DNA from: an uncultured Gammaproteobacteria bacterium
GTDB lineage: Bacteria > Pseudomonadota > Gammaproteobacteria > JAURND01
Length of the DNA: 64,000 nucleotides
Direction: 5' to 3'
Assembly (NCBI GenBank): GCA_963777715.1
Contig: CAVZRN010000008.1
Coordinates: 56,928 to 120,927 of the forward strand
Shown here: positions 1-64,000 of the stretch, piece after piece
How positions within the stretch are numbered: position 1 is the first letter of the stretch
Layout of the letters: each line of letters starts with the position of its first letter
Notes under the pieces: generated by a model
Database searches by the model: none
What the model was told of the DNA's origin: nothing
Seen by the model: the letters and a program-made list of their open reading frames with translations, nothing else
Program-made: the position numbers and the translations under genes

Positions 1-544
1 GTAAATCACGCACGATCCCTTCCCCTGCTTGCCCGGCGCCAACAATCAGCACGCGTTGCGCCTGTTCGCGTTTACGAGCGATTTCCACATGATCTTTCAA
101 CCAGCGATAGCAGACGCGCGAACCTCCTAAGAAGGCGATCAGTAGTAACGCATACAAGGGAAAAATAGAGCGTGGAATAGCAACCAGTTGTGCATTTAAA
201 AATAAAATCAGGATAGTGACTAGCACGCCACTAATAACGACTTTTACAATACGTATCAAGTCGGGCAAGGAAGCAAAACGCCATATGCCACGGTATAAAC
301 CAAATATCCAATAAAATACTGCTTGTACCGGGATGACGATAGGTAAGATGTGAAGCGCTTGTTCAACAAATGATGGCGCTATTTTTCCTAGATTAAATCG
401 CAGCCAATACGCCAACCCCCACGCAATGGGAATCATAACTACGTCGTGAAAAAATACCAACCACCGTATTTTAAAACCCAAACGAATCGGATACTGTCGA
501 TTTCGCAGCACAGCAGTGAAATAGTGTTTAATGCGTCTTGGCAT
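1..544 (-). CDS. Partial CDS (N-terminus only, runs off the window edge): CapD/WbpM/PglF-like polysaccharide biosynthesis protein. It has a membrane domain followed by the start of an NAD-binding fold ([10 protein letters not shown]).
   Basis: Manual translation of the reverse strand from the ATG at 544. Several hydrophobic helices, then a GxGxxG motif. The start overlaps the ispG stop by 17 nt; an internal Met start is possible. Confidence 0.55.
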
Positions 545-1742
545 AGTGCGTAACCACATACTGTTCTACCAATGCAATAAATTCGTCGGCTATCTTTGCT
601 CCACGCAACGTAGTGGATTTAACCCCGTCGATAAATACCGGCGCTGCAGGTTCTTCACCTGTACCCGGCAAACTAATGCCGATGTTGGAATGTTTACTTT
701 CCCCAGGGCCATTCACAATACAACCCATTACTGCAATAGTCATGGCTTCAACGCCAGGATAATGTTCGCGCCATTGTGGCATGCGTTCACGTAAATAGGT
801 TTGTATTTGATCAGCCAATTCACGAAAAAATGCACTGGTGGTGCGACCACACCCAGGACATGCAGTAACCATAGGTGTAAATGCACGCAAGCCCATGGTC
901 TGTAAAATTTGCTGCGAGACAATCACTTCTTCCGCGCGTTCAGCGCCCGGGGGAGGCGTTAAGGAAGTACGAATCGTATCGCCAATACCCTGTTGCAGTA
1001 ATACGCCAATCCCAATACTCGACGCAACGATTCCCTTTGAACCCATGCCTGCTTCCGTCAAACCTAAATGCAACGCATACTCACAGCGTTTAGCCAATTC
1101 CTGGTAAACTCTAATTAAGGTTTGCACCTGACTTACCTTACAAGACAGCACAATCTTATCCGGACCCATGCCAAGACTTTCAGCAAAGTGTGCACTTTCC
1201 AGCGCTGATAACACCATGGCTTCTCGCATCACCGTCGCTGTATCTTGTGGAGCAGGTAACGCAGCATTTTCATTCATCAAACGCGTCACGAGTTCCTTAT
1301 CCAAACTACCCCAGTTCACTCCGATACGCACCGGTCGGTTATGTTGCAACGCCACTTCAATCATGGTGGCAAACTGCTTGTCGTGCTTACCCGCGAACCC
1401 GACATTTCCCGGATTAATGCGGTATTTATCGAGTGCTGTTGCTAACGAGGGGTATTGGGTTAATAGTTGATGACCGTTGTAGTGGAAATCACCCACCAAG
1501 GGAACGTTGCAATTCATGGCGCGCAATGCGTCACGGATGTAGGGTACTTGCCTGGCTGCTGCTTCGTTGTTAACCGTAATGCGCACAATTTCCGACCCAG
1601 CTGCGGCCAATGCAGCCACTTGTTTGACCGTTGCTGCACAATCGGCGGTATCGGTGTCTGTCATCGATTGCACGACAACGGGCGCACCACCACCAATGGT
1701 CACATCACCGACTTTTACTGGAATGGTGTAATGTCTTCTCAT
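528..1742 (-). CDS. ispG: 4-hydroxy-3-methylbut-2-enyl diphosphate synthase (IspG/GcpE), long form.
   Basis: 404-aa ORF with strong similarity to GcpE throughout, including the C-terminal CxxC. Confidence 0.9.
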
Positions 1743-1780
1743 TTAAATAGCTTATGTTAAAAAAAGTAAAGATTAAAAAA

Positions 1781-1926
1781 CTTGACGCAAAGACGCAAAG
1801 ACGCAAAGAAAAGATTAAAAAAAAAATTAAAAAACATGAAGAAAAAACTAAAAGATAAAAAAATAAATAAAAAACATTTTTTAATGTTTTATGTTTTCCT
1901 TTGCGTCTTTGCGTCTTTGCGTCAAA
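1781..1926. repeat. Palindromic element family A, copy 1. Arms of about 27 nt (CTTGACGCAAAGACGCAAAGACGCAAAG and its reverse complement) flank an AT-rich core of about 90 nt.
   Basis: Perfect inverted repeats seen directly in the sequence. Lies between ispG and the upstream citrate synthase gene. Confidence 0.85.
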
Positions 1927-1930
1927 TCTT

Positions 1931-3076
1931 TTATGTTTTCCTTTGCTCCAGTGATACAAAGGCGCGTGGTGATGGACCAATATATTCCGCGTCCGGTCGT
2001 ATCAATTTATTATTCGCACGTTGCTCCAGAATATGCGCTGCCCAACCCGATGTACGCGCAAATACAAATACCGGCGTAAACATCGGCGTGGGGATGCCAC
2101 AGAAGTGATACACACTGGCACTATAAAAATCTAAATTGGGAAATAATTTTTTCTCATCCCACATCACTTTTTCGACGCGCTCAGAGATCGGATATAACGT
2201 TGTATCACCCGCCGCATCGGCTAATTTCTTTGACCACTGTTTAATAATATCGGAACGCGGATCAGACTTAGTATACACACGGTGACCAAAGCCCATCACC
2301 AATTGCTTTTCAGCTAACATACGTCGCAGACCGGTTTCCGCTTCATCCGGCGTTTGAAATTTCTCAATCAATTCCATCGCTTTTTCATTGGCGCCACCGT
2401 GTAAGTCACCGCGCAAGGTTCCAATAGCTGACACAATGGCTGAATAAAAATCAGAACCAGTCGCTGTAGTCACACGCGCTGCAAACGTCGAGGCATTAAA
2501 TTCATGTTCTGCGTACAGAATTAATGACACATCCACGGCGCGACGGTGCAATTCATCCGGTTTACGCCCGTGAAGTAACGTAAGAAAATGCCCCGCCAGG
2601 CAATCCGCATCCGTTTGTACTTCGATGCGCTTACCATTTTGATGGAATTGATACCAATACAGCAACATCCCAGGAAAACACGCCAGCAGGCGATCAGCAA
2701 TTCTTTTTGCGTCCTGACCCTTGGTTTCGCGTTCGATAGTACCTAAAAATGAACATGCAGTGCGCAATACATCCATCGGATGTGCAGCCGATGGAATCGC
2801 CTCCAGCAATGTTTTTAATTCTGCTGGCAGATCGCGTTGAGATTTTAATTGTTGACGATATTCTGCCAACTGCGCCTTGGTTGGCAACTCACCATAGATT
2901 AACAGATAAGCCACTTCTTCAAAGGTCGACTGCGCAGCTAAATCGTGAATTTCATAGCCACGATAGGTTAAGCCAACACCCGCCTTGCCGACGGTAGAGA
3001 TAGCCGTTTGACCCGCTGTCACACCCGCCAATCCACCTTGTTTGGTTTTTTTATCAACTGCGTTCATAAATGGCAC
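1931..3076 (-). CDS. Citrate synthase / 2-methylcitrate synthase family, short form (381 aa, PrpC-like).
   Basis: The N-terminus aligns with E. coli PrpC ([33 protein letters not shown]). Confidence 0.8.
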
Positions 3077-3104
3077 TCCGTAAAAAAATTAAAGATTAAA
3101 AGAT

Positions 3105-3257
3105 TTGACGCAAAGACGCAAAGACGCAAAGACGCAGAGAAAAGATTAAAAACAAAAAAATAAAAAACTTAAAAAACAAATATTTAATATAAAAAAACAA
3201 AAATATTTTTTAAAAATGTTTTATGTTTTTCTCTGCGTCTTTGCGCCTTTGCGTCAA
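3105..3257. repeat. Palindromic element family A, copy 2.
   Basis: TTGACGCAAAGACGCAAAGACGCAAAGACGCAGAG ... CTCTGCGTCTTTGCGCCTTTGCGTCAA flanking an AT-rich core. Confidence 0.85.
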
Positions 3258-3262
3258 AATGT

Positions 3263-4555
<1,293 letters not shown>

Positions 4556-4573
4556 CTAAAAAAACATAAAGGA

Positions 4574-4698
4574 TTTGACGCAGAGACGCAAAGACGCAGA
4601 GAAAAACATAAAACATTTAAAAAATTATTTTTTATTTAATCTTTTGATGTTTTTTCTTTTTTTAATCTTTTCTCTGCGTCTTTGCGTCTCTGCGTCAA
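4574..4698. repeat. Palindromic element family A, copy 3.
   Basis: TTGACGCAGAGACGCAAAGACGCAGAG ... CTCTGCGTCTTTGCGTCTCTGCGTCAA. Confidence 0.85.
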
Positions 4699-4711
4699 GT
4701 TTTTTAATCTT

Positions 4712-5571
4712 TTAATCTTTTTTTACCGCCTCCATAATCGCTGTTGCTACTTTTACCGCTTCAACTGTCGCTTTGACATCATGCGCACGAATAATCGTCG
4801 CGCCATGCTTTACCGCCATCACCGCCGCCGCGACACTGCCATATAATCGCTGTTCCACTGGCAAGTTTAGTAGCTCACCAATAAATAACTTTCGTGACAC
4901 CCCAACTAATATCGGTAACCCAAACGTTTTAAAGGCGTGTAAATGCGCTAATAACCGTAAATTCTGCGCGACATTCTTGCCAAAACTACCGCCACCAATA
5001 CCTGGATCGATGATGATATTGTGGCGTAAAATACCTGCTGCTATGCACGCATCGATGCGTGCCTGCAAAAATTGTTTGACCGTCGTGACAATATCTTCTG
5101 CATTATCTTCTGTATCTGGCATACCACCGTCTGGATAGGCCATGTGCATCAGACACACCGGCGTCTGCGCTTGCGCCACAACTTGTAATGCTAATGGATT
5201 GCGTAATGCGCGCACATCATTAATCAATGCTGCCCCGTGTGCGATAGCTTCCTGCATGACCTCTGGCTTACTGGTGTCCACGGAAATTGCCACTGAAGCC
5301 GGAACCGAAATATGTTTTGCTAACGCTTCAACCACCGGAATTACGCGATCCAGTTCCTGTTGCAGTGAGATGACTGGATGTACCCCGGGGTTGGTTGGCT
5401 CCCCCCCACATCAATGATGGTAGCGCCATCAATAACCATCTGCTCGGCATGCGCTAATGCGCTATCAACTTCGGTGTGGCGACCAATGGCGCAATAGGAG
5501 TTTGGGGTGATATTTAAAATCCCCATCACGTGCGGATAGGACAAATCTACGCCCTGCCACTGACTACTCAT
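4712..5571 (-). CDS. folP: Dihydropteroate synthase with an apparent -1 frameshift in a C7/G7 homopolymer at 5401-5407. Adding one G restores a full-length FolP.
   Basis: A 76-aa N-terminal ORF (…IIDVGG) and a 207-aa C-terminal ORF together align colinearly with E. coli FolP. With one extra G the junction reads GGEPTNPG…VIPVVEAL. Confidence 0.85.
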
Positions 5572-5574
5572 CTC

Positions 5575-7473
5575 TTAAGCGCCTGTCGTGGTCGTCCCAC
5601 TCTCCCCACTACCACCTTGTTGCGTCGGCGGTATGATTTCTATATCTTTATCGTCCCAATCCTTGGGTGGCGGGGCTGGACGACCAGCCAGTAATTCTTG
5701 AATCTGACTCTCATCAATCGTCTCATATTTTATCAATGCTTCCGCCATCGTATGCAATAACGGCAAATGCTCGGTTAAAATGGTCTGGGCGCGTTTATAA
5801 TTGCGATCGATGATCTGACGAATTTCTGCATCAATGGCGTGCGCGGTTGCTTCCGATACTTCCTTGCGTCGTGACATGGCGCGACCCAGGAAGACCTCAC
5901 CCTCTTCTTCGCCATAGGTCAGCGGACCCAGGGCATCGGATAATCCCCACTTAGTAACCATGTTACGTGCAATTTCTGTCGCACGCTCGATGTCATTGGA
6001 TGCACCCGTGGTGACTGCATCCTTACCAAAAATCATTTCTTCGGCTAACCGACCACCAAACAAACCCGAAATCTGACTTTCCAGACGCAGGATAGAAACG
6101 CTGTAACGATCTTCTTCCGGCAGGAACATGGTGACACCCAGCGCACGACCACGCGGGATAATACTTACTTTGTACACTGGATCGTGTTCTGGCACTAATA
6201 ACCCGACAATCGCATGCCCTGCTTCGTGATAGGCTGTCAACTTCTTCTGATCTTCACTCATGACCATCGAGCGGCGCTCTGCACCCATCATAATCTTGTC
6301 CTTAGCTTTTTCTAATTCCTCCAGGCTTACCGCACGGCGGTTAGAACGTGCAGCATACAGCGCCGCCTCATTGACCAGGTTAGCCAGATCAGCGCCTGAA
6401 AAGCCCGGTGTGCCACGTGCAATCGCCGACACATTTACCCCCGTAGCCAGTGGGATTTTACGTAAATGCACATTTAAAATTTGCTCACGACCGCGCACAT
6501 CAGGCAATGGCACCACCACCTGACGATCAAAACGTCCTGGGCGTAATAACGCCGGGTCTAATACGTCCGGTCGGTTAGTGGCCGCCATCACAATCACGCC
6601 TTCCTTGCCCTCAAAACCATCCATTTCCACCAACAATTGATTCAAGGTTTGCTCACGTTCATCGTGCCCACCACCAAGACCGGCGCCCCGATGCCGACCT
6701 ACGGCGTCAATTTCATCGATAAAGATGATACACGGCGCATGTTTCTTGGCTTGATCGAACATATCACGCACACGTGAAGCGCCAACCCCGACAAACATCT
6801 CGACAAAATCTGAACCGGAAATACTAAAGAAGGGTACATTGGCTTCACCAGCCACCGCCTTGGCTAACAAGGTTTTACCCGTACCCGGCGCGCCCACCAA
6901 TAACACGCCACACGGCATCTTACCACCCAATTTCTGAAATTTAGCCGGGTCGCGCAAAAATTCGACTAATTCTTTAACTTCTTCCTTAGCCTCATCGGCG
7001 CCCGCCACGTCTGCAAAGGTAACTTTGACTTGATTTTGATCCAACATACGCGCGCGACTGCGACCAAACGACATCGGCCCCCCGCGCCCACCGCCGCCAC
7101 CTTGCATCTGCCGCATAAAGAACAGCCAAACGCCAATTAACAGCAGCATTGGGAACCAATTAATAAAGATGTGCATCAGCAAACTTTGCTGTTCCGGTTC
7201 CTTACCCGAAACATTCACGCCTTTTTTCACCAATTCACCCAACAAATATTGATCTGGTATCGGCATATAGGTGGTGAAGGAGCTGCCATCGCGCGATATG
7301 CCAGTAATAGTTTGGTTCTCAATGGTCACATTACTCACATCGCCCTTATCGACTGACTGTAAAAACTGTGAGTAGCTTAGCTTTTGACCTTCCACCTGGC
7401 GCGGCCCAAGGCTGCTAAAAATAACCATCAATATCACGCCAATAATGATCCACAAGAGTAAATTTTTTGTCAT
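5575..7473 (-). CDS. ftsH: ATP-dependent zinc metalloprotease FtsH.
   Basis: 632 aa with Walker A/B, SRH and HEAGH motifs. Near-colinear with E. coli FtsH. Confidence 0.95.
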
Positions 7474-7476
7474 AAT

Positions 7477-8154
7477 CTATAACCTATAATCTATGCCTAC
7501 GAAGTAAACTTCTGGTGAACGTCCACGCGACGCATTCGGCTTACGGATCAGTACCTTCGCAAAGTGCAACCTAAGCACCCGTAAAAATACATCAAATCCC
7601 TGACCTTGAAATACCTTTAGCAAAAAATTACCGCCTGGTCTTAATACTTGCTGGGCAAAATCCCATGCCTGCTCACAAAGCTGCATGGCGCGCGGTTGAT
7701 CAATCGCTGCTATCCCACTTATATTGGGCGATATATCCGACATTACAAGGTCAACTTCAGCCGATGCGGCCGGTAAGCGTTGCCGAATGCGCATTAGCAA
7801 ACTCGCAACCACAGCATCCTCATTAAAATCACCTTGCACAAATTCAACGCCTGGCAAGGGGTCCATCGCCAGCACATCCAGCGCAAACACCTGCCCACTG
7901 TCGCCGATCTTTTGACTGGCTACTTGCGACCACCCACCTGGCGCAGCGCCTAGATCCACCACGTACATACCTGGGCGCAACAGGTGATCTTTCTCATTAA
8001 TTTCCAATAACTTAAAGGCGGCACGTGAACGATAACCCACCTTTTTCGCCTGTTTTACATAATAATCATTGACATGTTCGTTGATCCAACGAGCGCTACT
8101 ATTGGTTCTTTTCACAGGGCAATCCGGGTTGATTCTTGGCAAATAATCTCCCAT
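7477..8154 (-). CDS. rlmE: 23S rRNA Um2552 2'-O-methyltransferase RlmE (FtsJ).
   Basis: Conserved RSRAAFKL…VVDLGAAPGGWSQ motifs. Start placed at an internal Met (MGDYLP). The rlmE-ftsH-folP order is as in E. coli. Confidence 0.9.
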   Translation of the reverse strand: MGDYLPRINPDCPVKRTNSSARWINEHVNDYYVKQAKKVGYRSRAAFKLLEINEKDHLLRPGMYVVDLGAAPGGWSQVASQKIGDSGQVFALDVLAMDPLPGVEFVQGDFNEDAVVASLLMRIRQRLPAASAEVDLVMSDISPNISGIAAIDQPRAMQLCEQAWDFAQQVLRPGGNFLLKVFQGQGFDVFLRVLRLHFAKVLIRKPNASRGRSPEVYFVGIDYRL

Positions 8155-8369
8155 TTTAGAGACAATAACGCGACAATGAAAGGAAATCATGCGTTAAATC
8201 CCCCTACCCCTTTAAAAAAAGGAGGGGAGGTGGATTTAACGGGGATTTCCAGATTCACCTAAAATACTAAATTTCTTTAATTTTAAGGGGTAGACTTAAT
8301 TTTTACATAATAATCCACTGATATACTTTATAATAAGTTAGTTTAATATATTAAAAAGAGCATTTATCC

Positions 8370-9395
8370 ATGAATAACTTAACGCGTAAGGGCAGTATAT
8401 TTGCCCTGACTATCACTGCTGGTGGCGGCATTGCAGCAGGAGTGCTGCTGCTCCTGGGGCTGATTAGCGCCCCCTTCATCGGTTGGCTAGTGTTAGGCGT
8501 GATGGCTGGGCTGGTCTTGTTTTTTACTGGGCTCCTGATCTACGACTATTACAAACACCCCAATACCTCATTACAACCACCGGTTGAGGATGTGAAACTG
8601 TCTGCACCCCCAAAACCTACCCAAGAGACACAAGATCCTATTGAGAGGATCGCCTTAGGTTTAAATATTTTAAACTTGGCGTCAGCTACCTTACAGGGGA
8701 TGGAGGTACTCGAGACAAATACAGCCTTTCAACGACAGCAGGCAGCATCAATTCAGGGCATAGGTATATATGACAAACAAACAGGAGCCGCAGATGCTAT
8801 CGCAGATCAAATTGGACAAACTGACAAGGATCTCAGAGCTTTAGGTGAGATAATTACCCTTAGTTTAACTAAACTGCCTGAAAAATACAGATACAAAACG
8901 CGCGATCCCGCGCGGTGGCTAGCTATAAGGGATACAGCCGCTAGAAATTTGGATAAGGCATTGACACTGGTGAGCAGTAAGATTCTGGAAAAAGTTAAAC
9001 AAGGAAGGAACTTATCACCCACAGAAATCACGCAAATGCTTGCTATAGCTTATGAGCTAAAAGCTGTTATTGCGCATCTCGACAAAGCGATAAAGGTTGG
9101 TGTCTCCCCAAAAACAGCGACAGCGCTAGGAGAACTACGTGCATATTACAAGGCTAAAATTGAGAAGGTTGAAGCATTAACGGATGGATTATCAGCACAA
9201 GCTCCTCATACTCAATCGAAACCTGGTAGCAATGTACTGCCTACAGTACATGAGCAAAGCATATTTGCAATAAAAACATCGCAAACAGCATCAGCTGCTC
9301 AGTCGCCTGGCACATCAACCCCACCACCAATATCAACAACTGAAGACGAAACTGATCCAACCAGTTTGAGCAGTGGTAACTCACATCCAGCTTAG
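8370..9395 (+). CDS. Hypothetical membrane protein. N-terminal bilobed hydrophobic segment (two TM helices, roughly residues 10-60), a helical middle region, and a Ser/Thr/Pro-rich C-terminal tail ending near EDETD.
   Basis: Hydrophobicity pattern read directly from the translation. No recognised catalytic motif. AT-rich upstream region. Confidence 0.5.
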   Translation: MNNLTRKGSIFALTITAGGGIAAGVLLLLGLISAPFIGWLVLGVMAGLVLFFTGLLIYDYYKHPNTSLQPPVEDVKLSAPPKPTQETQDPIERIALGLNILNLASATLQGMEVLETNTAFQRQQAASIQGIGIYDKQTGAADAIADQIGQTDKDLRALGEIITLSLTKLPEKYRYKTRDPARWLAIRDTAARNLDKALTLVSSKILEKVKQGRNLSPTEITQMLAIAYELKAVIAHLDKAIKVGVSPKTATALGELRAYYKAKIEKVEALTDGLSAQAPHTQSKPGSNVLPTVHEQSIFAIKTSQTASAAQSPGTSTPPPISTTEDETDPTSLSSGNSHPA

Positions 9396-9640
9396 TTTTA
9401 TCAACTGTGCCGTAAAACCCCCTTATTTACCTCGAATTCTGATGATCCCATCATCAAAATTCAAGGATAAAGGGAGGTGCAACGGATATAGCAGCCGGTA
9501 AAGCGTTAAAAATCATCTATAATTAATTATACTTAAAGTGTTTAATATTTAGGCTTTATTGCCTATGGCTTGTGCTGAGATTTGCGCTATCTGTTCGAAG
9601 GTGAATTAACTATTGGATGAGGTGGATGAGGAGGTAATAT

Positions 9641-10006
9641 ATGAATAAACGTGATAAAAATAACAAGAATGAATTGAAAAATACTGAGTTGGAGCGACTT
9701 AAACGTGAGCCTATAGTTCCCGACCCTTCGGAAGAGATAGAGCTAGATCCAGATGACCTTACGGCATTAGATCGAAAAACGGAAGAAGCCCACGCTGCCG
9801 CACCAACAGAAGAAGTAAGGCATGACAGTAAAAAATCTGCGCCAGACCAGCAAGTGCCTACGAAATCCTCTAAAAAGAGCAGTAGCAACTCTTATCACCC
9901 GCGAGCACAACACCAAACACCATCACATATTAAACCTATGTCATCACCAGTCCACCCCACAGTGAATAGGCATAGTGGCTTTTCCGGTGGCCGTGGTCAC
10001 AAATAG
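9641..10006 (+). CDS. Hypothetical small protein, highly charged and low-complexity (K/E-rich N-terminus, S/P/H-rich C-terminus), probably disordered.
   Basis: ORF only; composition-based call. May not be expressed. Confidence 0.3.
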   Translation: MNKRDKNNKNELKNTELERLKREPIVPDPSEEIELDPDDLTALDRKTEEAHAAAPTEEVRHDSKKSAPDQQVPTKSSKKSSSNSYHPRAQHQTPSHIKPMSSPVHPTVNRHSGFSGGRGHK

Positions 10007-10111
10007 TAGGTGTTTATGTAGTGTCAGCACAAGCTGGCGCTCACCATCTTGCTAAAATTACTATTCTCAAGCAAGATAGCTATCTATACATATATACAGC
10101 ATCAATAACAC

Positions 10112-10819
10112 ATGGACTTTACTACCTTCTTTAACGGCGCAATTAGTTTACTAACGCTAAGCATCCTTGAGATCGTGCTTGGTGTAGACAATCTAATCTT
10201 TATTTCGATGGTAAGCCGCCGCCTGCCCGCCCATCAGCAAAAAGCAGCGCGGCGCACCGGTTTATTGCTCGCATTGGTTACACGTCTGGCATTGCTGGCA
10301 TCCGTGGTGTGGGTGATGGGGCTACAAAAACCCTTATTCACCCTGCTTACTTACACATTCTCCGCACGCGATCTATTATGTTTATTGGGCGGCTTATTCC
10401 TGTTGTATAAGGGTACAATGGAAATACACGGCGAACTTGAAATCCATGATGAAACAAAACCAATCGGCAAGTTCGCCAGTTTTACCACCATTGTCACGCA
10501 AATCGCCGTCTTTGATATTGTCTTTTCTATCGACAGTATATTAACAGCCATTGGTTTAACGCTAAATTTTTACATTATGGCTACTGCCATCATATTGGCC
10601 ATTATCGTAATGATCGCAGCCAGCGAACCCACCAGTCGGTTTATCCAGAAATATCCCGCCATCCGTATGCTGGCCTGGAGTTTCTTACTATTGATTGGCA
10701 TTGCGTTAGTCGCCGATGGTCTGCATTTCCATATCCCCAGGGGCTATATCTATTTCGCCGTGTGCTTCTCCATCTTTGTCGAGGCTCTCAATTCCTGGCG
10801 ACAGCGTAAGCGTAGATAA
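10112..10819 (+). CDS. TerC-family integral membrane protein (Alx/YgdQ-like).
   Basis: Multi-pass membrane protein with the TerC signature (ILEIVLGVDNLIFIS). Confidence 0.75.
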   Translation: MDFTTFFNGAISLLTLSILEIVLGVDNLIFISMVSRRLPAHQQKAARRTGLLLALVTRLALLASVVWVMGLQKPLFTLLTYTFSARDLLCLLGGLFLLYKGTMEIHGELEIHDETKPIGKFASFTTIVTQIAVFDIVFSIDSILTAIGLTLNFYIMATAIILAIIVMIAASEPTSRFIQKYPAIRMLAWSFLLLIGIALVADGLHFHIPRGYIYFAVCFSIFVEALNSWRQRKRR

Positions 10820-11730
10820 ATTGTTGTACTTCTCGATGCAGATGCGGTGATTCCACGCTAAAAAACGTAATCTCTGGCCACGAACGCATCCAGGTCAATT
10901 GTCGTTTTGCCAGTTGTCGTGTTGCGGTAATCGCCAACTCCTGCATGTCGTGTTGGGTCGTATTTCCCTCTAAATAATCCCAAATTTGTCGATAACCCAC
11001 AGCACGCATCGATGGCATATTTGCGTGTAAATCAAGGCGCTGACGCAGCGCTATCACTTCTTCAATAAATCCCTGTTGCAACATGCATTGAAAACGTTGC
11101 TCAATTTTAGTGGCTAATTTAGCGCGATCCTCTACCATTAAACCAATATTTACAAAGCAATAGGATGAAGCGGTTGTTGGCGTTTGTTGTCCAAACTCTG
11201 TAACCGTCATGCCGGTTAATGTGTGTATTTCAAGTGCGCGCTGGATACGCTGTGCATCATTCGGATTAATACGCGTTGCAGCAACAGGGTCAACAGAATG
11301 CCAGCCGTTGATGCAATGTTTCCCAGCCTGATTGCTCAGCTTCTCGCGTTAGCTGCATCCGCACCGCCATATCCGCCGATGGTAAGGGTGACAACCCTCG
11401 CTGTAAGGCACGAAAATATAACATTGTGCCACCAACCAACAATGGCACGCGACCAGCAGCTAAAATTTGTGCTATTTCAGTTCGCGCATCGACACAGAAA
11501 CGTCCAGCAGAATAAGGCCCTGTCGGATCAGTAATATCAATTAATCGATGCGGAATACGCTGCAATTCGTCTGGTGTCGGCTTGGCGGTGCCGATATCCA
11601 TGCCGCGATATACCATCACCGAATCCACGCTGATAATATCGCAAGGGAATTGCTGGGTGAGCTCCATCGCCAGTTGTGTCTTACCGCTGGCGGTGGGGCC
11701 CATTAGGCATAAGACTAGTGGTTTTGGCAT
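10788..11730 (-). CDS. miaA: tRNA dimethylallyltransferase MiaA, broken by a single-nucleotide indel near 11290-11300.
   Basis: A 146-aa N-terminal ORF (P-loop GPTASGKT) and a 140-aa C-terminal ORF. Translating the gap in the alternate frame gives [28 protein letters not shown], colinear with E. coli MiaA. Confidence 0.85.
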
Positions 11731-11731
11731 A

Positions 11732-13660
11732 TCACCGGGTTAGTTCCAGCAGCAAGCCATTTAATCGCTTAACAAAGGTCGCCGGATCTTCCAACGGCGT
11801 ACCTTGCGCCAATTGCGCTTGCTCAAACAAAATCCATACCCATTCGGCAAAACGCGCTTCATCGGTTTCATCCTTGGTTTTTATAATCAACGGATGCTCT
11901 GGATTAATTTCCATAATCGGTTTACTCATCGGGATTGCCTGACCCGCCGCCTTTAACATGTTCTGCAAATGAATGCTCATATCATTTTCACCAGTGACCA
12001 GGCAGGCTGGGGAATCGGTTAAACGATCCGTCAAACGCACGTCGGCTACCTTATCACCCAGTACGGATTTAATATGAGTTAGTATGCCAGCAAATTCATC
12101 ATCTGATGTTTTGGTTTTATCCTTATCTTTTTTCTTCTTACCCGACTTTTCTTTTAATCCTTCCAAATCTAAATCACCCTTGGCTACAGATTGTAACGGC
12201 TTGCCTTCAAACTCGGTTAAATGGCTCACCAACCATTCATCAACACGATCAGACAATAGCAATACTTCAATACCCTTCTTGCGGAATATTTCTAAGTGCG
12301 GACTATTTTTCGCCGCATTAAACGTATCAGCCGTTATATAGTAGATTTTCTTCTGCCCTGAAGGCATACGCTTGATGTAATCCTGCAGGAACACGTTCTG
12401 TTCTGCTGTGTCGGTATGCGTCGATGCAAAACACAGTAATTGCGCAATCCGTTCACGATTGGCAAAATCCTCATACACGCCCTCTTTTAACACGTTACCA
12501 AACGCGTTCCAAAATTTGGCATACTTTTCCTTATCGTTCTTGGATAAATCCTCTAACAAATCCAGAATGCGCTTGACACAACCTGAACGCATACTATCAA
12601 TCACTTGACTACTCTGCAGAATTTCGCGCGAGACATTTAATGGTAAATCATTGGAATCGACCACCCCACGCACAAAGCGCAGGTAACTGGGCAATAACTG
12701 TTCGGCATCGTCCATAATAAATACACGATGTACATATAGCTTCAAACCATAGCGTTGATCCCGATTCCATAAATCCATCGGCGCGCGACTGGGTATATAC
12801 AATAAGCTAGTATATTCTAATTTTCCTTCCACCCGATTGTGTGACCACAATAATGGATTTTCAAAATCATGCGATATGTGTTTATACAGTTCGTTATATT
12901 CTTCGTCCTTGATTTGATTTTTAGGCAACGTCCATAGCGCTGTGGCACGATTAACTACTTCATATTCTGGCGCAGATTTTTCTGTCTGCTCTTTTTCATC
13001 TGCAGACATATTCAATTTTTGCATCTTAATCGGCAGCAGAATGTGATCGGAATACTTGGTGATGATATTCCGCAAACGCCAAGGCTCAGCAAATTCTTCA
13101 TCACCCTTGCGGATGTGTAGAATTACTTCTGTCCCTCGCTGTGAGCGTTCGATATTTTTGATAACATAATCGCCTTCACCGGTCGATTCCCAATACACAC
13201 CTTGCGCAGACGACATACCCGCGCGTCGAGTTTTTACCACTACTTTATCCGCCACCACAAAGGCCGAATAAAATCCTACGCCGAATTGACCGATTAAATG
13301 GGCATCCTTAGCCTGGTCGCCCGTTAATCGATTTAAAAAATCTCGTGTGCCCGATTGCGCAATCGTACCTAAATTAGCAATGACTTCATCACGACTCATA
13401 CCGATACCATTATCGGTGACAGTGATAGTATTCGCCCTGGCATCAACATCGACGCGAATGTAAAGCTCAGGATCCTGCTCGTATAACGCTGCATCCGTCA
13501 GTGCTTCAAAACGTAATTTATCCGCAGCATCGGAGGCATTAGAGATTAATTCACGCAGGAAAATTTCTTTATTGCTATAGAGCGCATGTGTCACCAAGTG
13601 TAATAATTGCTTTACTTGCGCTTGAAAACTTAAGGTTTCTTGTTGTTCTTGCACAGCCAT
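11732..13660 (-). CDS. htpG: Chaperone HtpG (Hsp90).
   Basis: 642 aa, highly similar to E. coli HtpG from the N-terminus ([27 protein letters not shown]) onward. Confidence 0.95.
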
Positions 13661-13726
13661 GATCGGTCTCCTAAACTGGATTTGGTGATATTAAAATAGG
13701 GGCTAAAATGGAAATTTCAAGTCAAC

Positions 13727-14702
13727 TTATCCACCACGCGACTCGCTCATCACAATCGAATGCAATTTTCTAATTGCTTCAATTTGAATCTGCCGCACAC
13801 GCTCACGGGTTAACCCGACTGCCCTGCCCACTTCTTCCAAACCCTCTTTATCATAGCCATATAGCCCAAAACGACGTGCTAAAATCTCCTGCTGGCGTGG
13901 TTTAAGCTGGTGAAACCAGATATCCAAATGTTGTTCCATATCCGATATTTCCAGCAGCATCTCAGGATCAATATTCGACTCATCTGCTAAGTTATCGATC
14001 AATGATTTTTCCGTATCCTTCGCCACGGGCACATCCAACGATGTCGCATCCTTACTTAACTCCAACATTTCACGGATTTCTTCCAGCGGCTTATCAACTT
14101 CGCGCGCAATCTCTTCACAGGTAGGCTCATGATCCAGCACTTGCGCCAAATGTCGCGCCGCACGCATGTAAGTGTTTAATTCCTTAATTTTATGAATCGG
14201 CAGACGAATCATACGTTTTTGATTCATGATGGCGCGCTCGATGGCTTGACGGATCCACCAGGTTGCGTAAGTCGAAAAGCGAAAACCCATCTCTGGGTCG
14301 AATTTATCAACTGCATGCATCAAGCCAAGATTACCCTCTTCAATCAAATCTAAGAACTGCATGCCCCTACCCAAATAATGCTTCGCTATTTTCACCACCA
14401 GGCGCAGATTACTTTCTATCATCCGCCGTTGCGCTGCTTTATCACCATCGCGCGCCAGAACGACTAATGCGTAGTTCTTCTTCTGCACTTAATAGTGGTA
14501 AAAACCCAATTTCACTTAGATACAGCTGGGTAGCATCATGAAATTCCTCTTGATAAACATCTTGCGGTTCTTCTTCTAACTCTATTTCCTCAGCTTGCAC
14601 TTCAGACTCTAATTCAAGCAAGGATGGCTCTGCATCATCAAGTTCTTTTACCATATGGGGTGATGTTTTTTCTTTAATAATGGTTGTTTTCTTCCTTGAC
14701 AT
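13727..14702 (-). CDS. rpoS: RNA polymerase sigma factor RpoS (sigma-38), broken by a single-nucleotide indel near 14470-14480.
   Basis: An 86-aa N-terminal ORF (…[21 protein letters not shown]) and a 253-aa C-terminal ORF ([12 protein letters not shown]… through region 4) together match RpoS. Removing one nt restores [15 protein letters not shown] with the same spacing as E. coli. Confidence 0.8.
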
Positions 14703-14713
14703 ATTTTTAGTCC

Positions 14714-16057
14714 TTATGTAGTAATCAATTTCTGTGATGGCGGATGCTGCGCAAAGTACCCTATCACTCCTTGCACAATAGCCATGGCTAATTGTTGCTG
14801 ATAGGATGGATCGCGCAGCTTTTGTTCCTGGTTAGGGTTAGAAATGTATCCGGTTTCCACTAACAAGGATGGTATGTCGGGTGATTTTAACACTACGAAC
14901 GCCGCTTGCTCTACTCGCACATAATGTAATTTGGTTATATTGCTAAGTTTGCGTAAAATCGTCTGCCCCATTTCCAGACTTACAGCAATAGTATGGGTCT
15001 GCGATAAATCCATTAATACCGAGCGCAATATTTGGTCCTTGCCAACCGTTACGCCATAGAGCAATTCCGATTGATTTTCCTTTTCCGCTAATATGCGCGC
15101 GCCTTCACTGGTAGCGCCACGCTCAGATAGGGCAAATACCGACGCCCCAATAGCATCCTGGTTATATGCTGCATCTGCATGAATCGCAATAAACAGATCG
15201 GCGCGGCATTGTCTGGCAATCGCCAGGCGTTGCCGCAAGGGAATAAATACATCTTGCGTTCGCGTTAATACCACATGAAAGCCTGGTTGCTGACTGAATA
15301 ATTGCTGTAATCGCTTAGAAACAGCCAATACCACATCTTTCTCACGCGCACCATTCGGGCCAACCGCACCCGAATCCTTACCACCATGACCTGGATCAAT
15401 AATCACTGTCAATGTCTGTTTAGATGCTGTATTGCCCAACGTCACCCTGGGCGTGGAAGAGGTAGCGGCCCATGCCTTGATCTCATCACCATTTTGATCT
15501 GCCCTTGCTACAGGCGCAGGCGGGGCGGGTGGCTTAACCGGTGTTGGCAATGGGGATTTATTGGGCTCCGGTTTATTAGGCTTAATCAGCTTATTGGATT
15601 GCGGACGAGTGTAGGCGGCGATGGTTGCACCCATTCGCGGTTTTAACTCCACCAGCAATTGATTTTTATGCGCACCAGATGGCGGCGCGGAGGTTATTGT
15701 TACATTAACCGGCGTTTTTAAGGTGAGTTGGATTTGTAACTGCGTTTGGCTTACGGTGCTGGCTCGAGCATTTGCAATTAGCGTATTTAACCACCTGGCT
15801 GCAGGTAAGTTTGTAGCCAACGTCGCTGGCGTCAAGTTAATCACTAATTGCCGCGCCCCGGGCTGTAATTGCCATTGATAGTGATACGCTCCATCGATAT
15901 CAAACGTTAAACGGGTGACGTCGGCTGCCTGTGAAACTTCTACATCTGTAACCTTGGCAACCGCAGCCAACGCCAGGTGGGACCAAGACAGCATTATCGC
16001 TAATAATACGCAACAAAAAAGGTTACGCCAGGTTTTATTGCGCGCAAAATCCTTCAT
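14714..16057 (-). CDS. N-acetylmuramoyl-L-alanine amidase with an N-terminal AMIN domain, a Pro-rich linker and an Amidase_3 domain (AmiB/AmiC type).
   Basis: IIDPGHGGKDSGAVGPNG…IAIHADA motifs. Signal peptide after the Met at 16057. tsaE lies upstream, as in the tsaE-amiB arrangement. Confidence 0.85.
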   Translation of the reverse strand: MKDFARNKTWRNLFCCVLLAIMLSWSHLALAAVAKVTDVEVSQAADVTRLTFDIDGAYHYQWQLQPGARQLVINLTPATLATNLPAARWLNTLIANARASTVSQTQLQIQLTLKTPVNVTITSAPPSGAHKNQLLVELKPRMGATIAAYTRPQSNKLIKPNKPEPNKSPLPTPVKPPAPPAPVARADQNGDEIKAWAATSSTPRVTLGNTASKQTLTVIIDPGHGGKDSGAVGPNGAREKDVVLAVSKRLQQLFSQQPGFHVVLTRTQDVFIPLRQRLAIARQCRADLFIAIHADAAYNQDAIGASVFALSERGATSEGARILAEKENQSELLYGVTVGKDQILRSVLMDLSQTHTIAVSLEMGQTILRKLSNITKLHYVRVEQAAFVVLKSPDIPSLLVETGYISNPNQEQKLRDPSYQQQLAMAIVQGVIGYFAQHPPSQKLITT

Positions 16058-16082
16058 AACCTGGGCGTGAGGAGTATATATC

Positions 16083-16568
16083 TTAATCATGGGCGATTTG
16101 TTCCATGATGGCGGCGCCACGTGATGATTGCGCAGACAATGTGATGGTTCGATCTGCGAATTGCGTTTGATCCACTCGCGCCCCCAAGAGTGGCTGTATA
16201 GACACAACAATATCCGGCATGGGCAACGCCGATTGCGCATGTTCGGGCCACTCCACCACACACAAAGCATCTTCAGTGAAATACTCCTCAAGCCCCATCA
16301 TCATTATATCTTCCGCTGTGTTAATTCGATAAAAATCAAAGTGATGAATCCTATGCTCGCCAATGTCATAGGATTCTACCAAGGTATAAGTAGGACTTTT
16401 CACACGATCACTATACCCCAGTTCACGCATAAATCCTCGCACCAATGTCGTCTTACCTGCACCCAATTCCCCTGACAGGTAAATCCATGCGCCACTACCC
16501 CCACAAGCGCGTGCTAATTTACCACCCAGGGCAAGCATAGCGGACTCATCGGGGATATTTAGCAGCAT
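16083..16568 (-). CDS. tsaE: tRNA threonylcarbamoyladenosine biosynthesis protein TsaE (YjeE).
   Basis: P-loop (GELGAGKTT) and the TsaE pattern. The annotated upstream extension runs into repeat A4, so the start is taken at MLLNIPDE. Confidence 0.85.
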   Translation of the reverse strand: MLLNIPDESAMLALGGKLARACGGSGAWIYLSGELGAGKTTLVRGFMRELGYSDRVKSPTYTLVESYDIGEHRIHHFDFYRINTAEDIMMMGLEEYFTEDALCVVEWPEHAQSALPMPDIVVSIQPLLGARVDQTQFADRTITLSAQSSRGAAIMEQIAHD

Positions 16569-16594
16569 ATCTATAACTTTATAAAAGATAAAAG

Positions 16595-16751
16595 ACTTGA
16601 CGCAGAGACGCAAAGACGCAGAGAAAAAATTAAAAAAAGAAAAAAACTAAAAAAACAAAAATTTAACATAAAAATACAAATAAAACCAAAAAATAAAAAT
16701 ATTTTTTTAAATGTTTTATGTTTTTCTTTGCGTCTTTGCGTCTTTGCGTCA
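16595..16751. repeat. Palindromic element family A, copy 4.
   Basis: CTTGACGCAGAGACGCAAAGACGCAGAG ... CTTTGCGTCTTTGCGTCTTTGCGTCAA. Confidence 0.85.
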
Positions 16752-16763
16752 AATTTTTTTGTT

Positions 16764-17237
16764 TTAAATCTTTGTAATTAGCGCCACGGCATGCGCAGCG
16801 ATGCCTTCTTCCTGACCAATCGGTCCAAGCTTTTCCATCGTCGTGGCCTTTATATTCACCGTATCTGGCGGCATATGCAGGTCTTGGGCAATATTTGCCA
16901 CCATTTGCTTAGTATATGGCGCTAATTTAGGCGTCTCTGCGATGATGGTGACATCAATATTGTGCACTGCATAGTGACGCTCTACCAATAGCACATGCAC
17001 CTGACGCAGAAAAATTCGACTGTCCGCCCCTTGCCATTGCGGATCACGATCCGAGAAATGATTACCTATATCACCTAAGGCCGCCGCACCTAACAAGGCA
17101 TCGCAAACGGCATGTAGCACTACATCGCCGTCGGAATGTCCCAACATACCACGCGAATGAGGGATAGACACACCGCCCAAAATCAGTAGTTTGCCGTCAA
17201 CAAAGCGGTGAATGTCAAAACCATGGCCTATACGCAT
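16764..17237 (-). CDS. ispF: 2-C-methyl-D-erythritol 2,4-cyclodiphosphate synthase.
   Basis: 157 aa with the IspF motifs (GHGFDIHRF, HSDGDV). Confidence 0.9.
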   Translation of the reverse strand: MRIGHGFDIHRFVDGKLLILGGVSIPHSRGMLGHSDGDVVLHAVCDALLGAAALGDIGNHFSDRDPQWQGADSRIFLRQVHVLLVERHYAVHNIDVTIIAETPKLAPYTKQMVANIAQDLHMPPDTVNIKATTMEKLGPIGQEEGIAAHAVALITKI

Positions 17238-17950
17238 CGATTTTCTATAAAAGAAGTCAGGTAATGTTGCGCACGCGCAAGGTCTTCAGGATAGGTGATT
17301 TTAATATTGTCCGCCGCACCTTCCACCATCACCGGTTGCCACCCCAGCAGCTCAATGGCGCTGGATTCATCCAATACGGGCTGATTACCTGCAATAGCTA
17401 ACTGCAATCCCTGCATTAACAGGCCATAACGAAATAGTTGCGGCGTATAGGCTTGCCACATACCGTCACGAGCAACTGTGGTCATGATAACGCCATCTGG
17501 GTCAGCGCGTTTTAATGTATCACGTACACGCACACCCAACAAACCACCAACGGGATGATGTCTTACCTGTGCAATTAAACGATCAATATCCTGGCGAGAC
17601 ACGCAAGGACGCACGGCATCGTGCACCAATACCCAATCGTCTGGCGCTGCCTGTGATTGTAACGCTAATAACCCTTGATACACCGAGTGATGACGCTCAC
17701 GTCCACCCGTTACTGTCGTCAGCTTAGTGGTTACTAAATCGTTTCTTGCTTGCACCCAATAGGAGTCGTTTTCCGCCACCACCACCACCAACTGCTGCAA
17801 CCCTGGGTGCGCCAATAATTTGGCCAGGGTATGTACAATCACTGCCCGACCTTGAATGGGTAAATATTGTTTGGGTATCTCGCTACCAAGGCGTTGACCA
17901 CTACCGGCTGCTGGCACGATTGCCCAAAAATGCGTTATTTGTTTAGACAT
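17228..17950 (-). CDS. ispD: 2-C-methyl-D-erythritol 4-phosphate cytidylyltransferase.
   Basis: AIVPAAGSGQRLG motif. Overlaps ispF by 10 nt, as in a typical operon. Confidence 0.9.
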   Translation of the reverse strand: MSKQITHFWAIVPAAGSGQRLGSEIPKQYLPIQGRAVIVHTLAKLLAHPGLQQLVVVVAENDSYWVQARNDLVTTKLTTVTGGRERHHSVYQGLLALQSQAAPDDWVLVHDAVRPCVSRQDIDRLIAQVRHHPVGGLLGVRVRDTLKRADPDGVIMTTVARDGMWQAYTPQLFRYGLLMQGLQLAIAGNQPVLDESSAIELLGWQPVMVEGAADNIKITYPEDLARAQHYLTSFIENRCV

Positions 17951-17955
17951 AAAAT

Positions 17956-18234
17956 TTATTGAACGATTTGGTAAAACACCTCATCTGACTTCACCAACCC
18001 CAAGTCATTGCGCGCATGTTCCTCAACTGCATCCTGACCATTTTTTAAATTTTCCACTTCTGCCACTACCTTTGTATTACGCGCTTGCAACTGGGTATTT
18101 TCTTTCTCCATGGCAGAAATTTGATTTTTCAAACGCCAATATTGCGGCACGCCGTCGGGCGAAAACCACAATTTGTATTGCAGCAAGCCTAATACTGCCA
18201 GCAGCGCTAAAATAAAAATGGTAGAGGGTTTCAT
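17956..18234 (-). CDS. ftsB: Cell division protein FtsB.
   Basis: 92 aa: N-terminal TM helix plus coiled coil. Conserved position upstream of ispD. Confidence 0.85.
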   Translation of the reverse strand: MKPSTIFILALLAVLGLLQYKLWFSPDGVPQYWRLKNQISAMEKENTQLQARNTKVVAEVENLKNGQDAVEEHARNDLGLVKSDEVFYQIVQ

Positions 18235-18240
18235 AGGTTT

Positions 18241-19914
18241 TTACTTCCCACGCAACTCACGCCGCAAAATTTTACCCACATTAGACTTCGGCAACCCTGG
18301 CACAAATTCAATCTGATGTGGAATTTTATAACGTGTTAAACGTTCTCGACAAAACGCAAGAATACTCTCTACTGTCAATGCCGGGTCTTTTTTAACAACA
18401 AACGCCTTAACCGCTTCACCGCTCACATCATTGGCGACACCAATCACTGCCGCTTCGCGCACGCCAGGGTGGCTAGCCAACACTGCTTCCACCTCATTAG
18501 GATATACTTTAAATCCAGATATGAGAATCATATCTTTTTTACGATCGACAATGTATACAAATCCCTCTGCATCCAGGCGTGCAATATCACCGGTTTTTAA
18601 CCAACCATCCTGGGTAAATGCTTGTCGTGTTTCTGCCTCATTATTCCAATAACCACGCATCACTTGTGGACCCTTAACACACAGCTCGCCTTCTTCCCCC
18701 AATGCAAGAGTTCGATCATCTGTAGCAACGTCACGTATTTCTACATCGGTTGAAGACAGTGGCAAGCCAATACTGCCATTAAAACCTTTAATATTGGTCG
18801 GATTAACCGTCACAATCGGGCTGGCTTCAGTCAACCCATAGCCTTCGAGAATGAAATTACCCGTCGCCTTATGCCAGTTATCAGCAACGACCTGCTGTAG
18901 CGGCATCCCGCCAGTAATCACTAATTTCAGCTTAGAAAAGGATAGTTGCTTGAGTTCTGGATGTTGTAACAACGCATTAAATAACGTATTAATTCCTACT
19001 AATACCGAATAGGGCACACGCGCCAGTTGTTTAATAAACTGTGGAATATCGCGTGGGTTGGTGATCAAGACCGCATGACCACCCAGTTTAAGAAAACAAA
19101 ACGCGCATACCGTCAGCGAAAAAATGTGGTAAAGGGGCAGCGGTACTATAATGATTTCCTCCCCATCCTTTAAGCCGCTGGTTTTTACCCAGATAGTGGC
19201 TTGTTCAATATTCGCCAGTATATTGCCATGGGTTAAGATCGCACCCTTGGCTGTGCCAGTAGTACCCCCAGTGTATTGCAGGTAGGCAACATCTTCTTGC
19301 GTTAGGTCAACCGGTTGTAGGCGCATGTGTTTACCCCGCGCCAAGGCATGTTTAAATGAGATAGCTGCGGGTATATGGTAATTGGGCACCATCTTCTTGA
19401 TATAGCGCGCTACGTTATTAAATACCCAGGATTTGGGGAAGCTAAATAAATCGCCAATTTCCGTCACAATAACCTGCTTCAGCGGCAGACGTTCATAGGC
19501 TTTTTCCACGGTATGTGCAAAATTTGCCAACACAATCAGCGTTTCTACCTTCGCATCGAGCAATTCTTCTACTAGTTCTGGCGCGGTGTAGAGCGGGTTC
19601 ACGTTGACCACCACCAGACCAGCACATAATGCCCCGAACATGGCGACGTAATATTGCAATACATTCGGTAACATGATAGCAAGACGTTCACCCTTCTGCA
19701 GCCCTAATTCCTGCTGCAAATACGCAGCAAATTGCTTACTTAATTGCTCTAATTGCTGATAGGTGAGCGTACTGCCAAAATTGCTCACCGCGGTATGATC
19801 CTTATAACGTTGGCACGTTTGGGTAAAGAAATCGGCCAGTGACGAATAGACCTGTAGATCTATTTCTTCTGGGACGCCAGGGGGATAGTTTTTTAACCAG
19901 ATCTTCTGTGTCAT
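18241..19914 (-). CDS. fadD: Long-chain-fatty-acid--CoA ligase (FadD-like).
   Basis: AMP-binding motifs and a FadD-like N-terminus (MTQKIWLKNYPPGVP). Confidence 0.8.
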   Translation of the reverse strand: MTQKIWLKNYPPGVPEEIDLQVYSSLADFFTQTCQRYKDHTAVSNFGSTLTYQQLEQLSKQFAAYLQQELGLQKGERLAIMLPNVLQYYVAMFGALCAGLVVVNVNPLYTAPELVEELLDAKVETLIVLANFAHTVEKAYERLPLKQVIVTEIGDLFSFPKSWVFNNVARYIKKMVPNYHIPAAISFKHALARGKHMRLQPVDLTQEDVAYLQYTGGTTGTAKGAILTHGNILANIEQATIWVKTSGLKDGEEIIIVPLPLYHIFSLTVCAFCFLKLGGHAVLITNPRDIPQFIKQLARVPYSVLVGINTLFNALLQHPELKQLSFSKLKLVITGGMPLQQVVADNWHKATGNFILEGYGLTEASPIVTVNPTNIKGFNGSIGLPLSSTDVEIRDVATDDRTLALGEEGELCVKGPQVMRGYWNNEAETRQAFTQDGWLKTGDIARLDAEGFVYIVDRKKDMILISGFKVYPNEVEAVLASHPGVREAAVIGVANDVSGEAVKAFVVKKDPALTVESILAFCRERLTRYKIPHQIEFVPGLPKSNVGKILRRELRGK

Positions 19915-19971
19915 ACGGTGGTATCCTTGTGTTACGTACGGAAGTAAGAGAGAATATGTACCTATTGCTAT

Positions 19972-20212
19972 TTGAAGATGCAAAGTTTGGCGCATAACTC
20001 TCCCGCTGTCATTCCCGCCGCTCATAGTTTATTGAAAGCGTTAAGCAAGATAGCGGGAATCCAAAAATCAAGCTCTTTCAATACTAAAAACCCAGCCTAT
20101 CGCTAAGTTAGGTTTTGGTTCCCCGCCTTCTGTTAGCAGCCTCTTGTTAGCTATGAGCGGCGGTGATGACAAGCCAGGGTTGATAGCCAATCTCGAATGC
20201 GATGGATATGTC
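19972..20212 (+). repeat. MITE-like repeat family B, copy 1 (about 240 bp), with internal inverted repeats (…CATTCCCGCCGCTCA / TGAGCGGCGGTGATG…).
   Basis: Near-identical to 45171-45415. Its 5' half is reverse-complementary to 29037-29150. Confidence 0.75.
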
Positions 20213-20271
20213 CCCATCGCCCCCAGTACAAGTATACCAAATAATTTAACATGACCATTACTAGTAAAGAA

Positions 20272-21003
20272 ATGCCATTTTCCAGCCGACAAAACCCTGC
20301 GTTTGAATTAAAAGGTAGTCTGCTTACATTAACAGTACTACATTTATTTAGTTCTAACATTAATGTATTCATGGCACAATTACGTTCTCACGCGCAGAAA
20401 ACGCCTAATTTGTTTAAGAATATGCCCGTGGTCATTGATCTACAACGCGTGGATAGCGTTGATGACATCGATTTTACACTCCTACAACATCATCTGCGCG
20501 AGTATGGGCTGGTTCCCGTGGGCGTACGCCACGGCAATGAAAAACAAAATACCGCCGCTCAAGCCTCTGGTTTAGCTATTTTAACTAACCAACCTACTAA
20601 GGCAAAACCCAAAGTATCAACCGAGAAAATATCCACCCAGAAAGCAGCTCTACAAACATTCACACACACACAAGTTGTAACAAAGCCCGTGCGTTCTGGT
20701 CAACAAATTTACGCCCGTCAAGGGAATTTGGTGGTGCTAGCGCCAGTAAGCCATGGCGCTGAGCTACTGGCAGATGGACATATCCACGTATATAGCAGCT
20801 TACGTGGTCGCGCACTCGCCGGGATTACCGGTGATAAAACGGCACGTATTTTCTGTCCAAAACTGGAGGCTGAGCTGGTTTCAATTGCGGGTTATTACCT
20901 ATTGAGTGAAAACCTGCCCGTCATTAAGGCGCCAATGGTGCAGGTTTATTTAGAAGACGACAAAATTTGCGCCGAGGGGTTATCGGGACAAGACTCACCC
21001 TGA
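20272..21003 (+). CDS. minC: Septum site-determining protein MinC.
   Basis: N-terminal FELKGSLLTLTVLHL and a C-terminal beta-helical domain colinear with E. coli MinC. No minD or minE follows. Confidence 0.8.
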   Translation: MPFSSRQNPAFELKGSLLTLTVLHLFSSNINVFMAQLRSHAQKTPNLFKNMPVVIDLQRVDSVDDIDFTLLQHHLREYGLVPVGVRHGNEKQNTAAQASGLAILTNQPTKAKPKVSTEKISTQKAALQTFTHTQVVTKPVRSGQQIYARQGNLVVLAPVSHGAELLADGHIHVYSSLRGRALAGITGDKTARIFCPKLEAELVSIAGYYLLSENLPVIKAPMVQVYLEDDKICAEGLSGQDSP

Positions 21004-21584
21004 TATTCCACCGCCTTGCTTAATGCTTGTAGAAACGCGGCAAACTCCCTATCTTCTATGGCTCTTAAGCGTGCCACTGTTAATTCAAAATTGGGCAGTG
21101 TATGCATGATCTTTGCCAAATGAGTGAGATTAGATTGCTGGTCGGGAATAATATCGTCAAACACCTTGGGCTTACCCACCTCCTGCAATACTTCATCAAA
21201 TAATGAGTACACCAAAATACCACGCGTTTCGATGACCACGCTGGTATATACGTAGGCACGCCATGCATCGGCCTGATCTCCCAATTCTAACTGTATGGCA
21301 TGATCAACCATTTGGAAATAGCGATAGGCTTCCAAACCACACAATAACCCACCCAGCACATAATTGTCACACATATTGCCCGCGTATTTCTTAGCAGCGC
21401 ATTTTATAACCAAGGCATGGTGAATTTCTTTAGCGACATGACTCAGCAACTGTTCATTGATCTGTTCCTGCTCCTGACTCTTGATAATCTTCCGAGCGCC
21501 AACGTATTCAAGCATACTGAGTGTGTTTAGAAACCGTCCATAGGTCTCTGACGTTGCCACAATCTTCTTGAGTAAATTTTTCAT
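20946..21584 (-). CDS. Hypothetical helical protein (212 aa) with several E/H-rich helices. No confident family call.
   Basis: ORF only. Its last 58 nt overlap the convergent minC. Confidence 0.3.
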   Translation of the reverse strand: MKNLLKKIVATSETYGRFLNTLSMLEYVGARKIIKSQEQEQINEQLLSHVAKEIHHALVIKCAAKKYAGNMCDNYVLGGLLCGLEAYRYFQMVDHAIQLELGDQADAWRAYVYTSVVIETRGILVYSLFDEVLQEVGKPKVFDDIIPDQQSNLTHLAKIMHTLPNFELTVARLRAIEDREFAAFLQALSKAVEYQGESCPDNPSAQILSSSK

Positions 21585-21660
21585 TAGCGTCCCTCAGTTA
21601 AAAATTTTCTAAAAAATAAATGCCATCCAAACAACGGGCGGTTCGCGAACCACCCCTACA

Positions 21661-21900
21661 TTATTCAATATCTGCATCAGACAATATCATACCCTGTTGC
21701 ATTAGCAGGGTTAACTTATTTTGTACTCCCACCAAATAAAAATACACTGTTTTTGGGTTCAGCTGCAAATATTCGCTGATCTGTAATAACGTCTTGCTCC
21801 GAATTGCCATCGTTATGCACTGAATCTCACGTTGCGTAAAGTTCATACCAATCTGCGCTTTTAGTGAATTGATTGCTTTTGGTGCAATGAGGTCGGCCAT
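21661..21900 (-). CDS. Small LuxR/GerE-type HTH transcriptional regulator (DNA-binding domain only).
   Basis: FTQREIQCITMAIRSKTLLQISEYLQLNPKTVYFYL matches the LuxR-family HTH. Start placed at the internal Met, which has a GGAG about 9 nt upstream. Confidence 0.6.
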   Translation of the reverse strand: MADLIAPKAINSLKAQIGMNFTQREIQCITMAIRSKTLLQISEYLQLNPKTVYFYLVGVQNKLTLLMQQGMILSDADIE

Positions 21901-22088
21901 AATTATTTGCTCCGTTATGATTGTTTTATTGATATTTTTTGCTAATCCGTCGCCTAAAAAACTAAAATATAGTCCACTTTTTGGTAAAATATACTCCAAT
22001 AAAGATCATTGTCAACGTTTTTGATCTGAAATTGATAATCTCAATAAAAAATGCTAATCTTTAGCACAATTACAGATAGGCCAATCAC

Positions 22089-22793
22089 ATGAACACCAAG
22101 AAAAAATACACTAAAAAAGTTATTGTCATCGATCCCCAATCTTCTGCTGAAGCACGTGCTGATCGTTTACGTCGTGTCCGCAATATGGCGAATTTGACGC
22201 GCGAAGCTATGTGTGATTCCGGAAATCTTAACGTCAATACGTATAAGGGCTGGGAAATCGCGCGTTATGGCGGCTTACCGGTGGACGGTGCGGAACGTGT
22301 GGTAATGCGCGTGGCGCAACAGGGCGTCGTTTGTACGGTTGACTGGTTATTACATGAAATCGGCGTTGGGCCTTATGTGATTCCTGATTATCAAGAAGCG
22401 CAACGTGACAAAGAACATGCGACCAACAATGTGCAGCTTGATAACGAAACACAGTTGGTGATCAATGAATTATTACTGTTCAGAAAACAATTTCCCTTTA
22501 CCACCAGTTATGAAATAGCTGACGACGGCATGAGTCCCTGGTACCAGCCAGGCGACTTCGTCGCCGGTGTTAAATACCACGGCGATCGCATGAAAGAAGC
22601 CATTGGTCGGCCATGTATTGTGCAAACACATGATGGTCAATTGATGGTGCGAACCATTAAGAGCGGAGAAAAAGCCGGGACCCACATGTTAACGTGCACC
22701 AACCTGGACACTTCGGTGAAAAAACCCGTATTATATGATGTCGTGCTAGCCAGCGCCGCGCCCATTATCCGCCACTATCGAAAAATCTCATAA
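22089..22793 (+). CDS. LexA/CI-like regulator: N-terminal XRE-type HTH plus a C-terminal S24-peptidase-like domain that may be degenerate.
   Basis: HTH (LRRVRNMANLTREAMC) and a C-terminal DGMSP…GDFVAG…K region resembling the S24 fold. Immediately upstream of pfs, with 4 nt between them. Confidence 0.55.
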   Translation: MNTKKKYTKKVIVIDPQSSAEARADRLRRVRNMANLTREAMCDSGNLNVNTYKGWEIARYGGLPVDGAERVVMRVAQQGVVCTVDWLLHEIGVGPYVIPDYQEAQRDKEHATNNVQLDNETQLVINELLLFRKQFPFTTSYEIADDGMSPWYQPGDFVAGVKYHGDRMKEAIGRPCIVQTHDGQLMVRTIKSGEKAGTHMLTCTNLDTSVKKPVLYDVVLASAAPIIRHYRKIS

Positions 22794-22797
22794 TACT

Positions 22798-23559
22798 GTG
22801 CCGTCATTAACTCCCAATATCGTTCTCATTGGCGCCATGCAAGAGGAAATAGCAACTCTGCGTGCAGCCATTGCTAATTGTCAACATCGTAAAATAGGCC
22901 CCGTAGATTTTTACAGTGGACATATTTTTGATCACTCCGTGGTGCTGGTATGTTCGGGTATCGGCAAGGTTAACGCGGCCATTGCCTCCACCCTGGCGAT
23001 TGAGCATTTTAACCCTATCTGCATTATCAATATTGGGGCATTGGGCGCACTGGAAGCGCATTTAGAACCGGGCGGCATTATTTTATCCGCATCCGTAGCC
23101 TATCATGACGTCGATGCAACCACATGGGGTTACCAACACGGACAAGTTCCACGTATGCCAGTAGATTATCAAGCATCACACGCCTTGCTATATTTATTTG
23201 AAGGATTGGCAGGAAAATTAGCCTTAACCTTTTACAAGGGCGTGGGCGTCACTGGCGATCAATTTCTCGCCAGCGATACCTTGCTTACTACACTGAAACT
23301 CAAATTCCCAACTGCCATTGGCGTCGATATGGAAGCAGCCAGCATTGCGCAGGTTGCGCATCTATTTAATATACCCTTTGTCAGTGTCCGTGCTGTTAGC
23401 GATCACGCCAACGATAGCGCAATAATGCATTCTAATGCTAACTTATCGAAGGCAGCCGATAATATTGCCAAGTTGATCTTATCAGCTATCCCCCAGGTAG
23501 CTATCTCCCTACAGATGGAAGGGGAGAACGCTGCTTTAAATAATGCTGAAAACTCATAA
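22798..23559 (+). CDS. mtnN: 5'-methylthioadenosine / S-adenosylhomocysteine nucleosidase (Pfs/MtnN).
   Basis: Colinear with E. coli Pfs (IGAMQEE…, SGIGKVNAA, VDMEAASIAQV). Confidence 0.9.
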   Translation: MPSLTPNIVLIGAMQEEIATLRAAIANCQHRKIGPVDFYSGHIFDHSVVLVCSGIGKVNAAIASTLAIEHFNPICIINIGALGALEAHLEPGGIILSASVAYHDVDATTWGYQHGQVPRMPVDYQASHALLYLFEGLAGKLALTFYKGVGVTGDQFLASDTLLTTLKLKFPTAIGVDMEAASIAQVAHLFNIPFVSVRAVSDHANDSAIMHSNANLSKAADNIAKLILSAIPQVAISLQMEGENAALNNAENS

Positions 23560-24508
23560 TCTTCTGATCACTTAAGCTAAACTGTTCGTGCTTAATCACA
23601 CTGCAGTAGTATAATTTTCCTCGACGTTCAAATGATTGCATGATCGGGAATAAAAAGTGACCCCAATCTGACACGTGTCGTTTTTTCTCCACCTCTGAAA
23701 ACAAGAACAACAAATGCGTGCGTGCAATTAATTTATTTAATGCACTGCTGCTCGCCCTATGCACAGTCCCAGTATCTAATTCTTGCGCAAATTCCTCTTC
23801 GGTTCTAATAACCAACCAATATGGCTTGCCCTGCTTATCTAATCCCAAACAGCTACCAAGGGAATCTAGTTGATAATACTCCACAATACGATAATCACTT
23901 ATAAAATCATTCAGTAATCTAGCGTAGTCATCCGTTGCCTGGTAGTCATTTAGATGGCTGCCCATCAATGACAACGAAATATCGGAGAAATATTTAAACT
24001 GCATACGTAAGATAATTTTATTCAGTTCATCCAATATATGATTGCTATCCTTAACAATAAATGCGTCAATGATACCTTCATTAAGCGCATTCACTGGCGC
24101 ATCAGATTCAAGTTTATCCATCAACATGATTTTCTTGATCGGCAAATCGACTATCTTCCTACAAAATTCAACGCCATTCATATGCGGCATAATAGAATCT
24201 ACTAATACCGCGGAAATTTTTGCAAAACGATTCTGATTAAACGCTAATTGGGGCAAGCGTCGATAATCCATGGTTTTTGCCACAAAATCTAGATCAACCT
24301 CACTAGGCGCAATAGGCGCCACCAGGCATGATTGCATCATAGACAGATCGGTAGCTGTGTGTAAAATATCTAATGCCATTGCCAAGTTTTGATAGCATAA
24401 AGTCGGCTGCAATCTCTGGAAATGGGTAGTGAAGTTCTTGGAAAAAGTCCGATCATCACTCACCATCATTAGTGTAGTCGGCCAATAAAACAAGGGGGAT
24501 GTTTTCAT
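23501..24508 (-). CDS. Orphan atypical response regulator. Receiver-like domain with the putative phospho-acceptor Asp at about position 104 (AVLVDSIMPHMNGVEF) and an uncharacterised C-terminal domain of about 200 aa. LqsR-like architecture.
   Basis: REC motifs: Asp at ~104 in the β3-α3 consensus (LVDSIMPHMNG) and Lys in DAFIVKD. No kinase gene adjacent. Its 3' end overlaps the convergent pfs. Confidence 0.5.
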   Translation of the reverse strand: MKTSPLFYWPTTLMMVSDDRTFSKNFTTHFQRLQPTLCYQNLAMALDILHTATDLSMMQSCLVAPIAPSEVDLDFVAKTMDYRRLPQLAFNQNRFAKISAVLVDSIMPHMNGVEFCRKIVDLPIKKIMLMDKLESDAPVNALNEGIIDAFIVKDSNHILDELNKIILRMQFKYFSDISLSLMGSHLNDYQATDDYARLLNDFISDYRIVEYYQLDSLGSCLGLDKQGKPYWLVIRTEEEFAQELDTGTVHRASSSALNKLIARTHLLFLFSEVEKKRHVSDWGHFLFPIMQSFERRGKLYYCSVIKHEQFSLSDQKIMSFQHYLKQRSPLPSVGR

Positions 24509-24791
24509 GATAGGCTCTCTTTAGTTAAAATTTGCGCTTATTCTACATAAAAAGAATTGTAAATCAAGTAAATAATTTTAATTTGATTCTAATTGGGGAT
24601 TTGCAGCTTGCCCACCACTGACGTTAACTAATGCACATTTACACCATCTTCCTCTTGTATCGTGATCTGCAAGCAGTATCTTTTTACCACCTTCATATTG
24701 CAAGTTTTTTAGCGGAATTGATTGCTGTATTGAATACTCATACTCATAGCATATCTCCTTATTGAGTTAGTGGTGGGCTTAGGAAATCGTA

Positions 24792-25007
24792 TTAGTCTTT
24801 TTTAAGCTTACCTACCCTCCACTTTTGTTCATTAGTTAATTGCTTTTCAGCTTGTATGCGTTGGTAAATTTCGTGGCGATGCACTGGCACTTCTGTTGGG
24901 GCGTCGATGCCAAGACGAACTTGGTTTCTTTTAACGCCAAGAACGGTAAGCGTAATCTCGCCACCAATTATAATTTTTTCGCCTGGTTTTCTGGTTAGAA
25001 TTAACAT
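24792..25007 (-). CDS. csrA: Carbon storage regulator CsrA family protein (71 aa), probably a paralog given its context.
   Basis: [52 protein letters not shown] is nearly identical in pattern to E. coli CsrA. Confidence 0.9.
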
Positions 25008-25325
25008 TCTTTATCTCCTCCTAAATAGTTGATAAATATAGTGTTTTTACAACTTTTAGTTGATTAGGTTTTAAAGACAAATTTCTAATAAAATTCTTTT
25101 TGCGTAGTTTATTACCCCCCTTTTTATAAAATTTAATCCACCGCCTATTTTTTTGTTACGATGGAGCATTGAATCGGGTACAATTTTATAGGCGCTGCTT
25201 TTTGCCACGATGGTTTCGGTAGCTTCTATTTTACTATTATGCATCATTGCATAATATATTGCAACATAGAATATAGCAGGGGAAAGGATTCTCTTGACCC
25301 CAACCTGTCTTATCAGGGAAATGTA

Positions 25326-26018
25326 ATGAATAAAACCAATACTTTGGCTAAGAATCTTAAGTCACTAATGCAGTTTAGGCATATTACTGAGTCTGATCTT
25401 GCGCGTGTAACTTGTGTTAGCCAACCTGTTATCAACAGGCTAGCAAAGGGGATCACCACCAATCCCAATGTTGATACGCTTCGACCAATTGCAAAATTCT
25501 TTAACGTTAGCATTGGTCAGCTAGTAGGTGATGAACGGTTATTCTTACCAGAGAATCTTATTTCCAGCGATGAGCCTATACTTGCCTCAAGCCTAATTGA
25601 AGTTCCCATTATTACTTGGGAAAGAGCTGCACAATGGCAGAATATTCCTGCGAAACAACAGATAGAGAAGTTTAAAAAGTTTATTCGCCTCGATGCTAAT
25701 TTGTCAGACTATGCCTATGCCTTACTCATTGAGGACAGCACAATGGAACCTACTTTCATGAAGGGAACATGTATCGTTATTGAACCAGAACTTGAGCCGG
25801 TTGATCGTGATTATGTGGTTGTTGTTTTAAAGGGGCAAAAAAAACCTATATTTAAACAAATACTTTTTAGCGGAGAAGAAGCCTTTTTAAAGTCACTTAA
25901 TCCAGACTTTGATACGCTTCAGACAACTAAAAATTGCAAGATAATAGGTGTTGCTGTGCAAGGACACATTAATTTAAAAGAAACCAGGAGTAATGAATAT
26001 GGAGTTAATGCACCGTAG
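25326..26018 (+). CDS. LexA/CI-like repressor: XRE HTH plus an S24 peptidase domain (Ser in DSTMEPT, Lys in FKQIL).
   Basis: Classic HTH (LAKNLKSLMQFRHITESDLARVTCVSQPVINRLAKG) and S24 motifs. Start at MNKTN, with an AGGGA Shine-Dalgarno about 8 nt upstream. Confidence 0.8.
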   Translation: MNKTNTLAKNLKSLMQFRHITESDLARVTCVSQPVINRLAKGITTNPNVDTLRPIAKFFNVSIGQLVGDERLFLPENLISSDEPILASSLIEVPIITWERAAQWQNIPAKQQIEKFKKFIRLDANLSDYAYALLIEDSTMEPTFMKGTCIVIEPELEPVDRDYVVVVLKGQKKPIFKQILFSGEEAFLKSLNPDFDTLQTTKNCKIIGVAVQGHINLKETRSNEYGVNAP

Positions 26019-26694
26019 TAGACAACAGTATAAATATTTTTACTTGCTTGCAATGATCTATACAACCATCATGGTCGCAGCAACGACCGTGGCATATAAG
26101 GTGGTACAAATAGGCCCATTTATAGCAACGAGCGCCTCTGTTGTTTTTCCTGTCACATTTACGTTAGGTGGAATTATATCTGAAGTGTATGGTTATGAAA
26201 TTTCAAAAAAATTGGTCTTTTCGTCTATATTTTGCGGGCTTTTATTTGCTGTTATTGTAAATAGTTGTATTTATTTGCCATCACCCCCGAATTGGCAAGG
26301 GCAAGCTGCCTTTACCACAACCTTGGGACACACGCTGCGTTTTGCAGTTTCTGGAACCATAGGAAGTTTAGTAGGAAGCTATATAAATATCTTTTCTGTC
26401 ACGCGCTGGAAGGCTTTAATGAAGGGAAAATATTTTCCTTTGCGCAGCTTTGGAGCATCCACCATTGGAGAATTTTGTCTGGTATTGATAACTACCTTGC
26501 TATCTTTTTTGGGTACTTTACCTACTAACATGGTGTTTAAAATGTTTCTGTTTGCTTATGTTTCAAAAATTTTATACTCGTTATTGTTACTTTGGCCGGC
26601 GGCCATCGTGGCGATAATGCTTAAAAAATCAGAAGGAATCGACATATTTGATAATGAAGGAAAAATAATTACACAAGAATATGACTATTCATGA
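25993..26694 (+). CDS. yhhQ: Queuosine-precursor (preQ0/preQ1) transporter, YhhQ/DUF165 family.
   Basis: FPVTFTLGGIISEVYGYE and its topology are colinear with E. coli YhhQ. Confidence 0.8.
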   Translation: MNMELMHRSRQQYKYFYLLAMIYTTIMVAATTVAYKVVQIGPFIATSASVVFPVTFTLGGIISEVYGYEISKKLVFSSIFCGLLFAVIVNSCIYLPSPPNWQGQAAFTTTLGHTLRFAVSGTIGSLVGSYINIFSVTRWKALMKGKYFPLRSFGASTIGEFCLVLITTLLSFLGTLPTNMVFKMFLFAYVSKILYSLLLLWPAAIVAIMLKKSEGIDIFDNEGKIITQEYDYS

Positions 26695-27212
26695 AGATAT
26701 TAATATTGGGAAATGGTGGTTCGGGTAAATCCTATCTGGCAAAACGACTAGCTGCTCTATTAACTTGCGAACCAATACATCTTGACAACCTATACTGGAA
26801 TCCTGGTAGTTGGATACACAATTCTAAGGATCAATGGGATACTGCCTTACTACAGTATTTACAAAAAGAAACTTGGGTAATGGAAGGCACGCCGATGCGT
26901 GACCTTTCTGTTAGAATAGCTCACGCCGATTTAATTGTTTTATTAGATACCGCCAGATATATTTGTATTTTAAGAGTTATCCGAAAGGGTATTGCAAATA
27001 TAATTAGGAAAAATAAACCCTATAATGATGGATGTCCTATTCGTGGACTAAGTCTACGAGCAATAAAGTGGGTATGGAATTACCCTTACAAAACAAGACC
27101 CATCATTCTATCTCAATTGGCTGCTGCTCAATCTAGCAAAAATGTGCTTTACCTAAAGAACAAACAAGAATCCGCGCTATTAATTAAAAATTTTTCTGTT
27201 TATTTATCTTAA
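26691..27212 (+). CDS. FlaR-like 'DNA topology modulation' protein, an adenylate-kinase-like P-loop kinase.
   Basis: GNGGSGKSYLAKRL P-loop, HLDNLYWNPGSW, and …WVWNYPYKTRP match the FlaR/topology-modulation family almost position for position. Confidence 0.8.
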   Translation: MKILILGNGGSGKSYLAKRLAALLTCEPIHLDNLYWNPGSWIHNSKDQWDTALLQYLQKETWVMEGTPMRDLSVRIAHADLIVLLDTARYICILRVIRKGIANIIRKNKPYNDGCPIRGLSLRAIKWVWNYPYKTRPIILSQLAAAQSSKNVLYLKNKQESALLIKNFSVYLS

Positions 27213-27726
27213 TCAGCTTTAACATATCCATCAATTTTCTTTCCTTGCGCACCTGATTTTCCGCAAAAGCCTTACCTATTTTAAATGCATCTTCTTGACT
27301 AAATTCTGTTATAAGCTTCATATTTTTGGCGAGATCATCTACTGTAGCTCGAAATTTCTTGGAAGTCCCTTTTTCACCATACACTATCACGTAGCTGTCT
27401 AGATTCCCCCTAAAATCTTGTAAGAGGAGCTTATATTTCGGTGCACATTTAACGGAAACAGCCAAGGTGGCTATAATCTTAACGTCTGCAGGTGAAAACC
27501 CATTTACTAATTGATCATCTTCGTAAATTTCAAGTGGAGTTAAAGGAACATTTGTATTTGTACCTACAATTTTAACAACAAGGCGATCCTCTGCTATATT
27601 TTTTCCTTTTTGCCAGCCAATGAGTTGGTAATTAAATTTTCTAGTTTCTTTTGCTTCTGCAAGTATTTTTCCAAAATTCTCTAAAATCCAGCTGACATAT
27701 TGGGTTAAGTTATTCTTGTTGGCCAT
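27184..27726 (-). CDS. Hypothetical protein (180 aa) with no recognisable motif.
   Basis: ORF only. Convergent with the flaR-like gene, with a short overlap. Confidence 0.3.
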   Translation of the reverse strand: MANKNNLTQYVSWILENFGKILAEAKETRKFNYQLIGWQKGKNIAEDRLVVKIVGTNTNVPLTPLEIYEDDQLVNGFSPADVKIIATLAVSVKCAPKYKLLLQDFRGNLDSYVIVYGEKGTSKKFRATVDDLAKNMKLITEFSQEDAFKIGKAFAENQVRKERKLMDMLKLIKINKQKNF

Positions 27727-28133
27727 ACTTAAGCTCTCCCTTATTCAAATATTCGTACCTTAAAGTGCAATGAGTATACCCACTTGGGTGACATTCTAAT
27801 TAACGTCAGTTACAGCTAAGCTTGTTTAGCCTGGATCACTAATAGCTTGCTCATCCCGGAGACAAATTTATGGTTTAACCTTGTGAATAGTTTCCCAAAG
27901 AGATTTATACTCTCGAGTTATCTTATGCAGTAAAGCCAACAGAAAATTTTCCCGCAGGGTAGTGGTGCCCACAGAACTTTTCATGCGTTAATCCTCCTCT
28001 CAAATAATTAAAGGGAGATTAAATTTTCTTGTACACCTTGTCAATATATGTTTATATATTAAAATAACCTAAGATTTATATTAAAATAGCATTTATCGCC
28101 AATTTATTTTTATAGATGAAAATTAAATGAAAA

Positions 28134-29036
28134 TTGCTAATTTTTACCGATTCCGTACTGGAAGGTAAACATCAAGATGATAGCATAATGAAAAGCTGGG
28201 ACTCTGAATATTACGATAAAAATTCCATTATGCAGTTTCGCACTGCAATGGAGATGCTTAAACAACTACACCTCAATGGCAACGAAGCTATTTTAGATAT
28301 TGGCTGTGGCAGTGGGAAAATTACTGCGGAACTTGCTAAAAAAACACGGCAACACGTTACTGGTTTAGACTTATCACCAGGCATGGTGCAATTTGCAAAT
28401 AAACATTATAAGGCGGAGAACCTATCGTTTGTCGTGGGTGATGTCACCAAAATGCGATTTAAACAGCAATTTGACGTGGCTGCATCCTTCTGGACTTTAT
28501 CTTGGGTAGAAAATCAACATTTAGCGTTACAAAATATTCTAAATAGTCTTAAAGACGGCGGCAAAATTTTTCTTATGTATCCTATGCGCCATGATGTATA
28601 CGACGTTGTAGACCAAGTCATTCTAAGACCGGCATGGTCAAGTTATTTCCACCATTTCAAACCAAGACCATTTGTTACTGAAGAGACATACCGTAGAACT
28701 TTGCAAGCATTGAATATCCCCTATTCCTGCAATAAAAAACAGCTTGTTTGTAAATTCAGTGATTATGGAGAAATGGAGAATTCAATTCGTAGTTGGATGC
28801 CCCATTTAGATAGAATTCCTGACACAAGAAAAAAATCATTGTTTCTAGCGGATGTTATTGAAGAATATCTTTTATCACGTGATAGTTCAGATTTCTCTAT
28901 GTATTTTAACGTACTAGAAATCACCGGAGTAAAAATTTCCTTGGAAAAAGAACTTGACGATAAGTCATCGCTGGTTATTGAGGATAATAAAGATAGGCCA
29001 TTTCACAAGATAGCGGGGAACCAAAACCCAACTTAA
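28134..29036 (+). CDS. Class I SAM-dependent methyltransferase (trans-aconitate methyltransferase Tam-like).
   Basis: SAM motif I (LDIGCGSGKIT), post-I acidic residue (GLDLS) and motif II. The start may be the internal MKSWD. Confidence 0.7.
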   Translation: MLIFTDSVLEGKHQDDSIMKSWDSEYYDKNSIMQFRTAMEMLKQLHLNGNEAILDIGCGSGKITAELAKKTRQHVTGLDLSPGMVQFANKHYKAENLSFVVGDVTKMRFKQQFDVAASFWTLSWVENQHLALQNILNSLKDGGKIFLMYPMRHDVYDVVDQVILRPAWSSYFHHFKPRPFVTEETYRRTLQALNIPYSCNKKQLVCKFSDYGEMENSIRSWMPHLDRIPDTRKKSLFLADVIEEYLLSRDSSDFSMYFNVLEITGVKISLEKELDDKSSLVIEDNKDRPFHKIAGNQNPT

Positions 29037-29150
29037 CAACAGGCTGGGTTTTTAGTGTCAATAAGCTTGATTTTTGGGTTCCCGCTGTCTTGCTTAATGC
29101 CTCTAAAAAACTAAGAGCGGCGGGAATGACAACGGGAGAGTATGTGCCAT
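29037..29150 (-). repeat. Partial copy (5' half) of MITE-like family B, in reverse orientation.
   Basis: Reverse complement matches the first ~110 nt of the 19972 and 45171 copies. Confidence 0.7.
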
Positions 29151-29330
29151 GCTTCATGTCGTCCTTGGCGATGTGTGCATAGGTTAGCCCACAAGGGGAG
29201 AAGGAAAAAATTGGAGCACTATTGTAAGTTTGTGCAATTACTTAAGGTAGTGCCATTGAGTTCAGGGATGACAAGAAATAAGTTATACGCCAAAACCCCC
29301 AATCTCAAACGCGGTGAGCAGTTACCTTTT

Positions 29331-29810
29331 TTATTTCGGATATTCTAAATTTTTTTTAGTGGCGCGGCACAACGTTTCAAGATACCTCGCCGCTTCAAGG
29401 CGTGCCATGGGTAGGTTATGATCTAAGTAGTTACCACACTCTATCGGCGAGCAACCAGGCACTTTTCCTTTGAAATCTGCAATGTGTTCAAACAGCTCTA
29501 TAACAGCAGGTAATAGCTCCCTACTTTTATGAAACCCATTGATGACCCAATAAAATCCAGTGCGACACCCCATAGGGCCAAAATAAATCGTGCGCTTGCC
29601 CCACACGCGATGAAAGCGCAAAAAACTAGCGCCTATATGTTCAATCGTATGCACCTCCGCCATGTTTATCACTGGCTCTCGATTGGGAGCCTTCATACGT
29701 AGATCATACGTCGTCACTGGATGACCTGCCACCTCGTCAATGCGTGACACATATACACCTGGCAACAACTTTTCGTGATCGATACAAAAGCTAGCAATTT
29801 TTTTTTGCAT
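29331..29810 (-). CDS. luxS: S-ribosylhomocysteine lyase LuxS.
   Basis: HTIEH, PMGCRTGFY and ECGNY motifs, colinear with E. coli LuxS. Start at MQKKIASF. Confidence 0.9.
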   Translation of the reverse strand: MQKKIASFCIDHEKLLPGVYVSRIDEVAGHPVTTYDLRMKAPNREPVINMAEVHTIEHIGASFLRFHRVWGKRTIYFGPMGCRTGFYWVINGFHKSRELLPAVIELFEHIADFKGKVPGCSPIECGNYLDHNLPMARLEAARYLETLCRATKKNLEYPK

Positions 29811-29812
29811 AA

Positions 29813-31237
29813 TTAAGCACTGTTTTTTAATCGTGCACCATGTTCGGCCAAAACATGCGCCACACACCCCGTCACTCGCTTACCCGCATCTATGTGCAAA
29901 AATTCATTCGGCCCATGCGCATTGGAATGTGGCCCAAGCACACCGGTTATCATGAATTGCGCGTCAGGAAATTTTGCACCTAGCATGTGCATAAAGGGAA
30001 TAGAGCCGCCTTCGCCGAAATATATGGCAGGTTTGCCAAAGTATGCTTGTGATGCAGTGGTCATGGCGTCCGCCAACCACGGTTGCAATTCCGGCGCATT
30101 CCAACCAGAAGCCAGGCTCCTTGGCGTCAACGTTACCTTCGCTTGATAGGGCGGAGAATCCTCTAAAATTTTCTTCAACGCCGCCATTCCTTTTTCTGGA
30201 TCGCACATAGGAGGAACACGCATCGATAACAACAGGGATGTTTTAGGGCGCAATACATTGCCTGCATCCGCCAGCTTTGGAATATCATCCGCACCAGTAA
30301 TAGCTAGCGCCGGTTTCCAAGTACGATTGATAATCATCTGATCATAGGGAACATTTGCCGGTTTTACGCCACTAACCCAAGGATATTCTAACCATACAAC
30401 ATCACCCATCACTTCCGCGGCGTGTTTTGCCTCCTTAATACGACCCGATGGAATATCAACGTGCAATTCTTTAACTAACACTTCACCCGTGGTTTCATTT
30501 TCAATACGACTTAATAATTCACGCATAATACGCAAACTGCAAGGGACAACGCCGCTGCTGGCGCCAGAATGCACGCCCTCGGTTAACACTTCTACTGTCA
30601 ATGTCGCATTAATCAATCCCCGCAACGACGTCGTGCACCACAATTGCTCATAATTTCCTGAACCAGAATCCAGGCAAATAACTAATTCTGGACTACCAAT
30701 TTGTGGCTTTAAATGTTCGACATAGGCTGGCAAATCGTTACTACCGCTTTCTTCACTGGCTTCAATTAAGATGACACAACGCGCATGGGAAATGCGTTGT
30801 TGTTTTAATGCCTTAATGGCAGTCAGTGCTGCAAACACCGCATAACCATCATCAGCGCCGCCACGCCCATACAGGCGTCCGTCTTTTAACACTGGCTTCC
30901 ATGGATCTAACCCCTCATGCCAACCGACCATTTCCGGCTGCTTATCCATATGCCCATATAAAACCACTGTCTTAGCAGTATTATCTCCAGGCACCTCAAT
31001 TAACAATAAGGGAGTGCGCCCTGGCAGGCGATGAACGGTTAGTTGGATATCCGGCAGATTTTGCGCATAACACCAATTAGTTATTAGTTCCATGGCTTGA
31101 TCGATGTAACCGTTCTTTCGCCAGTCTGGATCATATGCAGGAGATTTACATGGTATTTCAATGTACTTACTAATAGTTGGGATAATGGTTTGATCCCAGG
31201 TTTGATTGATGAACTGCTGAGCTTGCTGAGAATTCAT
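29813..31237 (-). CDS. M20-family metallopeptidase (dipeptidase-like, 474 aa).
   Basis: M20 metal-binding motifs (HMDKQP, GRGGADDG, EASEESGS). Confidence 0.75.
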   Translation of the reverse strand: MNSQQAQQFINQTWDQTIIPTISKYIEIPCKSPAYDPDWRKNGYIDQAMELITNWCYAQNLPDIQLTVHRLPGRTPLLLIEVPGDNTAKTVVLYGHMDKQPEMVGWHEGLDPWKPVLKDGRLYGRGGADDGYAVFAALTAIKALKQQRISHARCVILIEASEESGSNDLPAYVEHLKPQIGSPELVICLDSGSGNYEQLWCTTSLRGLINATLTVEVLTEGVHSGASSGVVPCSLRIMRELLSRIENETTGEVLVKELHVDIPSGRIKEAKHAAEVMGDVVWLEYPWVSGVKPANVPYDQMIINRTWKPALAITGADDIPKLADAGNVLRPKTSLLLSMRVPPMCDPEKGMAALKKILEDSPPYQAKVTLTPRSLASGWNAPELQPWLADAMTTASQAYFGKPAIYFGEGGSIPFMHMLGAKFPDAQFMITGVLGPHSNAHGPNEFLHIDAGKRVTGCVAHVLAEHGARLKNSA

Positions 31238-31256
31238 AACTAATTCGCCTGTATTG

Positions 31257-33398
31257 TTACCGATTTAATAATCTTTGCAATGCGCCGCCAATTGCGTGGC
31301 CTGTGCCTGGCCCCAGGCGTTGTTCTAATCTATCTGTTGCTTTTTGTATCACCCTTGCTCCTACTTCGGTTTGCAGCAAGGCTTTTAAATCTGGCGTAAT
31401 GATTGGATTATCTAGAGTACCGCTGACAATAACTGGAATTTTAAACTGGCGCTCTTCTTGCACTGCATTACCCTGTGCGTCGTTAACCATGTGCAAGCCC
31501 ACCATCAACAGATGATAATTCAATGCGCCGCCAACTAAATTTGCCGTACCATTTCCCGTTGCTTTAAATTTATCCGACTGTACTAACAAATCATTGTTAC
31601 TAAATATACCATTCGTAAACGTTCCCGTGCCCTGAAATGTACCAAAATCGGTTTGATTTTTAGCGGGTGCAGGGGGCGGCGCTTGTCTTTTCACTAAGGC
31701 AGCCGCACGCTCCACCTCAAAGGGAATATCCTTACCAACGAAGGCGCCATTTTGTATATTAAATTGCACGTTGCCATTTAAGCTGCGCAACATAGCGTCC
31801 TTACCCTCCCCCTGTAGGGTGACACGGGTAGTAAGGTTAGCGCGACCAGTTAACTTACCCGATTTAACCAGTTGCGTTATATCAATATTCGTCAACGTTT
31901 CATCGATGGTATAGGCTGGCGTCGCTGCATTAAAATCAATGGCGATTTTCCCCTTAGCGCTGCCGTTATACACATTGGCGTTTAGTGGAGAAACCTGCAA
32001 TACCCCATTACCCAGCGCAATCTGTGCATATACCTGGGTTAATAACGTATCTGCAACGGTCAATGAACCAACACGAAGTTTGCCATTGATGGTCGCCCTG
32101 CGCAAGGCGCCTGGTTGCGTTCCTGATGCAGCCGTTGCACTGGCGGCAGTAGTTGCCGGGGTAGTTGCATTGGCAGCAGCAGCCGACGCAGATTTAGGTG
32201 GTAAATAATGATCTGCATTGATCTGATCGATGGCTACATCAAAATTAATCGATTGTGTCCTAAAGTCGGCAATATTCACACTACCATTGATGGTGGAATT
32301 ATCCAAACGTACACTCAACGGATTTAAGCGCAACGATGATGCAGTGGCTTCGAGTTGGGTGGTTAACGATACCCGTTGCAATGCGCTGGGATCTTGCGTC
32401 TTGATCGGGTGGCCCATGGTTTGCAAAAACGCCTTTAAATTAAACGGCGCAACTTGTAAGTCAGCAGTGAGTAAGGGCTTAGAAAAAACCTGTTGTACAT
32501 TCACCTTTCTTAACTTTGCATCCAACCCACCACCATTAAGCGCCACATTTGACATAGCCATGGTCTGTTGATGCGTATCCACCAAGATTTGATCCGCTTG
32601 AAATGTTAGCGCTTGCGCACCTGTAGATGTAAAGGCGATACGAGGGCTGGCGAGTTCACAGGTTTTGTTTTGATCGTTGAACGTTACAGTGCTGTCAAAG
32701 GAAAAATTGCCCGCAAGCGCCGGTTTGGCGCTGTTAATAGTAAATGATAAGCTAATCGGGAATGGTTTATTTTTCTGCGGATTTTCACTACTCAAATTGA
32801 AATTGCTTACCTGTACACGCTGGTCTTTTTGCTCATCAATCCATGAAATATTGGCATTCTCAATATCAATACCCGCAATCGATATCGCCAACGCTGTTGT
32901 TGCTGCATTAGATTGACTTGCCACCACTGGCTGGGCATTTCCCGTCCCTGCCGACACAGTTGTATTTGCATTCTGACGTGATGATATATCCTGCCAATTC
33001 GACAGCCCTACTTTATTCTTCGCCAGATTCAACTCGACATCTTTTAATGTGATTTTGCCAACTTCCACCTTGCGCGAAAATAATGGCATAAGCTTGACCT
33101 TCACGTCAGCCTCTCCCACCTGCATAAAACGATCTTGTGGCTGAAAGCCAGCTGCATTCGACAAACGCACGTCTTGTACGCGCGCGCCAATCCAGGGGAA
33201 ATAGGACATCTCAATATTTCCGATGACCAGGTCACGCCCGGTTTTTTCATGCACCGCTGCAATAATCCTACCCTTGTAATCATTAGGGTTAATCAACTTG
33301 CTTGCTAAAAATGCACCGACTATTAACAGCACCAACACAATGAATACAATATACAGCAGGATTTTAAATAGCTTTTTCATGGTTATTTTCCGTTGCAT
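31257..33398 (-). CDS. asmA: AsmA-family outer-membrane assembly protein.
   Basis: N-terminal anchor helix, then the AsmA N-terminal signature (NPNDYKGRIIAAVHEKTGRDLVIGNIEMSYFPWIGARVQDVRLSN). 713 aa. Confidence 0.8.
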   Translation of the reverse strand: MQRKITMKKLFKILLYIVFIVLVLLIVGAFLASKLINPNDYKGRIIAAVHEKTGRDLVIGNIEMSYFPWIGARVQDVRLSNAAGFQPQDRFMQVGEADVKVKLMPLFSRKVEVGKITLKDVELNLAKNKVGLSNWQDISSRQNANTTVSAGTGNAQPVVASQSNAATTALAISIAGIDIENANISWIDEQKDQRVQVSNFNLSSENPQKNKPFPISLSFTINSAKPALAGNFSFDSTVTFNDQNKTCELASPRIAFTSTGAQALTFQADQILVDTHQQTMAMSNVALNGGGLDAKLRKVNVQQVFSKPLLTADLQVAPFNLKAFLQTMGHPIKTQDPSALQRVSLTTQLEATASSLRLNPLSVRLDNSTINGSVNIADFRTQSINFDVAIDQINADHYLPPKSASAAAANATTPATTAASATAASGTQPGALRRATINGKLRVGSLTVADTLLTQVYAQIALGNGVLQVSPLNANVYNGSAKGKIAIDFNAATPAYTIDETLTNIDITQLVKSGKLTGRANLTTRVTLQGEGKDAMLRSLNGNVQFNIQNGAFVGKDIPFEVERAAALVKRQAPPPAPAKNQTDFGTFQGTGTFTNGIFSNNDLLVQSDKFKATGNGTANLVGGALNYHLLMVGLHMVNDAQGNAVQEERQFKIPVIVSGTLDNPIITPDLKALLQTEVGARVIQKATDRLEQRLGPGTGHAIGGALQRLLNR

Positions 33399-33411
33399 AA
33401 TTCACGTTAAC

Positions 33412-33485
33412 TGGAGCGGGTGATGGGAATCGAACCCACGCTATCAGCTTGGGAAGCTGAAGTTCTACCATTGAACTACACCCGC
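33412..33485 (-). tRNA. glyU: tRNA-Gly (anticodon CCC), with encoded CCA.
   Basis: The reverse complement folds into a cloverleaf: acceptor GCGGGTG/CACCCGC, anticodon loop TTCCCAA, T-loop GTTCGATTC. Near-identical to E. coli glyU. Confidence 0.9.
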
Positions 33486-33524
33486 TGGTTGAGTAGACAG
33501 TGGATACTTATGACCATACTAATC

Positions 33525-33862
33525 TATAAATTCAATGGCACTATCTTCAAGTACGCATTAACGCGTCATTTTTCCTTCTCCCCTTGTGGGAGAAGGTGGC
33601 CCGCACCTATATTTATAGCTTAAAACCATGTATGAATGATAAAGTATCCCAGTCAAAGAACTTAGATAACACTGAGCGGGACGGATGAGGGGAATAATTG
33701 GGTTTGGCAGTGAATCGTATCTTACCCCTCATCCGTCCGCACAGATTTAGCAAAATTTATCAGCTAGTATAATACATTGCCTATATCAGATTTGCAGCCA
33801 ATGCCCAAGGTGCGGCCACCTTCTCCCACAAGGGGAGAAGGAAAAAAAGGGAGCACTATTGA
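33525..33862. repeat. Repeat-rich region 5' of tRNA-Gly. It contains an IS-end-like sequence (TTCAATGGCACTATCTTCAAG), an inverted pair of family C motifs (CCCACAAGGGGAGAAGGAAAAA…GAGCACTATTG) and an internal hairpin of about 25 bp (GAGCGGGACGGATGAGGGGAA / TTACCCCTCATCCGTCCGC).
   Basis: Same motif arrangement recurs at 29183-29260. Inverted repeats seen directly. Confidence 0.6.
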
Positions 33863-33918
33863 ACCTATTAGTTCTAACCCACTATCGTACCCAATTTACA
33901 TTAAATATTCTATAGCCT

Positions 33919-34605
33919 ATGTCCCTACCCGATAAATATACCACACCCCACCCACGACTGATTAAGAGTTTCGCCATCCGCGCTGGGCGCATGAGTACGC
34001 GCCAACAACAGGCACTGACGCAAAACAACTACCTGCTTGACCCTGGCAGCCCAATTGATTGGCAGCGTGAGCTCCCCTCCCCTTCACCATCAGTTACCCT
34101 GGAGATCGGCTTTGGCATGGGGCACTCCCTCATCCAACACGCACTTGCCGCGCCCAATAGCTACTTCATTGGCATGGAGGTATTTTCCCGTGGCATCGGC
34201 GCCCTGCTGGCGGAAATAACCACACATAACCTCAGCAACATTCGCGTACTGCAAGGCGATGCGGTGGAACTCATCCAACGCCTCATTCCGAATAATTCAC
34301 TGGATACTATCCAAATTTTTTTCCCCGACCCCTGGCCAAAACGCCGACACCACAAACGCCGCCTGATACAACCAGCGTTCGTGCAATTAATAGTGGAGAA
34401 ATTAAAGCCCGGCGGCCACTTGCACCTGGCCACCGATTGGGAAGACTATGCACTACACATGATGCGCGTGTTATCTGACAATAAGGAATTATCCAACACG
34501 GCGGGGGCGGGTAAATTTACTACTCAACGTATGGGACGACCGTTGACGAAGTACGAACAACGTGGGCAGCGTTTAGGACATGGCGTGTGGGATTTTGCCG
34601 TTTAG
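33919..34605 (+). CDS. trmB: tRNA (guanine-N7)-methyltransferase TrmB.
   Basis: LEIGFGMGHSL, IFFPDPWPKRRHHKRR motifs. Confidence 0.9.
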   Translation: MSLPDKYTTPHPRLIKSFAIRAGRMSTRQQQALTQNNYLLDPGSPIDWQRELPSPSPSVTLEIGFGMGHSLIQHALAAPNSYFIGMEVFSRGIGALLAEITTHNLSNIRVLQGDAVELIQRLIPNNSLDTIQIFFPDPWPKRRHHKRRLIQPAFVQLIVEKLKPGGHLHLATDWEDYALHMMRVLSDNKELSNTAGAGKFTTQRMGRPLTKYEQRGQRLGHGVWDFAV

Positions 34606-35990
34606 AAAAATCGGTTAACCACTGAATAAGCATATTCCGTTACCGTGGCATGACTACTGCCACTGATAGCGCCACCCAAGTAATAGGTGTTCTGCTTACC
34701 TTGCAGTTGATGAAAGCGTTTGCGTATACCTGTCTTCACATCTTCCGCCAGGAAATAGGGGGTATATTCTGCCCAATGAAACGTATCGACCCATTGCAAC
34801 ACCTTCGCTCCAAATTCTTGTTGCAACATTTTTTCACTATTGCTGTAAAACGTCGGCGGAAATTCATGGTGAGCAACATTGGTAACTCCAGTGTACAACC
34901 ATATATCGCCCTTCACCCAACCTTCGGGATAAAAACTCTGCAAACACTCACGATAATTATCCGCATCGGTTAAATAAGGATCCATCAATGAATACAAGCC
35001 GTTGTGCGGCAATCCTTGCGCTAAAAAGCTCACCTTCCAACCAGGGGCATAATGTACTTTCTCAAAAACGCTGCGCTCCTCAATCGTCGCATCGAGGAAT
35101 TTCAACGCTTGTGCCGGTGAGCAGGTCACAAACAATTTATCAAACGTTAAGGTTTGATCATCCAACACGACGTCTACAGTTTGTTCATGTCGATGCACCG
35201 CTTGAATGTTTTGCTTATACAACACGTGATGTTGTTTAGCCACTCGATTCCATAACTCTTGATAGCCCTCCCTTACAAAACCCAGATGACCACTAATATA
35301 GCGTAATGGAAAGTGTAATAATTGATAAAAGAATTTGATGACTTCAAATGCAGATATATCGGGACGGATATCGGGATTACTAAACGCAGCGGTGCTGGCA
35401 AACATCTTCATCACATCACCTACCAGGGAAAGCCGTTGTTGGTCTACCCACGTTTCATACGGCAAACATAACTCGGCGGTTAAGTCATCGGATAACTCAT
35501 GTCCTGGTTTTTCTAACGCACGATAGCGCCAAAAACAACGCGCCAATTTAAAACTATCAGAAAAAAGCGCAGGCCACTGACGCAGCGGATAACCTAAACG
35601 ATATTTGTCAAAGTCAATGATGGCCTTATGTTGTTTTAAATTATGAATAATTAAAAATACGAGTAGATCTCTACGCCTAATCGGTGTGTCAACATTTCCA
35701 CGCGTATTGGTTTTGCCAACATGTAGACCATAGCGATGAAACAGTCGGAATAATTTTCTTGATCCGACCGGCGCAAAGCTGCCCATCTCATAAACAACAT
35801 CACCCTTCTCACCGGGGTAACGTAAACTCATCGACATGCCGCCGACACGGTTGTGTCTCTCAATCACGGTAATATTTTGATAGCCGCGTTCTTTTAAAGC
35901 TTCTGCAGCGGCCAATCCGGAAGGTCCCGCGCCGATAATCCCAATCCTTAAGTCCTTAGCGTATCGTAGTGATTTATCTTTATGCCACAT
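34602..35990 (-). CDS. FAD-dependent oxidoreductase (amine-oxidase/PPOX-like Rossmann fold), 462 aa. Paralog of 36212-37693.
   Basis: N-terminal dinucleotide-binding motif IGIIGAGPSGLAAAEAL…ERHNRVGG. Colinear with the neighbouring paralog at roughly 40-45% identity. Confidence 0.6.
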   Translation of the reverse strand: MWHKDKSLRYAKDLRIGIIGAGPSGLAAAEALKERGYQNITVIERHNRVGGMSMSLRYPGEKGDVVYEMGSFAPVGSRKLFRLFHRYGLHVGKTNTRGNVDTPIRRRDLLVFLIIHNLKQHKAIIDFDKYRLGYPLRQWPALFSDSFKLARCFWRYRALEKPGHELSDDLTAELCLPYETWVDQQRLSLVGDVMKMFASTAAFSNPDIRPDISAFEVIKFFYQLLHFPLRYISGHLGFVREGYQELWNRVAKQHHVLYKQNIQAVHRHEQTVDVVLDDQTLTFDKLFVTCSPAQALKFLDATIEERSVFEKVHYAPGWKVSFLAQGLPHNGLYSLMDPYLTDADNYRECLQSFYPEGWVKGDIWLYTGVTNVAHHEFPPTFYSNSEKMLQQEFGAKVLQWVDTFHWAEYTPYFLAEDVKTGIRKRFHQLQGKQNTYYLGGAISGSSHATVTEYAYSVVNRFF

Positions 35991-36211
35991 AAGTTATTTT
36001 TTTCACCTCTTAATGTTTTCATAACAAAACGCTGCTTCCCTGCCCTACCTCTACAAAATACACGCCTTCCTTCTATGGCTTCTTACTAAATATAGAACAA
36101 ATTTTATAAAATGAGAACCACAAATATCCATTTCCCCTTCGCAAAGGGGATAAAGCAAGTTTTCAAAAATCACGTGCTACAAAAAATTTAACCTGACCGT
36201 AATACTCTCAA

Positions 36212-37693
36212 TCAAAAATGCTTATCCACTAACTGATAGGCATAATCAATTAACATAGAATGGCCAGGCCCTGACAAAAGTTCGGTCACAAAATAGGTAT
36301 GTTTTAATCCTTGCAACGACTCAAACAGATCATACATCCCATTTTTTGTATCTTCACAATCAAAATGAGCGTTATACTGTGACCAATACGCCTTATCGAC
36401 CCAACTGATCACCTCAGCGCCAAAATGTTGCTGCAATAGTTCGGCTGAGTGTTGCATAACCGCTTCAACTCCTTGTTTTTCTGTGAAACCCAGCATGGTG
36501 GTATATAACCATACCCCATCTTCTACTTCCCCTTCCGGAATAAAGCCATACAACTGCGGCGGAACAGCGCTATTTTCCATTTGATCGGTAAAGATATACA
36601 TAGCATCGTGCGGTAATCCTTTAGCTAAGAAGGCAGCCCTCCACCCAGGGGAGTGCCTAACCTTGGAAAGTAGGGTTTTTTCTTGTGGAGAAGCATCGAT
36701 ACATTGCGCCACTGAATCGGGCGAACACGCAATAACTAATCGGTCAAAGGTGTGTTTTTCGCTATCCCAATAGAGATGAATTTCGTCGCCGGTGCGCTCA
36801 ATTTTTTCTATGTTTACGCCGCATAATACTTGATGATTTTTGGCGACTCGATTCCATATTTCCTGGTAGCCTTCACGCACCGGTAAAAATATGCCCCTTA
36901 TATACCTTGGGTGCCTATTCAATAGATCATAGAATACATTCTTAAATCCGTGTATTAATGCGTGATCTGGCGTTGCCTCATACACTGCGAAATTTAACGC
37001 GCCAAACAACGTTCGCAACAGGCGATCTAATAGCTTAAATCGACACACATTGAACCACTCCAACATTGGTATAGACACTGGTCCCAACGGCTGTGTGTTA
37101 GCCAATCCCGGCTTAGCCAGGCGACGATAGCGATAAAGCCAGGGAATAAATTTTACAATGTCCAGGCATAACGTCGGTAATTTCCTGAGGGGCATCCCCA
37201 GGATAGGATAGGTTAAAAAATCCGCAACGTATTGCTTCTCCTGCATACAATAAATACGAATGGGGGCAGGATGATTTAAAGAAATTCCCTTTCCCAGATG
37301 CAATCCGTATTTTTTTATAAATGCAAATACCTTACTGGTGCCAAACGGCTGAATACTGCCCATGTCATAGGTGATTGTATGTTGTGAAGCAGTAGCTTCC
37401 TTGGGGTATTGCCTACTTAGGGACATACCGCCAACGTGTTTGGTTTTTTCAATGACGGTGATATTTTGATAGCCTTTTTCTTTTAAGGCTTCTGCGGTAG
37501 CCAGACCGCCGGGGCCGGCTCCTATGATGGCAATTCTAGAGTTTGTATTAGATTGATGGGCTAAATGCGGACTGCGGCGCGGTTGCGGGTTGCGGGTTGC
37601 GGGTTGCGGGTTGCGGGTTGCGGGTTGCGGGTTGCGGGTTGCGGGTTGCGGGTTGCGGGTTGCGGGTTGCGGGTTATTATATCTTAGCTTCAT
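36212..37693 (-). CDS. FAD-dependent oxidoreductase paralog (493 aa) with an N-terminal heptapeptide repeat (NPQPATR)x5 encoded by a 7-nt microsatellite.
   Basis: IAIIGAGPGGLATAEAL…EKTKHVGG. The repeat is inserted directly after the conserved MKLRY… N-terminus that is shared with the paralog. Confidence 0.6.
   Translation of the reverse strand: MKLRYNNPQPATRNPQPATRNPQPATRNPQPATRNPQPRRSPHLAHQSNTNSRIAIIGAGPGGLATAEALKEKGYQNITVIEKTKHVGGMSLSRQYPKEATASQHTITYDMGSIQPFGTSKVFAFIKKYGLHLGKGISLNHPAPIRIYCMQEKQYVADFLTYPILGMPLRKLPTLCLDIVKFIPWLYRYRRLAKPGLANTQPLGPVSIPMLEWFNVCRFKLLDRLLRTLFGALNFAVYEATPDHALIHGFKNVFYDLLNRHPRYIRGIFLPVREGYQEIWNRVAKNHQVLCGVNIEKIERTGDEIHLYWDSEKHTFDRLVIACSPDSVAQCIDASPQEKTLLSKVRHSPGWRAAFLAKGLPHDAMYIFTDQMENSAVPPQLYGFIPEGEVEDGVWLYTTMLGFTEKQGVEAVMQHSAELLQQHFGAEVISWVDKAYWSQYNAHFDCEDTKNGMYDLFESLQGLKHTYFVTELLSGPGHSMLIDYAYQLVDKHF
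37577..37675. repeat. Heptanucleotide microsatellite (GCGGGTT)n: 13 perfect units plus 1 imperfect, inside the 5' coding region of the 36212-37693 gene.
   Basis: Read directly from the sequence. The unit length is not a multiple of 3. Confidence 0.95.
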
Positions 37694-37909
37694 TTTATTA
37701 TATCCTCAAGCGATAAAAAAACTATCCTGCCCACCTCTTTAATTTAACGGACAAGCATCACCTCGCACCAAATTTAAAGCACAAACAAACAAGCGAGAGT
37801 GACACTAATCAAATGCCCTGCTCATATAAATACATGCACTTTAACCATAGCTTTAAGTTAAATATAGTTCAAATTTGATGAAATGAGAAAGAAAAATGTA
37901 GGATTATGC

Positions 37910-38056
37910 CCTTTATGCCACCAAAATCCGGGCAATACGTGTTGTTAATGCCTTACTTACCCCTGCGGTACTGACAAACTTTGGCCAATCGGAGAGGGCC
38001 GTCTTCACTTCTTCTAAAAATGATATTTGTACTAAATTTGTAGGGGTATATTTCAT
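37910..38056 (-). CDS. Small ORF (48 aa) whose ATG overlaps the stop of the upstream XRE gene (ATGA). Possible toxin partner or remnant.
   Basis: Manual translation: MKYTPTNLVQISFLEEVKTALSDWPKF…. The ATG at 38054-38056 overlaps the TGA at 38053-38055. Confidence 0.25.
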
Positions 38057-38358
38057 GTTACGCTGCCACGTTTACGCTTTTTCTTTTCCGCCATCAGCAC
38101 ATCAAGGCTTGGCAGTGGTTTTTCTCTTGCTGTGAACACACGCTCAAAATCCTCTAAACTTCCGAGAACCATGGCGATTTTAAGTAATGATTCCAATGAA
38201 ATTTGGCCAGTTTTTTCAAACCGCTTGATACTCCCAAGACTAACGCCAGAGCGATTCTCCAACCCAACTTGCGTAAGTCTTAAGGCAAGTCTCATGGCCT
38301 TGACGCGCGCTGCAACAGCAAGCATAACCTCTTGGGGCGTGATTAATTTAATAGACAA
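38053..38358 (-). CDS. XRE-family HTH protein (antitoxin-like, 101 aa).
   Basis: LRLTQVGLENRSGVSLGSIKRFEKTGQISLESLLKIAMVL HTH. AT-rich palindromic operator-like sequence immediately upstream. Confidence 0.7.
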   Translation of the reverse strand: MSIKLITPQEVMLAVAARVKAMRLALRLTQVGLENRSGVSLGSIKRFEKTGQISLESLLKIAMVLGSLEDFERVFTAREKPLPSLDVLMAEKKKRKRGSVT

Positions 38359-38555
38359 TATATTATCTCTTATATACTTACATAACCATATATAGATAAT
38401 ATATTATACCTTAAGATGAACGCTCTATAAACAATTTAAAGAATATGATTCTTTAAAGGAAGAGTTTGATCTGTTTGAGGAAATGATAAAAATACGCTTG
38501 AAAGCAGGGAAAACTCAACAAGAAGTTGCCACAGCAATGAAGACATCTACGTCTG

Positions 38556-40454
38556 TTATTGGCCGACTAGAGTTGAAGTATAGGCTTGATCGGCTCGATT
38601 TGGTTTATCGGGATAACGTAGGCGCAATCGACCATGTTCAACCATGGGAGTAAGAAAACGTGCACGTACCCCATCGGGATTGCGTTGTAGTAACTCAGCC
38701 AGCTGTTTTCTTGATAGCCAATGGTTACGGCATAATTCCTGGATGATCTGTTCCGTCTTTTTTGGGGATAATCGCTGATTTTCCCTGGCAGGTTTGGCTA
38801 TTTTGTTAAGATTAGTCAGTTCTTCAGGGCTAAGTTCGTGCTTATATACTGACCCAGGGTCCTTATGTACGGAGTCCCCTTCGTTATGTACGGAGTCCCC
38901 TTCGTTATGTACGGAGTCCCCTTCGTTATGTACGGAGTCCCTTTTGCTTATTGCCAATCGATAGCGGCTTCCACGTGCTCGTCCCTCTTGAGCAAGCGCG
39001 CCTTTCGCCACTAACCCTTGTAAGATGCGGGTGATGTCTGCCGTGTGATTGCCGGTAATTTGTCGCATACGGGCATTATCTACTGAGCTTTCGATATCAG
39101 CAGTTACCAGTACTTGCACCTCTTGAGTATTAAAACTTTTAAAGTCACTACCAAAGCACAATTGGAGTCGGTGAAGGGAATCGTCAGGTATAAGGCTAAC
39201 CATAGGTAACTGCCACAATACCCGATCAGGATGGACTTGATCGGTAACCAGGGGAGAGCGCCAGTGTTGAGAATTCCAACCCTTGAAGATTTTGTCCACG
39301 CCTGAGCCAGCTTTTTCAGCTGCACCAAACATCATGAACATGGTCTGTAGTGTTTTATTACGACACTCACTCACATTGCCACGCAGCAATTGATCTAAGG
39401 AGATCAATAAAGAACCAGGGTTCGAGAAATTAAAGCCCTTGAGGTGCTTTTCTACGATGATACCACCCGCCCCGTAGTGATCGGCATGGATTAACGTATT
39501 CACCAGTGCTTCGCGGATGGCTTCATGAACTTCAGTTTCACCTTTGCGCAGCAGGTCAGATTTCAGTTGAAATGGCAGTTTTATATCAGCAGCCAGCCGC
39601 TGGACAACACGAAGATAAAATTGAAATAGATTAGTGTTCCAAGTGCCATCAATGGTCAGCCGGTCAGTCCAACGGACAGCTGGGTCATCAGAGAGTTTTT
39701 CCCGATAATCGACATGGAAACTTGGAACGGCTTCACGAATAGTATCATCGCGGCCAAACATAAGCATGCCTGCTACAGTCAGCCCTTCCTGCCCAGTTTT
39801 ACGATCCCGTCGCCAACCGCCAAGCTTAGTTAGTAATCCCTGATCGTCTTCGCTTAAGTAGGGATGAGTTGGTTTGTGGGAAGCCAATCGCTGGCGATAT
39901 TGGTGCAAGCTGGATAAATCAATGTCGGACAAATCAAAATTTTCTAGTATTCGGCTGTCCACGGACTCTTCCGAACGATCTGAGAGCATACGACCCACTT
40001 CTTGCTCAGTACAATGATAGTCGCCTTCGTGATTACGGCGATAAGTACCAGTTAGTGGATTCTGATTGAGATAAACAGGACGTTGATAGCGGCTGGCTTG
40101 CGGCACGCGGATAGCTAATATAGTCTTTTCACCGTATCCCATTTCAACAATATCCGTATCGTTAAGCAAGTTGGTACTGGTTTTCCCACGGTTGTTGATA
40201 GTATCCCAAAAGGTTTTCTTGAGTTTTCCTGTATCGACGACGCCACTTACTGTACCGTCATCTTCAACGCCTAATAAAATAATCCCACCATGGGTATTGG
40301 CCATTGCGCTATAAGTTCCCCATAAACTTTTAGGCAAGCCACCTTTTGTGGATTTAAATTCCATGTCCCCACCTTCTTCCCATCTTAGGTGAGCCAAGAT
40401 ATCTAATGGATTAATGATGTTAGGCATTTTCATATACTCATTGGCGACGGACAA
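38556..40454 (-). CDS. Schlafen-like AlbA_2 (divergent AAA-4) plus HATPase_c_4 domain protein with a C-terminal wHTH-like region. Often misannotated as a RecG-like helicase or transcriptional regulator.
   Basis: HATPase_c_4 signature (EAIREALVNTLIHADHYGAGGII) and an N-terminal AlbA_2-like region. Contains a (SVHNEGD)x4 repeat. Confidence 0.6.
   Translation of the reverse strand: MSVANEYMKMPNIINPLDILAHLRWEEGGDMEFKSTKGGLPKSLWGTYSAMANTHGGIILLGVEDDGTVSGVVDTGKLKKTFWDTINNRGKTSTNLLNDTDIVEMGYGEKTILAIRVPQASRYQRPVYLNQNPLTGTYRRNHEGDYHCTEQEVGRMLSDRSEESVDSRILENFDLSDIDLSSLHQYRQRLASHKPTHPYLSEDDQGLLTKLGGWRRDRKTGQEGLTVAGMLMFGRDDTIREAVPSFHVDYREKLSDDPAVRWTDRLTIDGTWNTNLFQFYLRVVQRLAADIKLPFQLKSDLLRKGETEVHEAIREALVNTLIHADHYGAGGIIVEKHLKGFNFSNPGSLLISLDQLLRGNVSECRNKTLQTMFMMFGAAEKAGSGVDKIFKGWNSQHWRSPLVTDQVHPDRVLWQLPMVSLIPDDSLHRLQLCFGSDFKSFNTQEVQVLVTADIESSVDNARMRQITGNHTADITRILQGLVAKGALAQEGRARGSRYRLAISKRDSVHNEGDSVHNEGDSVHNEGDSVHKDPGSVYKHELSPEELTNLNKIAKPARENQRLSPKKTEQIIQELCRNHWLSRKQLAELLQRNPDGVRARFLTPMVEHGRLRLRYPDKPNRADQAYTSTLVGQ
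38857..38940. repeat. 21-bp tandem repeat (CCTTCGTTATGTACGGAGTCC), about 4 copies, in-frame within the Schlafen-like gene.
   Basis: Read directly from the sequence. Encodes SVHNEGD x4. Confidence 0.9.
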
Positions 40455-40604
40455 AAGCGTTTGAGGTTGGGGGTTTTTGGCACATCTTACTCAGAGGTGA
40501 TGATTATACACTCACATTCTTTCTCACCATTACCGTATTTCTAGTCCAACTCAATTATGTTAGGGTTGCTAAGTATTATCGATGTTTTTGGCTACCGAAA
40601 CAAT

Positions 40605-41282
40605 TTAACGCGGACCAAACAGCGCCGTGCCGATTCTGACGATGGTGCTGCCAGCGGCAATGGCGGCGACAAAGTCATCCGACATGCCCATCGATAGCGT
40701 ATCCAGGGCTAAGCCCTGCGCACATAATGCCGCATAGGCCGCCTGTACGCGTTGATAAACCGCCAGTTGCTCGGCAAATTCCTTACTGGCATGGGGAATA
40801 GCCATCAGGCCGCGCAAGCGTAGATTCTCCAGGCGATTAATTGCGTGCGCCAATTCCGGCAAGGCATCCAACGTCACACCCGACTTAGTGGCTTGTTGAC
40901 TGATATTAACTTCGATGCATACATTGAGTTTGGGTAAATGCGTGGGACGTTGTTGGTTTAAGCGCTCGGCAATATGTAACCGATCAAGACTATGTACCCA
41001 GGCAAAATGAGTTGCAATAGCTTGGGTTTTGTTGGATTGAATCGTGCCAATAAAGTGCCATTCTAATGGCACATCAGTGAGTGTGGTTATTTTCTGTAGT
41101 GCTTCCTGTAGGTAGTTTTCACCGAAACATAATTGTCCACCGGCAATTGCTTCACGAATGGCGGCAAGCGGTTGTTGCTTGGAAACTGCGAGTAATTGCA
41201 CACTGCCAGCTTGACGGTGGTAGTGTTGCTCGGCCTGGCGTATGGTAAGTTGCAGCTGGTGTAGACGTTGTAGAATAGACAT
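40605..41282 (-). CDS. yggS: PLP-homeostasis protein YggS (PLPBP family).
   Basis: LLAVSKQQP, GENYLQE, MGMSDDF motifs. Confidence 0.85.
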   Translation of the reverse strand: MSILQRLHQLQLTIRQAEQHYHRQAGSVQLLAVSKQQPLAAIREAIAGGQLCFGENYLQEALQKITTLTDVPLEWHFIGTIQSNKTQAIATHFAWVHSLDRLHIAERLNQQRPTHLPKLNVCIEVNISQQATKSGVTLDALPELAHAINRLENLRLRGLMAIPHASKEFAEQLAVYQRVQAAYAALCAQGLALDTLSMGMSDDFVAAIAAGSTIVRIGTALFGPR

Positions 41283-41310
41283 TGCAAACTTCCTTAAAAA
41301 AAGAAAAAAA

Positions 41311-41421
41311 CTTGACGCAAAGACGCAGAGAAAAGATTAAAAACAAATAAAGATATTTTTTTTAAATTCTTTATGTTTTATCTTTTATGTTTTCCTCTGC
41401 GTCTTTGCGTCTCTGCGTCAA
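41311..41421. repeat. Palindromic element family A, copy 5.
   Basis: CTTGACGCAAAGACGCAGAG ... CTCTGCGTCTTTGCGTCTCTGCGTCAA, between ileS and yggS. Confidence 0.85.
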
Positions 41422-41440
41422 ATCTTTAAATCTTTTTTGT

Positions 41441-44287
41441 TTAAGCAAACTCCCGCACCTCTCCCCTCCCTACCACATTCTCCACACAGCGCGCGCATAG
41501 CTCGGGATGCTGCGCATCCTTGCCGACATCGGCGCGGCGATGCCAGCAACGTTGGCACTTTGTATACGTCGATGGGGTGACTCTCACCCACAATCCCGGT
41601 AATTCTGTCGGCGCTGCATCATCTCCACGTAATACCATGTCATGCACCCGAGCCTCGGAAGTAATTAATATAAAGCGCAATTCATTGCCTAATCGGTTGA
41701 GTTGTTTCAATAAACCATCATCACAATATAAATCCACTTCTGCCGCCAGGCCAGAACCAATTGCACCAGCGCCACGCGCTTTTTCTAGTTCACGGTTCAC
41801 TTGTTCTCGCACTTGCATGACGTGCATCCAGAAGTGCTCCTCATATTTCACATTGACTGTGGTATCGCCAAAACCTTCATACCAGGTTTGCATAAATACC
41901 GACTCTTGCTGACGCCAGGGCAGGTATTGCCAAATTTCTTCTGCGGTAAAACTCAATACCGGCGCCAGCCAGCGCACCAGGGCTTCCAGTATGTGGAATA
42001 TCGCAGTCTGCGCAGAGCGACGCGCGCGACTATTTTTTTGCGTGGTATATTGACGATCCTTGATAATGTCTAAATAAAAACTGCCCATATCCAGTGAGCA
42101 AAAATGTTGGATTTTTTTGGTGACTAAATGAAATTGGAAATTTTTATAATCGTCAGCAATTTCAACTTGCAATTGTTGTGTACGCGCCACCGCCCATCGG
42201 TCCAGCGCCAATAAATCCTGCGTTGGAATTAAATGTTCGCGCGGATTAAAATCAAATAGATTAGATAATAAAAATCGCGCGGTATTGCGAATGCGGCGAT
42301 AGGATTCTGCGGTGCGTTGTAAAATTTCATCCGAGATGCTGGCTTCTGCACGATAATCGGTAGATGCAGCCCACAGGCGTAGAATATCAGCGCCCAATGA
42401 ATTCCATACTTTTTCCGGCAAGATCACGTTGCCTAATGATTTCGACATCTTACGGCCTTGCGTATCCACGGTGAATCCGTGGGATAGCACCATGCGATAC
42501 GGCGCTTCGCCCTTGATCGCGGTTGCGGTTAGCAACGACGAATGGAACCAACCACGGTATTGATCCGAACCTTCTAAATATAAATCTGCTGGCCATTGCA
42601 ATTCTGGCCGTCGCGCCAATACACACGCATGAGTGGAACCTGAATCAAACCATACATCCAGCGTATCCGTTACCTTGCGATAGTCCCTGGCATCATCGCC
42701 CAATAATGTTTCCGGCTGTAAATCGTACCAGGCGTCAACACCATGCTGCTCTACCAACACCGCCACTTTTTCCATTAATTCCAAGGTGTTGGGATGCAAT
42801 TGATCAGTCTGGCGATGCACAAATAATGTCAGCGGCGTACCCCACATACGTTGACGCGAAATACACCAATCAGGACGTTGCACAATCATGCTGGCGATAC
42901 GCGCTTGCGCCCATTCGGGCGACCAACGTGTGTTATCGATTGCGGCTAATGCCTGGGTGCGTAATCCCGCTTGTTCCATGCTAATAAACCACTGCTTTGT
43001 TGCACGAAAAATCAACGGCGTCTTGTGTCGCCAGCAATGCGGATAACTGTGTTGCAGTTTTTCGCTGCTGAGCAGCGCATGATGTTCGGTTAATACCTGC
43101 ACTACATGCGCGTCTACTTTATACACATGCTCGCCAGCGAAGAATGCTGTGTCGTCTTTAAAGCAACCCTGGTCGTTGATCGGGTTATCAATCGCTAAGC
43201 CATAACGATTGCCCAACACGTAATCGTCATCACCGTGTGCGGGTGCGATATGCACAGCGCCAGTACCCGTATCGACCGTTACATGCTCACCCAATACCAA
43301 GGGAACCTGACGCGCTAAAAATGGATGTGTTAGCAACAATTTTTCCAGCGCCTCACCCAGACATGATCCCGCAATGGTGTAATCGGTAATGCCATAACGC
43401 GCCATGGCCGATTCCACCAGCGAAGCAGCTATAACCAAGTATTCTGTCGCATCCTCCTGTGTGCAACGCACCAGGGCATATTCAATATTGGGGTTTAACG
43501 CCACCGCTTGGTTGGCTGGCAATGTCCATGGCGTTGTCGTCCAAATCACCACGCTGACAGAGGGCGGCGTCGATGTGGCAATTTGCGCTGAATTAACACC
43601 AAAACGAGCAAGAAATACGTCGGGTTCTACCGCGCGAAAACGTACATCGACGGTGGTCGAAGTTTTGTCCTGATACTCCACTTCCGCCTCTGCCAAGGCC
43701 GATGCACATTGCACACACCAGTGCACCGGCTTGCTGCCACGCGCCAAATGACCACGCGCAACGATGTCGCGCAGCGTGCGAATAATGTCGGCTTCAAAGG
43801 TGAAATCCATGGTCATGTAGGGATGTTCCCAATCGCCAAATACGCCCAGACGTTTAAATTCATCGCGCTGTTGCTGCATTTGCGAATCGGCATATTCACG
43901 ACACAGTTTGCGAAATTCGCTGGCAGAGACTTTTCTCTTGTCCTTTTCCAACATGCGTTCAACATTTAGTTCAATTGGCAGACCATGACAATCCCACCCC
44001 GGCACAAACGGTGTGGCAAAACCGGCCATCGCCTTGGACTTCAGCACAATATCCTTGAGGGTTTTATTCAATGCATGACCGATATGAATACGGCCGTTGG
44101 CATAGGGGGGGCCATCGTGCAAGATAAATTTCTCGCGCCCCTGTTGCTGCACTTGCAATTTGGCGTAAATTTGCTGTTTTTCCCAGAATTCCAGGGTCAA
44201 CGGCTCGCGCCTGGCCAGGTCGGCCTTCATGGGGAAGTCGGTTTGCGGAAGGTTTAAGGTATCTTTGTAGTCGGTCATGGGGGTCAC
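41441..44287 (-). CDS. ileS: Isoleucine--tRNA ligase.
   Basis: 948 aa with HIGH ([11 protein letters not shown]) and KMSKS motifs and C-terminal Zn-binding cysteines. Confidence 0.95.
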
Positions 44288-44384
44288 TAATCAAGAAAAA
44301 ATAGATGACAAAGAATATACCGTTTAATACGCTGTAATGCCAGCCTGTCTTAAATAGCATATCTTTTTTGCCACTTAATATGTA

Positions 44385-44762
44385 TCAAATTCTTTTTTGT
44401 TGTAGTTTTTGGCTTTTAATAAGAATTTCTGCCGGGATATGTAATCCCGTATTAAGGCGACGTATCATTGCTAACGTTAAAAGCCGTTTCTTATTTAAAA
44501 TTTCGGACACTCTGGCACGAGAACCCAGGTACTTTTGCAATTCTTTTCGATCTATGCCACGACTTTCCATCCAGTATTGAATGGCATCGATAGGATCTGG
44601 AAAATCAATTTTATGGTGTTTTTCTTCGTATGCTTCAACAAGCATAGTCAAAATTTCCAATTTATCCCCTTGCGGAGTATTTGGTTTAGCATCAAATAAT
44701 TCTTCAATTTCGGCCAATGTTTTTAAATAGTCTTTATGTGATTTAATTAATTTAATCTGCAT
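44385..44762 (-). CDS. higA: HigA-family antitoxin (HTH addiction-module antidote).
   Basis: Characteristic HigA pattern (…LVEAYEEKHHKIDFPDPIDAIQYWMESRGI…VSEILNKKRLLTLAMIRRL). Confidence 0.8.
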   Translation of the reverse strand: MQIKLIKSHKDYLKTLAEIEELFDAKPNTPQGDKLEILTMLVEAYEEKHHKIDFPDPIDAIQYWMESRGIDRKELQKYLGSRARVSEILNKKRLLTLAMIRRLNTGLHIPAEILIKSQKLQQKRI

Positions 44763-44771
44763 ATATACTCC

Positions 44772-45065
44772 CTATATTGTTGTAACATCAATCTTATCGT
44801 ATTCAGCATGTGTACCAATAAAACGTATATAGACAATGCTGTAAAAGTAATTAATGGCCACCACTAATCTGTAGGTATTTCCATGGATATTAAAAACAAC
44901 TCTATTGTTTGCAACGATACTGGCATTTTTATAGATTTGCTTAATGGAATCTGGTGATTTCCAATTTGCTCTTTTTGTATCTGCATACCATGAGCGTAAT
45001 TGTTTTTCAGCCTTTGGATGATTATTCCAAAAATCCTTTAACTTTTTAATAGATATAATTCTCAT
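44772..45065 (-). CDS. higB: HigB-family toxin (mRNA interferase).
   Basis: MRIISIKKLKDFW…VVFNIHGNTYRLVVAINY…IRFIGTHAEYDKID pattern. Lies upstream of higA in the same orientation. Confidence 0.8.
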   Translation of the reverse strand: MRIISIKKLKDFWNNHPKAEKQLRSWYADTKRANWKSPDSIKQIYKNASIVANNRVVFNIHGNTYRLVVAINYFYSIVYIRFIGTHAEYDKIDVTTI

Positions 45066-45170
45066 GTTTCAATTATACAACGTTCCCAAATTGGGATCAA
45101 TATCTATTTAATTTGTCGTGAGAAGATTAATAGCCTTACCTAATGAAGAAGGATATACCCATCGCCATTG

Positions 45171-45415
45171 AAGATGCGAAGTTTGGCACATAACTCTCCC
45201 CGCTTGTCATTCCCGCCGCTCAAGGTTTATTAAAAATGTCAGACAAGACAGCGGGAACCCAAAAATCAAGCTTTTCGACACTAAAAACCTAGCCTGTTGT
45301 TAAATTGGGTTCTTGGTTCCCCGCTATCCTGTTGGGAGCCTTTTGTTGGCTATGAGCGGCGGGGATGACAAGCCATGGTTGGTAGCCAATCTCGCATCTT
45401 GAGGTGCGATGAGTA
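45171..45415 (+). repeat. MITE-like repeat family B, copy 3.
   Basis: Near-identical to 19972-20212. Confidence 0.75.
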
Positions 45416-45474
45416 TACATGCGTGGCGCATATTGCGTTACATAACTTGCATCACAATCCAACCTAACAACAAG

Positions 45475-48400
45475 CTAGGTTGTTGGTGGTTTTCCAGCTG
45501 ATCCACCGGTATTTTTTAGTTTTCCTGTTTCCGGTGGTGGGTCAGACGGCACAACAGTTGGTTGTTGCAGTGGGACGCCTGCAGCAACCTTACTCTTACC
45601 ACCAAAAAGCGTACTCCACATGGTTGGAGATTTTGGTTGCTGTACCTGAGCAGCTTGCTTGGAGGAAACAGCAGATAGATTTGGCAAACTACCCTTCACT
45701 TTTATATCCGCCTTCGGCGCAATTTTCAGCTTAATTGCTATCGCAGCAAGTAGCTCTTCTCGAGCGGCCGGAGCGCAAGACCCACATTGGACAAGCATAT
45801 CCAATAATTTTTCACTGGTTTTTTGTCTGTCCTCAGCGGTAGATTTTTTATCCTTTTCTATACCAGCTCGTATCATTCCTTTAGCCGTTTCAACCAAGGC
45901 ATCCACCAAGCCCTCACGTGCCTTCTGTACTAATTCTGGTTTACCAAGGGTACGGTAATCATGCTGTAAACCTAATACCGCCCTCTGTAACAAGCTTTTT
46001 GCACAAAACCCGTTGAGTACTGGCTCTTCTTGTTCTTGTGTAAGCTGTCGGTCGATCAGACCCAATTCATCAAACGCCATTATTAGTTTTGCGTGCTTAA
46101 TGTCGTGTGGCTTCTTACCACTTAAAAGTCGCAATGTAATAACTAATTCTTCTGGTTGTCTTAATTTACCGTGCGCATCGCAGAAAATCTCGCTTGCATC
46201 TTTATAAGATAATTTATTAAACACTGGATTAGCAGCAATTAACTCTGCTGGATTTCCACCTCCCTGCTCAATAGCAACGTACAACGTTACCCACTGCGCA
46301 GCTTCTGCTACATTTATCCCCTTAGCTATTTCTAAAAATATCTCTATTTTTTCTTTATCGCGTAATTTACCTTCACTATTAAACAATACTACTTTAAATC
46401 CATTTAGGCCAATTTTTTCGTACAGCGGGTGGAAAACAACTTTGGAAAATAGTGGGAAATTATCTTTTGTTAGCAACGCCTTTAATTCCTGCAAATTTGA
46501 CTCTTTATTTGCATTGGCGTAATTAATAATAGCCGTTAACGCTTTCTCTACTGCCTCTGAACTATCAGACAAAGGGACTAATGAACCCATTAACTCATAA
46601 AAATTTGCTGCTCTTGCTTCATCAGCCTCATCTAAAAAATCAGCAATACTCAATACAGATACAGTCGATTTAGTATTATTTATCTCGGCATAACGCTTTG
46701 GCCCGAGCAGCTGTTTTAAAAGAGGCGCAACCTTTACTGCTTCAGTCCACATAGATGATTGCGCAGCAATGCTATTCAGTACTATATTAGTATCCTTATC
46801 GCCAGTAATAACTCCCGCTGTTTGTCGACAAAATAGACTATACAAGCCGAATGCTTGCTCATTTGTGCGTAATGATTCAATCGTTTTGCGTATCGCATTT
46901 GTTGTTTTAGATTCAGAAACGCTTCCCAAATTAGCCTGATATTGTTTCTGCACGTTTACTTTAGCATTAATAACAGGCTCAATATCTACCAGCTTAATTT
47001 TTGGCTCCCTGGGCGACAAGGGTGGCAGCTCTTCGGCTTGTAGCATGAGCTCTCTCGAATCCTTACCCATTTTTTTTACCATCATATCAGCCAGGTCATC
47101 AACAAAGGCCTGACGAGAACCAAATGCATCATCACCAAGTTGCCGCTTATCCATTTCTCGGATTTGTGCATCACACGCAGCAACGTCAGCAGCTAATCTC
47201 ACCAACTCTGCTAATAAAGGTTCCGGCAACCATACGATGTGATGTTCGTTTTTATAGCGGGTAACCGCCGTCTCAAATGCCTGAACAACCAATGGCGATG
47301 ATTTATATATTTGACAAAGTGCGCTAAATGTTTCCAGGCTTAATGACTGACCTTCTGCTTCCATATTTTTTAGTGTAGCTATCATACCCCTTGTAAACAA
47401 TATCGATGGGAAGAATGGCCCTAGATCAGCCCTATCTACTTCGTCAAGCTCCTCATTAACTCCCTCTACCTTCATACCCTTAAAAATAGTTTGGTATAAT
47501 TTAAATAATTTTTCCGGAGGAGTTGATTCACTCAGACCCATAAAATCTGTCAATGACTGCCCTGTTAATTCATAACCATAGGTGTCGCGCAAAATATCAA
47601 TACATCTCTGTTTTTGCTCTCTAAAACCATGAACCGCAAGCTCAAGAACGCCCTGTTTAAATTTGTATTTCATCTCAGCTAGAACATCTCCCTTCTCCTG
47701 CTTCTTTTCCTTCTTAGGTGATGCCGACGGTTCCGGTTCTGACGGTAGTTCAGAAACAGAACCTTCTATTATTACCATGGATTCTGATTGCCTACGTTTT
47801 GACCGAGATTTTGACATTTCAGCTTCTAATGCCTCAGTTTCTGACATAACCGCCGCTTTTTCTTTTTTGGATAGTTTTTTCAAAACGTAGTTAATTAGCC
47901 ATTGGAAAAATCGTACCATACGCCATTCAGACTGAGTATTTTTTTCAGGTGAAATATCCTCATCTTGCTGTAGCGCTTGACTTTCCCCTCCAGCAGGTGA
48001 CCCCGATGGGGAATTTTTTCCTTCTTTTTTAACTTGCTTTTCTTCTCTGGCTTTCTGTTGCTGCGCCTCACTTTCTAGCTGTTTCGCATATTTTTCAACC
48101 GGTTTTTTTGCGTTCTTTAATGCTTTAGCCAAGGCCTCCTTACCAGGGAAATTATCCCATAATTTAGCCAACGCCCGATCAGTATTAGCTTCTACTCGTT
48201 CACTTAGGCTGTCTATATAACTCTCATCACCTTCAAGCAAGAACCTCTCACTTTCATCGATACCTGCAACTCTCCACAAAGCGATTAAACCATCACGTAA
48301 TTTTTTATCTGCTGCCTTTATATTTTCCTCAGTTGGTTTTTTTTGACTAATCACACCCATATAAACATTAACACTTTTAGTTAACTCGTCGGCGACCTTG

Positions 48401-49464
48401 GCAATTCTTTCATTGCGAGCAATTGTTGCTAGCCTTTTCTTATTGGTTTTCCAAGTATCTACTGCACTCTTTAAATCTCCTCTAAATTGCGCTTCATCAG
48501 CTTCATTAAAAAATGGGACAAACCGCACTAAGACAGCATTGGTTAAGCGCTTTAAAGCAGCACGCTGTTCCTCTTCGGGTAATTCTCCAATGCTAGGTTT
48601 ACCTATAATTTTTTGTACTTGTTCTTCGCTCAAGCCAGCCTTGTTGCATAAACTAATAATACCAGACTCTATTTCACTTATTTGCTTATTTAACTGTTCC
48701 GATTCCAATTCAGCAGGTTGAGCGATAGCAGCCAATTTTTTCGAGTCAGATGATATATCTGCTCGCAGTGGATTAAATATTGGTTGTCTATAAATAAATG
48801 GATTTAGTGATTCTTCAAAGAATTCTCGTGAGGGGTTTGGTTTCTGATCCGTGATACCCAATTGGGAATATAATAGTTGACGTAGTTTGCTTTTCTCTGC
48901 ACCCTCGCGCGTTAGAACAACTACTAAGTCCATATTCACACCAGCAATTTGGCTACTTGCCTGGATAAATGTAAGTTTGGAGGATTTTTCGTCTCCCAGA
49001 TCACGTAATTGTTGCGCCAATTTAATTTCTTCTGGGGGGTAATAGCTATCCTTCGAGAATAATGTTTGGATAGATACTTCATCTTTTTCTGTCAAGTATT
49101 GATCTAACGACTCGTTAAAGTTGTTTAGTCGCTCTTGCTCCTGGCGCGCAGACGCTGCCTTAATATCAGCATCTAACTCTTTTTGAGCCTGTTGTATATC
49201 CTGCCCAAGCATACCTAACTCTACGTGAGTGATTTGCTGTTCTACTTTTTGCTGTTCTCGGGTAAGCGGGGCATTTCCTTCAAGCCGATCCTTTGCCCGA
49301 TTACTTGCTTCTTCCTGCCTTGCGTGTCGCTTTTTGTCCTTTTTTGCTTGCTTTACACGCTCTACTGCACCCATGCCTTCCTCAATTTTTTCTTTACCCT
49401 TTCGAATTAGATTTTCGCCTTTGTCGATTTTTTTGCCAGACATACATTTCCCCTTAAGTATCAA
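45475..49464 (-). CDS. Very large hypothetical protein (1329 aa): K/E/Q-rich, predicted extensive coiled coil, disordered Pro-rich C-terminus, no enzymatic motif. Effector-like.
   Basis: Composition and heptad-like periodicity in the translation. Flanked by MITE B on the 3' side and by the IS/repeat cluster on the 5' side. Confidence 0.5.
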   Translation of the reverse strand: MILKGKCMSGKKIDKGENLIRKGKEKIEEGMGAVERVKQAKKDKKRHARQEEASNRAKDRLEGNAPLTREQQKVEQQITHVELGMLGQDIQQAQKELDADIKAASARQEQERLNNFNESLDQYLTEKDEVSIQTLFSKDSYYPPEEIKLAQQLRDLGDEKSSKLTFIQASSQIAGVNMDLVVVLTREGAEKSKLRQLLYSQLGITDQKPNPSREFFEESLNPFIYRQPIFNPLRADISSDSKKLAAIAQPAELESEQLNKQISEIESGIISLCNKAGLSEEQVQKIIGKPSIGELPEEEQRAALKRLTNAVLVRFVPFFNEADEAQFRGDLKSAVDTWKTNKKRLATIARNERIAKVADELTKSVNVYMGVISQKKPTEENIKAADKKLRDGLIALWRVAGIDESERFLLEGDESYIDSLSERVEANTDRALAKLWDNFPGKEALAKALKNAKKPVEKYAKQLESEAQQQKAREEKQVKKEGKNSPSGSPAGGESQALQQDEDISPEKNTQSEWRMVRFFQWLINYVLKKLSKKEKAAVMSETEALEAEMSKSRSKRRQSESMVIIEGSVSELPSEPEPSASPKKEKKQEKGDVLAEMKYKFKQGVLELAVHGFREQKQRCIDILRDTYGYELTGQSLTDFMGLSESTPPEKLFKLYQTIFKGMKVEGVNEELDEVDRADLGPFFPSILFTRGMIATLKNMEAEGQSLSLETFSALCQIYKSSPLVVQAFETAVTRYKNEHHIVWLPEPLLAELVRLAADVAACDAQIREMDKRQLGDDAFGSRQAFVDDLADMMVKKMGKDSRELMLQAEELPPLSPREPKIKLVDIEPVINAKVNVQKQYQANLGSVSESKTTNAIRKTIESLRTNEQAFGLYSLFCRQTAGVITGDKDTNIVLNSIAAQSSMWTEAVKVAPLLKQLLGPKRYAEINNTKSTVSVLSIADFLDEADEARAANFYELMGSLVPLSDSSEAVEKALTAIINYANANKESNLQELKALLTKDNFPLFSKVVFHPLYEKIGLNGFKVVLFNSEGKLRDKEKIEIFLEIAKGINVAEAAQWVTLYVAIEQGGGNPAELIAANPVFNKLSYKDASEIFCDAHGKLRQPEELVITLRLLSGKKPHDIKHAKLIMAFDELGLIDRQLTQEQEEPVLNGFCAKSLLQRAVLGLQHDYRTLGKPELVQKAREGLVDALVETAKGMIRAGIEKDKKSTAEDRQKTSEKLLDMLVQCGSCAPAAREELLAAIAIKLKIAPKADIKVKGSLPNLSAVSSKQAAQVQQPKSPTMWSTLFGGKSKVAAGVPLQQPTVVPSDPPPETGKLKNTGGSAGKPPTT

Positions 49465-49736
49465 TATCGGTGGTTACATTAATATAGGCTCAACTCGAAG
49501 CTATTTCACGGCCATATATCTACATTGTAAGGGAACCAGATTAATATAGTATTAAGAAGGGTTAATTTTTTAGGTTTTTTTGCGCCGCAGGTGTTATTAG
49601 ATTGGGCAAAACAGATTGGAATAATGCTACTAACTAAGTTTCTGGATCCCGGACATTAAGTGCTACTAAGGCTCGCACGCTCGCTTCGTCGCACTAAATT
49701 CCGGGATCAATGGCACTACCTTAAGGAATAGCACAA

Positions 49737-49884
49737 AGTGTTCGTAGGGGCGGTTCGTGAACCGCCCGCACAAAACAAATAAAGTACATATATGCCATTA
49801 TTCACTGATAGATTGAGTGAAACACAGCCCATCACAATATAATTAATGCTGAGAGCGGGCGGTTCACGAACCGCCCCTACGAAA
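49737..49884. repeat. Inverted pair of family D palindromes (GTAGGGGCGGTTCGTGAACCGCCCGC) flanking about 85 bp.
   Basis: Read directly. Single copies also occur at 21634-21660 and 53727-53754. Confidence 0.8.
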
Positions 49885-49920
49885 TCGCACCCAGCCAACC
49901 CGGGAGCAGGGAAAAGCGCT

Positions 49921-51470
49921 TAAGGTAGTGCCATTGAATTCTTCCAATTAGCCTTAAGTTAAGCTTGACATATTCCTGTACATTTGGGCAGCTATTGTAA
50001 ATTGTTGATACCCTATCCATAATGTCTTTATTCCAGGTTTTGACGCCTTCTTCTTGGATTTATAACCACCTAAACGAGCAATCCTTAAGATGACTTCAGA
50101 TAATGCCGGGCATTCTTCCGGTATTTTTTCTTTAAAAAAAACGTATATCGCTTTCCATTCAAACGCTTCAAACAGTTTATCCGCTTTAATATCTACCTCT
50201 GTACGACCAATATAGATCAGCCAATATAAACGACATGCCGATAAGCTAGCCATAACTAAAAAATTTTCTATCGCTTGCCGTGAACTATGCAAATACACTT
50301 CATCCACTTGATAGCCTGTCTTTAACACTTTATGGTAATCTTCTATATGCCAACGACTTCGGTATATCTCCACTATCTCTTTTATTTGTCCGACTGTGTC
50401 AATGGGTAAACTCGTTAATAATATCCATTCATGCCCCTCATTAAACGCTTTAACCACATTAATCGTAATCGCTTTATAGCCAATTTTTCCCTTCCCTTCC
50501 TCCTTGCTTTTATTAGGAGGTGGAAAGGTAATCCTCAGTGCCTTCAAATTTAATCTTAGCTCCTTAATTTCCCTCGTATCTACCTCTTGGATTGTCACAT
50601 CCAATACACCCCTTCCCTCCGCTTTCTCTAATAAACTCTTTAACTTTTCGCCTCGGTCTCGGTGCTTCTCTCCTGAATAACGATCATGCTTACCACGTAT
50701 CACATAGTCTTCATTTGCCTCATTTAATGTATGTAACAACTCATAAAAATCTCCTTCCCGATCCGACACAGTAATGATCTTTTTCTCAGTCGCTCCCACA
50801 CGCCGTCTCATGTTCTTTAGCGCAGTAAGCCAACAACGACTCGCTTTATCTTTCACCTCTCGATGATGATGGTGGACGCTTCTATCCAACTCGTCGTAGT
50901 CAAAGTACTGCACATCAATGAGTCCTAATGGCTCATTCCTATCCGTCACGCACAACGTACTATGCTGGATCAGACCGTACATGTCTGTTTAACCCATCTT
51001 GCCTATTCGGCCAAGCTCCGTTTTTGCTGTATGACTTGTATAGTTCAAACGCATGCCATCCTGAATCGCCAAGATGTACCTTGAATCGCTTTCCTGGATA
51101 CGTTTCACCGTCTTCTGGTAATGAGGTGCTAGCAATGTTTCCCTCGAAATCTTGGGATTACTAAAAAAAATCGTAGGCTTGCCTAGCTTCTTTTGCATCC
51201 AAAAACAGACGCCTTATACAACTACCTAACTTCGTTTGTATCGTCATAAGAATTTTCTTCGCTCGTTCGTTCAAGCGTTTATCCTTTAAATCTAATCGCT
51301 TAAATTCTTCTCGGACAAACATCTCGGTTGTCCCTGATCCTATGGTATTTTCCATTACTTTTCTCCTATATTTTTATAGCTTATTAGCTTGAAAACAATA
51401 GACACTCTCTATAAACCCTGTCAAGCAATACTTAAGGCTAATTGGAAGCATTGAATTCCGGGATGACATC
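49921..51470 (-). mobile_element. Degraded IS4/IS10-like insertion sequence. Terminal inverted repeats of about 28 bp (TAAGGTAGTGCCATTGAATTCTTCCAATTAGCCTTAAGT) enclose a frameshifted transposase.
   Basis: Inverted repeats at 49921-49960 and 51421-51460. Transposase split into three ORFs. Confidence 0.7.
49954..51355 (-). pseudogene. IS4-family DDE transposase split into 64-aa, 69-aa and 342-aa ORFs by frameshifts.
   Basis: The N-terminal piece (FKRLDLKDKRL…AYDFF) and the catalytic core (…HIEDYHKVLKTGYQVDE…) both resemble the IS10/IS4 transposase. Confidence 0.7.
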
Positions 51471-51711
51471 GGAGGGAAATCATTATGTTGGCACAAGACC
51501 AATGGATGACCTGTCAGGAGGGTCTTTGAAGCGACTAGGTATCAGGATGATAGCGGGATGGTACATGGACGTACCGTGGAGCTGAAAAGACCCTCCCGAC
51601 AGGTCATCCTAGAACAGGCAACCACTTTTGTATCGTCCAGAGTAGGTTTTTTGCACAGCGAGTTATCACATTGAAGCAAGCTGCATGACCCAAGATAAGA
51701 TTAGGATGGAA

Positions 51712-52671
51712 TCATAATAACGGCTGCAAGTGTTGCCACACTTCATCTACCGACAAGCGTGATAAATCATTGCCCCGACGTAGATGATATTGGTTGTCGC
51801 CGCGCGCACCCACTTGCTGTGGATCGGTGGGGCCGTATAACGATAGCGTGGGCACGTTAAGCGCAGCCGCCAAATGGCCAATGCCAGTATCAACAGCTAC
51901 TGCCGCCCTTGCCTGTAATAACAGCTCTGCCAACTCCTTGAGCGATGTTTTGGCTAATACTGCAACACCGCTACCCGCCTGGGCAGCAATCATTTCTGCG
52001 CGTGCTTTTTCCAGCGCATTTCCCCACGACAGTTGTACGCTAAAACCAGCCGCCACACAGCGTGTTGCTAAATCCACCCATTGCTGCTCTGGCCATTCCT
52101 TGTTGGTCCAGCTGGTGCCGTGAATAAATAAAATCTGCTTATGCGCACCTCCAATCGATGGGGGAAAATTCGCGCGAATTGCATAATCCGGTGCGCTATC
52201 AGGGCAGGGATAATTTAGCGCCTGCGCAAATAATTGTCGCGCGCGCGTGACGGCATGTTGTTGGAAAATGATGGGGTAACGCCGTTGATAAAATAATGCC
52301 GCCAGCGTTTCACGCGCGGAATGAAAGTCTAATCCGCAATGTAATCCCCGCGCCAGGCGTGCAATCAAGGCGCTTTTTACTAATCCCTGCGCATCAATGA
52401 CGGCGTCGTACCTGGCAGCACGTAAATGGCGATAAAATTTTTGTATGTCGCCCGCCTTCCATGCCGATGGCAGTTGTTTGCGCCAACGCCGCCATGCCAC
52501 GGGAATAACTTGCCTGACGTGCGGATGCCAGGCTGGAATTTCGGCAAACCCTTGCTCCACCACCCAATCAAATTGTATAGCAGGATAGACGCGCGCTGCA
52601 TCGGTTAATGCTGGCAGCGTATGGATGACATCGCCTAATGATGATGTTTTGACGACTAAAATGCGCTTCAT
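51712..52671 (-). CDS. waaC: ADP-heptose:LPS heptosyltransferase I (GT9).
   Basis: MKRILVVKTSSLGDVIHTLPAL… typical of WaaC. GT9 fold. Confidence 0.85.
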   Translation of the reverse strand: MKRILVVKTSSLGDVIHTLPALTDAARVYPAIQFDWVVEQGFAEIPAWHPHVRQVIPVAWRRWRKQLPSAWKAGDIQKFYRHLRAARYDAVIDAQGLVKSALIARLARGLHCGLDFHSARETLAALFYQRRYPIIFQQHAVTRARQLFAQALNYPCPDSAPDYAIRANFPPSIGGAHKQILFIHGTSWTNKEWPEQQWVDLATRCVAAGFSVQLSWGNALEKARAEMIAAQAGSGVAVLAKTSLKELAELLLQARAAVAVDTGIGHLAAALNVPTLSLYGPTDPQQVGARGDNQYHLRRGNDLSRLSVDEVWQHLQPLL

Positions 52672-53702
52672 ATAGACGATAACTGTTGGATACTGTTGAT
52701 AACTAGCTCTGGTTTTAGTTGCAACATACAATGCCAATGACCCAGCGGGCAGGTGCGTTTAAAACACGGCACACAAGGTAATTTGAGTTGTAATATATCT
52801 ACTTTGTCAGTCAATGGCGGCGTAAAGCGTGGCGAGGTTGAGCCGTATACCACCACCAGGGGTCGCCCTAATGCCGCCGCAATGTGCATCAATCCTGAAT
52901 CATTGCTAACCACAACGTTGGCTAATGAAATTAAATCCACTGCTTCCGCCAGTGTAGTCCTGCCAATCAAATTAACCACGCGATTGTTGGTGCGTTGCAG
53001 AATTTCAGTGGCAATCGCTTGATCCTTGGGCGCACCCAACATCCACACATGCCACCCCTGCGCTAATTGTGCATTGGCGACTTCAGCGTAGTAATTCGGC
53101 GGCCAGCGCTTGCTGGAGCCAAATTCTGCGCCTGGCGCGATAATCAATAATGGCGCATCGGGTTGTTTTAAGGTGTATTTTTCCAGACTGACCGCCAGAC
53201 TGGCTGGCGAAATTTGTAACCGCGGACGCGGTAATTGCTGAGGTAATTCCGCATTGGGTGGAAATGCCAATGCTGCAAAACGCTGAACCATTAATGGCAA
53301 TTTTTCTTTATCCAGCGTGCGCGCATCATTGAGTAATAGCCAACCACGCGGCCATTCTCCGCACCAACCCGTGCGCTCAGGGATACGCGCCCAATAGATC
53401 GAAAGGGCAGATTTTCCGGAATTGGGTAATACGATGGCTTGATCGTATTGATAGTCACGCAGTTGCTTACCCAACTGGTAACGTTCACGCAGGTCTAGTT
53501 TACCGTGGACAAATGGCGAGGGATGGATCGTATTCACTTCCGGCATACGCTCTACCAATGCCTTAATGGACTTGGGAGCTAATATATCGATGCTTGCATC
53601 GGGGTGTTGTTGTCTTAGCAGCCTTAACAGCGACTGCGCCATGACCATATCGCCTACCCAGGCCGGACTGACGACGAGTATTTTTTTCGGTGAATGGGTC
53701 AT
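52668..53702 (-). CDS. waaF: ADP-heptose:LPS heptosyltransferase II (GT9).
   Basis: KKILVVSPAWVGDMVMAQSLLRLL… colinear with WaaF/RfaF. Confidence 0.85.
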   Translation of the reverse strand: MTHSPKKILVVSPAWVGDMVMAQSLLRLLRQQHPDASIDILAPKSIKALVERMPEVNTIHPSPFVHGKLDLRERYQLGKQLRDYQYDQAIVLPNSGKSALSIYWARIPERTGWCGEWPRGWLLLNDARTLDKEKLPLMVQRFAALAFPPNAELPQQLPRPRLQISPASLAVSLEKYTLKQPDAPLLIIAPGAEFGSSKRWPPNYYAEVANAQLAQGWHVWMLGAPKDQAIATEILQRTNNRVVNLIGRTTLAEAVDLISLANVVVSNDSGLMHIAAALGRPLVVVYGSTSPRFTPPLTDKVDILQLKLPCVPCFKRTCPLGHWHCMLQLKPELVINSIQQLSSI

Positions 53703-53749
53703 GATTTAATCTATGCAAGGTAATGCTAAGGGCGGTTCACGAACCGCCC

Positions 53750-53959
53750 CTACGATAGCCAATCGGTGAGCACATACACCGCCCCACAATACGGGCATGT
53801 TTCACGCCCGGTTTCTGCAATCGGCAGGTAGACACGCGGATGCGCGTCCCACAGGCGATATTTGGGCGATGGGCACGATAGCGGTAAATCCTGGCGAGTT
53901 ACTTCGTATTCTATTTGGGCACATGCCAATGGCTTGGGAAATGCAGCGGATTCTTTCAT
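53750..53959 (-). CDS. Small Cys-rich zinc-ribbon-like protein (about 69 aa, with a CPYCG motif).
   Basis: Two Cys pairs (C…C, CPYCG). Start placed at an internal Met. Confidence 0.35.
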   Translation of the reverse strand: MKESAAFPKPLACAQIEYEVTRQDLPLSCPSPKYRLWDAHPRVYLPIAETGRETCPYCGAVYVLTDWLS

Positions 53960-54063
53960 AATTTTTGGCGAAATTGGGTGAGATAATAACGTTGCTACAG
54001 TATAGCGTAAGGTGCAAGAAAATGTTAGCCTACTCACATAAAAATACCGTAAAGAGTTTAATT

Positions 54064-54531
54064 ATGAACTTATTTCATCATGCTTCCCTGCTGGAAGATC
54101 GCGCCGAAATTACTGATATGATTTTACGCCTTGCCTATGCCATGGATATGCAAGACTGGACAGCGCTACGCGATTGTTTAGCCAATGAGCTGGACGTGGA
54201 TTACACTGCGCTGCGTGGCGAAACGCGACGCATTATGTCCGCAGATGATTTCGTCGAAAAACGCGCCAAGGATTTGGCCGGGTTACGCACGCAACATATC
54301 AGCACCAACCACTTGGTTTCCATTCACGGCGACCATGCGGAGTGCACTTCCTGTTTTTTAATCCATCGCGTTGATCCAGCCAAGACAGAAGACAACCATT
54401 TTGATACAGCTGGTCATTATTTGCATGGTCTCACCCGCACAGCTAACGGTTGGCGCATTGATCGCATTCGTCAAACCGTGTTGTGGAACCGCGGAAATCC
54501 AGAGATACATGGGGCGCTGCGCAGGCACTAA
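54064..54531 (+). CDS. NTF2-like / SnoaL-like fold protein.
   Basis: Pattern typical of the NTF2-like superfamily (…[25 protein letters not shown]…). Weak call. Confidence 0.45.
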
Positions 54532-56033
54532 CCCACCACCTGGCGTAGTTGCGGGAATAAAATCACATCGCGGATGGAAGTAACGTCAGCAAATAACATC
54601 ACCAACCGATCGATGCCAATGCCTTCACCTGCGGTAGGCGGTAGGCCATATTCCAGCGCTTGAATGTAATCCGCATCATACACCATCGCTTCTACATCAC
54701 CCGCTTCGCGGTTTTTAACTTGTTGGCGGAAACGCTCGGCTTGATCTTCGGGGTCGTTTAACTCAGAAAAACCGTTCGCAATTTCGCGCCCTGCCATGAA
54801 GAATTCAAACCGGTCAGTTATTTGCGGGTCTTGTTCATTTTTGCGCGCCAGGGGTGACACTGCAGTAGGAAATGCAGTAATAAACGTAGGCTCGATTAAT
54901 TTAGCTTCGACGGTTTTTTCAAAGATTTCATAGTGGATTTTGCCAAGACTATCTTGCGGATGCAGGTTGATACCCAAGCCTTGCGCAATGTGACGCATGG
55001 AGTCGATATTTTGCAAATCAGTCGCTGAGATTTGTGGATTGAAATGTAAAATAGATTGCGCTATTGTCATACGTGCAAAGGGTTTAGCCAGATCAAATAC
55101 CCGCCCTTGATAAGATAAGTTGGTTTCACCAAATACAGTCTGCGCCAGGCTGCGCATTAATACTTCCGTTAAATCCATCAAGTCATAGTAATCGGCATAG
55201 GCTTGATAAAATTCCAACATGGTGAATTCTGGATTGTGTCGCGTCGATAACCCTTCGTTGCGAAAATTACGATTAATCTCAAACACACGTTCAAAACCAC
55301 CCACCACCAGGCGCTTTAAATATAATTCCGGCGCAATGCGCAAATATAACGGCATGTCCAAGGTATTATGATGCGTGATAAACGGACGCGCCGCCGCGCC
55401 GCCTGGTATGCTGTGCATCATGGGCGTTTCCACTTCTAAAAAGCGACGCTGGTTGAAGAATTCACGAATTGCGCTGACAACCGTAGAACGAATCTGAAAT
55501 ACGCGCCGCGTATCATCATTGGCGATTAAATCAACATAACGCTGACGATAGCGCATTTCCTGATCGGTCAAGCCGTGAAATTTATCCGGCAACGGGCGCA
55601 ATGCCTTGGTTAACAGGCGGATGTGCTCGGCGCGCACGCTAAGCTCACCCGTCCTGGTCTTAAATACCACGCCCTCTGCGGCAATAATATCGCCGAGATC
55701 CCAGTGTTTAAATTCCTCATAACTATCCGTTGACACAATATCTTGCTTTACATAAAGCTGAATACGACCCGTCATGTCTTGAATATGCACGAAACTCGCC
55801 TTACCCATGAGACGTCGCGCTACAATACGCCCGGCCAGTTTGACGCGTTTAGCCAATGTTTCTAATTCGGCTTCGTCCTTTGTTGCATATTGCTGGTGCA
55901 GGTCAGCTGCAAACGCATCCTTACGAAAATCGTTAGGAAATGCATTGCCTTGCTTGCGCAATTCATTGAGCTTGCTTTGTCGTTGCGCCAATTGCTCATT
56001 GAGATCAAGTTGTTGGGTATCTTCCAGGGTCAT
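54528..56033 (-). CDS. lysS: Lysine--tRNA ligase (class II).
   Basis: 501 aa, colinear with E. coli LysS. Conserved prfB-lysS operon. Confidence 0.95.
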
Positions 56034-56057
56034 GTAAAAATCTCTCTATTATTTTAA

Positions 56058-57159
56058 TTACAATCCTTGTTTTAAACTAGCTTCCATAAACCTATCCAAA
56101 TCACCATCCAACACCGCTTGCGTATTGGTGGTTTCTACGCCAGTGCGCAAATCCTTGATGCGGGATGAGTCTAGCACATACGAACGAATCTGATTGCCCC
56201 ACGAAATATCGGATTTTGCCGCTTCGGCGGCCTGCTGATCGGCGGTTTTTTTCTGTAATTCTAATTCATACAGCTTGGCGCGCAATTGTTTCAGCGCTTG
56301 CGCCTTGTTCTTATGCTGCGAGCGCTCGTTTTGACATTGCACGACGGTATTGGTGGGAACATGTGTAATACGCACCGCTGAATCAGTCGTATTCACATGC
56401 TGACCACCCGAACCGCTAGAGCGATAAGTATCAATGCGCAGGTCAGCTGGATTAATTGCAATGTCAATGTCTTCATCGATTTCGGGCGAGACAAATACCG
56501 AAGCAAATGAGGTATGACGCCGATTGCCGGAATCAAACGGCGATTTACGCACCAGACGATGCACGCCAGTTTCCGTACGCAACCAACCACACGCGTAAGC
56601 GCCCGTGAAGTGTATCGTCGCGCTCTTGATACCAGCAACTTCACCCGTCGATAGCTCTAAAATCTGAGTATTAAAGCCGTGTTGATCCCCCCAGCGTAAG
56701 TACATGCGCAGTAGCATTTCCGCCCAATCTTGCGCTTCAGTACCACCGGAGCCGGATTGAATATCCAGGTAGGCATTATTGGCATCCATTTTGCCTGAGA
56801 ACATGCGCGCGAATTCCATCTCGGCTATTTTCCTGGCCAAGCCATCAATATCTTGCACCAGGCTCGCCAATGCCTGCGCATCCTGTTCTGCCACAATTAA
56901 CTCTAGTAATGCGTTGGTATCTTGTAGTTGCTGCTCTACCTGCGTGACATTGTTAACGATGTCTTCCAGTTGCGTGCGCTCACGACCCAGCCGCTGCGCC
57001 TTGTCATGGTCGCTCCAAAGCGCCGGGTCTTCTAACTGTAGTATGACTTCTTCTAAGCGTTGCTGTTTTTGATCAACTTCAAAGATACCTCCCTAGCGCT
57101 TGTATGCGCTGGGACAGGTCTTTCAGACGTTCCACTAAAAAATTGGTTTCTAATGACAT
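56058..57159 (-). CDS. prfB: Peptide chain release factor 2, with the conserved programmed +1 frameshift.
   Basis: Frame-0 leader [26 protein letters not shown] ends in CTT TGA. The +1 frame continues [12 protein letters not shown]… through the GGQ and SPF motifs. Confidence 0.9.
57076..57096 (-). promoter_or_regulatory. prfB: prfB programmed +1 frameshift site: internal Shine-Dalgarno AGGGAGG, then TAT CTT TGA A.
   Basis: Reverse complement of 57076-57096 reads AGGGAGGTATCTTTGAAG. Matches the E. coli autoregulatory site (AGGGGGUAUCUUUGAC). Confidence 0.85.
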
Positions 57160-57339
57160 GGTTGTTTATCCAGACTTGATATCATTTAATAACATTTATT
57201 TGTGCGTTTCTTTGAGTATCTTACTCTAAAAAAACCCTAGATTCTCCATTTTTCTATAGAAGAGTTTGCCACGCCATTTCTGTGTTGAAACTTGCACAAA
57301 ATAACGAAAAACGATATACTGTTAAAGTATTAACACAGA

Positions 57340-58134
57340 ATGATCCTTATGAAATTACATGAATTCATCAACGCATCACGGGCAAAAGGGCATTACTCAT
57401 TCACCATCGTTGAGGCTGAACACGCCTTAGGGCTTAAAAAAGCAGCGATTTTGAATGCCATCCGGCGTCTTGCACAACAAAGGCTTCTCGTAAGCCCAGC
57501 CAAGGGTTTTTACCTAATTGTACCACCTGAATACCAGGCTCTTGGTTGCCTTCCTGCAGATATGTTTGTTGCAGATTTGATGAGATACCTTGATCAACCC
57601 TATTACGTTGGGTTTTTAAGTGCTGCTCAATATTATGGAGCAGCACATCAAAAGCCTCAGCGTTTTCAGGTAGTGACAACAAAAAACCGTCGACCTATAC
57701 AATGTGGGCGTGTTTATATCGAATTCATTGCTAATAAAAAAGTAGCAACAGAACCAACCAAGACTATAAATACACTCACAGGAACTATACCTATAGCAAC
57801 AGCCGAAGTTTTGGCTGTCGATATAGTGACCGCACCACATCATGCTGCTGGAATTAACAACGCAACTACGGTATTGACAGAGTTGGCTGAAAGCCTGGAT
57901 AGTAAGCGACTCTTGGACCTGGCCAAAATTAATACTGAATTATTTTGGGTGCAACGATTGGGCTATTTGTTAGAGTTTTTAGGGTTTGAACAATTATCGA
58001 CGATACTTGAAAAAATGTTGCATAACCATAAATTACATTGGGTGCGATTAGTTGCGCGCGCCCCATACAAGGTTTTAGCTCGTGATAGCAAATGGAAAAT
58101 TATAGTGAATACCGATATAGAGGCTGATTTATGA
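57340..58134 (+). CDS. AbiEi-family antitoxin/transcriptional regulator (type IV TA; wHTH plus a C-terminal domain).
   Basis: AbiEi-like features (…YYVGFLSAAQYYG…). Its stop overlaps the start of the downstream abiEii-like gene (ATGA). Confidence 0.6.
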   Translation: MILMKLHEFINASRAKGHYSFTIVEAEHALGLKKAAILNAIRRLAQQRLLVSPAKGFYLIVPPEYQALGCLPADMFVADLMRYLDQPYYVGFLSAAQYYGAAHQKPQRFQVVTTKNRRPIQCGRVYIEFIANKKVATEPTKTINTLTGTIPIATAEVLAVDIVTAPHHAAGINNATTVLTELAESLDSKRLLDLAKINTELFWVQRLGYLLEFLGFEQLSTILEKMLHNHKLHWVRLVARAPYKVLARDSKWKIIVNTDIEADL

Positions 58135-59011
58135 TCCCCATAGCACAAATTACCCAGTGGCGGCAGATTGCACCCTGGTCAGATGATATGCAAGTTGAGC
58201 AGGATTTGATCTTATCACGAATTATTCTGGATATTTTTTCTGATCCCCTACTTAAAAATGAATTAGCGTTTCGCGGTGGAACAGCGCTACACAAATTATT
58301 TTTTCAGCCCGCCCAGAGGTATAGTGAGGATATAGATCTGGTAAGACAAGTACCGGTAAAATTACCAGTATAGTGGATGCCTTACGTGCTCGCCTTGGAA
58401 TATGGCTAGGCGAACCAAGAACTATACGTAATAACGCTAGCTTTAAATTACATTATCGTTTTAGCCCTGAAATATCACCATCTACCTCACTAAGAGTAAA
58501 AATTGAAATTAATACTCGGGAAAATTTTGCTGTACTTGACCGGTTGTCGAAAAAATTTTCAGTGAAGTCGGCATAGTTCTCAGGTGAGACCGAAGTGAAT
58601 ACCTATCAATTTGAAGAATTGCTTGCCACAAAACTAAGAGCTTTATACCAACGTAAAAAAGGCCGTGATTTGTTTGATTTATGGCTTGCGCTCAAACATA
58701 ACGATTTAGACATCAACAAATTGGTAGAAATATTTTTGCACTATATGAATCGAGAAAATAAGGTAATCTCAAGGGAAGTTTTTGAGAATAATTTAAATTC
58801 TAAGTTACAAGAACAAGTGTTTGTTGACGACATTAATCAATTGCTGTCTCCTGAGCTACTAAAAATCCAATCAAATTCTAGAGTAATTGACAAAAACAAT
58901 TATAGGGTTACCAACGATGGTAAAAAGAGGGTGACAGATGGTTGGAGCTTATTTGATGCAGCAGAAGAAATTAAACAAACGATTTTGGCCTTACTGCCAA
59001 AAACGAGGTGA
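58131..59011 (+). pseudogene. AbiEii/AbiGii-family nucleotidyltransferase toxin (DUF1814), inactivated by a -1 frameshift (~58355) and an in-frame TAG stop at 58574-58576.
   Basis: Three consecutive ORFs (80, 67 and 138 aa) together give the AbiEii pattern (QVEQDLILSRIL…LAFRGGTALHKL…YSEDIDLV … RVKIEINTRE … YQFEELLATKLRAL). Confidence 0.7.
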
Positions 59012-59162
59012 TTTTTTTAATTCCACCAAGATTCTGTCCCGCGCATGTACCCCTTGACACTCGCATTCTGAATGTCATACTGGCCGTTCTACACAACCAC
59101 TATAAAACTCCTCGCGATTATGCCTGTTTTGTACTGAAAAGAGAAATATAAAGAGAAATATT

Positions 59163-59959
59163 ATGCAACCCATGTTAAATGTCGCCCTTAAGGCTGCACG
59201 CAAGGCCGGCGATCTGATGTTACGCTCTATAGAGCGCCTGGATACGATAAATACTACCTCAAAAGGCCACAAAGACTTTGTGACCGATATTGATAAACGC
59301 GCCGAGCAAGAAATTATCGAGATACTTAAAAAGTCTTACCCCGACCACGCATTCCTGGGGGAAGAAAGCGGCAAGCACCGTGGTGACGCCGATTGCTTGT
59401 GGATTATCGATCCCCTCGATGGCACGCATAATTATTCACGCGGCTTACCGCATTTCTGCACGTCCATTGGCTTCCAATTCAAGGGTAAGTTGCAACATGG
59501 GCTAGTATACGACCCGATACGCCAAGAGGTATTCACCGCTAGCCGTGGCGATGGCGCCCGAGTAAACGACCGCCGCCTACGGGTTAGCAAGACGATGCAA
59601 CTAGACCGGCCCTGGTCGGGACTGGCTTCCCCATGCGCCATATTGATCGCCTACCCGCCTATATGGCGTGTATCAGCCAATTAACACCACGGATCAGCAA
59701 TTTACGTTGCTCTGGCTCAGCTGCATTGGACCTATGTTACGTTGCCGCTGCACGGCTGGATGCCTTTATCGAGACCCAGTTGCAACCTTGGGATATGGCT
59801 GCTGGCGCCTTAATTGTCAAGGAAGCGGGCGGCCTGGTGGGCGATTGGCAGGGCGGAGAAAATTATATGGAAAAAGGGGGTATTATTGCCGCCAATCCGA
59901 AGCTTTTTGGCCTAATGTGTTCGGCGATTTCGGGCGAATCTGCTATAAATAACGTATAG
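59163..59959 (+). CDS. suhB: Inositol monophosphatase family protein SuhB, broken by a -1 indel in a G run near 59610.
   Basis: 173-aa and 108-aa ORFs are colinear with E. coli SuhB. Restoring GGG in CTAGACCGG(G)CCCTGG gives …QLDRALVGTGFP…. Confidence 0.85.
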
Positions 59960-60015
59960 AGGGGTGTGATTTTGCTCCTTAATTTACGTTAGGTTAAAAA
60001 CTACTGTCTAATGAT

Positions 60016-60918
60016 ATGAAATCACTATTCGCTCAATGGCTTATCCCTAAAGTGAGCAATTGGCTATTACGTGAACCGCCAATGGCGCCCTCTGCGCTTT
60101 GCGATTTTAACAAAATCCGTTTTGAAATAAGGCCAGCGGATGTGTTGCTTATTGAGGGACAAAACAAGTTCAGCGGTATCGTCAAACAAATCACCCAAAG
60201 TAATTGGACGCATTCGGTGTTGTATATTGGGCGATTGTATGACATTGACGAAGTGAATCTACGCGCCCACATTCGAAAATATTACAAGGGTTCTCCCGAT
60301 GAGCAATTGATCGTTGAGAGCTTGATGGGACACGGCACTATTATCACGCCACTGTCGCGTTATAGAAACTATCACATTCGTATTTGCCGACCACGCGGTT
60401 TATCACGCGAGGACGCACAGCATGTGACCGGTTTCGCCATTAACCACCTCGGTATGCGTTACAGCTTGCGGCATATTTTTGATTTATTTCGTTTTTTGTT
60501 TCCCTGGGGTATTTTGCCACGACGCTGGCGCTCTAGTTTGTTCGCGCATAATGCCTCAAAGCCAACCGAAGAAATATGTTCTTCGATGATTGCGCGCGCC
60601 TTTCAATTGATACATTTCCCTATTATTCCTGAGGCTAAACAAGGCGATGAAGGGTTAACGTTGGTGAGCCGAGATCCGCGACTTTATACGCCCAAGGATT
60701 TTGACTATTCGCCATTTTTTGACATTATAAAATATCCGATGACAATCCCCGCATTTGATGTACCCTATCAAGATTTACCGTGGGAAAATCCATCACCCAA
60801 CACGACAGACACCTCAGCAAATGCACATATTGCTACTGTCGAAGAACCCAGCGTGCAAAAAAATCTTTCCGATAATGCAATTGACGATGATTCACCTACA
60901 CAACATGATAAACACTAA
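60016..60918 (+). CDS. Hypothetical protein, possibly a YiiX/YaeF-like permuted papain-fold (NlpC/P60 superfamily) hydrolase with a disordered acidic C-terminus.
   Basis: Weak motif resemblance (WTHSVLYIG … EICSSMIARAF). Low confidence. Confidence 0.3.
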   Translation: MKSLFAQWLIPKVSNWLLREPPMAPSALCDFNKIRFEIRPADVLLIEGQNKFSGIVKQITQSNWTHSVLYIGRLYDIDEVNLRAHIRKYYKGSPDEQLIVESLMGHGTIITPLSRYRNYHIRICRPRGLSREDAQHVTGFAINHLGMRYSLRHIFDLFRFLFPWGILPRRWRSSLFAHNASKPTEEICSSMIARAFQLIHFPIIPEAKQGDEGLTLVSRDPRLYTPKDFDYSPFFDIIKYPMTIPAFDVPYQDLPWENPSPNTTDTSANAHIATVEEPSVQKNLSDNAIDDDSPTQHDKH

Positions 60919-60932
60919 CCAATCTAATCTAT

Positions 60933-62645
60933 ATGCTTGATTTTACCATAAAGATACAACCCCTGACCGGCGCTCCTTACGTAGAAACTTCCCTGGGCGG
61001 TAAACCATTGCTGACCACGCCACAACTGAATAAGGGCACGGCATTTTCAACAGAAGAACGGGACGAATTTGGCCTGACGGGTAAATTGCCTGCCTGTGTC
61101 GAAACATTAGAAGAACAGGCAGAACGTGTGTATTTACAATACCAATCGTATGAAACACCGCTGCAAAAAAATATCTACCTCAACAAGATACACGATACCA
61201 ATCAGGTTTTATTTTATAAACTGGTGCAAGATCATACTAGTGAGATGCTGCCTATTCTGTATACACCAACGGTGAGCACCGCCGTACAAAAATTTAGTCG
61301 AGAATTTCATCAGGCGCGCGGATTGTATATTTCCTATGAGCAACGTTACCAGATTGAAAAAATTCTCGACAATCGCAGCAATCCAGAAATTGATTTAATT
61401 GTCACCACCGATGGCGGCGGTGTATTAGGTATTGGCGACCAGGGCGCTGGCGCCATGTTGATTCCGGTGGCTAAATTGATGGTCTACACCATTTGCGGTG
61501 GGATTCATCCGTTACGCACCCTGCCTATTTTATTGGATGTAGGAACGGATAATGACGTTCTGTTGAATGATCCACTTTATCTGGGGTGGCGTCACCCACG
61601 TATCAGTGGCGCTGATTATGACGAATTTATGGAATTATTCGTCCGCGCCGTGCAGAAAAAATTTCCGCAGGCATTCCTGCATTGGGAAGATTTCGGTCGT
61701 GATAATGCGCACCGCATTCTCACTCGTTATCGCGATGAGATTTGCTCATTTAATGATGACATACAAGGTACGGGCGCTACGGCATTATCTGCCCTCCTGG
61801 CAGCTGTTAGCAGCATCAACAGCACACTGGATCAACAGCAATTTATCATTTTTGGCGGCGGCACCGCCGGCATCGGCATCACCGATCAAATCTGTAAACG
61901 CCTGGTTGATACCGGTATGCCAGATGCAGAAGCACGCAAACATTTCTGGATCATTGACCGTCATGGCTTAACTATCGAGGGAATGCCCAACTTAACGCCA
62001 GCACAACAACCCTATGCGCGTAATATTAGCGACGTAGCTAATTGGCCACGTAATGAGCAATCCGTAATTGACTTGGTTACCACTATCGCACAGGTAAAGC
62101 CCACGGTATTGATCGGCTGTTCCGCTCAAGGCGGCGCTTTTAATCGTGAGGTGGTAAGCACCATGGCGCAACATACACCGCGGCCAATTATTTTCCCATT
62201 ATCCAATCCAACCGAAAAAGCCGAGGCAACTCCGCAAGAACTGTGTAATTGGACACAAGGCCGGGCGTTAATTGCGACGGGCAGCCCATTTGCAGTACCC
62301 CAAGTGGCAGGAAGGGCGTGCCCGGTCGCACAATGCAACAATGCCCTGGTGTTTCCCGGTATCGGGTTGGGTGTGATTGCCGCCAAGGCGCGTCGCGTCA
62401 CATCGGATATGTTATGGGCAGCCTGTGTTGCACTGAATAAGTGTGCGCCCGTACATCAAAATCCCGATGCGCCGCTATTGCCTGCGCTCGAAAATGCACG
62501 CGAATCGGCACGAGAAATCGCTATTGCTGTGGCGGAACAGGCGCGCAAGGAAGGAATGGCCGGCATTGCAGAGGATGCTGATATTGCTGCGTGTGTAGAT
62601 GCGGAGATTTGGCAGCCGGTGTATCTGCCTTTCAAGAAAAAATAA
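60933..62645 (+). CDS. maeA: NAD-dependent malic enzyme.
   Basis: 570 aa with conserved malic-enzyme motifs (VYTPTV, DGGGVLGIGDQG, FGGGTAG). Confidence 0.9.
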   Translation: MLDFTIKIQPLTGAPYVETSLGGKPLLTTPQLNKGTAFSTEERDEFGLTGKLPACVETLEEQAERVYLQYQSYETPLQKNIYLNKIHDTNQVLFYKLVQDHTSEMLPILYTPTVSTAVQKFSREFHQARGLYISYEQRYQIEKILDNRSNPEIDLIVTTDGGGVLGIGDQGAGAMLIPVAKLMVYTICGGIHPLRTLPILLDVGTDNDVLLNDPLYLGWRHPRISGADYDEFMELFVRAVQKKFPQAFLHWEDFGRDNAHRILTRYRDEICSFNDDIQGTGATALSALLAAVSSINSTLDQQQFIIFGGGTAGIGITDQICKRLVDTGMPDAEARKHFWIIDRHGLTIEGMPNLTPAQQPYARNISDVANWPRNEQSVIDLVTTIAQVKPTVLIGCSAQGGAFNREVVSTMAQHTPRPIIFPLSNPTEKAEATPQELCNWTQGRALIATGSPFAVPQVAGRACPVAQCNNALVFPGIGLGVIAAKARRVTSDMLWAACVALNKCAPVHQNPDAPLLPALENARESAREIAIAVAEQARKEGMAGIAEDADIAACVDAEIWQPVYLPFKKK

Positions 62646-62649
62646 TAAT

Positions 62650-63439
62650 TTATACAAAATTAACCAGCGGCAGACAGCACGTCAGTTGAAACTCAACATC
62701 ACTCGCCCGCTGCGTACCGCGGTCATGGATACTCAAATCTAAGAAACGTATCATCAAACGATGCTTACCCACACTGATTTCAGGATAAACCCGTAATTCC
62801 AGTGGCACAATAACACGCATTAAATGATAGGCAAGTTTAGGATCCAGGGCACGTTGATAGAAGCCCTGTTCCGCCACTAACGTTTCCGGGTTGGTGCTGC
62901 CACGCGTTAGTTGCAATAACAACCCAACCGCAGCTTTCAATTGATCGAATTCCGCATACCAGGCAAGCAGGTCATCAATACGTTTTTCTGCGGGATATTG
63001 CAGCCGATAGATAATAAGCCGGTGTGCTAAAGGGGTTGGCGCCCCCTGGATTCGCCATATGTTGGCGGATCGTGGTTAAGAAACTATTGGTGCGTAAACG
63101 TTGACCAATTTTATCGGGAAGATGGTAAAGGCTATCCACCAGTTGATCCAATTCAACTAAAATAGATTGCAGCTTGTCTCGATCAACGTTTGGTTTTTGC
63201 TCCAACTGGGTTAACACCCCCGCATGTTGGCTCAATGCCTTAGTAATTTTGTTTTTCAAATCAGGGCGATCGATCACATTGAGAATCTCCAGCATCGCCT
63301 CCATGGCCACGCGGCTTTCCCCACTCGATTCACCACGAATCGTTTGTTCTACACGACCGAACAAATATTCCACACGCAAGCATACGCGAATATACTCGTT
63401 GAGCGGCTGTTCAAAAATAATGTTAGCGTCCTGCATCAT
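62650..63439 (-). CDS. zapD: Cell division protein ZapD, broken by a +1 indel (an extra C in a CCC run) near 62960-62970.
   Basis: 154-aa and 96-aa ORFs are colinear with E. coli ZapD. Removing one C gives …YYLSAAISAEKRIDDLLAWY…. Confidence 0.8.
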
Positions 63440-63795
63440 AGAATCGGCATACTATTGTGAATCTCCACCAGTCATTATTCTCAAAGTCACATTTGAGATT
63501 GGAAAAAACCGCAATTTTCAACTGTGATGGGTATATACCCACCGCACTTTAAATAACGGCTTTTTGTTAAGGATGCGGTGGGTATAATCTTGATAAGATT
63601 GCCGGCGCAAGCAAGCTTGCGACACGGCAATTTAAGGGAAGAATTGCATTCTCCCCTTAAAAATCCCCATCGCGCTAAGGTTACATTTTGGTTTTCAAAA
63701 ACCGAAAACCAAAGTGTGATGAGTATATTAAGCAGTAGGAGACTATGCTATAATTAACTATATCCTTAAAAATAACTTTTGGAGCGTAAATTTTA

Positions 63796-64000
63796 TGAAA
63801 TTTAATAACCCCACCAACCCGGTTGTAGTGCAACCATCGCAACAGTCGATTCTAGCGACCCATACGGTGTTACGCAACACGTATTTTCTGTTGAGCTTAA
63901 CATTGTTGTTTAGCGCAGCAATGGCTGCCTACGCCATGGCCAGTAATGCCAGGGGCCCGGGATTTTAGTGTTCATTGTCGGAGTATTCGGCTTATCGTTC
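63796..64000 (+). CDS. yccA: BI-1/YccA-family membrane protein (partial, runs off the window). Contains a -1 indel in a G/C run near 63945.
   Basis: THTVLRNTYFLLSLTLLFSA is almost identical to E. coli YccA. The frame breaks at AGGGGCCCGGG. The alternate frame continues GPGILVFIVGVFGLSF. Confidence 0.75.

Follow-up and report, generated by a model that had tools for sequence, protein, structure and literature searches.

Five short spacers between genes in a 64-kb stretch of DNA (the window) each contain a long palindrome, which raises the question of whether these palindromes are regulatory RNA signals or copies of a repeat that spreads at the DNA level. The initial annotation had listed five copies, and all five were found at the positions given there. 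When the window was searched with the pattern GACGCARAGACGCA allowing at most one mismatch, 20 matches were obtained, all within the five elements, against 0.02 expected from shuffled sequences. Furthermore, an nhmmer profile made from the copies recovered five full elements in the window and no others. Pattern matches, profile search and predicted folds thus agree on what had been annotated as a dispersed repeat family with very long hairpins; its five non-coding copies are spread over four separate regions, three of them (copies 1 to 3) clustered within 3 kb.

Homology among the copies continued for ~20-25 bp past the arms, into an A-rich left flank and a T-rich right flank composed of AAAGATTAAAA and ATGTTTT motifs. 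Because of this extension, the elements are 165-197 bp long by profile envelope, not ~110-155 bp as first delimited. The arms consist of 2-4 tandem octamers GACGCARA headed by TTGAC and are 17-33 nt long, and the cores are 64-102 nt long with 8-12% GC (window mean, 44.5%). The annotated A/T-richness of the core was borne out, and these length ranges take the place of the annotated ~27 nt for the arms and ~90 nt for the core. The arms form inverted terminal repeats, to which the partly complementary A/T-rich outer flanks add. Each arm taken alone is a direct octamer repeat with neither an internal palindrome nor GTAG. The ORFs running across the five elements are mechanical only.

Copy 1 (1758..1942, plus strand) lies in the spacer between prpC (gltA-like) and ispG. 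Its arms at 1784-1808 and 1899-1923 each contain three GACGCAAA units with CTT in front, its core is 90 nt long with 11% GC, and the prpC stop codon (1931-1933) falls inside its outer flank. Copy 2 (3081..3274, plus strand) occupies the eno-prpC spacer, with four units in the left arm (3107-3139), three in the right (3231-3255, one of them with GCGCC) and a 91-nt core; its TTGACGC lies at a distance of 5 nt from the stop codon of eno (3263-3265). Copy 3 (4558..4723), in the folP-eno spacer, is on the minus strand and inverted relative to the other four, as indicated by its nhmmer scores of 146.5 bits on the minus strand versus 80.9 on the plus strand. Its arms (4577-4601 and 4672-4696) both carry the unit variants G, A, G around a 70-nt core, and the folP stop codon (4712-4714) is inside its outer flank. 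Copy 4 (16573..16769, plus strand), between ispF and tsaE, has a left arm at 16599-16623 (G, A, G), a right arm at 16726-16750 (all T) and a 102-nt core. Copy 5 (41267..41438, plus strand), between ileS and yggS, has two units in its left arm (41314-41330), three in its right (41395-41419) and a 64-nt core, so that two of the copies, 2 and 5, have arms of different length. A public short-read contig with an identical YggS ends inside an arm of copy 5, a break that fits a multi-copy repeat.

The genes flanking the copies, namely ispG, a type-II (methyl)citrate synthase gene, eno, folP, ispF, tsaE, ileS and yggS, are all on the minus strand. Every copy occupies the short, A/T-rich space that separates a stop codon from the ribosome-binding site of the next gene, and the downstream ribosome-binding sites are intact at all five. 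In four of the five copies, the upstream stop codon is inside the outer edge of the element or within ~10 nt of it; in each copy, the hairpin starts 5-19 nt past the stop codon. The annotated placement between same-strand genes was true of all five copies. It does not go beyond chance (P ~0.19, not significant), because 72% of the gene junctions in the window are co-directional. A further claim was that ORFs starting with LRLCVKSF are translations of the arms. Indeed, in the 5' extension of tsaE, the mechanical ORF 16083-16613 begins inside an arm of copy 4, the tsaE family match starts only at about residue 15-20 of that ORF, and the true start is most likely M16. A scan of the five copies gave no consistent promoter inside the elements.

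As RNA, copies 1 to 5 were predicted to fold with -65.1, -59.8, -67.6, -54.2 and -51.1 kcal/mol (z-scores of -10, -9.3, -12.4, -6.8 and -8.8), that is, in the range of -51 to -68 kcal/mol with z from -7 to -12. In all five copies, U made up 5-7 of the first 8 sense-strand nt past the stem. Thus, each copy has a stable G+C-containing stem followed by a U-tract as in an intrinsic terminator; the cores of 64-102 nt stand in place of a 3-8-nt loop, and a terminator consensus scan called none of the five. No strand preference was seen across 12 elements, either in stability (-734 kcal/mol in total for sense versus -707 for antisense) or in G-U pairs (68 versus 65). At the gathering score, Rfam matched only a tRNA in the window and nothing in 18 arm-bearing loci, and the sub-threshold matches were to generic miRNA-precursor hairpin models. 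The A/G variants of the arms had been described as covarying. This held for 2 of 37 pairs among the five copies and failed in copy 4, where G, A, G faces T, T, T. Two positions there pair as G-T on the plus strand but are mismatched as A-C on the transcribed strand; both are unpaired in the fold. Among four orthologues, one of 37 pairs was compensated, through replacement of an A-U by a G-C pair in the outer stem, and all these numbers are small. The few compensated pairs, the mismatches of copy 4 and the equally good folding of both strands weaken the proposal that arm pairing is selected.

Related genomes were informative about the behavior of the family. In L117 and L118, whose enolase is 82-83% identical to that of the window, the corresponding spacers are 24-58 bp long and element-free. 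By contrast, L119, L235, L238 and L240 (enolase 77-78% identical) have an element in eno-gltA, and the last three have one in gltA-ispG as well. The elements of these four relatives are built from 9-nt arm units, with a common inner motif AGAAAAGATTAAAAA and outer motifs AAAAACAT and CTTTTAAAGATTTT; between orthologous elements the arms and A/U flanks are conserved and the cores divergent. Although the enolases of L119 and L235 are 97% identical, the gltA-ispG spacer of L119 contains an unrelated palindrome. In addition, the L119 eno-gltA core matches the edge of the L235 core at 18 of 19 nt only as the reverse complement, between arms that are ~90% identical, so that the core appears to have been flipped between conserved arms. 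Compared with L235, L238 has lost two left-arm units. Constant orientation of the element is contradicted both by this apparent flip and by the 4-to-1 orientation in the window. Empty sites in two close relatives, the unrelated palindrome, the varying unit number and the apparent flip support the mobile or turning-over behavior implied by the initial annotation. The repeat is dispersed in the genome, is present in a 9-nt-unit version in the same spacers of some relatives and absent there in others, and is turning over.

Taken together, these findings favor, with a probability of about 0.6, a non-autonomous, non-coding palindromic repeat of the foldback type, REP/BIME- or MITE-like, and a selfish REP/MITE-like nature is the most likely one. 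The near-equal sense and antisense folds and the scant compensatory change suggest that the signal lies in the DNA rather than the RNA. The repeat would accordingly have been spread or homogenized at the DNA level, via a trans-acting enzyme or recombination between copies, and not by RNA selection. The proposal that the elements are MITEs stands as far as a repeat family with turnover is concerned: they are small (< about 500 bp), non-coding, dispersed, multicopy and bounded by terminal inverted repeats. That they are MITEs in the strict sense stays unproven, as neither a target-site duplication nor a cognate transposase was found. None of the copies had a direct repeat where its homology to the others ends, although a duplication of 2-3 nt could be missed in flanks so rich in A/T, and no transposase or other protein family recurred beside such arms in 80 arm-bearing loci. 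The sole transposase of the window is a Tn5/IS4-like fragment (ORF 49954-50982), near which there are no octamer arms. The arms are likewise not GTAG REPs or REPINs, as they lack the 20-40-bp imperfect palindrome with a GTAG head. Nor do they have the 8-9-bp stem, 4-5-nt loop, unpaired terminal CGTC and CCA tail of CGTC-tagged REPs, CGTC occurring in the five copies only within paired octamers. Separately from this family, the window has a genuine GTAG pair at 49741-49883.

A repeat of this kind may still affect its neighbors. If a cluster is co-transcribed, its transcript would fold 5-19 nt past the stop codon into a hairpin of -50 to -68 kcal/mol, followed by a U-rich tract. Because of this position and tract, the hairpin would be expected to terminate transcription leakily, as an intrinsic terminator, or to block 3' exonucleases between two cistrons, like REP/BIME and Correia elements, and its effect could be tuned by ribosomes that finish translation at the stop codon close by. 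A terminator, attenuator or processing role therefore stays plausible as a prediction, given the U residues past every sense-strand hairpin. A strong terminator in eno-gltA-ispG would silence essential genes, and no consistent promoter was seen within the elements; either termination is weak or the model is wrong.

It is possible to go further and regard the elements as selected cis-acting RNA, retained between cistrons to terminate or attenuate transcription or to be processed by RNase III/E, and in this way fixing how strongly neighboring housekeeping genes are expressed relative to each other; their repetition would reflect reuse of a functional module. Occupation of eno-gltA and gltA-ispG in the window and in the four relatives points this way, and with enolase only ~78% identical it could reflect retention by selection, not selfish spread. 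The conserved arms and A/U flanks around divergent cores, the U-tracts, the closeness to the stop codon and the compensated outer-stem pair among orthologues agree with it. However, two relatives cope with empty spacers, one L119 site carries an unrelated palindrome, element orientation flips, co-directional placement is within chance, and the elements have no Rfam family. Together with the missing sense-strand bias and the A-C mismatches of copy 4, these observations make such a function unlikely as the explanation of the family.

The same arms were also observed far outside this lineage. Of 116 loci sampled, 38 had hairpins with the same octamer arms around unrelated cores; such hairpins came from at least eight phyla and were present on phage contigs too. 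Inverted partners were found in 13 of 61 cases for the real octamer versus 0 of 26 for permuted-octamer controls. Differences between paired arms were nearly all transitions (1 non-transition among ~65), and purine identity was retained even where pairing was lost. The distance between arms ranged from ~20 to 250 bp, single-sided arrays were rare in bacterial loci, and inverted pairs formed alternating-orientation clusters in L079/L097, L063 and L116. In these hairpins of other phyla, U precedes the stem and A follows it, which is not a terminator layout. We tentatively consider that hairpins with the arm octamer GRCGCARA (more loosely, NNCGCARAG) might constitute an undescribed cross-phylum foldback super-family, a third class beside GTAG and CGTC REPs, spread or maintained by widespread, still-unknown machinery and possibly moved by phages; the window elements would then be its A/T-rich, terminator-shaped gammaproteobacterial branch.

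Alternatively, the octamer arrays could be recognized sequence-specifically by a conserved DNA-binding protein or recombinase, or could be BIME-like sites of the gyrase/IHF type that readily form cruciforms, with hairpin potential secondary. The transition bias with retained purines, the shared array across phyla and its inverted pairing beyond the controls would suit such a role, as would the A/T-rich center, which favors cruciform extrusion. On the other hand, no candidate protein was found, a protein complex of fixed geometry would not easily accommodate the variable arm spacing, the 8-9-bp period is out of step with the helical repeat and single-sided arrays are rare; we regard this as distinctly improbable. 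Chance low-complexity sequence or assembly artefact, suggested at most by the A/T-rich, low-complexity spacers, is effectively refuted by the pattern count, the profile search, fold z-scores down to -12 and the presence of the family in independent assemblies of relatives.

For a repeat of the preferred, foldback-like kind, the setting is of consequence. Five very stable hairpins are located within the essential-gene clusters ftsH-folP-eno-gltA-ispG, ispF-tsaE and ileS-yggS, where they supply or abut upstream stop codons and could decouple the expression of neighbors. They also create spurious ORFs and wrong start sites, as in the tsaE 5' extension, and break short-read assemblies. That many phyla have hairpin repeats with the same arms, for which no transposase is known, points to an uncharacterized way of making or moving palindromic repeats. 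Because the arms are easily recognized, the spread of transposase-less REP-like elements could be studied on this family.

Among known systems, E. coli REP/BIME and REPINs are alike in being high-copy extragenic palindromes that follow stop codons where adjacent genes are co-directional or convergent, form long hairpins from inverted pairs, at times in alternating-orientation clusters, and lack target-site duplication. REPs are reported, by Espeli (2001) and by Liang, Rudd and Deutscher (2015), to affect mRNA 3'-end stability and attenuation and, at about 15 nt or less from a stop codon, to perturb translation termination; REPINs are mobilized by RAYT, a Y1 transposase. The window arms differ in being octamer arrays unable to fold alone, with no GTAG head, set apart by a 64-102-nt A/T core and with no RAYT link shown. 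Correia elements end in a specific inverted repeat of 26 bp, duplicate a TA target and contain IHF and promoter modules. The window copies show none of these, and resemble Correia elements as palindromes beside genes with a long hairpin. In Neisseria, these elements (CREE/NEMIS) are ~100-150-bp palindromes inserted beside genes and co-transcribed with them; RNase III cuts their long hairpin, and the elements alter neighbor expression (PMC10969869). QMITE1 and QMITE2 of Coxiella burnetii are small palindromic repeats of intergenic or 3' regions, some over ORF ends, with very stable predicted hairpins; QMITE1 is 300-400 bp long and has direct repeats of 2-3 nt, and QMITE2, at 150-190 bp, has direct repeats of 7-11 nt as well as a GTAG REP core (PMC5896051). 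These repeats of an intracellular gammaproteobacterium share with our elements stable hairpins at such sites, but their descriptions include no octamer-array arms and the window copies have no flanking direct repeats. The CGTC-tagged REP super-family crosses phyla and 'apparently lack[s] a dedicated transposase'; its 20-40-bp units, with an 8-9-bp stem, 4-5-nt loop, unpaired terminal CGTC and CCA tail, mostly lie past the ends of genes, paired head to head (Di Nocera et al. 2013, PMC3733652). Palindromic form, CGTC content, cross-phylum range and lack of a known transposase are common to both, whereas CGTC in the window lies within paired tandem octamers with no small stem-loop. Bidirectional intrinsic terminators have the same layout of A-tract, stable stem and U-tract, and a review describes SPRITE of S. 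pneumoniae as a terminator-like repeat and the Chunjie MITE of Geobacter as lying inside an operon and leaving it unbroken (PMC10969869). The window elements differ in a loop of 64-102 nt, not 3-8 nt, and in termination that is predicted only. In Foldback (FB) elements of Drosophila, each inverted arm repeats a short unit in tandem, a variable number of times by arm and copy, around a variable central loop. Although FB elements belong to eukaryotes, are of kilobase size and in some cases encode proteins, their architecture matches that of the window elements, a resemblance of structure only.

Reading all five regions bore out the palindromic structure that the initial annotation had assigned to them. 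Each copy starts with (C/T)TTGAC, followed by tandem octamers GACGCA(A/G)A, an extremely A/T-rich core, and the reverse-complement arm. When the copies were aligned, with copy 3 reverse-complemented, the similarity reached about 20-25 bp beyond the arms; the outer flanks were A-rich on the left (AAAAAAA.TAAAGATTAAAAAAC) and T-rich on the right (AAATCTTTTATGTTTT), and the inner core edges were also alike (AGAAAAGATTAAAAA ... AAATGTTTTATGTTTTTC). A profile HMM built from this alignment found exactly five full elements in the window: copy 1 at 1758-1942 between prpC and ispG, copy 2 at 3081-3274 between eno and prpC, copy 3 at 4558-4723 between folP and eno, where the opposite strand scored far better, copy 4 at 16573-16769 between ispF and tsaE, and copy 5 at 41267-41438 between ileS and yggS. 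The arms consisted of 2-4 units, with unequal left and right numbers in copies 2 and 5, and the cores were 64-102 nt long with a GC content of 8-12%, compared with 44.5% in the window. The arm sequence GACGCARAGACGCA, allowing at most one mismatch, matched the window 20 times, always within the five elements, whereas 0.02 matches were expected from dinucleotide shuffles. The elements were ranked I1-I6 by the inverted-repeat finder, among the longest palindromes of the window, and folding of the transcribed strand as RNA gave -51 to -68 kcal/mol (z -6.8 to -12.4).

The genes on either side, each encoded on the minus strand, were confirmed by NCBIfam as ispG (528-1742), the type-II citrate/2-methylcitrate synthase gene prpC (gltA-like, 1931-3076), eno (3263-4546), folP (4712-5335), tsaE (16083-16613), ispF (16764-17237), yggS (40605-41282), and ileS (41441-44287). 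All five copies lie between co-directional genes, as had been pointed out; this placement is no excess over chance (P about 0.19), since genes are co-directional at 41 of the window's 57 junctions. In transcript order, each copy started 5-19 nt downstream of the preceding gene's stop codon. For prpC, eno, folP, and ispF, this codon was located within the outer flank or at most about 10 nt from it, and two extra C-terminal residues (KT) of the synthase were encoded by the flank motif AAAACATAA. Intact ribosome-binding sites were recognisable directly after the element before prpC, eno, and yggS. The sequence LRLCVKSF at the start of the mechanically called tsaE ORF proved to be a translation of the arm, in which this ORF begins; the family match starts at about residue 15-20, and M16 is most likely the true start. 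Separately, folP seems to be frameshifted at 5250-5574 (minus strand), upstream of the ORF 4712-5335: its N-terminal ~80 residues (...MGILNITPNSYCAIGRH...IIDVGG) are read in a different frame from the remainder (GGEPTNPGV...), and the longest ORF spans only profile positions 82-277. The break either reflects a sequencing error or marks folP as a pseudogene.

The source organism is an uncultured gammaproteobacterium; its enolase was 83% identical to the best match and about 70% identical to those of named relatives such as Piscirickettsia. Two loci of relatives (L117 and L118) kept the gene order ftsJ-ftsH-folP-eno(-gltA) with spacers of 24-58 bp and without the element. Four others (L119, L235, L238, and L240), with enolases 77-78% identical to that of the window, contained clearly homologous elements between eno and gltA, and L235, L238, and L240 also between gltA and ispG. 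These elements had the inner motif AGAAAAGATTAAAAA and the outer motifs AAAAACAT and CTTTTAAAGATTTT in common with the window, but their arm units were mostly 9 nt long (GACGCAAGA, GACGCTGAA); hence, a copy is more similar to the other copies of its own genome than to its counterpart at the corresponding site in the other lineage.

Differences were found even between L119 and L235, whose enolases are 97% identical. The gltA-ispG spacer of L119 held an unrelated palindrome, and the folP-eno spacer held another palindrome in L235 versus 27 bp in L119. The edges of their eno-gltA cores matched (18/19 nt) only when one was reverse-complemented, with the arms about 90% conserved; the core was probably flipped by recombination between the arms. 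The left arm of the L238 element had two units fewer than that of L235. Furthermore, a public short-read contig with an identical YggS, a 1.5-kb fragment, breaks off inside an arm. The comparison of relatives shows site polymorphism, with turnover of the element and slippage in unit number, and shows that the spacers are hot spots for several palindrome families. Unrelated palindromes in the folP-eno-gltA-ispG spacers, such as GTCATTGCGAGGACGAAGCGACGTGGCAACC... and CCGGAATTTAGTGTCACTGCTGCGAGC..., were observed at 9715-10001 of L235 and 12674-12961 of L119. On the best-supported reading, the element is a repeat of foldback/REP-like type, is non-autonomous, and spreads or is homogenised at the DNA level.

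Hairpins with octamer arms were also found in other phyla. Scanning one genome per species for TTGACGCARAGACGCA gave at least 116 loci; single matches mean little, because about 550 chance matches were expected in the 596-Gb database. In 38 of the 116 loci listed, the match extended to at least three units with an inverted partner 20-260 nt away and an unrelated core. Among the matches listed, such hairpins occurred in Acidobacteriota, Chloroflexota, Gemmatimonadota, Chlamydiota, Planctomycetota, Sumerlaeota, Beta-, Gamma-, and 'Mu'-proteobacteria, and a deltaproteobacterial MAG, including the cultured isolates Deefgea salmonis and Allorhodopirellula solitaria. Core and flanks were specific to each genome (the repeat unit of Oscillochloris fontis is about 130 bp), and several loci formed tandem or alternating-orientation clusters, as BIMEs do. 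Differences between paired arms were almost all transitions (one exception in about 65). Stems outside the window's clade were preceded by T-runs and followed by A-runs, which is not a terminator layout.

In IMG/VR viral contigs, some of which encode phage portal proteins, octamer arrays alone showed no striking enrichment: the two real patterns gave 25 and 36 loci versus 3, 6, and 17 for three composition-matched permuted octamers. Because reversing the octamer permutes the real array cyclically, the reversed form was counted as the second real pattern and not as a control. Of the 61 real-octamer loci, 13 had an inverted partner within 300 nt, versus 0 of the 26 control loci, and this arrangement is the only octamer-specific signal in viral contigs. 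Three related low-GC phage contigs (L150, L152, and L171) carried a one-sided array of three GACGCAAA units, with a terminator-like hairpin to one side and an A/T-rich promoter-like stretch to the other, and in two others (L154 and L155) a long octamer run drifted from GGCACAAA through GGCGCAAA and GACGCAAA to GGTACAAA. A plasmid search yielded one hairpin of this class, TCACGCAAAGACGCAAAGACGCAAAG ... CTTTGCGTTCTTGGCGTCTTTGCGTGA, which is unannotated and follows a conventional terminator in intergenic sequence on pTs417 of Ca. Thiodictyon syntrophicum (NZ_CP020371.1, about 75662-75794; L175 1500-1632). A metagenome scan with the inner motif GACGCARAGAAAARATTAAAA gave 28 loci, none of which belonged to the window's element family; they were chance matches or other hairpins with related arm units such as ACCGCAGAG, CACGCAAAG, and GGCACAAAG. 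These related units indicate that the exact identity of other arms with those of the window is partly a search artefact, and the looser consensus is NNCGCARAG. That all these hairpins form a third REP-like super-family with as yet undescribed machinery is a tentative idea that we consider rather unlikely.

We also considered the earlier proposal that the arm variants covary and that the pairing is selected. The A/G variants were indeed mirrored between the arms in copies 2, 3, and 5, whereas in copy 4 G,A,G faced T,T,T, giving G-U on the plus strand and A-C on the transcribed strand. Of the 37 pairs that RNAalifold predicted for the five copies, only two had a compensated change (covariation term 0.8 kcal/mol), and the four orthologous eno-gltA elements added one more. 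Over 12 elements of the clade with known sense strand, no difference in stability was found between sense and antisense (-734 vs -707 kcal/mol in total; 68 vs 65 G-U pairs). With so few compensated pairs and equal folds, there is no clear sign of selection acting on the RNA structure of the sense strand in particular, and no strand-specific RNA optimisation was seen.

In the strict sense, the element does not qualify as a MITE, for want of a target duplication and of a cognate IS: alignment of the homology boundaries revealed no flanking direct repeats at the five copies, and no transposase or candidate family recurred adjoining the arms in 80 loci. The families recurring near the arms were ABC transporters, dehydrogenases, histidine kinases, and phage portal or connector proteins. 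The sole transposase in the window, a Tn5/IS4-like fragment at 49954-50982 (minus strand; DDE_Tnp_1 and Dimer_Tnp_Tn5), had no octamer arms nearby. CGTC REPs and GTAG REPs/REPINs differed in unit architecture and tag, and Coxiella QMITE1/2 in size, direct repeats, and the GTAG core. No Rfam model matched at the gathering score (sub-threshold hits were generic miRNA-like hairpins), and a literature search by arm sequence found no relevant paper.

Other repeats were observed in the window. Adjoining the transposase fragment, a nested perfect palindrome at 49707-49937 with inner 29-nt arms TTCGTAGGGGCGGTTCGTGAACCGCCCGC is a GTAG-tagged REP pair (REPIN-like), whose motif GTAGGGGCGGT(T/C)CG(T/C)GAACC also occurs in L119 and L235. 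At 33569-33846, beside a tRNA gene (33415-33485, minus), a pair of perfect 33-nt inverted arms is separated by 212 nt, and both arms include a small hairpin CCTTCTCCC-CTTGT-GGGAGAAGG; since this hairpin also occurs in L235 (after ftsH) and in L237 (a relative's locus, after eno), it represents a second repeat family common to the clade. A third, with arms TGTCATTCCCGCCGCTCA, matched five times (0.05 expected), in the form of two inverted pairs plus a solo arm (20007-20171, 45154-45417, and 29114-29131). Between two palindromic repeat regions, a 1329-aa ORF (45475-49464, minus) had no Pfam match at E<=1e-5 and could encode an effector-like protein of a host-associated bacterium. Defence/TA-type genes encode an AbiEi antitoxin-domain protein and a Schlafen/AlbA_2 plus HATPase_c_4 protein (57340-58134 and 38556-40454).

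For the DNA-level foldback/REP-like repeat, we infer a mobilising mechanism and likewise an effect on RNA. Within the window's clade, the layout is A-tract, stem, and U-tract, with 5-7 U among the 8 nt 3' of the stem (sense), and the distance between the stem base and the upstream stop codon is 5-19 nt. From this layout and proximity, the hairpin would be expected to act between two cistrons as a leaky terminator or 3' barrier, an effect that the terminating ribosome may modulate. Strong termination is unlikely, given that eno, gltA, and ispG are located downstream and that a promoter scan found no consistent internal promoter in the elements. The element family is real; it is an architectural variant, so far undescribed, of a familiar kind of object, the bacterial palindromic repeat. 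In function, it would be closest to REP/BIME and Correia elements, which act as such leaky terminators or 3' barriers; effects of this kind have reportedly been seen for REP/BIME (Espeli 2001; Liang 2015). In structure, it is closest to the eukaryotic Foldback elements, whose arms are likewise tandem arrays.

Follow-up and report, generated by a model that had tools for sequence, protein, structure and literature searches.

Two adjoining pieces of a putative lvr-type regulatory region on the chromosome of an uncultured Legionellales-like bacterium

What could bring together, on the chromosome of an uncultured Legionellales-like bacterium, a GerE/LuxR-type regulator, two LexA/CI-like proteins, a csrA and an LqsR-like response regulator, with a nucleosidase gene and a transporter operon set among them? 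Two questions follow from this gathering: (i) whether the genes share a history; and (ii) whether the regulators could still work in the manner of the families that they resemble. The stretch of DNA analysed, here called the window, is 64 kb long, and every ORF that an earlier note on it had named was found where that note had placed it.

The module lvrRABC is described as regulating Legionella T4SS islands (PMC3864950). Regions of lvr type normally head the conjugative plasmids and ICEs of Legionellales. The explanation that we favour, and hold to be reasonably probable, is that the window carries two adjoining pieces of such a region, now chromosomal and with no transfer genes nearby, whose wiring we infer.

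Gene content of the two pieces

Piece A, at about 21.66-24.68 kb, has the GC content of the backbone. It consists of a small GerE HTH protein, a presumably non-cleavable LexA/CI-like HTH protein of 234 aa that is probably co-transcribed with pfs, and a convergent regulator of the LqsR family.

21661-21900, minus strand: GerE/LuxR-type HTH-only regulator, 79 aa (Pfam GerE, E 6e-7), divergent from the 234-aa gene
21901-22088: AT-rich (GC 0.28) putative control region separating the divergent GerE and 234-aa genes
22089-22793, plus strand: XRE-type HTH with LexA/CI-like C-terminal domain, 234 aa (AlphaFold model, Foldseek)
22798-23559, plus strand: pfs, 5'-methylthioadenosine/S-adenosylhomocysteine nucleosidase (NCBIfam PRK05584, 206 bits, cut-off 169)
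23501-24508, minus strand: orphan LqsR-family response regulator, 335 aa (PDB 6sy9 match, family residue census)

No Pfam family was found for the 234-aa protein. Its AlphaFold model (pLDDT 88.6) shows an HTH and a LexA/CI-like C-terminal domain, and Foldseek matches the model to the C-domains of LexA and lambda CI with probability 1.0. The protein has more than 130 homologs, whose named sources are Legionella, Tatlockia and unclassified Gammaproteobacteria, and the family appears so far to be restricted almost only to Legionellales. On pLELO, homologs hold the lvrR position, beside a csrA-containing module and tra genes. In the window, pfs begins 4 nt past the stop of the 234-aa gene, at a GTG that must be the start because the conserved N-terminal strand IVLIGAM requires it, and the two genes are probably co-transcribed. 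The divergent region upstream contains short direct repeats and a promoter-like TTGACA-16-TATATT on the minus strand (22015-21988, 11 of 12 matches); no inverted repeat was found in it.

The 234-aa protein, CsrA, the GerE regulator and the LqsR-like gene are recurrently associated in other Legionellales loci, and piece A as a gene set is conserved among uncultured relatives in the Legionellales. L036, the closest relative, has the identical order 234-aa gene, pfs, LqsR-like gene, and also a probable partial GerE counterpart that has no Pfam record and is 55% identical to the window protein. Homologs of the 234-aa gene adjoin LqsR-like genes in L002, L007, L009, L011, L004, L036, L037 and L041 and on pLELO and pLlyPCM2298_2, and lie about 9 kb from one in L038. 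A GerE-domain gene stands beside the pair in L002, L007, L004, L037 and L041, the last of which has GerE, CsrA, 234-aa homolog and LqsR-like gene all within one cluster.

Piece B, in a segment of low GC, consists of csrA and a divergent LvrR-like repressor together with a transporter of the VUT/YhhQ family, a kinase-like P-loop protein, a partner protein of 180 aa and a SAM methyltransferase.

24677-24740: left boundary of the low-GC, strain-variable segment (L001 differences, GC drop)
24792-25007, minus strand: csrA, 71 aa (Pfam CsrA, E 6e-26; NCBIfam, 97.8 bits, cut-off 73)
25008-25325: putative divergent control region, 318 bp, between the starts of csrA and the repressor operon
25326-26018, plus strand: LvrR-like XRE-HTH/S24-fold repressor, 230 aa (HTH_3 and Peptidase_S24, E 1e-15)
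25993-26694, plus strand: VUT/YhhQ-family transporter (TIGR00697, 73.9 bits, cut-off 50.95)
26691-27212, plus strand: FlaR-like P-loop (adenylate-kinase-type) protein (NCBIfam PRK08118, 133.8 bits, below the cut-off of 215)
27184-27726, minus strand: 180-aa protein, recurrent neighbour of VUT transporters (plasmid counterpart at the same place and on the same strand)
28134-29036, plus strand: class I SAM-dependent methyltransferase (Pfam Methyltransf_11, E 2e-22)
29003-29095: copy of a palindromic dispersed repeat, right edge of the low-GC segment (fold z-score -4.8)

The GC content is 0.33-0.39 across 24500-29000 and is back to 0.44 at 29000, and within this segment (about 24.68-29.09 kb) the order is csrA, repressor-YhhQ-FlaR-like genes, 180-aa gene, methyltransferase. 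The last of these lies beyond the region that the earlier note had described, and the 180-aa ORF, which lies inside it, went unnamed there. L001, another assembly of this organism, has 26 of its 27 differing positions in 24677-24900 and one in the other 4.5 kb. The repeat at the right edge has relatives at about 20040-20135 and 45240-45335. In L006 the LqsR-like gene comes after an M20 peptidase gene and a 108-aa gene, with no insert separating them.

Piece B matches gene for gene a segment of the L. pneumophila plasmid NZ_CP015948.1, which carries csrA...'Vir protein', an XRE/S24 repressor, a VUT gene, a 180-aa gene and a class I methyltransferase, with tra genes adjoining; the FlaR-like gene is extra in the window and has no counterpart in the plasmid cassettes L031, L032 and L033. 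A similar set of repressor, VUT and methyltransferase genes also stands beside tra on plasmids of Piscirickettsia salmonis and on one more L. pneumophila plasmid. The 230-aa repressor is 28-31% identical to repressors of L. pneumophila plasmids; for the transporter the figure is 28-30% against the VUT genes that accompany LvrR-like repressors on plasmids of Legionella and Piscirickettsia. The methyltransferase and the one at the same position on NZ_CP015948.1 share 31.6% identity over 263 aa. The 180-aa protein, for which no Pfam, PADLOC or PHROG family was found, is 27% identical to its counterpart there (pairwise E 2e-8) and 37.5% identical over 64 aa to an ORF beside yhhQ in L. nautarum (E 5e-6).

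As in lvrRABC, then, a LexA/CI-like HTH repressor is divergent from a csrA-family gene, and the adjoining VUT, 180-aa and class I methyltransferase genes are arranged as on NZ_CP015948.1. The likeness of csrA and the CI-like repressor to the Legionella lvr cassette, which the earlier note had drawn, is borne out by the plasmid order, and for the 234-aa protein there are the homologs in the lvrR position of pLELO. In contrast to lvrRABC, the 64 kb of the window contain no tra/T4SS genes and no lvrA or lvrB homologs (an lvrA-like query gave no match), and the host is not a Legionella. The note's phrase for the cluster, a remnant or re-used regulatory module, fits because transfer genes are absent.

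Active-site residues and missing partners

The resemblance to LqsR that the earlier note had seen in the 335-aa protein is confirmed by a full-length match to PDB 6sy9 (residues 5-326, E 8.6e-28, about 25% identity), which we take to be LqsR of Legionella pneumophila. The receiver Asp had been placed at about position 104, and Asp104 does pair with the acceptor Asp, chain residue 128, in that alignment; the Response_reg match is weak. Judged by sequence, the protein is a response regulator of the LqsR family, for which 1251 cluster representatives were counted at E<=1e-30. It shares length and two-domain architecture with LqsR, but it is probably not an ortholog, because a crude NJ tree places it away from 6sy9, among homologs from uncultured genomes, in a group that is sister to a plasmid-borne "second LqsR" clade of Legionella (pLELO, pLAI01-117; PMC8023197). 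Members of the 234-aa family are neighbours of those plasmid copies as of the window copy. The plasmid copies, however, keep the receiver residues and an operon with a HAMP histidine kinase, whereas the window copy is chromosomal, has a degenerate receiver and has no kinase nearby.

Among 158 family members, the 335-aa protein is the sole case in which Ser17 and Met130 replace the family Asp and Thr; Asp104 and Lys153 are kept. Its receiver diverges faster than its output domain. An ordinary Lqs-type phosphorelay through this protein is doubtful, because the receiver is uniquely degenerate. The usual partners are likewise missing. In a small, non-random set of 29 loci, a kinase adjoins the LqsR-like gene in 23 and an LqsA-like aminotransferase is present in 4, and in the closest relatives the gene directly upstream encodes a small protein that has an H-box of histidine-kinase type. 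In the 64-kb window, kinase queries gave no match and there is no H-box protein or aminotransferase; reading of the ORF translations by eye revealed no lqsA-like, lqsS-like, T4SS or integrase ORF. Within the window the regulator thus deserves the name of orphan that it had been given, and the reported absence of T4SS, integrase, lqsA and lqsS genes stands. Rather than a kinase, its associates are a pseudo-S24 HTH protein, GerE and CsrA. Ralstonia PhcX is similarly apart from any lqsA/lqsS genes (PMC10653808).

Both CI-like proteins share with lambda CI, LexA and UmuD (family S24) an HTH and a beta-rich C-terminal domain, as indicated by the Pfam S24 match of the 230-aa protein and the Foldseek matches of the 234-aa protein. 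They differ in having no Ser/Lys dyad. The catalytic positions are occupied by Gly147 and Arg188 in the 234-aa protein and, on alignment with lambda CI, by Thr139 and Lys177 in the 230-aa repressor, where Lys177 aligns with Lys192 of lambda CI and Ala101-Ala102 stands at the cleavage site in place of Ala-Gly. The repressor had been described as a canonical S24 protein, which does not hold with Thr139 at the position of the nucleophile Ser. Seven of the eight members of its family carry Arg at the Lys position, which argues that the family is not built for Ser/Lys autocleavage. Since both proteins are without the dyad, SOS-type autocleavage is doubtful for either, and the proposal that an autocleaving repressor switches on 7-deazaguanine salvage after damage is weakened.

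Competing explanations and proposed wiring

It is conceivable, although unlikely, that the 335-aa protein functions as an LqsR in a working Lqs-type branch, served by a remote LqsS/LqsT-like kinase and an LqsA alpha-hydroxyketone and under CsrA control as in L. pneumophila. Full-length homology with Asp104 and Lys153 kept, csrA directly upstream on the same strand, and the proximity of pfs and luxS are all in keeping with this, and there is precedent in the orphan kinase LqsT (PMC8023197) and the orphaned regulator PhcX (PMC10653808). Against it are the loss of Asp17 and Thr130, the faster evolution of the receiver than of the output domain, the place of the protein outside the canonical LqsR clade, the want of kinase, H-box protein and aminotransferase in the window, and the fact that no GGA motif was seen at the ribosome-binding site of the LqsR-like gene.

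An SOS- or stress-inducible operon, in which RecA-activated cleavage of the repressor would de-repress a preQ0/preQ1 transporter and a kinase for 7-deazaguanine salvage during DNA damage, is less likely still. Its genes do form a probable single transcript, since the repressor and yhhQ overlap by 26 nt and yhhQ and the FlaR-like gene by 4 nt; moreover, the transporter scores above its family cut-off and the repressor has its Peptidase_S24 match and Lys177. But the nucleophile, the cleavage site and the Arg of most family members speak against cleavage, neither tgt nor queA nor any further queuosine gene lies in the cassette, the substrates of VUT-family transporters are unpredictable from sequence, and the orientation of the VUT gene relative to the repressor varies among loci. 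Least probable of all is a chance neighbourhood of unrelated regulators and housekeeping genes with no common history or function. Although pfs and luxS belong to ordinary metabolism, csrA is like canonical copies, and no operator or repeat is common to the genes, the same regulators co-occur, variously arranged, in more than 10 independent loci and on plasmids, and piece B has its gene-for-gene plasmid match.

We therefore return to the two adjoining lvr-type pieces. The module is a reused or decaying one and no new kind of system, because its LqsR-type regulator is without a kinase and two key active-site residues. The view is of 64 kb, and a kinase, T4SS or lqsA/lqsS outside these could make it a working unit in trans. 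The kinase and the H-box protein appear to have gone from this genome's LqsR-like locus, and the receiver has lost the switch Thr as well as one of its metal-binding Asp residues, so that the 335-aa protein would probably act without normal phosphorylation, via its conserved GGDEF-like output domain. The 230-aa repressor may bind the 318-bp divergent region and from there govern both csrA and the transporter operon that it heads; the LqsR-like gene, which follows csrA, would perhaps come under its control as well, and CsrA would add a layer of post-transcriptional control. Within the 318 bp there are weak palindromes and repeats only, and a repeat and palindrome search defined no operator there or in 21901-22088. 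Gene context suggests that csrA is an accessory copy; on the other hand, it could be a housekeeping gene merely abutting the insert, because its product is closer to canonical CsrAs (71-79% identity) than to plasmid lvrC-type copies (55-60%). Its best non-self match is 73% identical.

Gene content of the locus

Every open reading frame named in the earlier note was found at its coordinates, which confirms the observation, and the interpretation placed on it is partly supported. The assignment of the 335-aa protein to the LqsR family, its orphan state and the ICE-type regulatory module stand, whereas the description of the second repressor as 'canonical S24' does not.

Genes of the locus, with strand and basis of assignment
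21661-21900, minus strand: GerE HTH gene (domain search)
22089-22793, plus strand: 234-aa protein, the first LexA/CI-like protein (no family matched)
22798-23559, plus strand: MTA/SAH nucleosidase, pfs (domain search)
23501-24508, minus strand: 335-aa LqsR-like protein (phmmer against PDB)
24792-25007, minus strand: CsrA (above both curated cut-offs: Pfam, 90.7 bits against 27; NCBIfam PRK01712, 97.8 against 73)
25326-26018, plus strand: HTH_3 and Peptidase_S24 protein, the 230-aa repressor (domain search)
25993-26694, plus strand: VUT/YhhQ transporter (TIGR00697, 73.9 bits against a cut-off of 50.95)
26691-27212, plus strand: FlaR-like P-loop protein (PRK08118, 133.8 bits, below the cut-off of 215)
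27184-27726, minus strand: 180-aa protein (no family matched)

With such a score, the product of 26691-27212 would best be called a FlaR-like P-loop kinase-fold protein. The VUT protein, a member of the YhhQ/VUT family by its TIGR00697 score, reaches 21.5 bits with the E. coli-type YhhQ model PRK11212 (cut-off 252); preQ0/preQ1 is a putative substrate. When the translations of the window were read by eye, ispG, eno, ftsH, htpG, ileS, lysS and a long coiled-coil protein were recognised, and the stretch looks like an ordinary chromosome of a Legionellales-like organism. No T4SS, integrase, tra/vir, LqsA-like aminotransferase or sensor kinase was seen in the ORF translations of the 64-kb window. 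Searches with PADLOC and PHROGs gave generic HTH, repressor and methyltransferase matches alone and no defence-system signature.

An LqsR-family regulator and its CI-like neighbour

The 335-aa protein had been likened to LqsR, with an acceptor aspartate in the corresponding position, and both points hold. Its residues 5-326 match chain residues 27-352 of PDB 6sy9_A (E 8.6e-28, phmmer against PDB), a full-length match that covers both the receiver and the LqsR-type output domain, and Asp104 aligns with chain residue 128. The entry is titled 'Response regulator' only; we take it to be L. pneumophila LqsR, because Asp128 of the chain equals the published D108 plus a 20-residue tag. D108 is the phospho-acceptor of LqsR (PMC3376566). 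A profile built from ten homologs retrieved 1251 cluster representatives at E<=1e-30, all of them full length, and this large family size agrees with a published census in which LqsR/PhcX homologs are present in 310 proteobacterial genomes (PMC10653808). According to the same study, the output domain of the family has a GGDEF-like fold in structure, and cyclase activity was not detected. In a crude neighbour-joining tree of 34 homologs (no support values), the 335-aa protein groups with homologs from uncultured genomes, beside a plasmid-type clade and away from 6sy9. A second, more distant clade of lqsR homologs, some copies of which lie on pLELO-type plasmids, has been described in a paper that leaves lvr genes unmentioned (PMC8023197).

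Loci with LqsR homologs generally include a partner for the regulator: a histidine-kinase-family ORF is found in 23/29, usually directly upstream, and an LqsA/CqsA-type class I/II aminotransferase in 4/29. Within the visible 64 kb neither kinase nor aminotransferase is present, and the term 'orphan' is correct to that extent; the locus differs from the Lqs cluster (lqsA-lqsR-hdeD-lqsS) in the absence of the LqsA/CqsA-type aminotransferase and the LqsS-type kinase. In the closest relatives, a protein of 92-108 aa with a histidine-kinase H-box (HELRTAL) is encoded directly upstream of the LqsR-like regulator, and most of these relatives also have a kinase gene still further upstream. Both are missing from the window: kinases from related loci gave no tblastn match there, and homology searches found no trace of a kinase, of the small H-box protein or of lvrA/lvrB.

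The small upstream genes, each encoding 92-108 aa, lie at 9693-9986 in L002, 9609-9935 in L006, 5191-5469 in L007 and 9657-9938 in L010, four of the comparison loci. An H-box of the form F/I-x-H-E/D-L-K/R-T was read in the L002 and L006 proteins, and all four cluster with kinases by BLAST. These proteins could be stand-alone phosphotransfer or phosphatase modules.

The receiver itself is degenerate. When the 335-aa protein was aligned with 157 family representatives (n=158), three of the five active-site positions were found to be kept and two to deviate, so the site is incomplete.

Receiver residues in the family and in the window protein
Position 17: Asp in 156/158; Ser in the window protein (only case)
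Position 18: Asp in 156/158; Asp in the window protein
Position 104: Asp in 158/158; Asp in the window protein
Position 130: Thr in 157/158; Met in the window protein (only case)
Position 153: Lys in 158/158; Lys in the window protein

The window protein is also the sole carrier among the 158 of Ser105 (mostly Tyr in the family) and Asp131 (mostly Gly). Its receiver segment is 46.5% identical to that of L037, against 65.1% for the sister protein in L036, the locus of the closest relative, whereas the output domains differ from the outgroup to a like degree (36.8% for the window protein and 39.3% for L036). The simplest reading is that phosphorylation control has been lost or relaxed in the 335-aa protein, while its output domain would still be constrained.

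The family of the 234-aa protein has over 130 members; those with a named source come from Legionella, Tatlockia or unclassified Gammaproteobacteria and are annotated as hypothetical or XRE-type. In an AlphaFold model of the window protein (pLDDT 88.6, with 40 homologs as input), the N-terminus matches HTH domains of the lambda-repressor type and the C-terminus matches the C-domains of LexA and lambda CI with probability 1.0 (Foldseek). A profile-profile comparison with the family of the 230-aa repressor is weak (probability 39%) and agrees with the fold result. In this alignment Gly147 falls on the nucleophile position and Arg188 on that of the general base; of the family members, 36/40 have Gly or Ala at position 147, and Arg188 is invariant. 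The 234-aa protein is therefore LexA/CI-like without a Ser/Lys dyad, and the doubt that had been raised about the dyad of this protein is borne out.

Homologs of the 234-aa protein adjoin LqsR-like genes in many loci, usually in convergent orientation. Such a pair is found in L036 (72% identity to the 234-aa protein), L002 and L007 (60-62%), L037 (58%), L041 (49%), L009 (37%), L011 (32%) and L. clemsonensis (31%), as well as on the Legionella plasmids pLELO and pLlyPCM2298_2 (33-34%). In L. spiritensis (L038) one of the two genes stands at either end of a putative signal-biosynthesis operon, ~9 kb from the other. In L002, L007, L004, L037 and L041 the pair is joined by a GerE-domain gene, and a probable partial one is present in L036. 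The order in L036 (LqsR-like, pfs, 234 aa, GerE) is that of the window, and because of this match the 234-aa/pfs operon is conserved at least there. In L041 all four regulators form one cluster, in which the genes for GerE and CsrA are divergent from the 234-aa gene, and the latter is convergent on the LqsR-like gene, a 261-aa gene, a HAMP kinase gene and a methyltransferase gene.

On pLELO, tra genes, traT, csrA and three small genes are followed by the divergent 234-aa homolog, and then by genes for a hydrolase, a binding protein, a HAMP kinase and a 75-aa protein, on which the LqsR-like gene converges. The lvrR slot is described as divergent from a csrA-containing module that heads the tra operon (PMC3864950), and the pLELO homolog is in the position of lvrR given in that literature.

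Two further arrangements were noted in Legionella. In L038 (1-10669), the operon divergent from the 234-aa gene has an AfsA-like (butyrolactone-synthase-type) gene first and the LqsR-like regulator last. In L. nautarum (L039, 1-10693), the operon in the corresponding place encodes an ATP-grasp enzyme and a C39-peptidase ABC exporter. These two neighbourhoods suggest that the 234-aa family regulates signalling-molecule or peptide operons in addition to plasmid transfer genes.

The low-GC segment, its csrA and its repressor

GC content falls from ~0.45 to 0.33-0.39 across 24500-29000, where csrA, the 230-aa repressor, yhhQ, the flaR-like gene, the 180-aa gene and a methyltransferase gene lie. 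In the related locus L006, a 108-aa gene and then the LqsR-like gene come immediately after an M20 peptidase gene, whereas in the window luxS and the entire low-GC segment stand between the M20 and LqsR-like genes. The segment matches NZ_CP015948.1, an F-type plasmid of L. pneumophila, on which homologs occur in the same relative arrangement: csrA (54.5% identity), a divergent XRE/S24 repressor (27.6%), the VUT transporter (28%), the 180-aa protein on the opposite strand (27%, pairwise E 2e-8) and a class I methyltransferase (31.6%). Three genes that separate csrA from the repressor on the plasmid, and the tra genes further on, are absent from the window. Another L. pneumophila plasmid and plasmids of Piscirickettsia salmonis have a similar set of repressor, VUT transporter and methyltransferase genes beside tra genes, and the 180-aa family also adjoins yhhQ in L. 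nautarum. The FlaR-like gene is an addition to this cassette that is specific to the window.

The segment can also be compared with lvrRABC, the regulatory module of Legionella T4SS islands. Both have a LexA/CI-like repressor gene (25326-26018, plus strand) divergent from csrA (24792-25007, minus strand), here with a shared region of 318 bp, but the window is without lvrA and lvrB, which in lvrRABC lie between the two, and no T4SS/tra operon such as adjoins lvrRABC was recognised in the translations of the 64-kb window. The three pLELO genes between the repressor-slot gene and csrA had no tblastn match in the window. The synteny with the plasmid, the GC break and the comparison with L006 give good support to the proposal of a remnant or re-used ICE regulatory module, which here takes in the transporter, the 180-aa protein and the methyltransferase as well.

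In a gapped alignment of the window with a second assembly of this organism, obtained from another sample (L001), 27 positions differ, 26 of them within 24677-24900 (224 nt) and one in the other 4.5 kb. This cluster covers the 3′ part of csrA and the spacer, where the L001 contig ends, and it marks a sharp recombination or strain-variation boundary. A 17-nt inverted repeat at both edges of the segment was considered and set aside, being weakly above chance (2 matches observed, 0.4 expected per window).

Whether the csrA of the segment is an accessory paralog or the housekeeping gene is a question on which context and sequence disagree. It is divergent from the LvrR-like repressor, low in GC and inside the strain-variable tract, all of which point to an accessory copy. 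The gene also lies outside the usual alaS context, as had been claimed: no alaS adjoins it, and the order recA-recX-alaS-csrA was not found in the window. The sequence points the other way, with 71-73% identity to enterobacterial CsrA, 79% to a metagenome CsrA placed after recA-recX-alaS and about 55-60% to plasmid copies. Among 5.8 billion proteins, the best non-self match is at 73%, when relatives of the neighbouring genes are found at 52-72%; such a value would be odd for a slowly evolving housekeeping csrA, and sparse sampling could explain it. The gene of the 73% match lies after a GerE gene and stems from the sample that gave L001; because its contig differs in GC (0.40), it is not assignable to the window's genome. 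On balance we favour an accessory paralog, with the housekeeping copy a serious alternative.

The 230-aa repressor, which had been called a canonical S24 protein, is not adequately described by that term. Aligned with lambda CI, it has Thr139 at the position of Ser149 and Lys177 at that of Lys192, and hence no Ser/Lys dyad; the cleavage-site position is Ala101-Ala102 as against Ala111-Gly112 in lambda CI. When eight relatives, encoded on plasmids of Legionella and Piscirickettsia or in uncultured genomes, were aligned, Arg stood at the Lys position in 7/8 and the nucleophile position varied. Judged from these residues, self-cleavage is conceivable for the 230-aa repressor alone and would not be a property of its family.

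Both divergent regions were searched for inverted and direct repeats, which gave short, weak matches and no operator that could be called, and a scan for promoters and terminators remained near the level of shuffled sequence. No RsmY/Z-like or other regulatory RNA was found by Rfam at gathering and E-value thresholds, and GGA counts in the intergenic regions are low (<=6 per region and strand).

Proposed working of the locus and other features of the window

The wiring proposed here is drawn from gene neighbourhoods; what was observed is the identity of the genes, their synteny with regulatory regions of plasmids, the residue states, the break in composition and the strain boundary. The 230-aa repressor would bind the 318-bp divergent region and control its own yhhQ-flaR operon together with csrA, read-through from csrA into the LqsR-like gene may occur, and CsrA would act on mRNAs. 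The 234-aa protein would be a stable, non-cleavable DNA-binding regulator expressed with pfs; 188 bp of AT-rich sequence separate its gene from the divergent GerE gene. The LqsR-type protein has no DNA-binding domain and would work through its output domain without normal phosphorylation, and we speculate that it acts on the 234-aa repressor.

A broader scheme can be imagined, in which the LqsR-type regulator, the non-cleavable HTH protein of the lvrR slot, CsrA and GerE make up a conserved Legionellales circuit. A two-component or quorum signal would here take the place of RecA-stimulated autocleavage in inactivating the repressor, and an LqsR-type anti-repressor acting on a dead S24 domain would gate conjugative transfer or signalling-molecule operons. 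In the window, this circuit would be present in a domesticated, kinase-independent version. We regard this scheme as improbable.

All components belong to known families, and the locus is a transfer-less form of a known regulatory region. With a regulator that is kinase-less and has a degenerate receiver, it is no new kind of system or category. Its most useful lead is the conserved set of LqsR-type regulator, pseudo-S24 repressor, CsrA and GerE. For the output of LqsR-family regulators, the pairing of the second LqsR clade with the 234-aa family offers a testable candidate for a downstream partner, from a family that is without catalytic residues and stands in the lvrR position of Legionella conjugative plasmids. 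This pairing suggests a tie between two-component signalling and the control of conjugative elements. The window provides a natural 'kinase-less' variant with a degenerate receiver, which can be compared with the intact plasmid versions, and the cargo of repressor, VUT transporter, 180-aa protein and methyltransferase is conserved on Legionella and Piscirickettsia plasmids.

Several other features of the window may be noted. The luxS gene (29331-29867, minus strand; Pfam E 7e-54) lies 5.8 kb from pfs (22798-23559, plus strand), so that both enzymes of the activated-methyl-cycle / AI-2 route flank the regulators; no use of AI-2 is known for L. pneumophila. The minC gene (20251-21003, plus strand) has no adjoining minD or minE and is overlapped convergently by a 212-aa ORF (20946-21584, minus strand), which matched no Pfam, PADLOC or PHROG family and has an identical protein in the second assembly of the organism. 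By eye, miaA (10788-11730, minus strand) is apparently split into ORFs of 146 aa and 140 aa, possibly through a frameshift or assembly error, and suhB near 59163-59959 shows a similar apparent split. Other putative mobile or accessory features, read by eye from translations, lie at 44385-44762, 45475-49464, 49954-50982 and 57340-59011: a HigA-like antitoxin, a 1329-aa coiled-coil protein (effector-like), an IS4-type transposase, and an AbiEi-like gene with a partner fragment.

Finally, miRNA matches in Rfam, which proved spurious, led to a dispersed palindromic repeat of ~90-100 nt with three copies in the 64 kb (20040-20135, 29003-29095 and 45240-45335). Its core is CAAGATAGCGGGRAAYCC...GGTTCCCCGCTRTCTTG, with fold z-scores of -4.8 and -6.6, and it looks like a REP- or MITE-type element. 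Two of the copies bracket the stretch from minC to the methyltransferase gene, and one of them overlaps the last codons of the latter.

Follow-up and report, generated by a model that had tools for sequence, protein, structure and literature searches.

A 13-unit heptanucleotide array in the translated 5' end of a flavoenzyme gene, a candidate phase-variable locus

The window, i.e., the whole 64-kb stretch of DNA analysed here, carries on its minus strand a gene for a 493-aa FAD-binding protein with a long heptanucleotide array close to the start codon (Table 1). The genes around it encode LuxS, an M20 peptidase, AsmA, tRNA-Gly(CCC), TrmB, and a paralog of the enzyme on one side, and an HTH_3 protein, a Schlafen/AlbA_2 protein, YggS, and IleRS on the other. 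The setting is chromosomal, with housekeeping genes across the window. As for the lineage, the enolase of the window obtains its top score among solved structures with 3tqp, the enolase of Coxiella burnetii (PMC6585157), and this one protein comparison gives a weak hint of a Coxiella/Legionella-like gammaproteobacterium.

Table 1. Features of the flavoenzyme locus and the evidence for each (window coordinates)
Feature	Coordinates	Strand	Evidence
FAD enzyme ORF, 493 aa, repeat in codons 7-37	36212..37693	(-)	ORF list, Pfam, PDB search, AlphaFold2, Foldseek
Shine-Dalgarno-like GAGGA, 9 nt upstream of ATG	37703..37707	(-)	sequence read
ATG start, only in-frame ATG/GTG/TTG upstream of FAD-binding motif	37691..37693	(-)	sequence and ORF list
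Perfect array, 13 AACCCGC units (GCGGGTT on plus strand)	37585..37675	(-)	direct read and script
Eroded 3' edge of array: AACC (partial), GCG (irregular), CCGCAGT, CCGCATT	37564..37584	(-)	sequence read
TAG stop, hit if n mod 3 = 0 (e.g., 9, 12, 15)	37561..37563	(-)	in-silico copy-number series
TAA stop, hit if n mod 3 = 2 (e.g., 8, 11, 14)	37548..37550	(-)	in-silico copy-number series
GAGPGG dinucleotide-binding (GxGxxG) motif, residues 58-63, start of conserved fold	37505..37522	(-)	22-sequence alignment
G-rich template strand (GGGTTGC)n, only canonical G3N1-7 quadruplex motif in window	37587..37675	(+)	motif scan
Adjacent paralog, 462 aa, 39% identical, without repeat, N-terminus ...SLRYAKDLRIGIIGAG	34602..35990	(-)	ORF list, alignment

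According to Tandem Repeats Finder, the array spans 37581-37675 with a period of 7, 13.6 copies, 100% matches, and a score of 190. Read along the minus strand, the order is ATG AAG CTA AGA TAT AAT, then (AACCCGC)x13, then AACC GCG CCGCAGT CCGCATT TAG; both the array and the reading frame around it are confirmed. The initial annotation, made from the same sequence, had placed about 14 tandem copies, 13 of them perfect, at 37577-37675. Its count of 13 perfect units stands, and the perfect part ends at 37585, followed by the partial AACC. The array had also been said to follow 5 residues (MKLRY) and to encode (NPQPATR)x5. Six residues (MKLRYN) actually precede it, the first unit beginning 18 nt after the ATG at 37693, and the array product reads N(NPQPATR)x4 NPQP, i.e., 4 full NPQPATR heptads plus NPQP. 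The 14-mer dimer AACCCGCAACCCGC occurs 12 times with at most 2 mismatches, always within the array (shuffle mean 0.43). In a simple-repeat scan of the 64-kb window no other perfect simple repeat comes near the array in length, the runners-up being 3-unit octamers, (CCA)5, and (CA)6. The G+C content of the AACCCGC unit equals 71%, with ~43-45% in the surrounding region.

Microsatellite edges are usually eroded. At the 3' edge of this array two decayed units are found on the minus strand, CCGCAGT at 37577-37571 and CCGCATT at 37570-37564, each agreeing with the rotated unit CCGCAAC in 5 of its 7 nucleotides. Because these decayed units border the array, growth in place is favoured over insertion, and the sequence suggests a local proto-repeat as the source rather than foreign DNA. 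The repeat is absent from all 21 homologues in an alignment of 22 sequences, the adjacent paralog included, and the array is for this reason regarded as lineage-specific. The earlier description of a lineage-specific insertion next to a repeat-free paralog thus keeps its parts on the paralog and on lineage specificity and loses the word "insertion". Since the 13 units are perfect and the nearest homologues are only 36-44% identical, recent and ongoing turnover of the array is implied.

The reading frame begins at the first start codon after a stop, and NCBI and ENA list an identical 493-aa product (P0001). From the array to the FAD-binding motif the in-frame codons are CAA CCG CGC CGC AGT CCG CAT TTA GCC CAT CAA, continued by TCT AAT ACA AAC TCT AGA ATT GCC ATC ATA GGA. 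Reading of the sequence from 37580 to the GxGxxG motif reveals no in-frame ATG, GTG, or TTG, and no purine-rich ribosome-binding site is present before the ATT, ATC, or ATA codons downstream of the array. Because no in-frame ATG, GTG, or TTG lies between the array and the FAD-binding motif, the array is considered to be translated. This agrees with the initial annotation, which had put the repeat in the translated 5' coding region and had proposed a check for an alternative start downstream, e.g., near 37560; none is found in frame, and a single ATG preceded by GAGGA lies upstream. A start downstream of the repeat, which would leave the array in the 5' untranslated region and make its copy number irrelevant to the protein, is extremely improbable. 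Some homologues do begin one residue before RIAIIGAG (P0020, MRIAIIGAG), so a start near ATT (I53) would be viable in principle, and gene callers often carry an ORF on through a repeat that lacks stops, which is probably the case for P0029 and P0032. However, such a start would have to manage with neither a usual start codon nor a ribosome-binding site, while a good GAGGA-9 nt-ATG arrangement stands upstream of the array and MKLRY matches the N-terminal LRY of relatives.

The same match bears on the origin of the N-terminus. In the 22-member alignment every homologue has only 1-20 residues ahead of RIAIIGAGP, and several relatives share an (L)RY-x4-RI pattern there (SLRYAKDLRI in the paralog, MRYSKELRI in P0009). 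The target protein has MKLRY, then the array, then NTNSRI. Since MKLRY corresponds to this pattern in the paralog and P0009, the codons upstream of the array can be taken as ancestral coding sequence, so that the array appears to have grown inside a short ancestral N-terminal tail.

The effect of copy-number change was followed by rebuilding the gene in silico with n = 8 to 19 units. The full-length product is obtained only at n = 10, 13, 16, and 19, and all other copy numbers yield a product of 34-57 aa, ending at one of the two stop codons given in Table 1. The three frames of the array all encode one cyclic peptide and none contains a stop codon; therefore, only the downstream frame decides where translation terminates. 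OFF alleles cannot yield active enzyme, because the next in-frame Met lies past the GxGxxG motif. The series bears out the proposal that changes of 1 or 2 units shift the frame and that steps of 3 units keep it. With respect to neuO-type translational phase variation, the locus possesses a perfect repeat whose unit is not a multiple of 3, inside the ORF and after the start, and shows in silico the frameshift, the truncation, and the restoration by further unit changes. As far as structure goes, the case for an ON/OFF switch is complete. The usual company of contingency loci, which is not strictly defining (several loci, surface or restriction-modification genes), is absent from the window.

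On balance, the array is probably a hypermutable simple-sequence repeat that acts as a switch in the translated 5' end of the flavoenzyme gene. Under the proposed mechanism, slipped-strand mispairing in replication would add or remove units at a rate far above that of point mutation, and the population would be a reversible mix of ON cells (n = 10, 13, 16...) and OFF cells, as in neuO of Escherichia coli K1. The sequenced genome (n = 13) would represent the ON state. An ON state is expected by chance in one case out of three and hence carries little evidential weight.

As for copy-number variation, a protein search for alleles of other strains returned only the identical P0001, followed by homologues with at most 44% identity. 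In a cluster look-up across ~15 billion proteins, P0001, YggS, and TrmB all form singleton clusters, and the exact sequence of the 5' junction of the array has 0 matches in metagenome contigs. The only second sighting of the organism comes from YggS on a 1.5-kb Logan contig (run ERR11523676), with the target locus outside that contig; the literature searched makes no mention of this run. Because the databases contain a single genome of the species, the term "phase-variable" is an inference from the structure of the locus.

According to Pfam, the protein carries an Amino_oxidase domain (PF01593) with 47.2 bits against a gathering cut-off of 19.8, and also NAD_binding_8; NCBIfam reports Rossmann-motif matches only. 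The score above threshold together with the N-terminal GxGxxG motif places it in the flavin amine-oxidase superfamily. Its best sequence match in the PDB is 2b9w (phmmer, E 1.7e-16). The AlphaFold2 model, built from the 22-sequence alignment, has a mean pLDDT of 86.4 and a pTM of 0.85. Residues 1-45, which include the repeat tail, have pLDDT <50, the fold starts at residue 53, and the remainder is confident; the N-terminal tail encoded by the array is thus predicted to be disordered. Foldseek against the PDB also ranks 2b9w first, a "CLA-producing fatty acid isomerase from P. acnes" (E 1.9e-27, TM 0.83, 20% identity), followed by CpaO, putrescine oxidase, NicA2, and monoamine oxidases. Taken together, the domain and fold matches agree with the earlier assignment of a 493-aa FAD-binding protein, whose ORF is as described, and they point to the amine-oxidase superfamily and a 2b9w-like fold. 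In the alignment G58, A59, G60, and G63 are invariant, and the target keeps 25 of the 25 invariant family columns; for this reason the gene looks functional rather than decaying.

The gene neighbourhoods of several homologues point to lipids. P0007 adjoins a gene for a cNMP-binding patatin phospholipase, P0018 is flanked by two cNMP-binding patatin phospholipases and lies near an AMP-binding/acyltransferase protein, and the cluster around P0013 includes a ketosynthase, two FabA domains, a condensation domain, and a phosphopantetheinyl transferase (PUFA/polyketide-type). The polyunsaturated fatty-acid isomerase 2b9w of Propionibacterium acnes is the closest solved relative by both sequence and fold. 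Its identity to the target is only 20%, however, and the amine-oxidase folds that come next (putrescine oxidase, NicA2, MAO) leave several chemistries possible. As a best guess, unsaturated fatty acids or related lipids are the probable substrates of the enzyme. P0002-P0005 resemble the target more (41-43%) than the adjacent paralog does (38% in the alignment, 39% pairwise), and judging by these identities the neighbour is an old paralog. A role of the two flavoenzymes in a defence system was also considered and rejected, as PADLOC gave Rossmann-level matches only.

The peptide and the heptamer both occur elsewhere. A protein search finds (NPQPATR)n in N-termini or linkers of ~30 unrelated proteins, including LipB (six), MutL (two), FliD, ABC ATPases, and an E2 acyltransferase. 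In these proteins the repeat is often decayed, so such arrays can persist as tolerated coding sequence. A genome scan with one genome per species detects (AACCCGC)n of at least 4 units in at least 120 genome stretches from many phyla, mostly intergenic. Among the matches listed, 50 sites lie just beyond 3' ends of genes and 22 just beyond 5' ends, 20 are inside 5' ends, 3 inside 3' ends, and 18 mid-gene, with a further 16 far from genes and 22 at contig edges. Arrays reaching 13 units account for 6 of the 135 among the matches listed, and the array of the window is among the longest. A bias of heptamer arrays toward gene 5' ends was rejected, since a symmetric analysis shows mostly intergenic sites and no clean bias; the apparent 5' bias arises because stop-to-stop ORFs run through stop-free arrays. 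The idea of a special pan-bacterial element was discarded as well, given the broad spread and the viral contigs, where the target heptamer has 4 stretches and five control heptamers of the same composition have 8, 6, 0, 13, and 4, i.e., are roughly equal or commoner. The AACCCGC heptamer is one of many ordinary C-rich microsatellites. In the literature searched no mention of a bacterial array of this heptamer or of the NPQPATR peptide was found.

These counts matter for a possible, though less probable, alternative to a switch, namely that the array is a neutral by-product: an expansion in a disordered tail, with in-frame lengths tolerated, OFF alleles being purged loss-of-function mutants, and no adaptive switching. 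Its support comes from the (NPQPATR)n stretches in the unrelated LipB, MutL, E2 acyltransferase, and FliD, from the wide and mostly intergenic spread of the heptamer, and from the equal frequency of the control heptamers in viral contigs. However, a perfect 91-nt array in a conserved, intact gene would shed null mutants frequently, and purifying selection over a long time usually interrupts the units, while all 13 are perfect here. The neutral reading and the switch differ only in whether switching is selected, on which sequence alone cannot decide. Contingency genes are as a rule genes for surface structures or restriction-modification systems. The array is the only one of its kind in the 64 kb, and a cytoplasmic metabolic flavoenzyme is atypical as a contingency gene; both observations count against a switch and are in keeping with neutral expansion.

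Heptamer arrays also tend to end contigs (22 of the 123 array clusters among the matches listed), which indicates that assemblers struggle with them and raises the question of whether the array or its copy number is spurious. An artefact of this kind is nevertheless very improbable: the 95-nt array is shorter than common read lengths and lies inside a 277-kb contig, the reading frame is preserved across it, and comparable arrays occur in many independent genomes.

With regard to nucleic-acid structure, (GGGTTGC)13 on the plus strand satisfies the definition of a G-quadruplex motif (at least 4 G3 runs with loops of 1-7 nt). A motif scan of both strands of the 64 kb detects 10 overlapping motif starts, all of them at 37587-37650. 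Judging from the motif, a predicted quadruplex could lend stability to slipped intermediates or impede transcription. As DNA, neither strand forms a stable Watson-Crick hairpin, and hairpin-driven instability was rejected on this ground. An apparent hairpin of −51 kcal/mol on the G-rich strand owes its stability to G-U pairs allowed by RNA parameters; for the C-rich strand, even these parameters predict little pairing. The sense mRNA around the start has unusually little structure (−25.6 kcal/mol vs −34.4 for shuffles, z = +2.4), with 200 of 200 shuffles folding at least as well as the native sequence.

These predictions would suit a role of the array at the level of protein or DNA, either as a length-tunable disordered tail affecting activity or assembly, or as a template-strand G-quadruplex modulating transcription, which we regard as improbable. 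The predicted disorder of the tail, the G3N4 quadruplex motif of the template strand, the only one in 64 kb, and the unstructured 5' mRNA are consistent with it. The homologues, however, neither have nor need such a tail, the quadruplex rests on its motif, and Watson-Crick hairpins are missing from both DNA strands. Moreover, any effects of this type would add to the consequence of a frameshift and not replace it.

Among known systems, the closest to the putative switch is neuO of E. coli K1, located in the CUS-3 prophage, which has (AAGACTC)n in its 5' coding region and gives a full-length product if n is divisible by 3 (PMC13001214). Across 64 genomes neuO contains 3-53 repeats and is OFF in 65.6%, and in one culture length variants account for 7% of the cells (PMC13001214). 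The two loci share a 7-nt unit at the 5' end of the ORF, a full-length product only at every third copy number, a repeat translated as an N-terminal heptad tail, and a comparable size (3-53 units vs 13 here). The unit sequences differ, however, and the proteins are unrelated, NeuO being a capsule O-acetyltransferase (PMC13001214) and the product of the window gene an FAD enzyme. In addition, neuO is prophage cargo acting on a surface structure, whereas the window gene is chromosomal and its product probably cytoplasmic, and switching is measured for neuO and proposed for the window gene.

Haemophilus influenzae has heptanucleotide loci at the promoters of hmw1A and hmw2A and also (AACAACC)n within or close to genes for TonB-dependent receptors, with 13-38 copies whose strain-dependent number affects expression or frame (PMC2651432). 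These arrays are comparable in having 7-nt units; in contrast to the window array, the hmw repeats lie in promoters rather than in a coding frame, the gene products are surface adhesins or receptors, and there are many loci vs one in the window. C. burnetii also possesses heptanucleotide arrays, the 7-bp VNTRs ms23 and ms24 with 3-8 and 7-27 units, respectively, which are polymorphic among strains (PMC1488860); they serve as typing markers, and an ON/OFF role is absent from that paper. The 7-mer, which the initial annotation had presented as unusual for a contingency locus, therefore has precedents, in neuO with the same design (PMC13001214) and in the H. influenzae loci (PMC2651432). The novelty of the present candidate lies in the gene class and lineage and not in the 7-mer.

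If switching is true, the list of repeat-controlled genes would gain a metabolic flavoenzyme and a little-known Coxiella/Legionella-like lineage, and the locus would form a second natural heptad-tail system alongside neuO. A further step would be to see in it a selected contingency switch on lipid metabolism in a Coxiella/Legionella-like, probably host-associated bacterium, which would flip a fatty-acid-modifying flavoenzyme ON and OFF stochastically, with the adjoining diverged paralog remaining constant; this we put forward tentatively and consider rather unlikely. Should it hold, repeat-driven phase variation, known from surface and restriction genes, would also cover a metabolic enzyme of the cytoplasm, and this in a lineage for which no such variation is described.

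For annotation, the ON/OFF state of the gene in any assembly hinges on one repeat count, and a frameshifted copy elsewhere is not to be written off as a pseudogene. Bacterial genomes commonly contain C-rich heptamer microsatellites. Since an array such as this 13-unit one is stop-free in all three coding-strand frames, gene callers can read through it, and some of the published N-terminal "(NPQPATR)n" extensions may be untranslated arrays.

Tracts of (NPQPATR)n encoded by the AACCCGC heptamer are also carried by unrelated proteins among P0023-P0053, sequences returned by the protein search. In one MutL (P0028) the linker holds nearly perfect heptamer arrays, and a mutL gene with such a slippery, out-of-frame repeat could have its mutator state switched. 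As for LipB, six proteins have N-terminal arrays, which are decayed. The N-terminal tracts in P0029 and P0032 look like untranslated arrays absorbed by gene callers. Among the matches listed from the scan of one genome per species (L001-L120), a contig end lies at most 200 nt away for 22 of the 123 array clusters, and the arrays are commonly a cause of assembly breaks. Several single assemblies contain many arrays, with at least seven loci in Bacteroidetes bacterium Skiv_18 and at least three in Syntrophobacteraceae co168_41.

A second repeat in the window that may vary in length lies two genes upstream of the flavoenzyme, in a gene for a Schlafen/AlbA_2 and HATPase_c_4 protein. Its 21-nt unit is translated in frame as (DSVHNEG)n, and a change in copy number would preserve the reading frame.

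The window also holds five copies of a palindromic element, in which TT(GACGCARA)x3 is followed by an A-rich spacer of 65-95 nt, containing the conserved ATGTTTTATGTTTT, and then by (TYTGCGTC)x3 AA. Each lies on the 3' side of a minus-strand gene, beginning at most 20 nt past its stop codon (6 nt in three of the five) and ending ahead of the start of the next such gene. A 16-mer of the element has 20 matches, versus none in shuffles, and no Rfam family was matched. The arm was found in 46 metagenome contigs, the majority being single octamer arrays in high-GC DNA; paired forms are present in contigs L132, L136 (39% GC), L135, and L162. Three possibilities for its nature are a terminator, a hairpin that stabilises mRNA, and an element of REP/MITE-like type.

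Features in the window (nt)
Feature	Position	Strand	Remark
Palindromic element, copy 1	1782-1925		intergenic
Palindromic element, copy 2	3105-3257		intergenic
Palindromic element, copy 3	4575-4698		intergenic
Palindromic element, copy 4	16597-16752		intergenic
Palindromic element, copy 5	41312-41421		intergenic
Perfect 21-nt tandem repeat	38863-38941		3.8 copies; inside ORF 38556-40454(-)
HTH_3 protein, 125 aa	44385-44762	-	PADLOC match
1329-aa ORF	45475-49464	-	adjoins HTH_3 gene
Tn5-type transposase	49954-50982		

Regarding the flavoenzyme homologues, cNMP-binding patatin-like phospholipases repeatedly adjoin them, or the homologue sits within a PUFA/polyketide-type synthase cluster (loci L122, L123-L124, and L125-L126), which suggests an uncharacterised family of lipid-modifying enzymes.

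The HTH_3 protein matches PADLOC PD-Lambda-2_B over the first 125 positions of that model (E 6e-43), and the 1329-aa ORF has neither a Pfam nor a PADLOC match. Together with the transposase region, these two genes may form a defence or mobile island.

According to base composition, G+C is lowered to 0.37-0.40 at 24000-30000, compared with about 0.45 elsewhere in the window. GC skew is negative over nearly the entire window, which fits with the minus strand carrying most genes.
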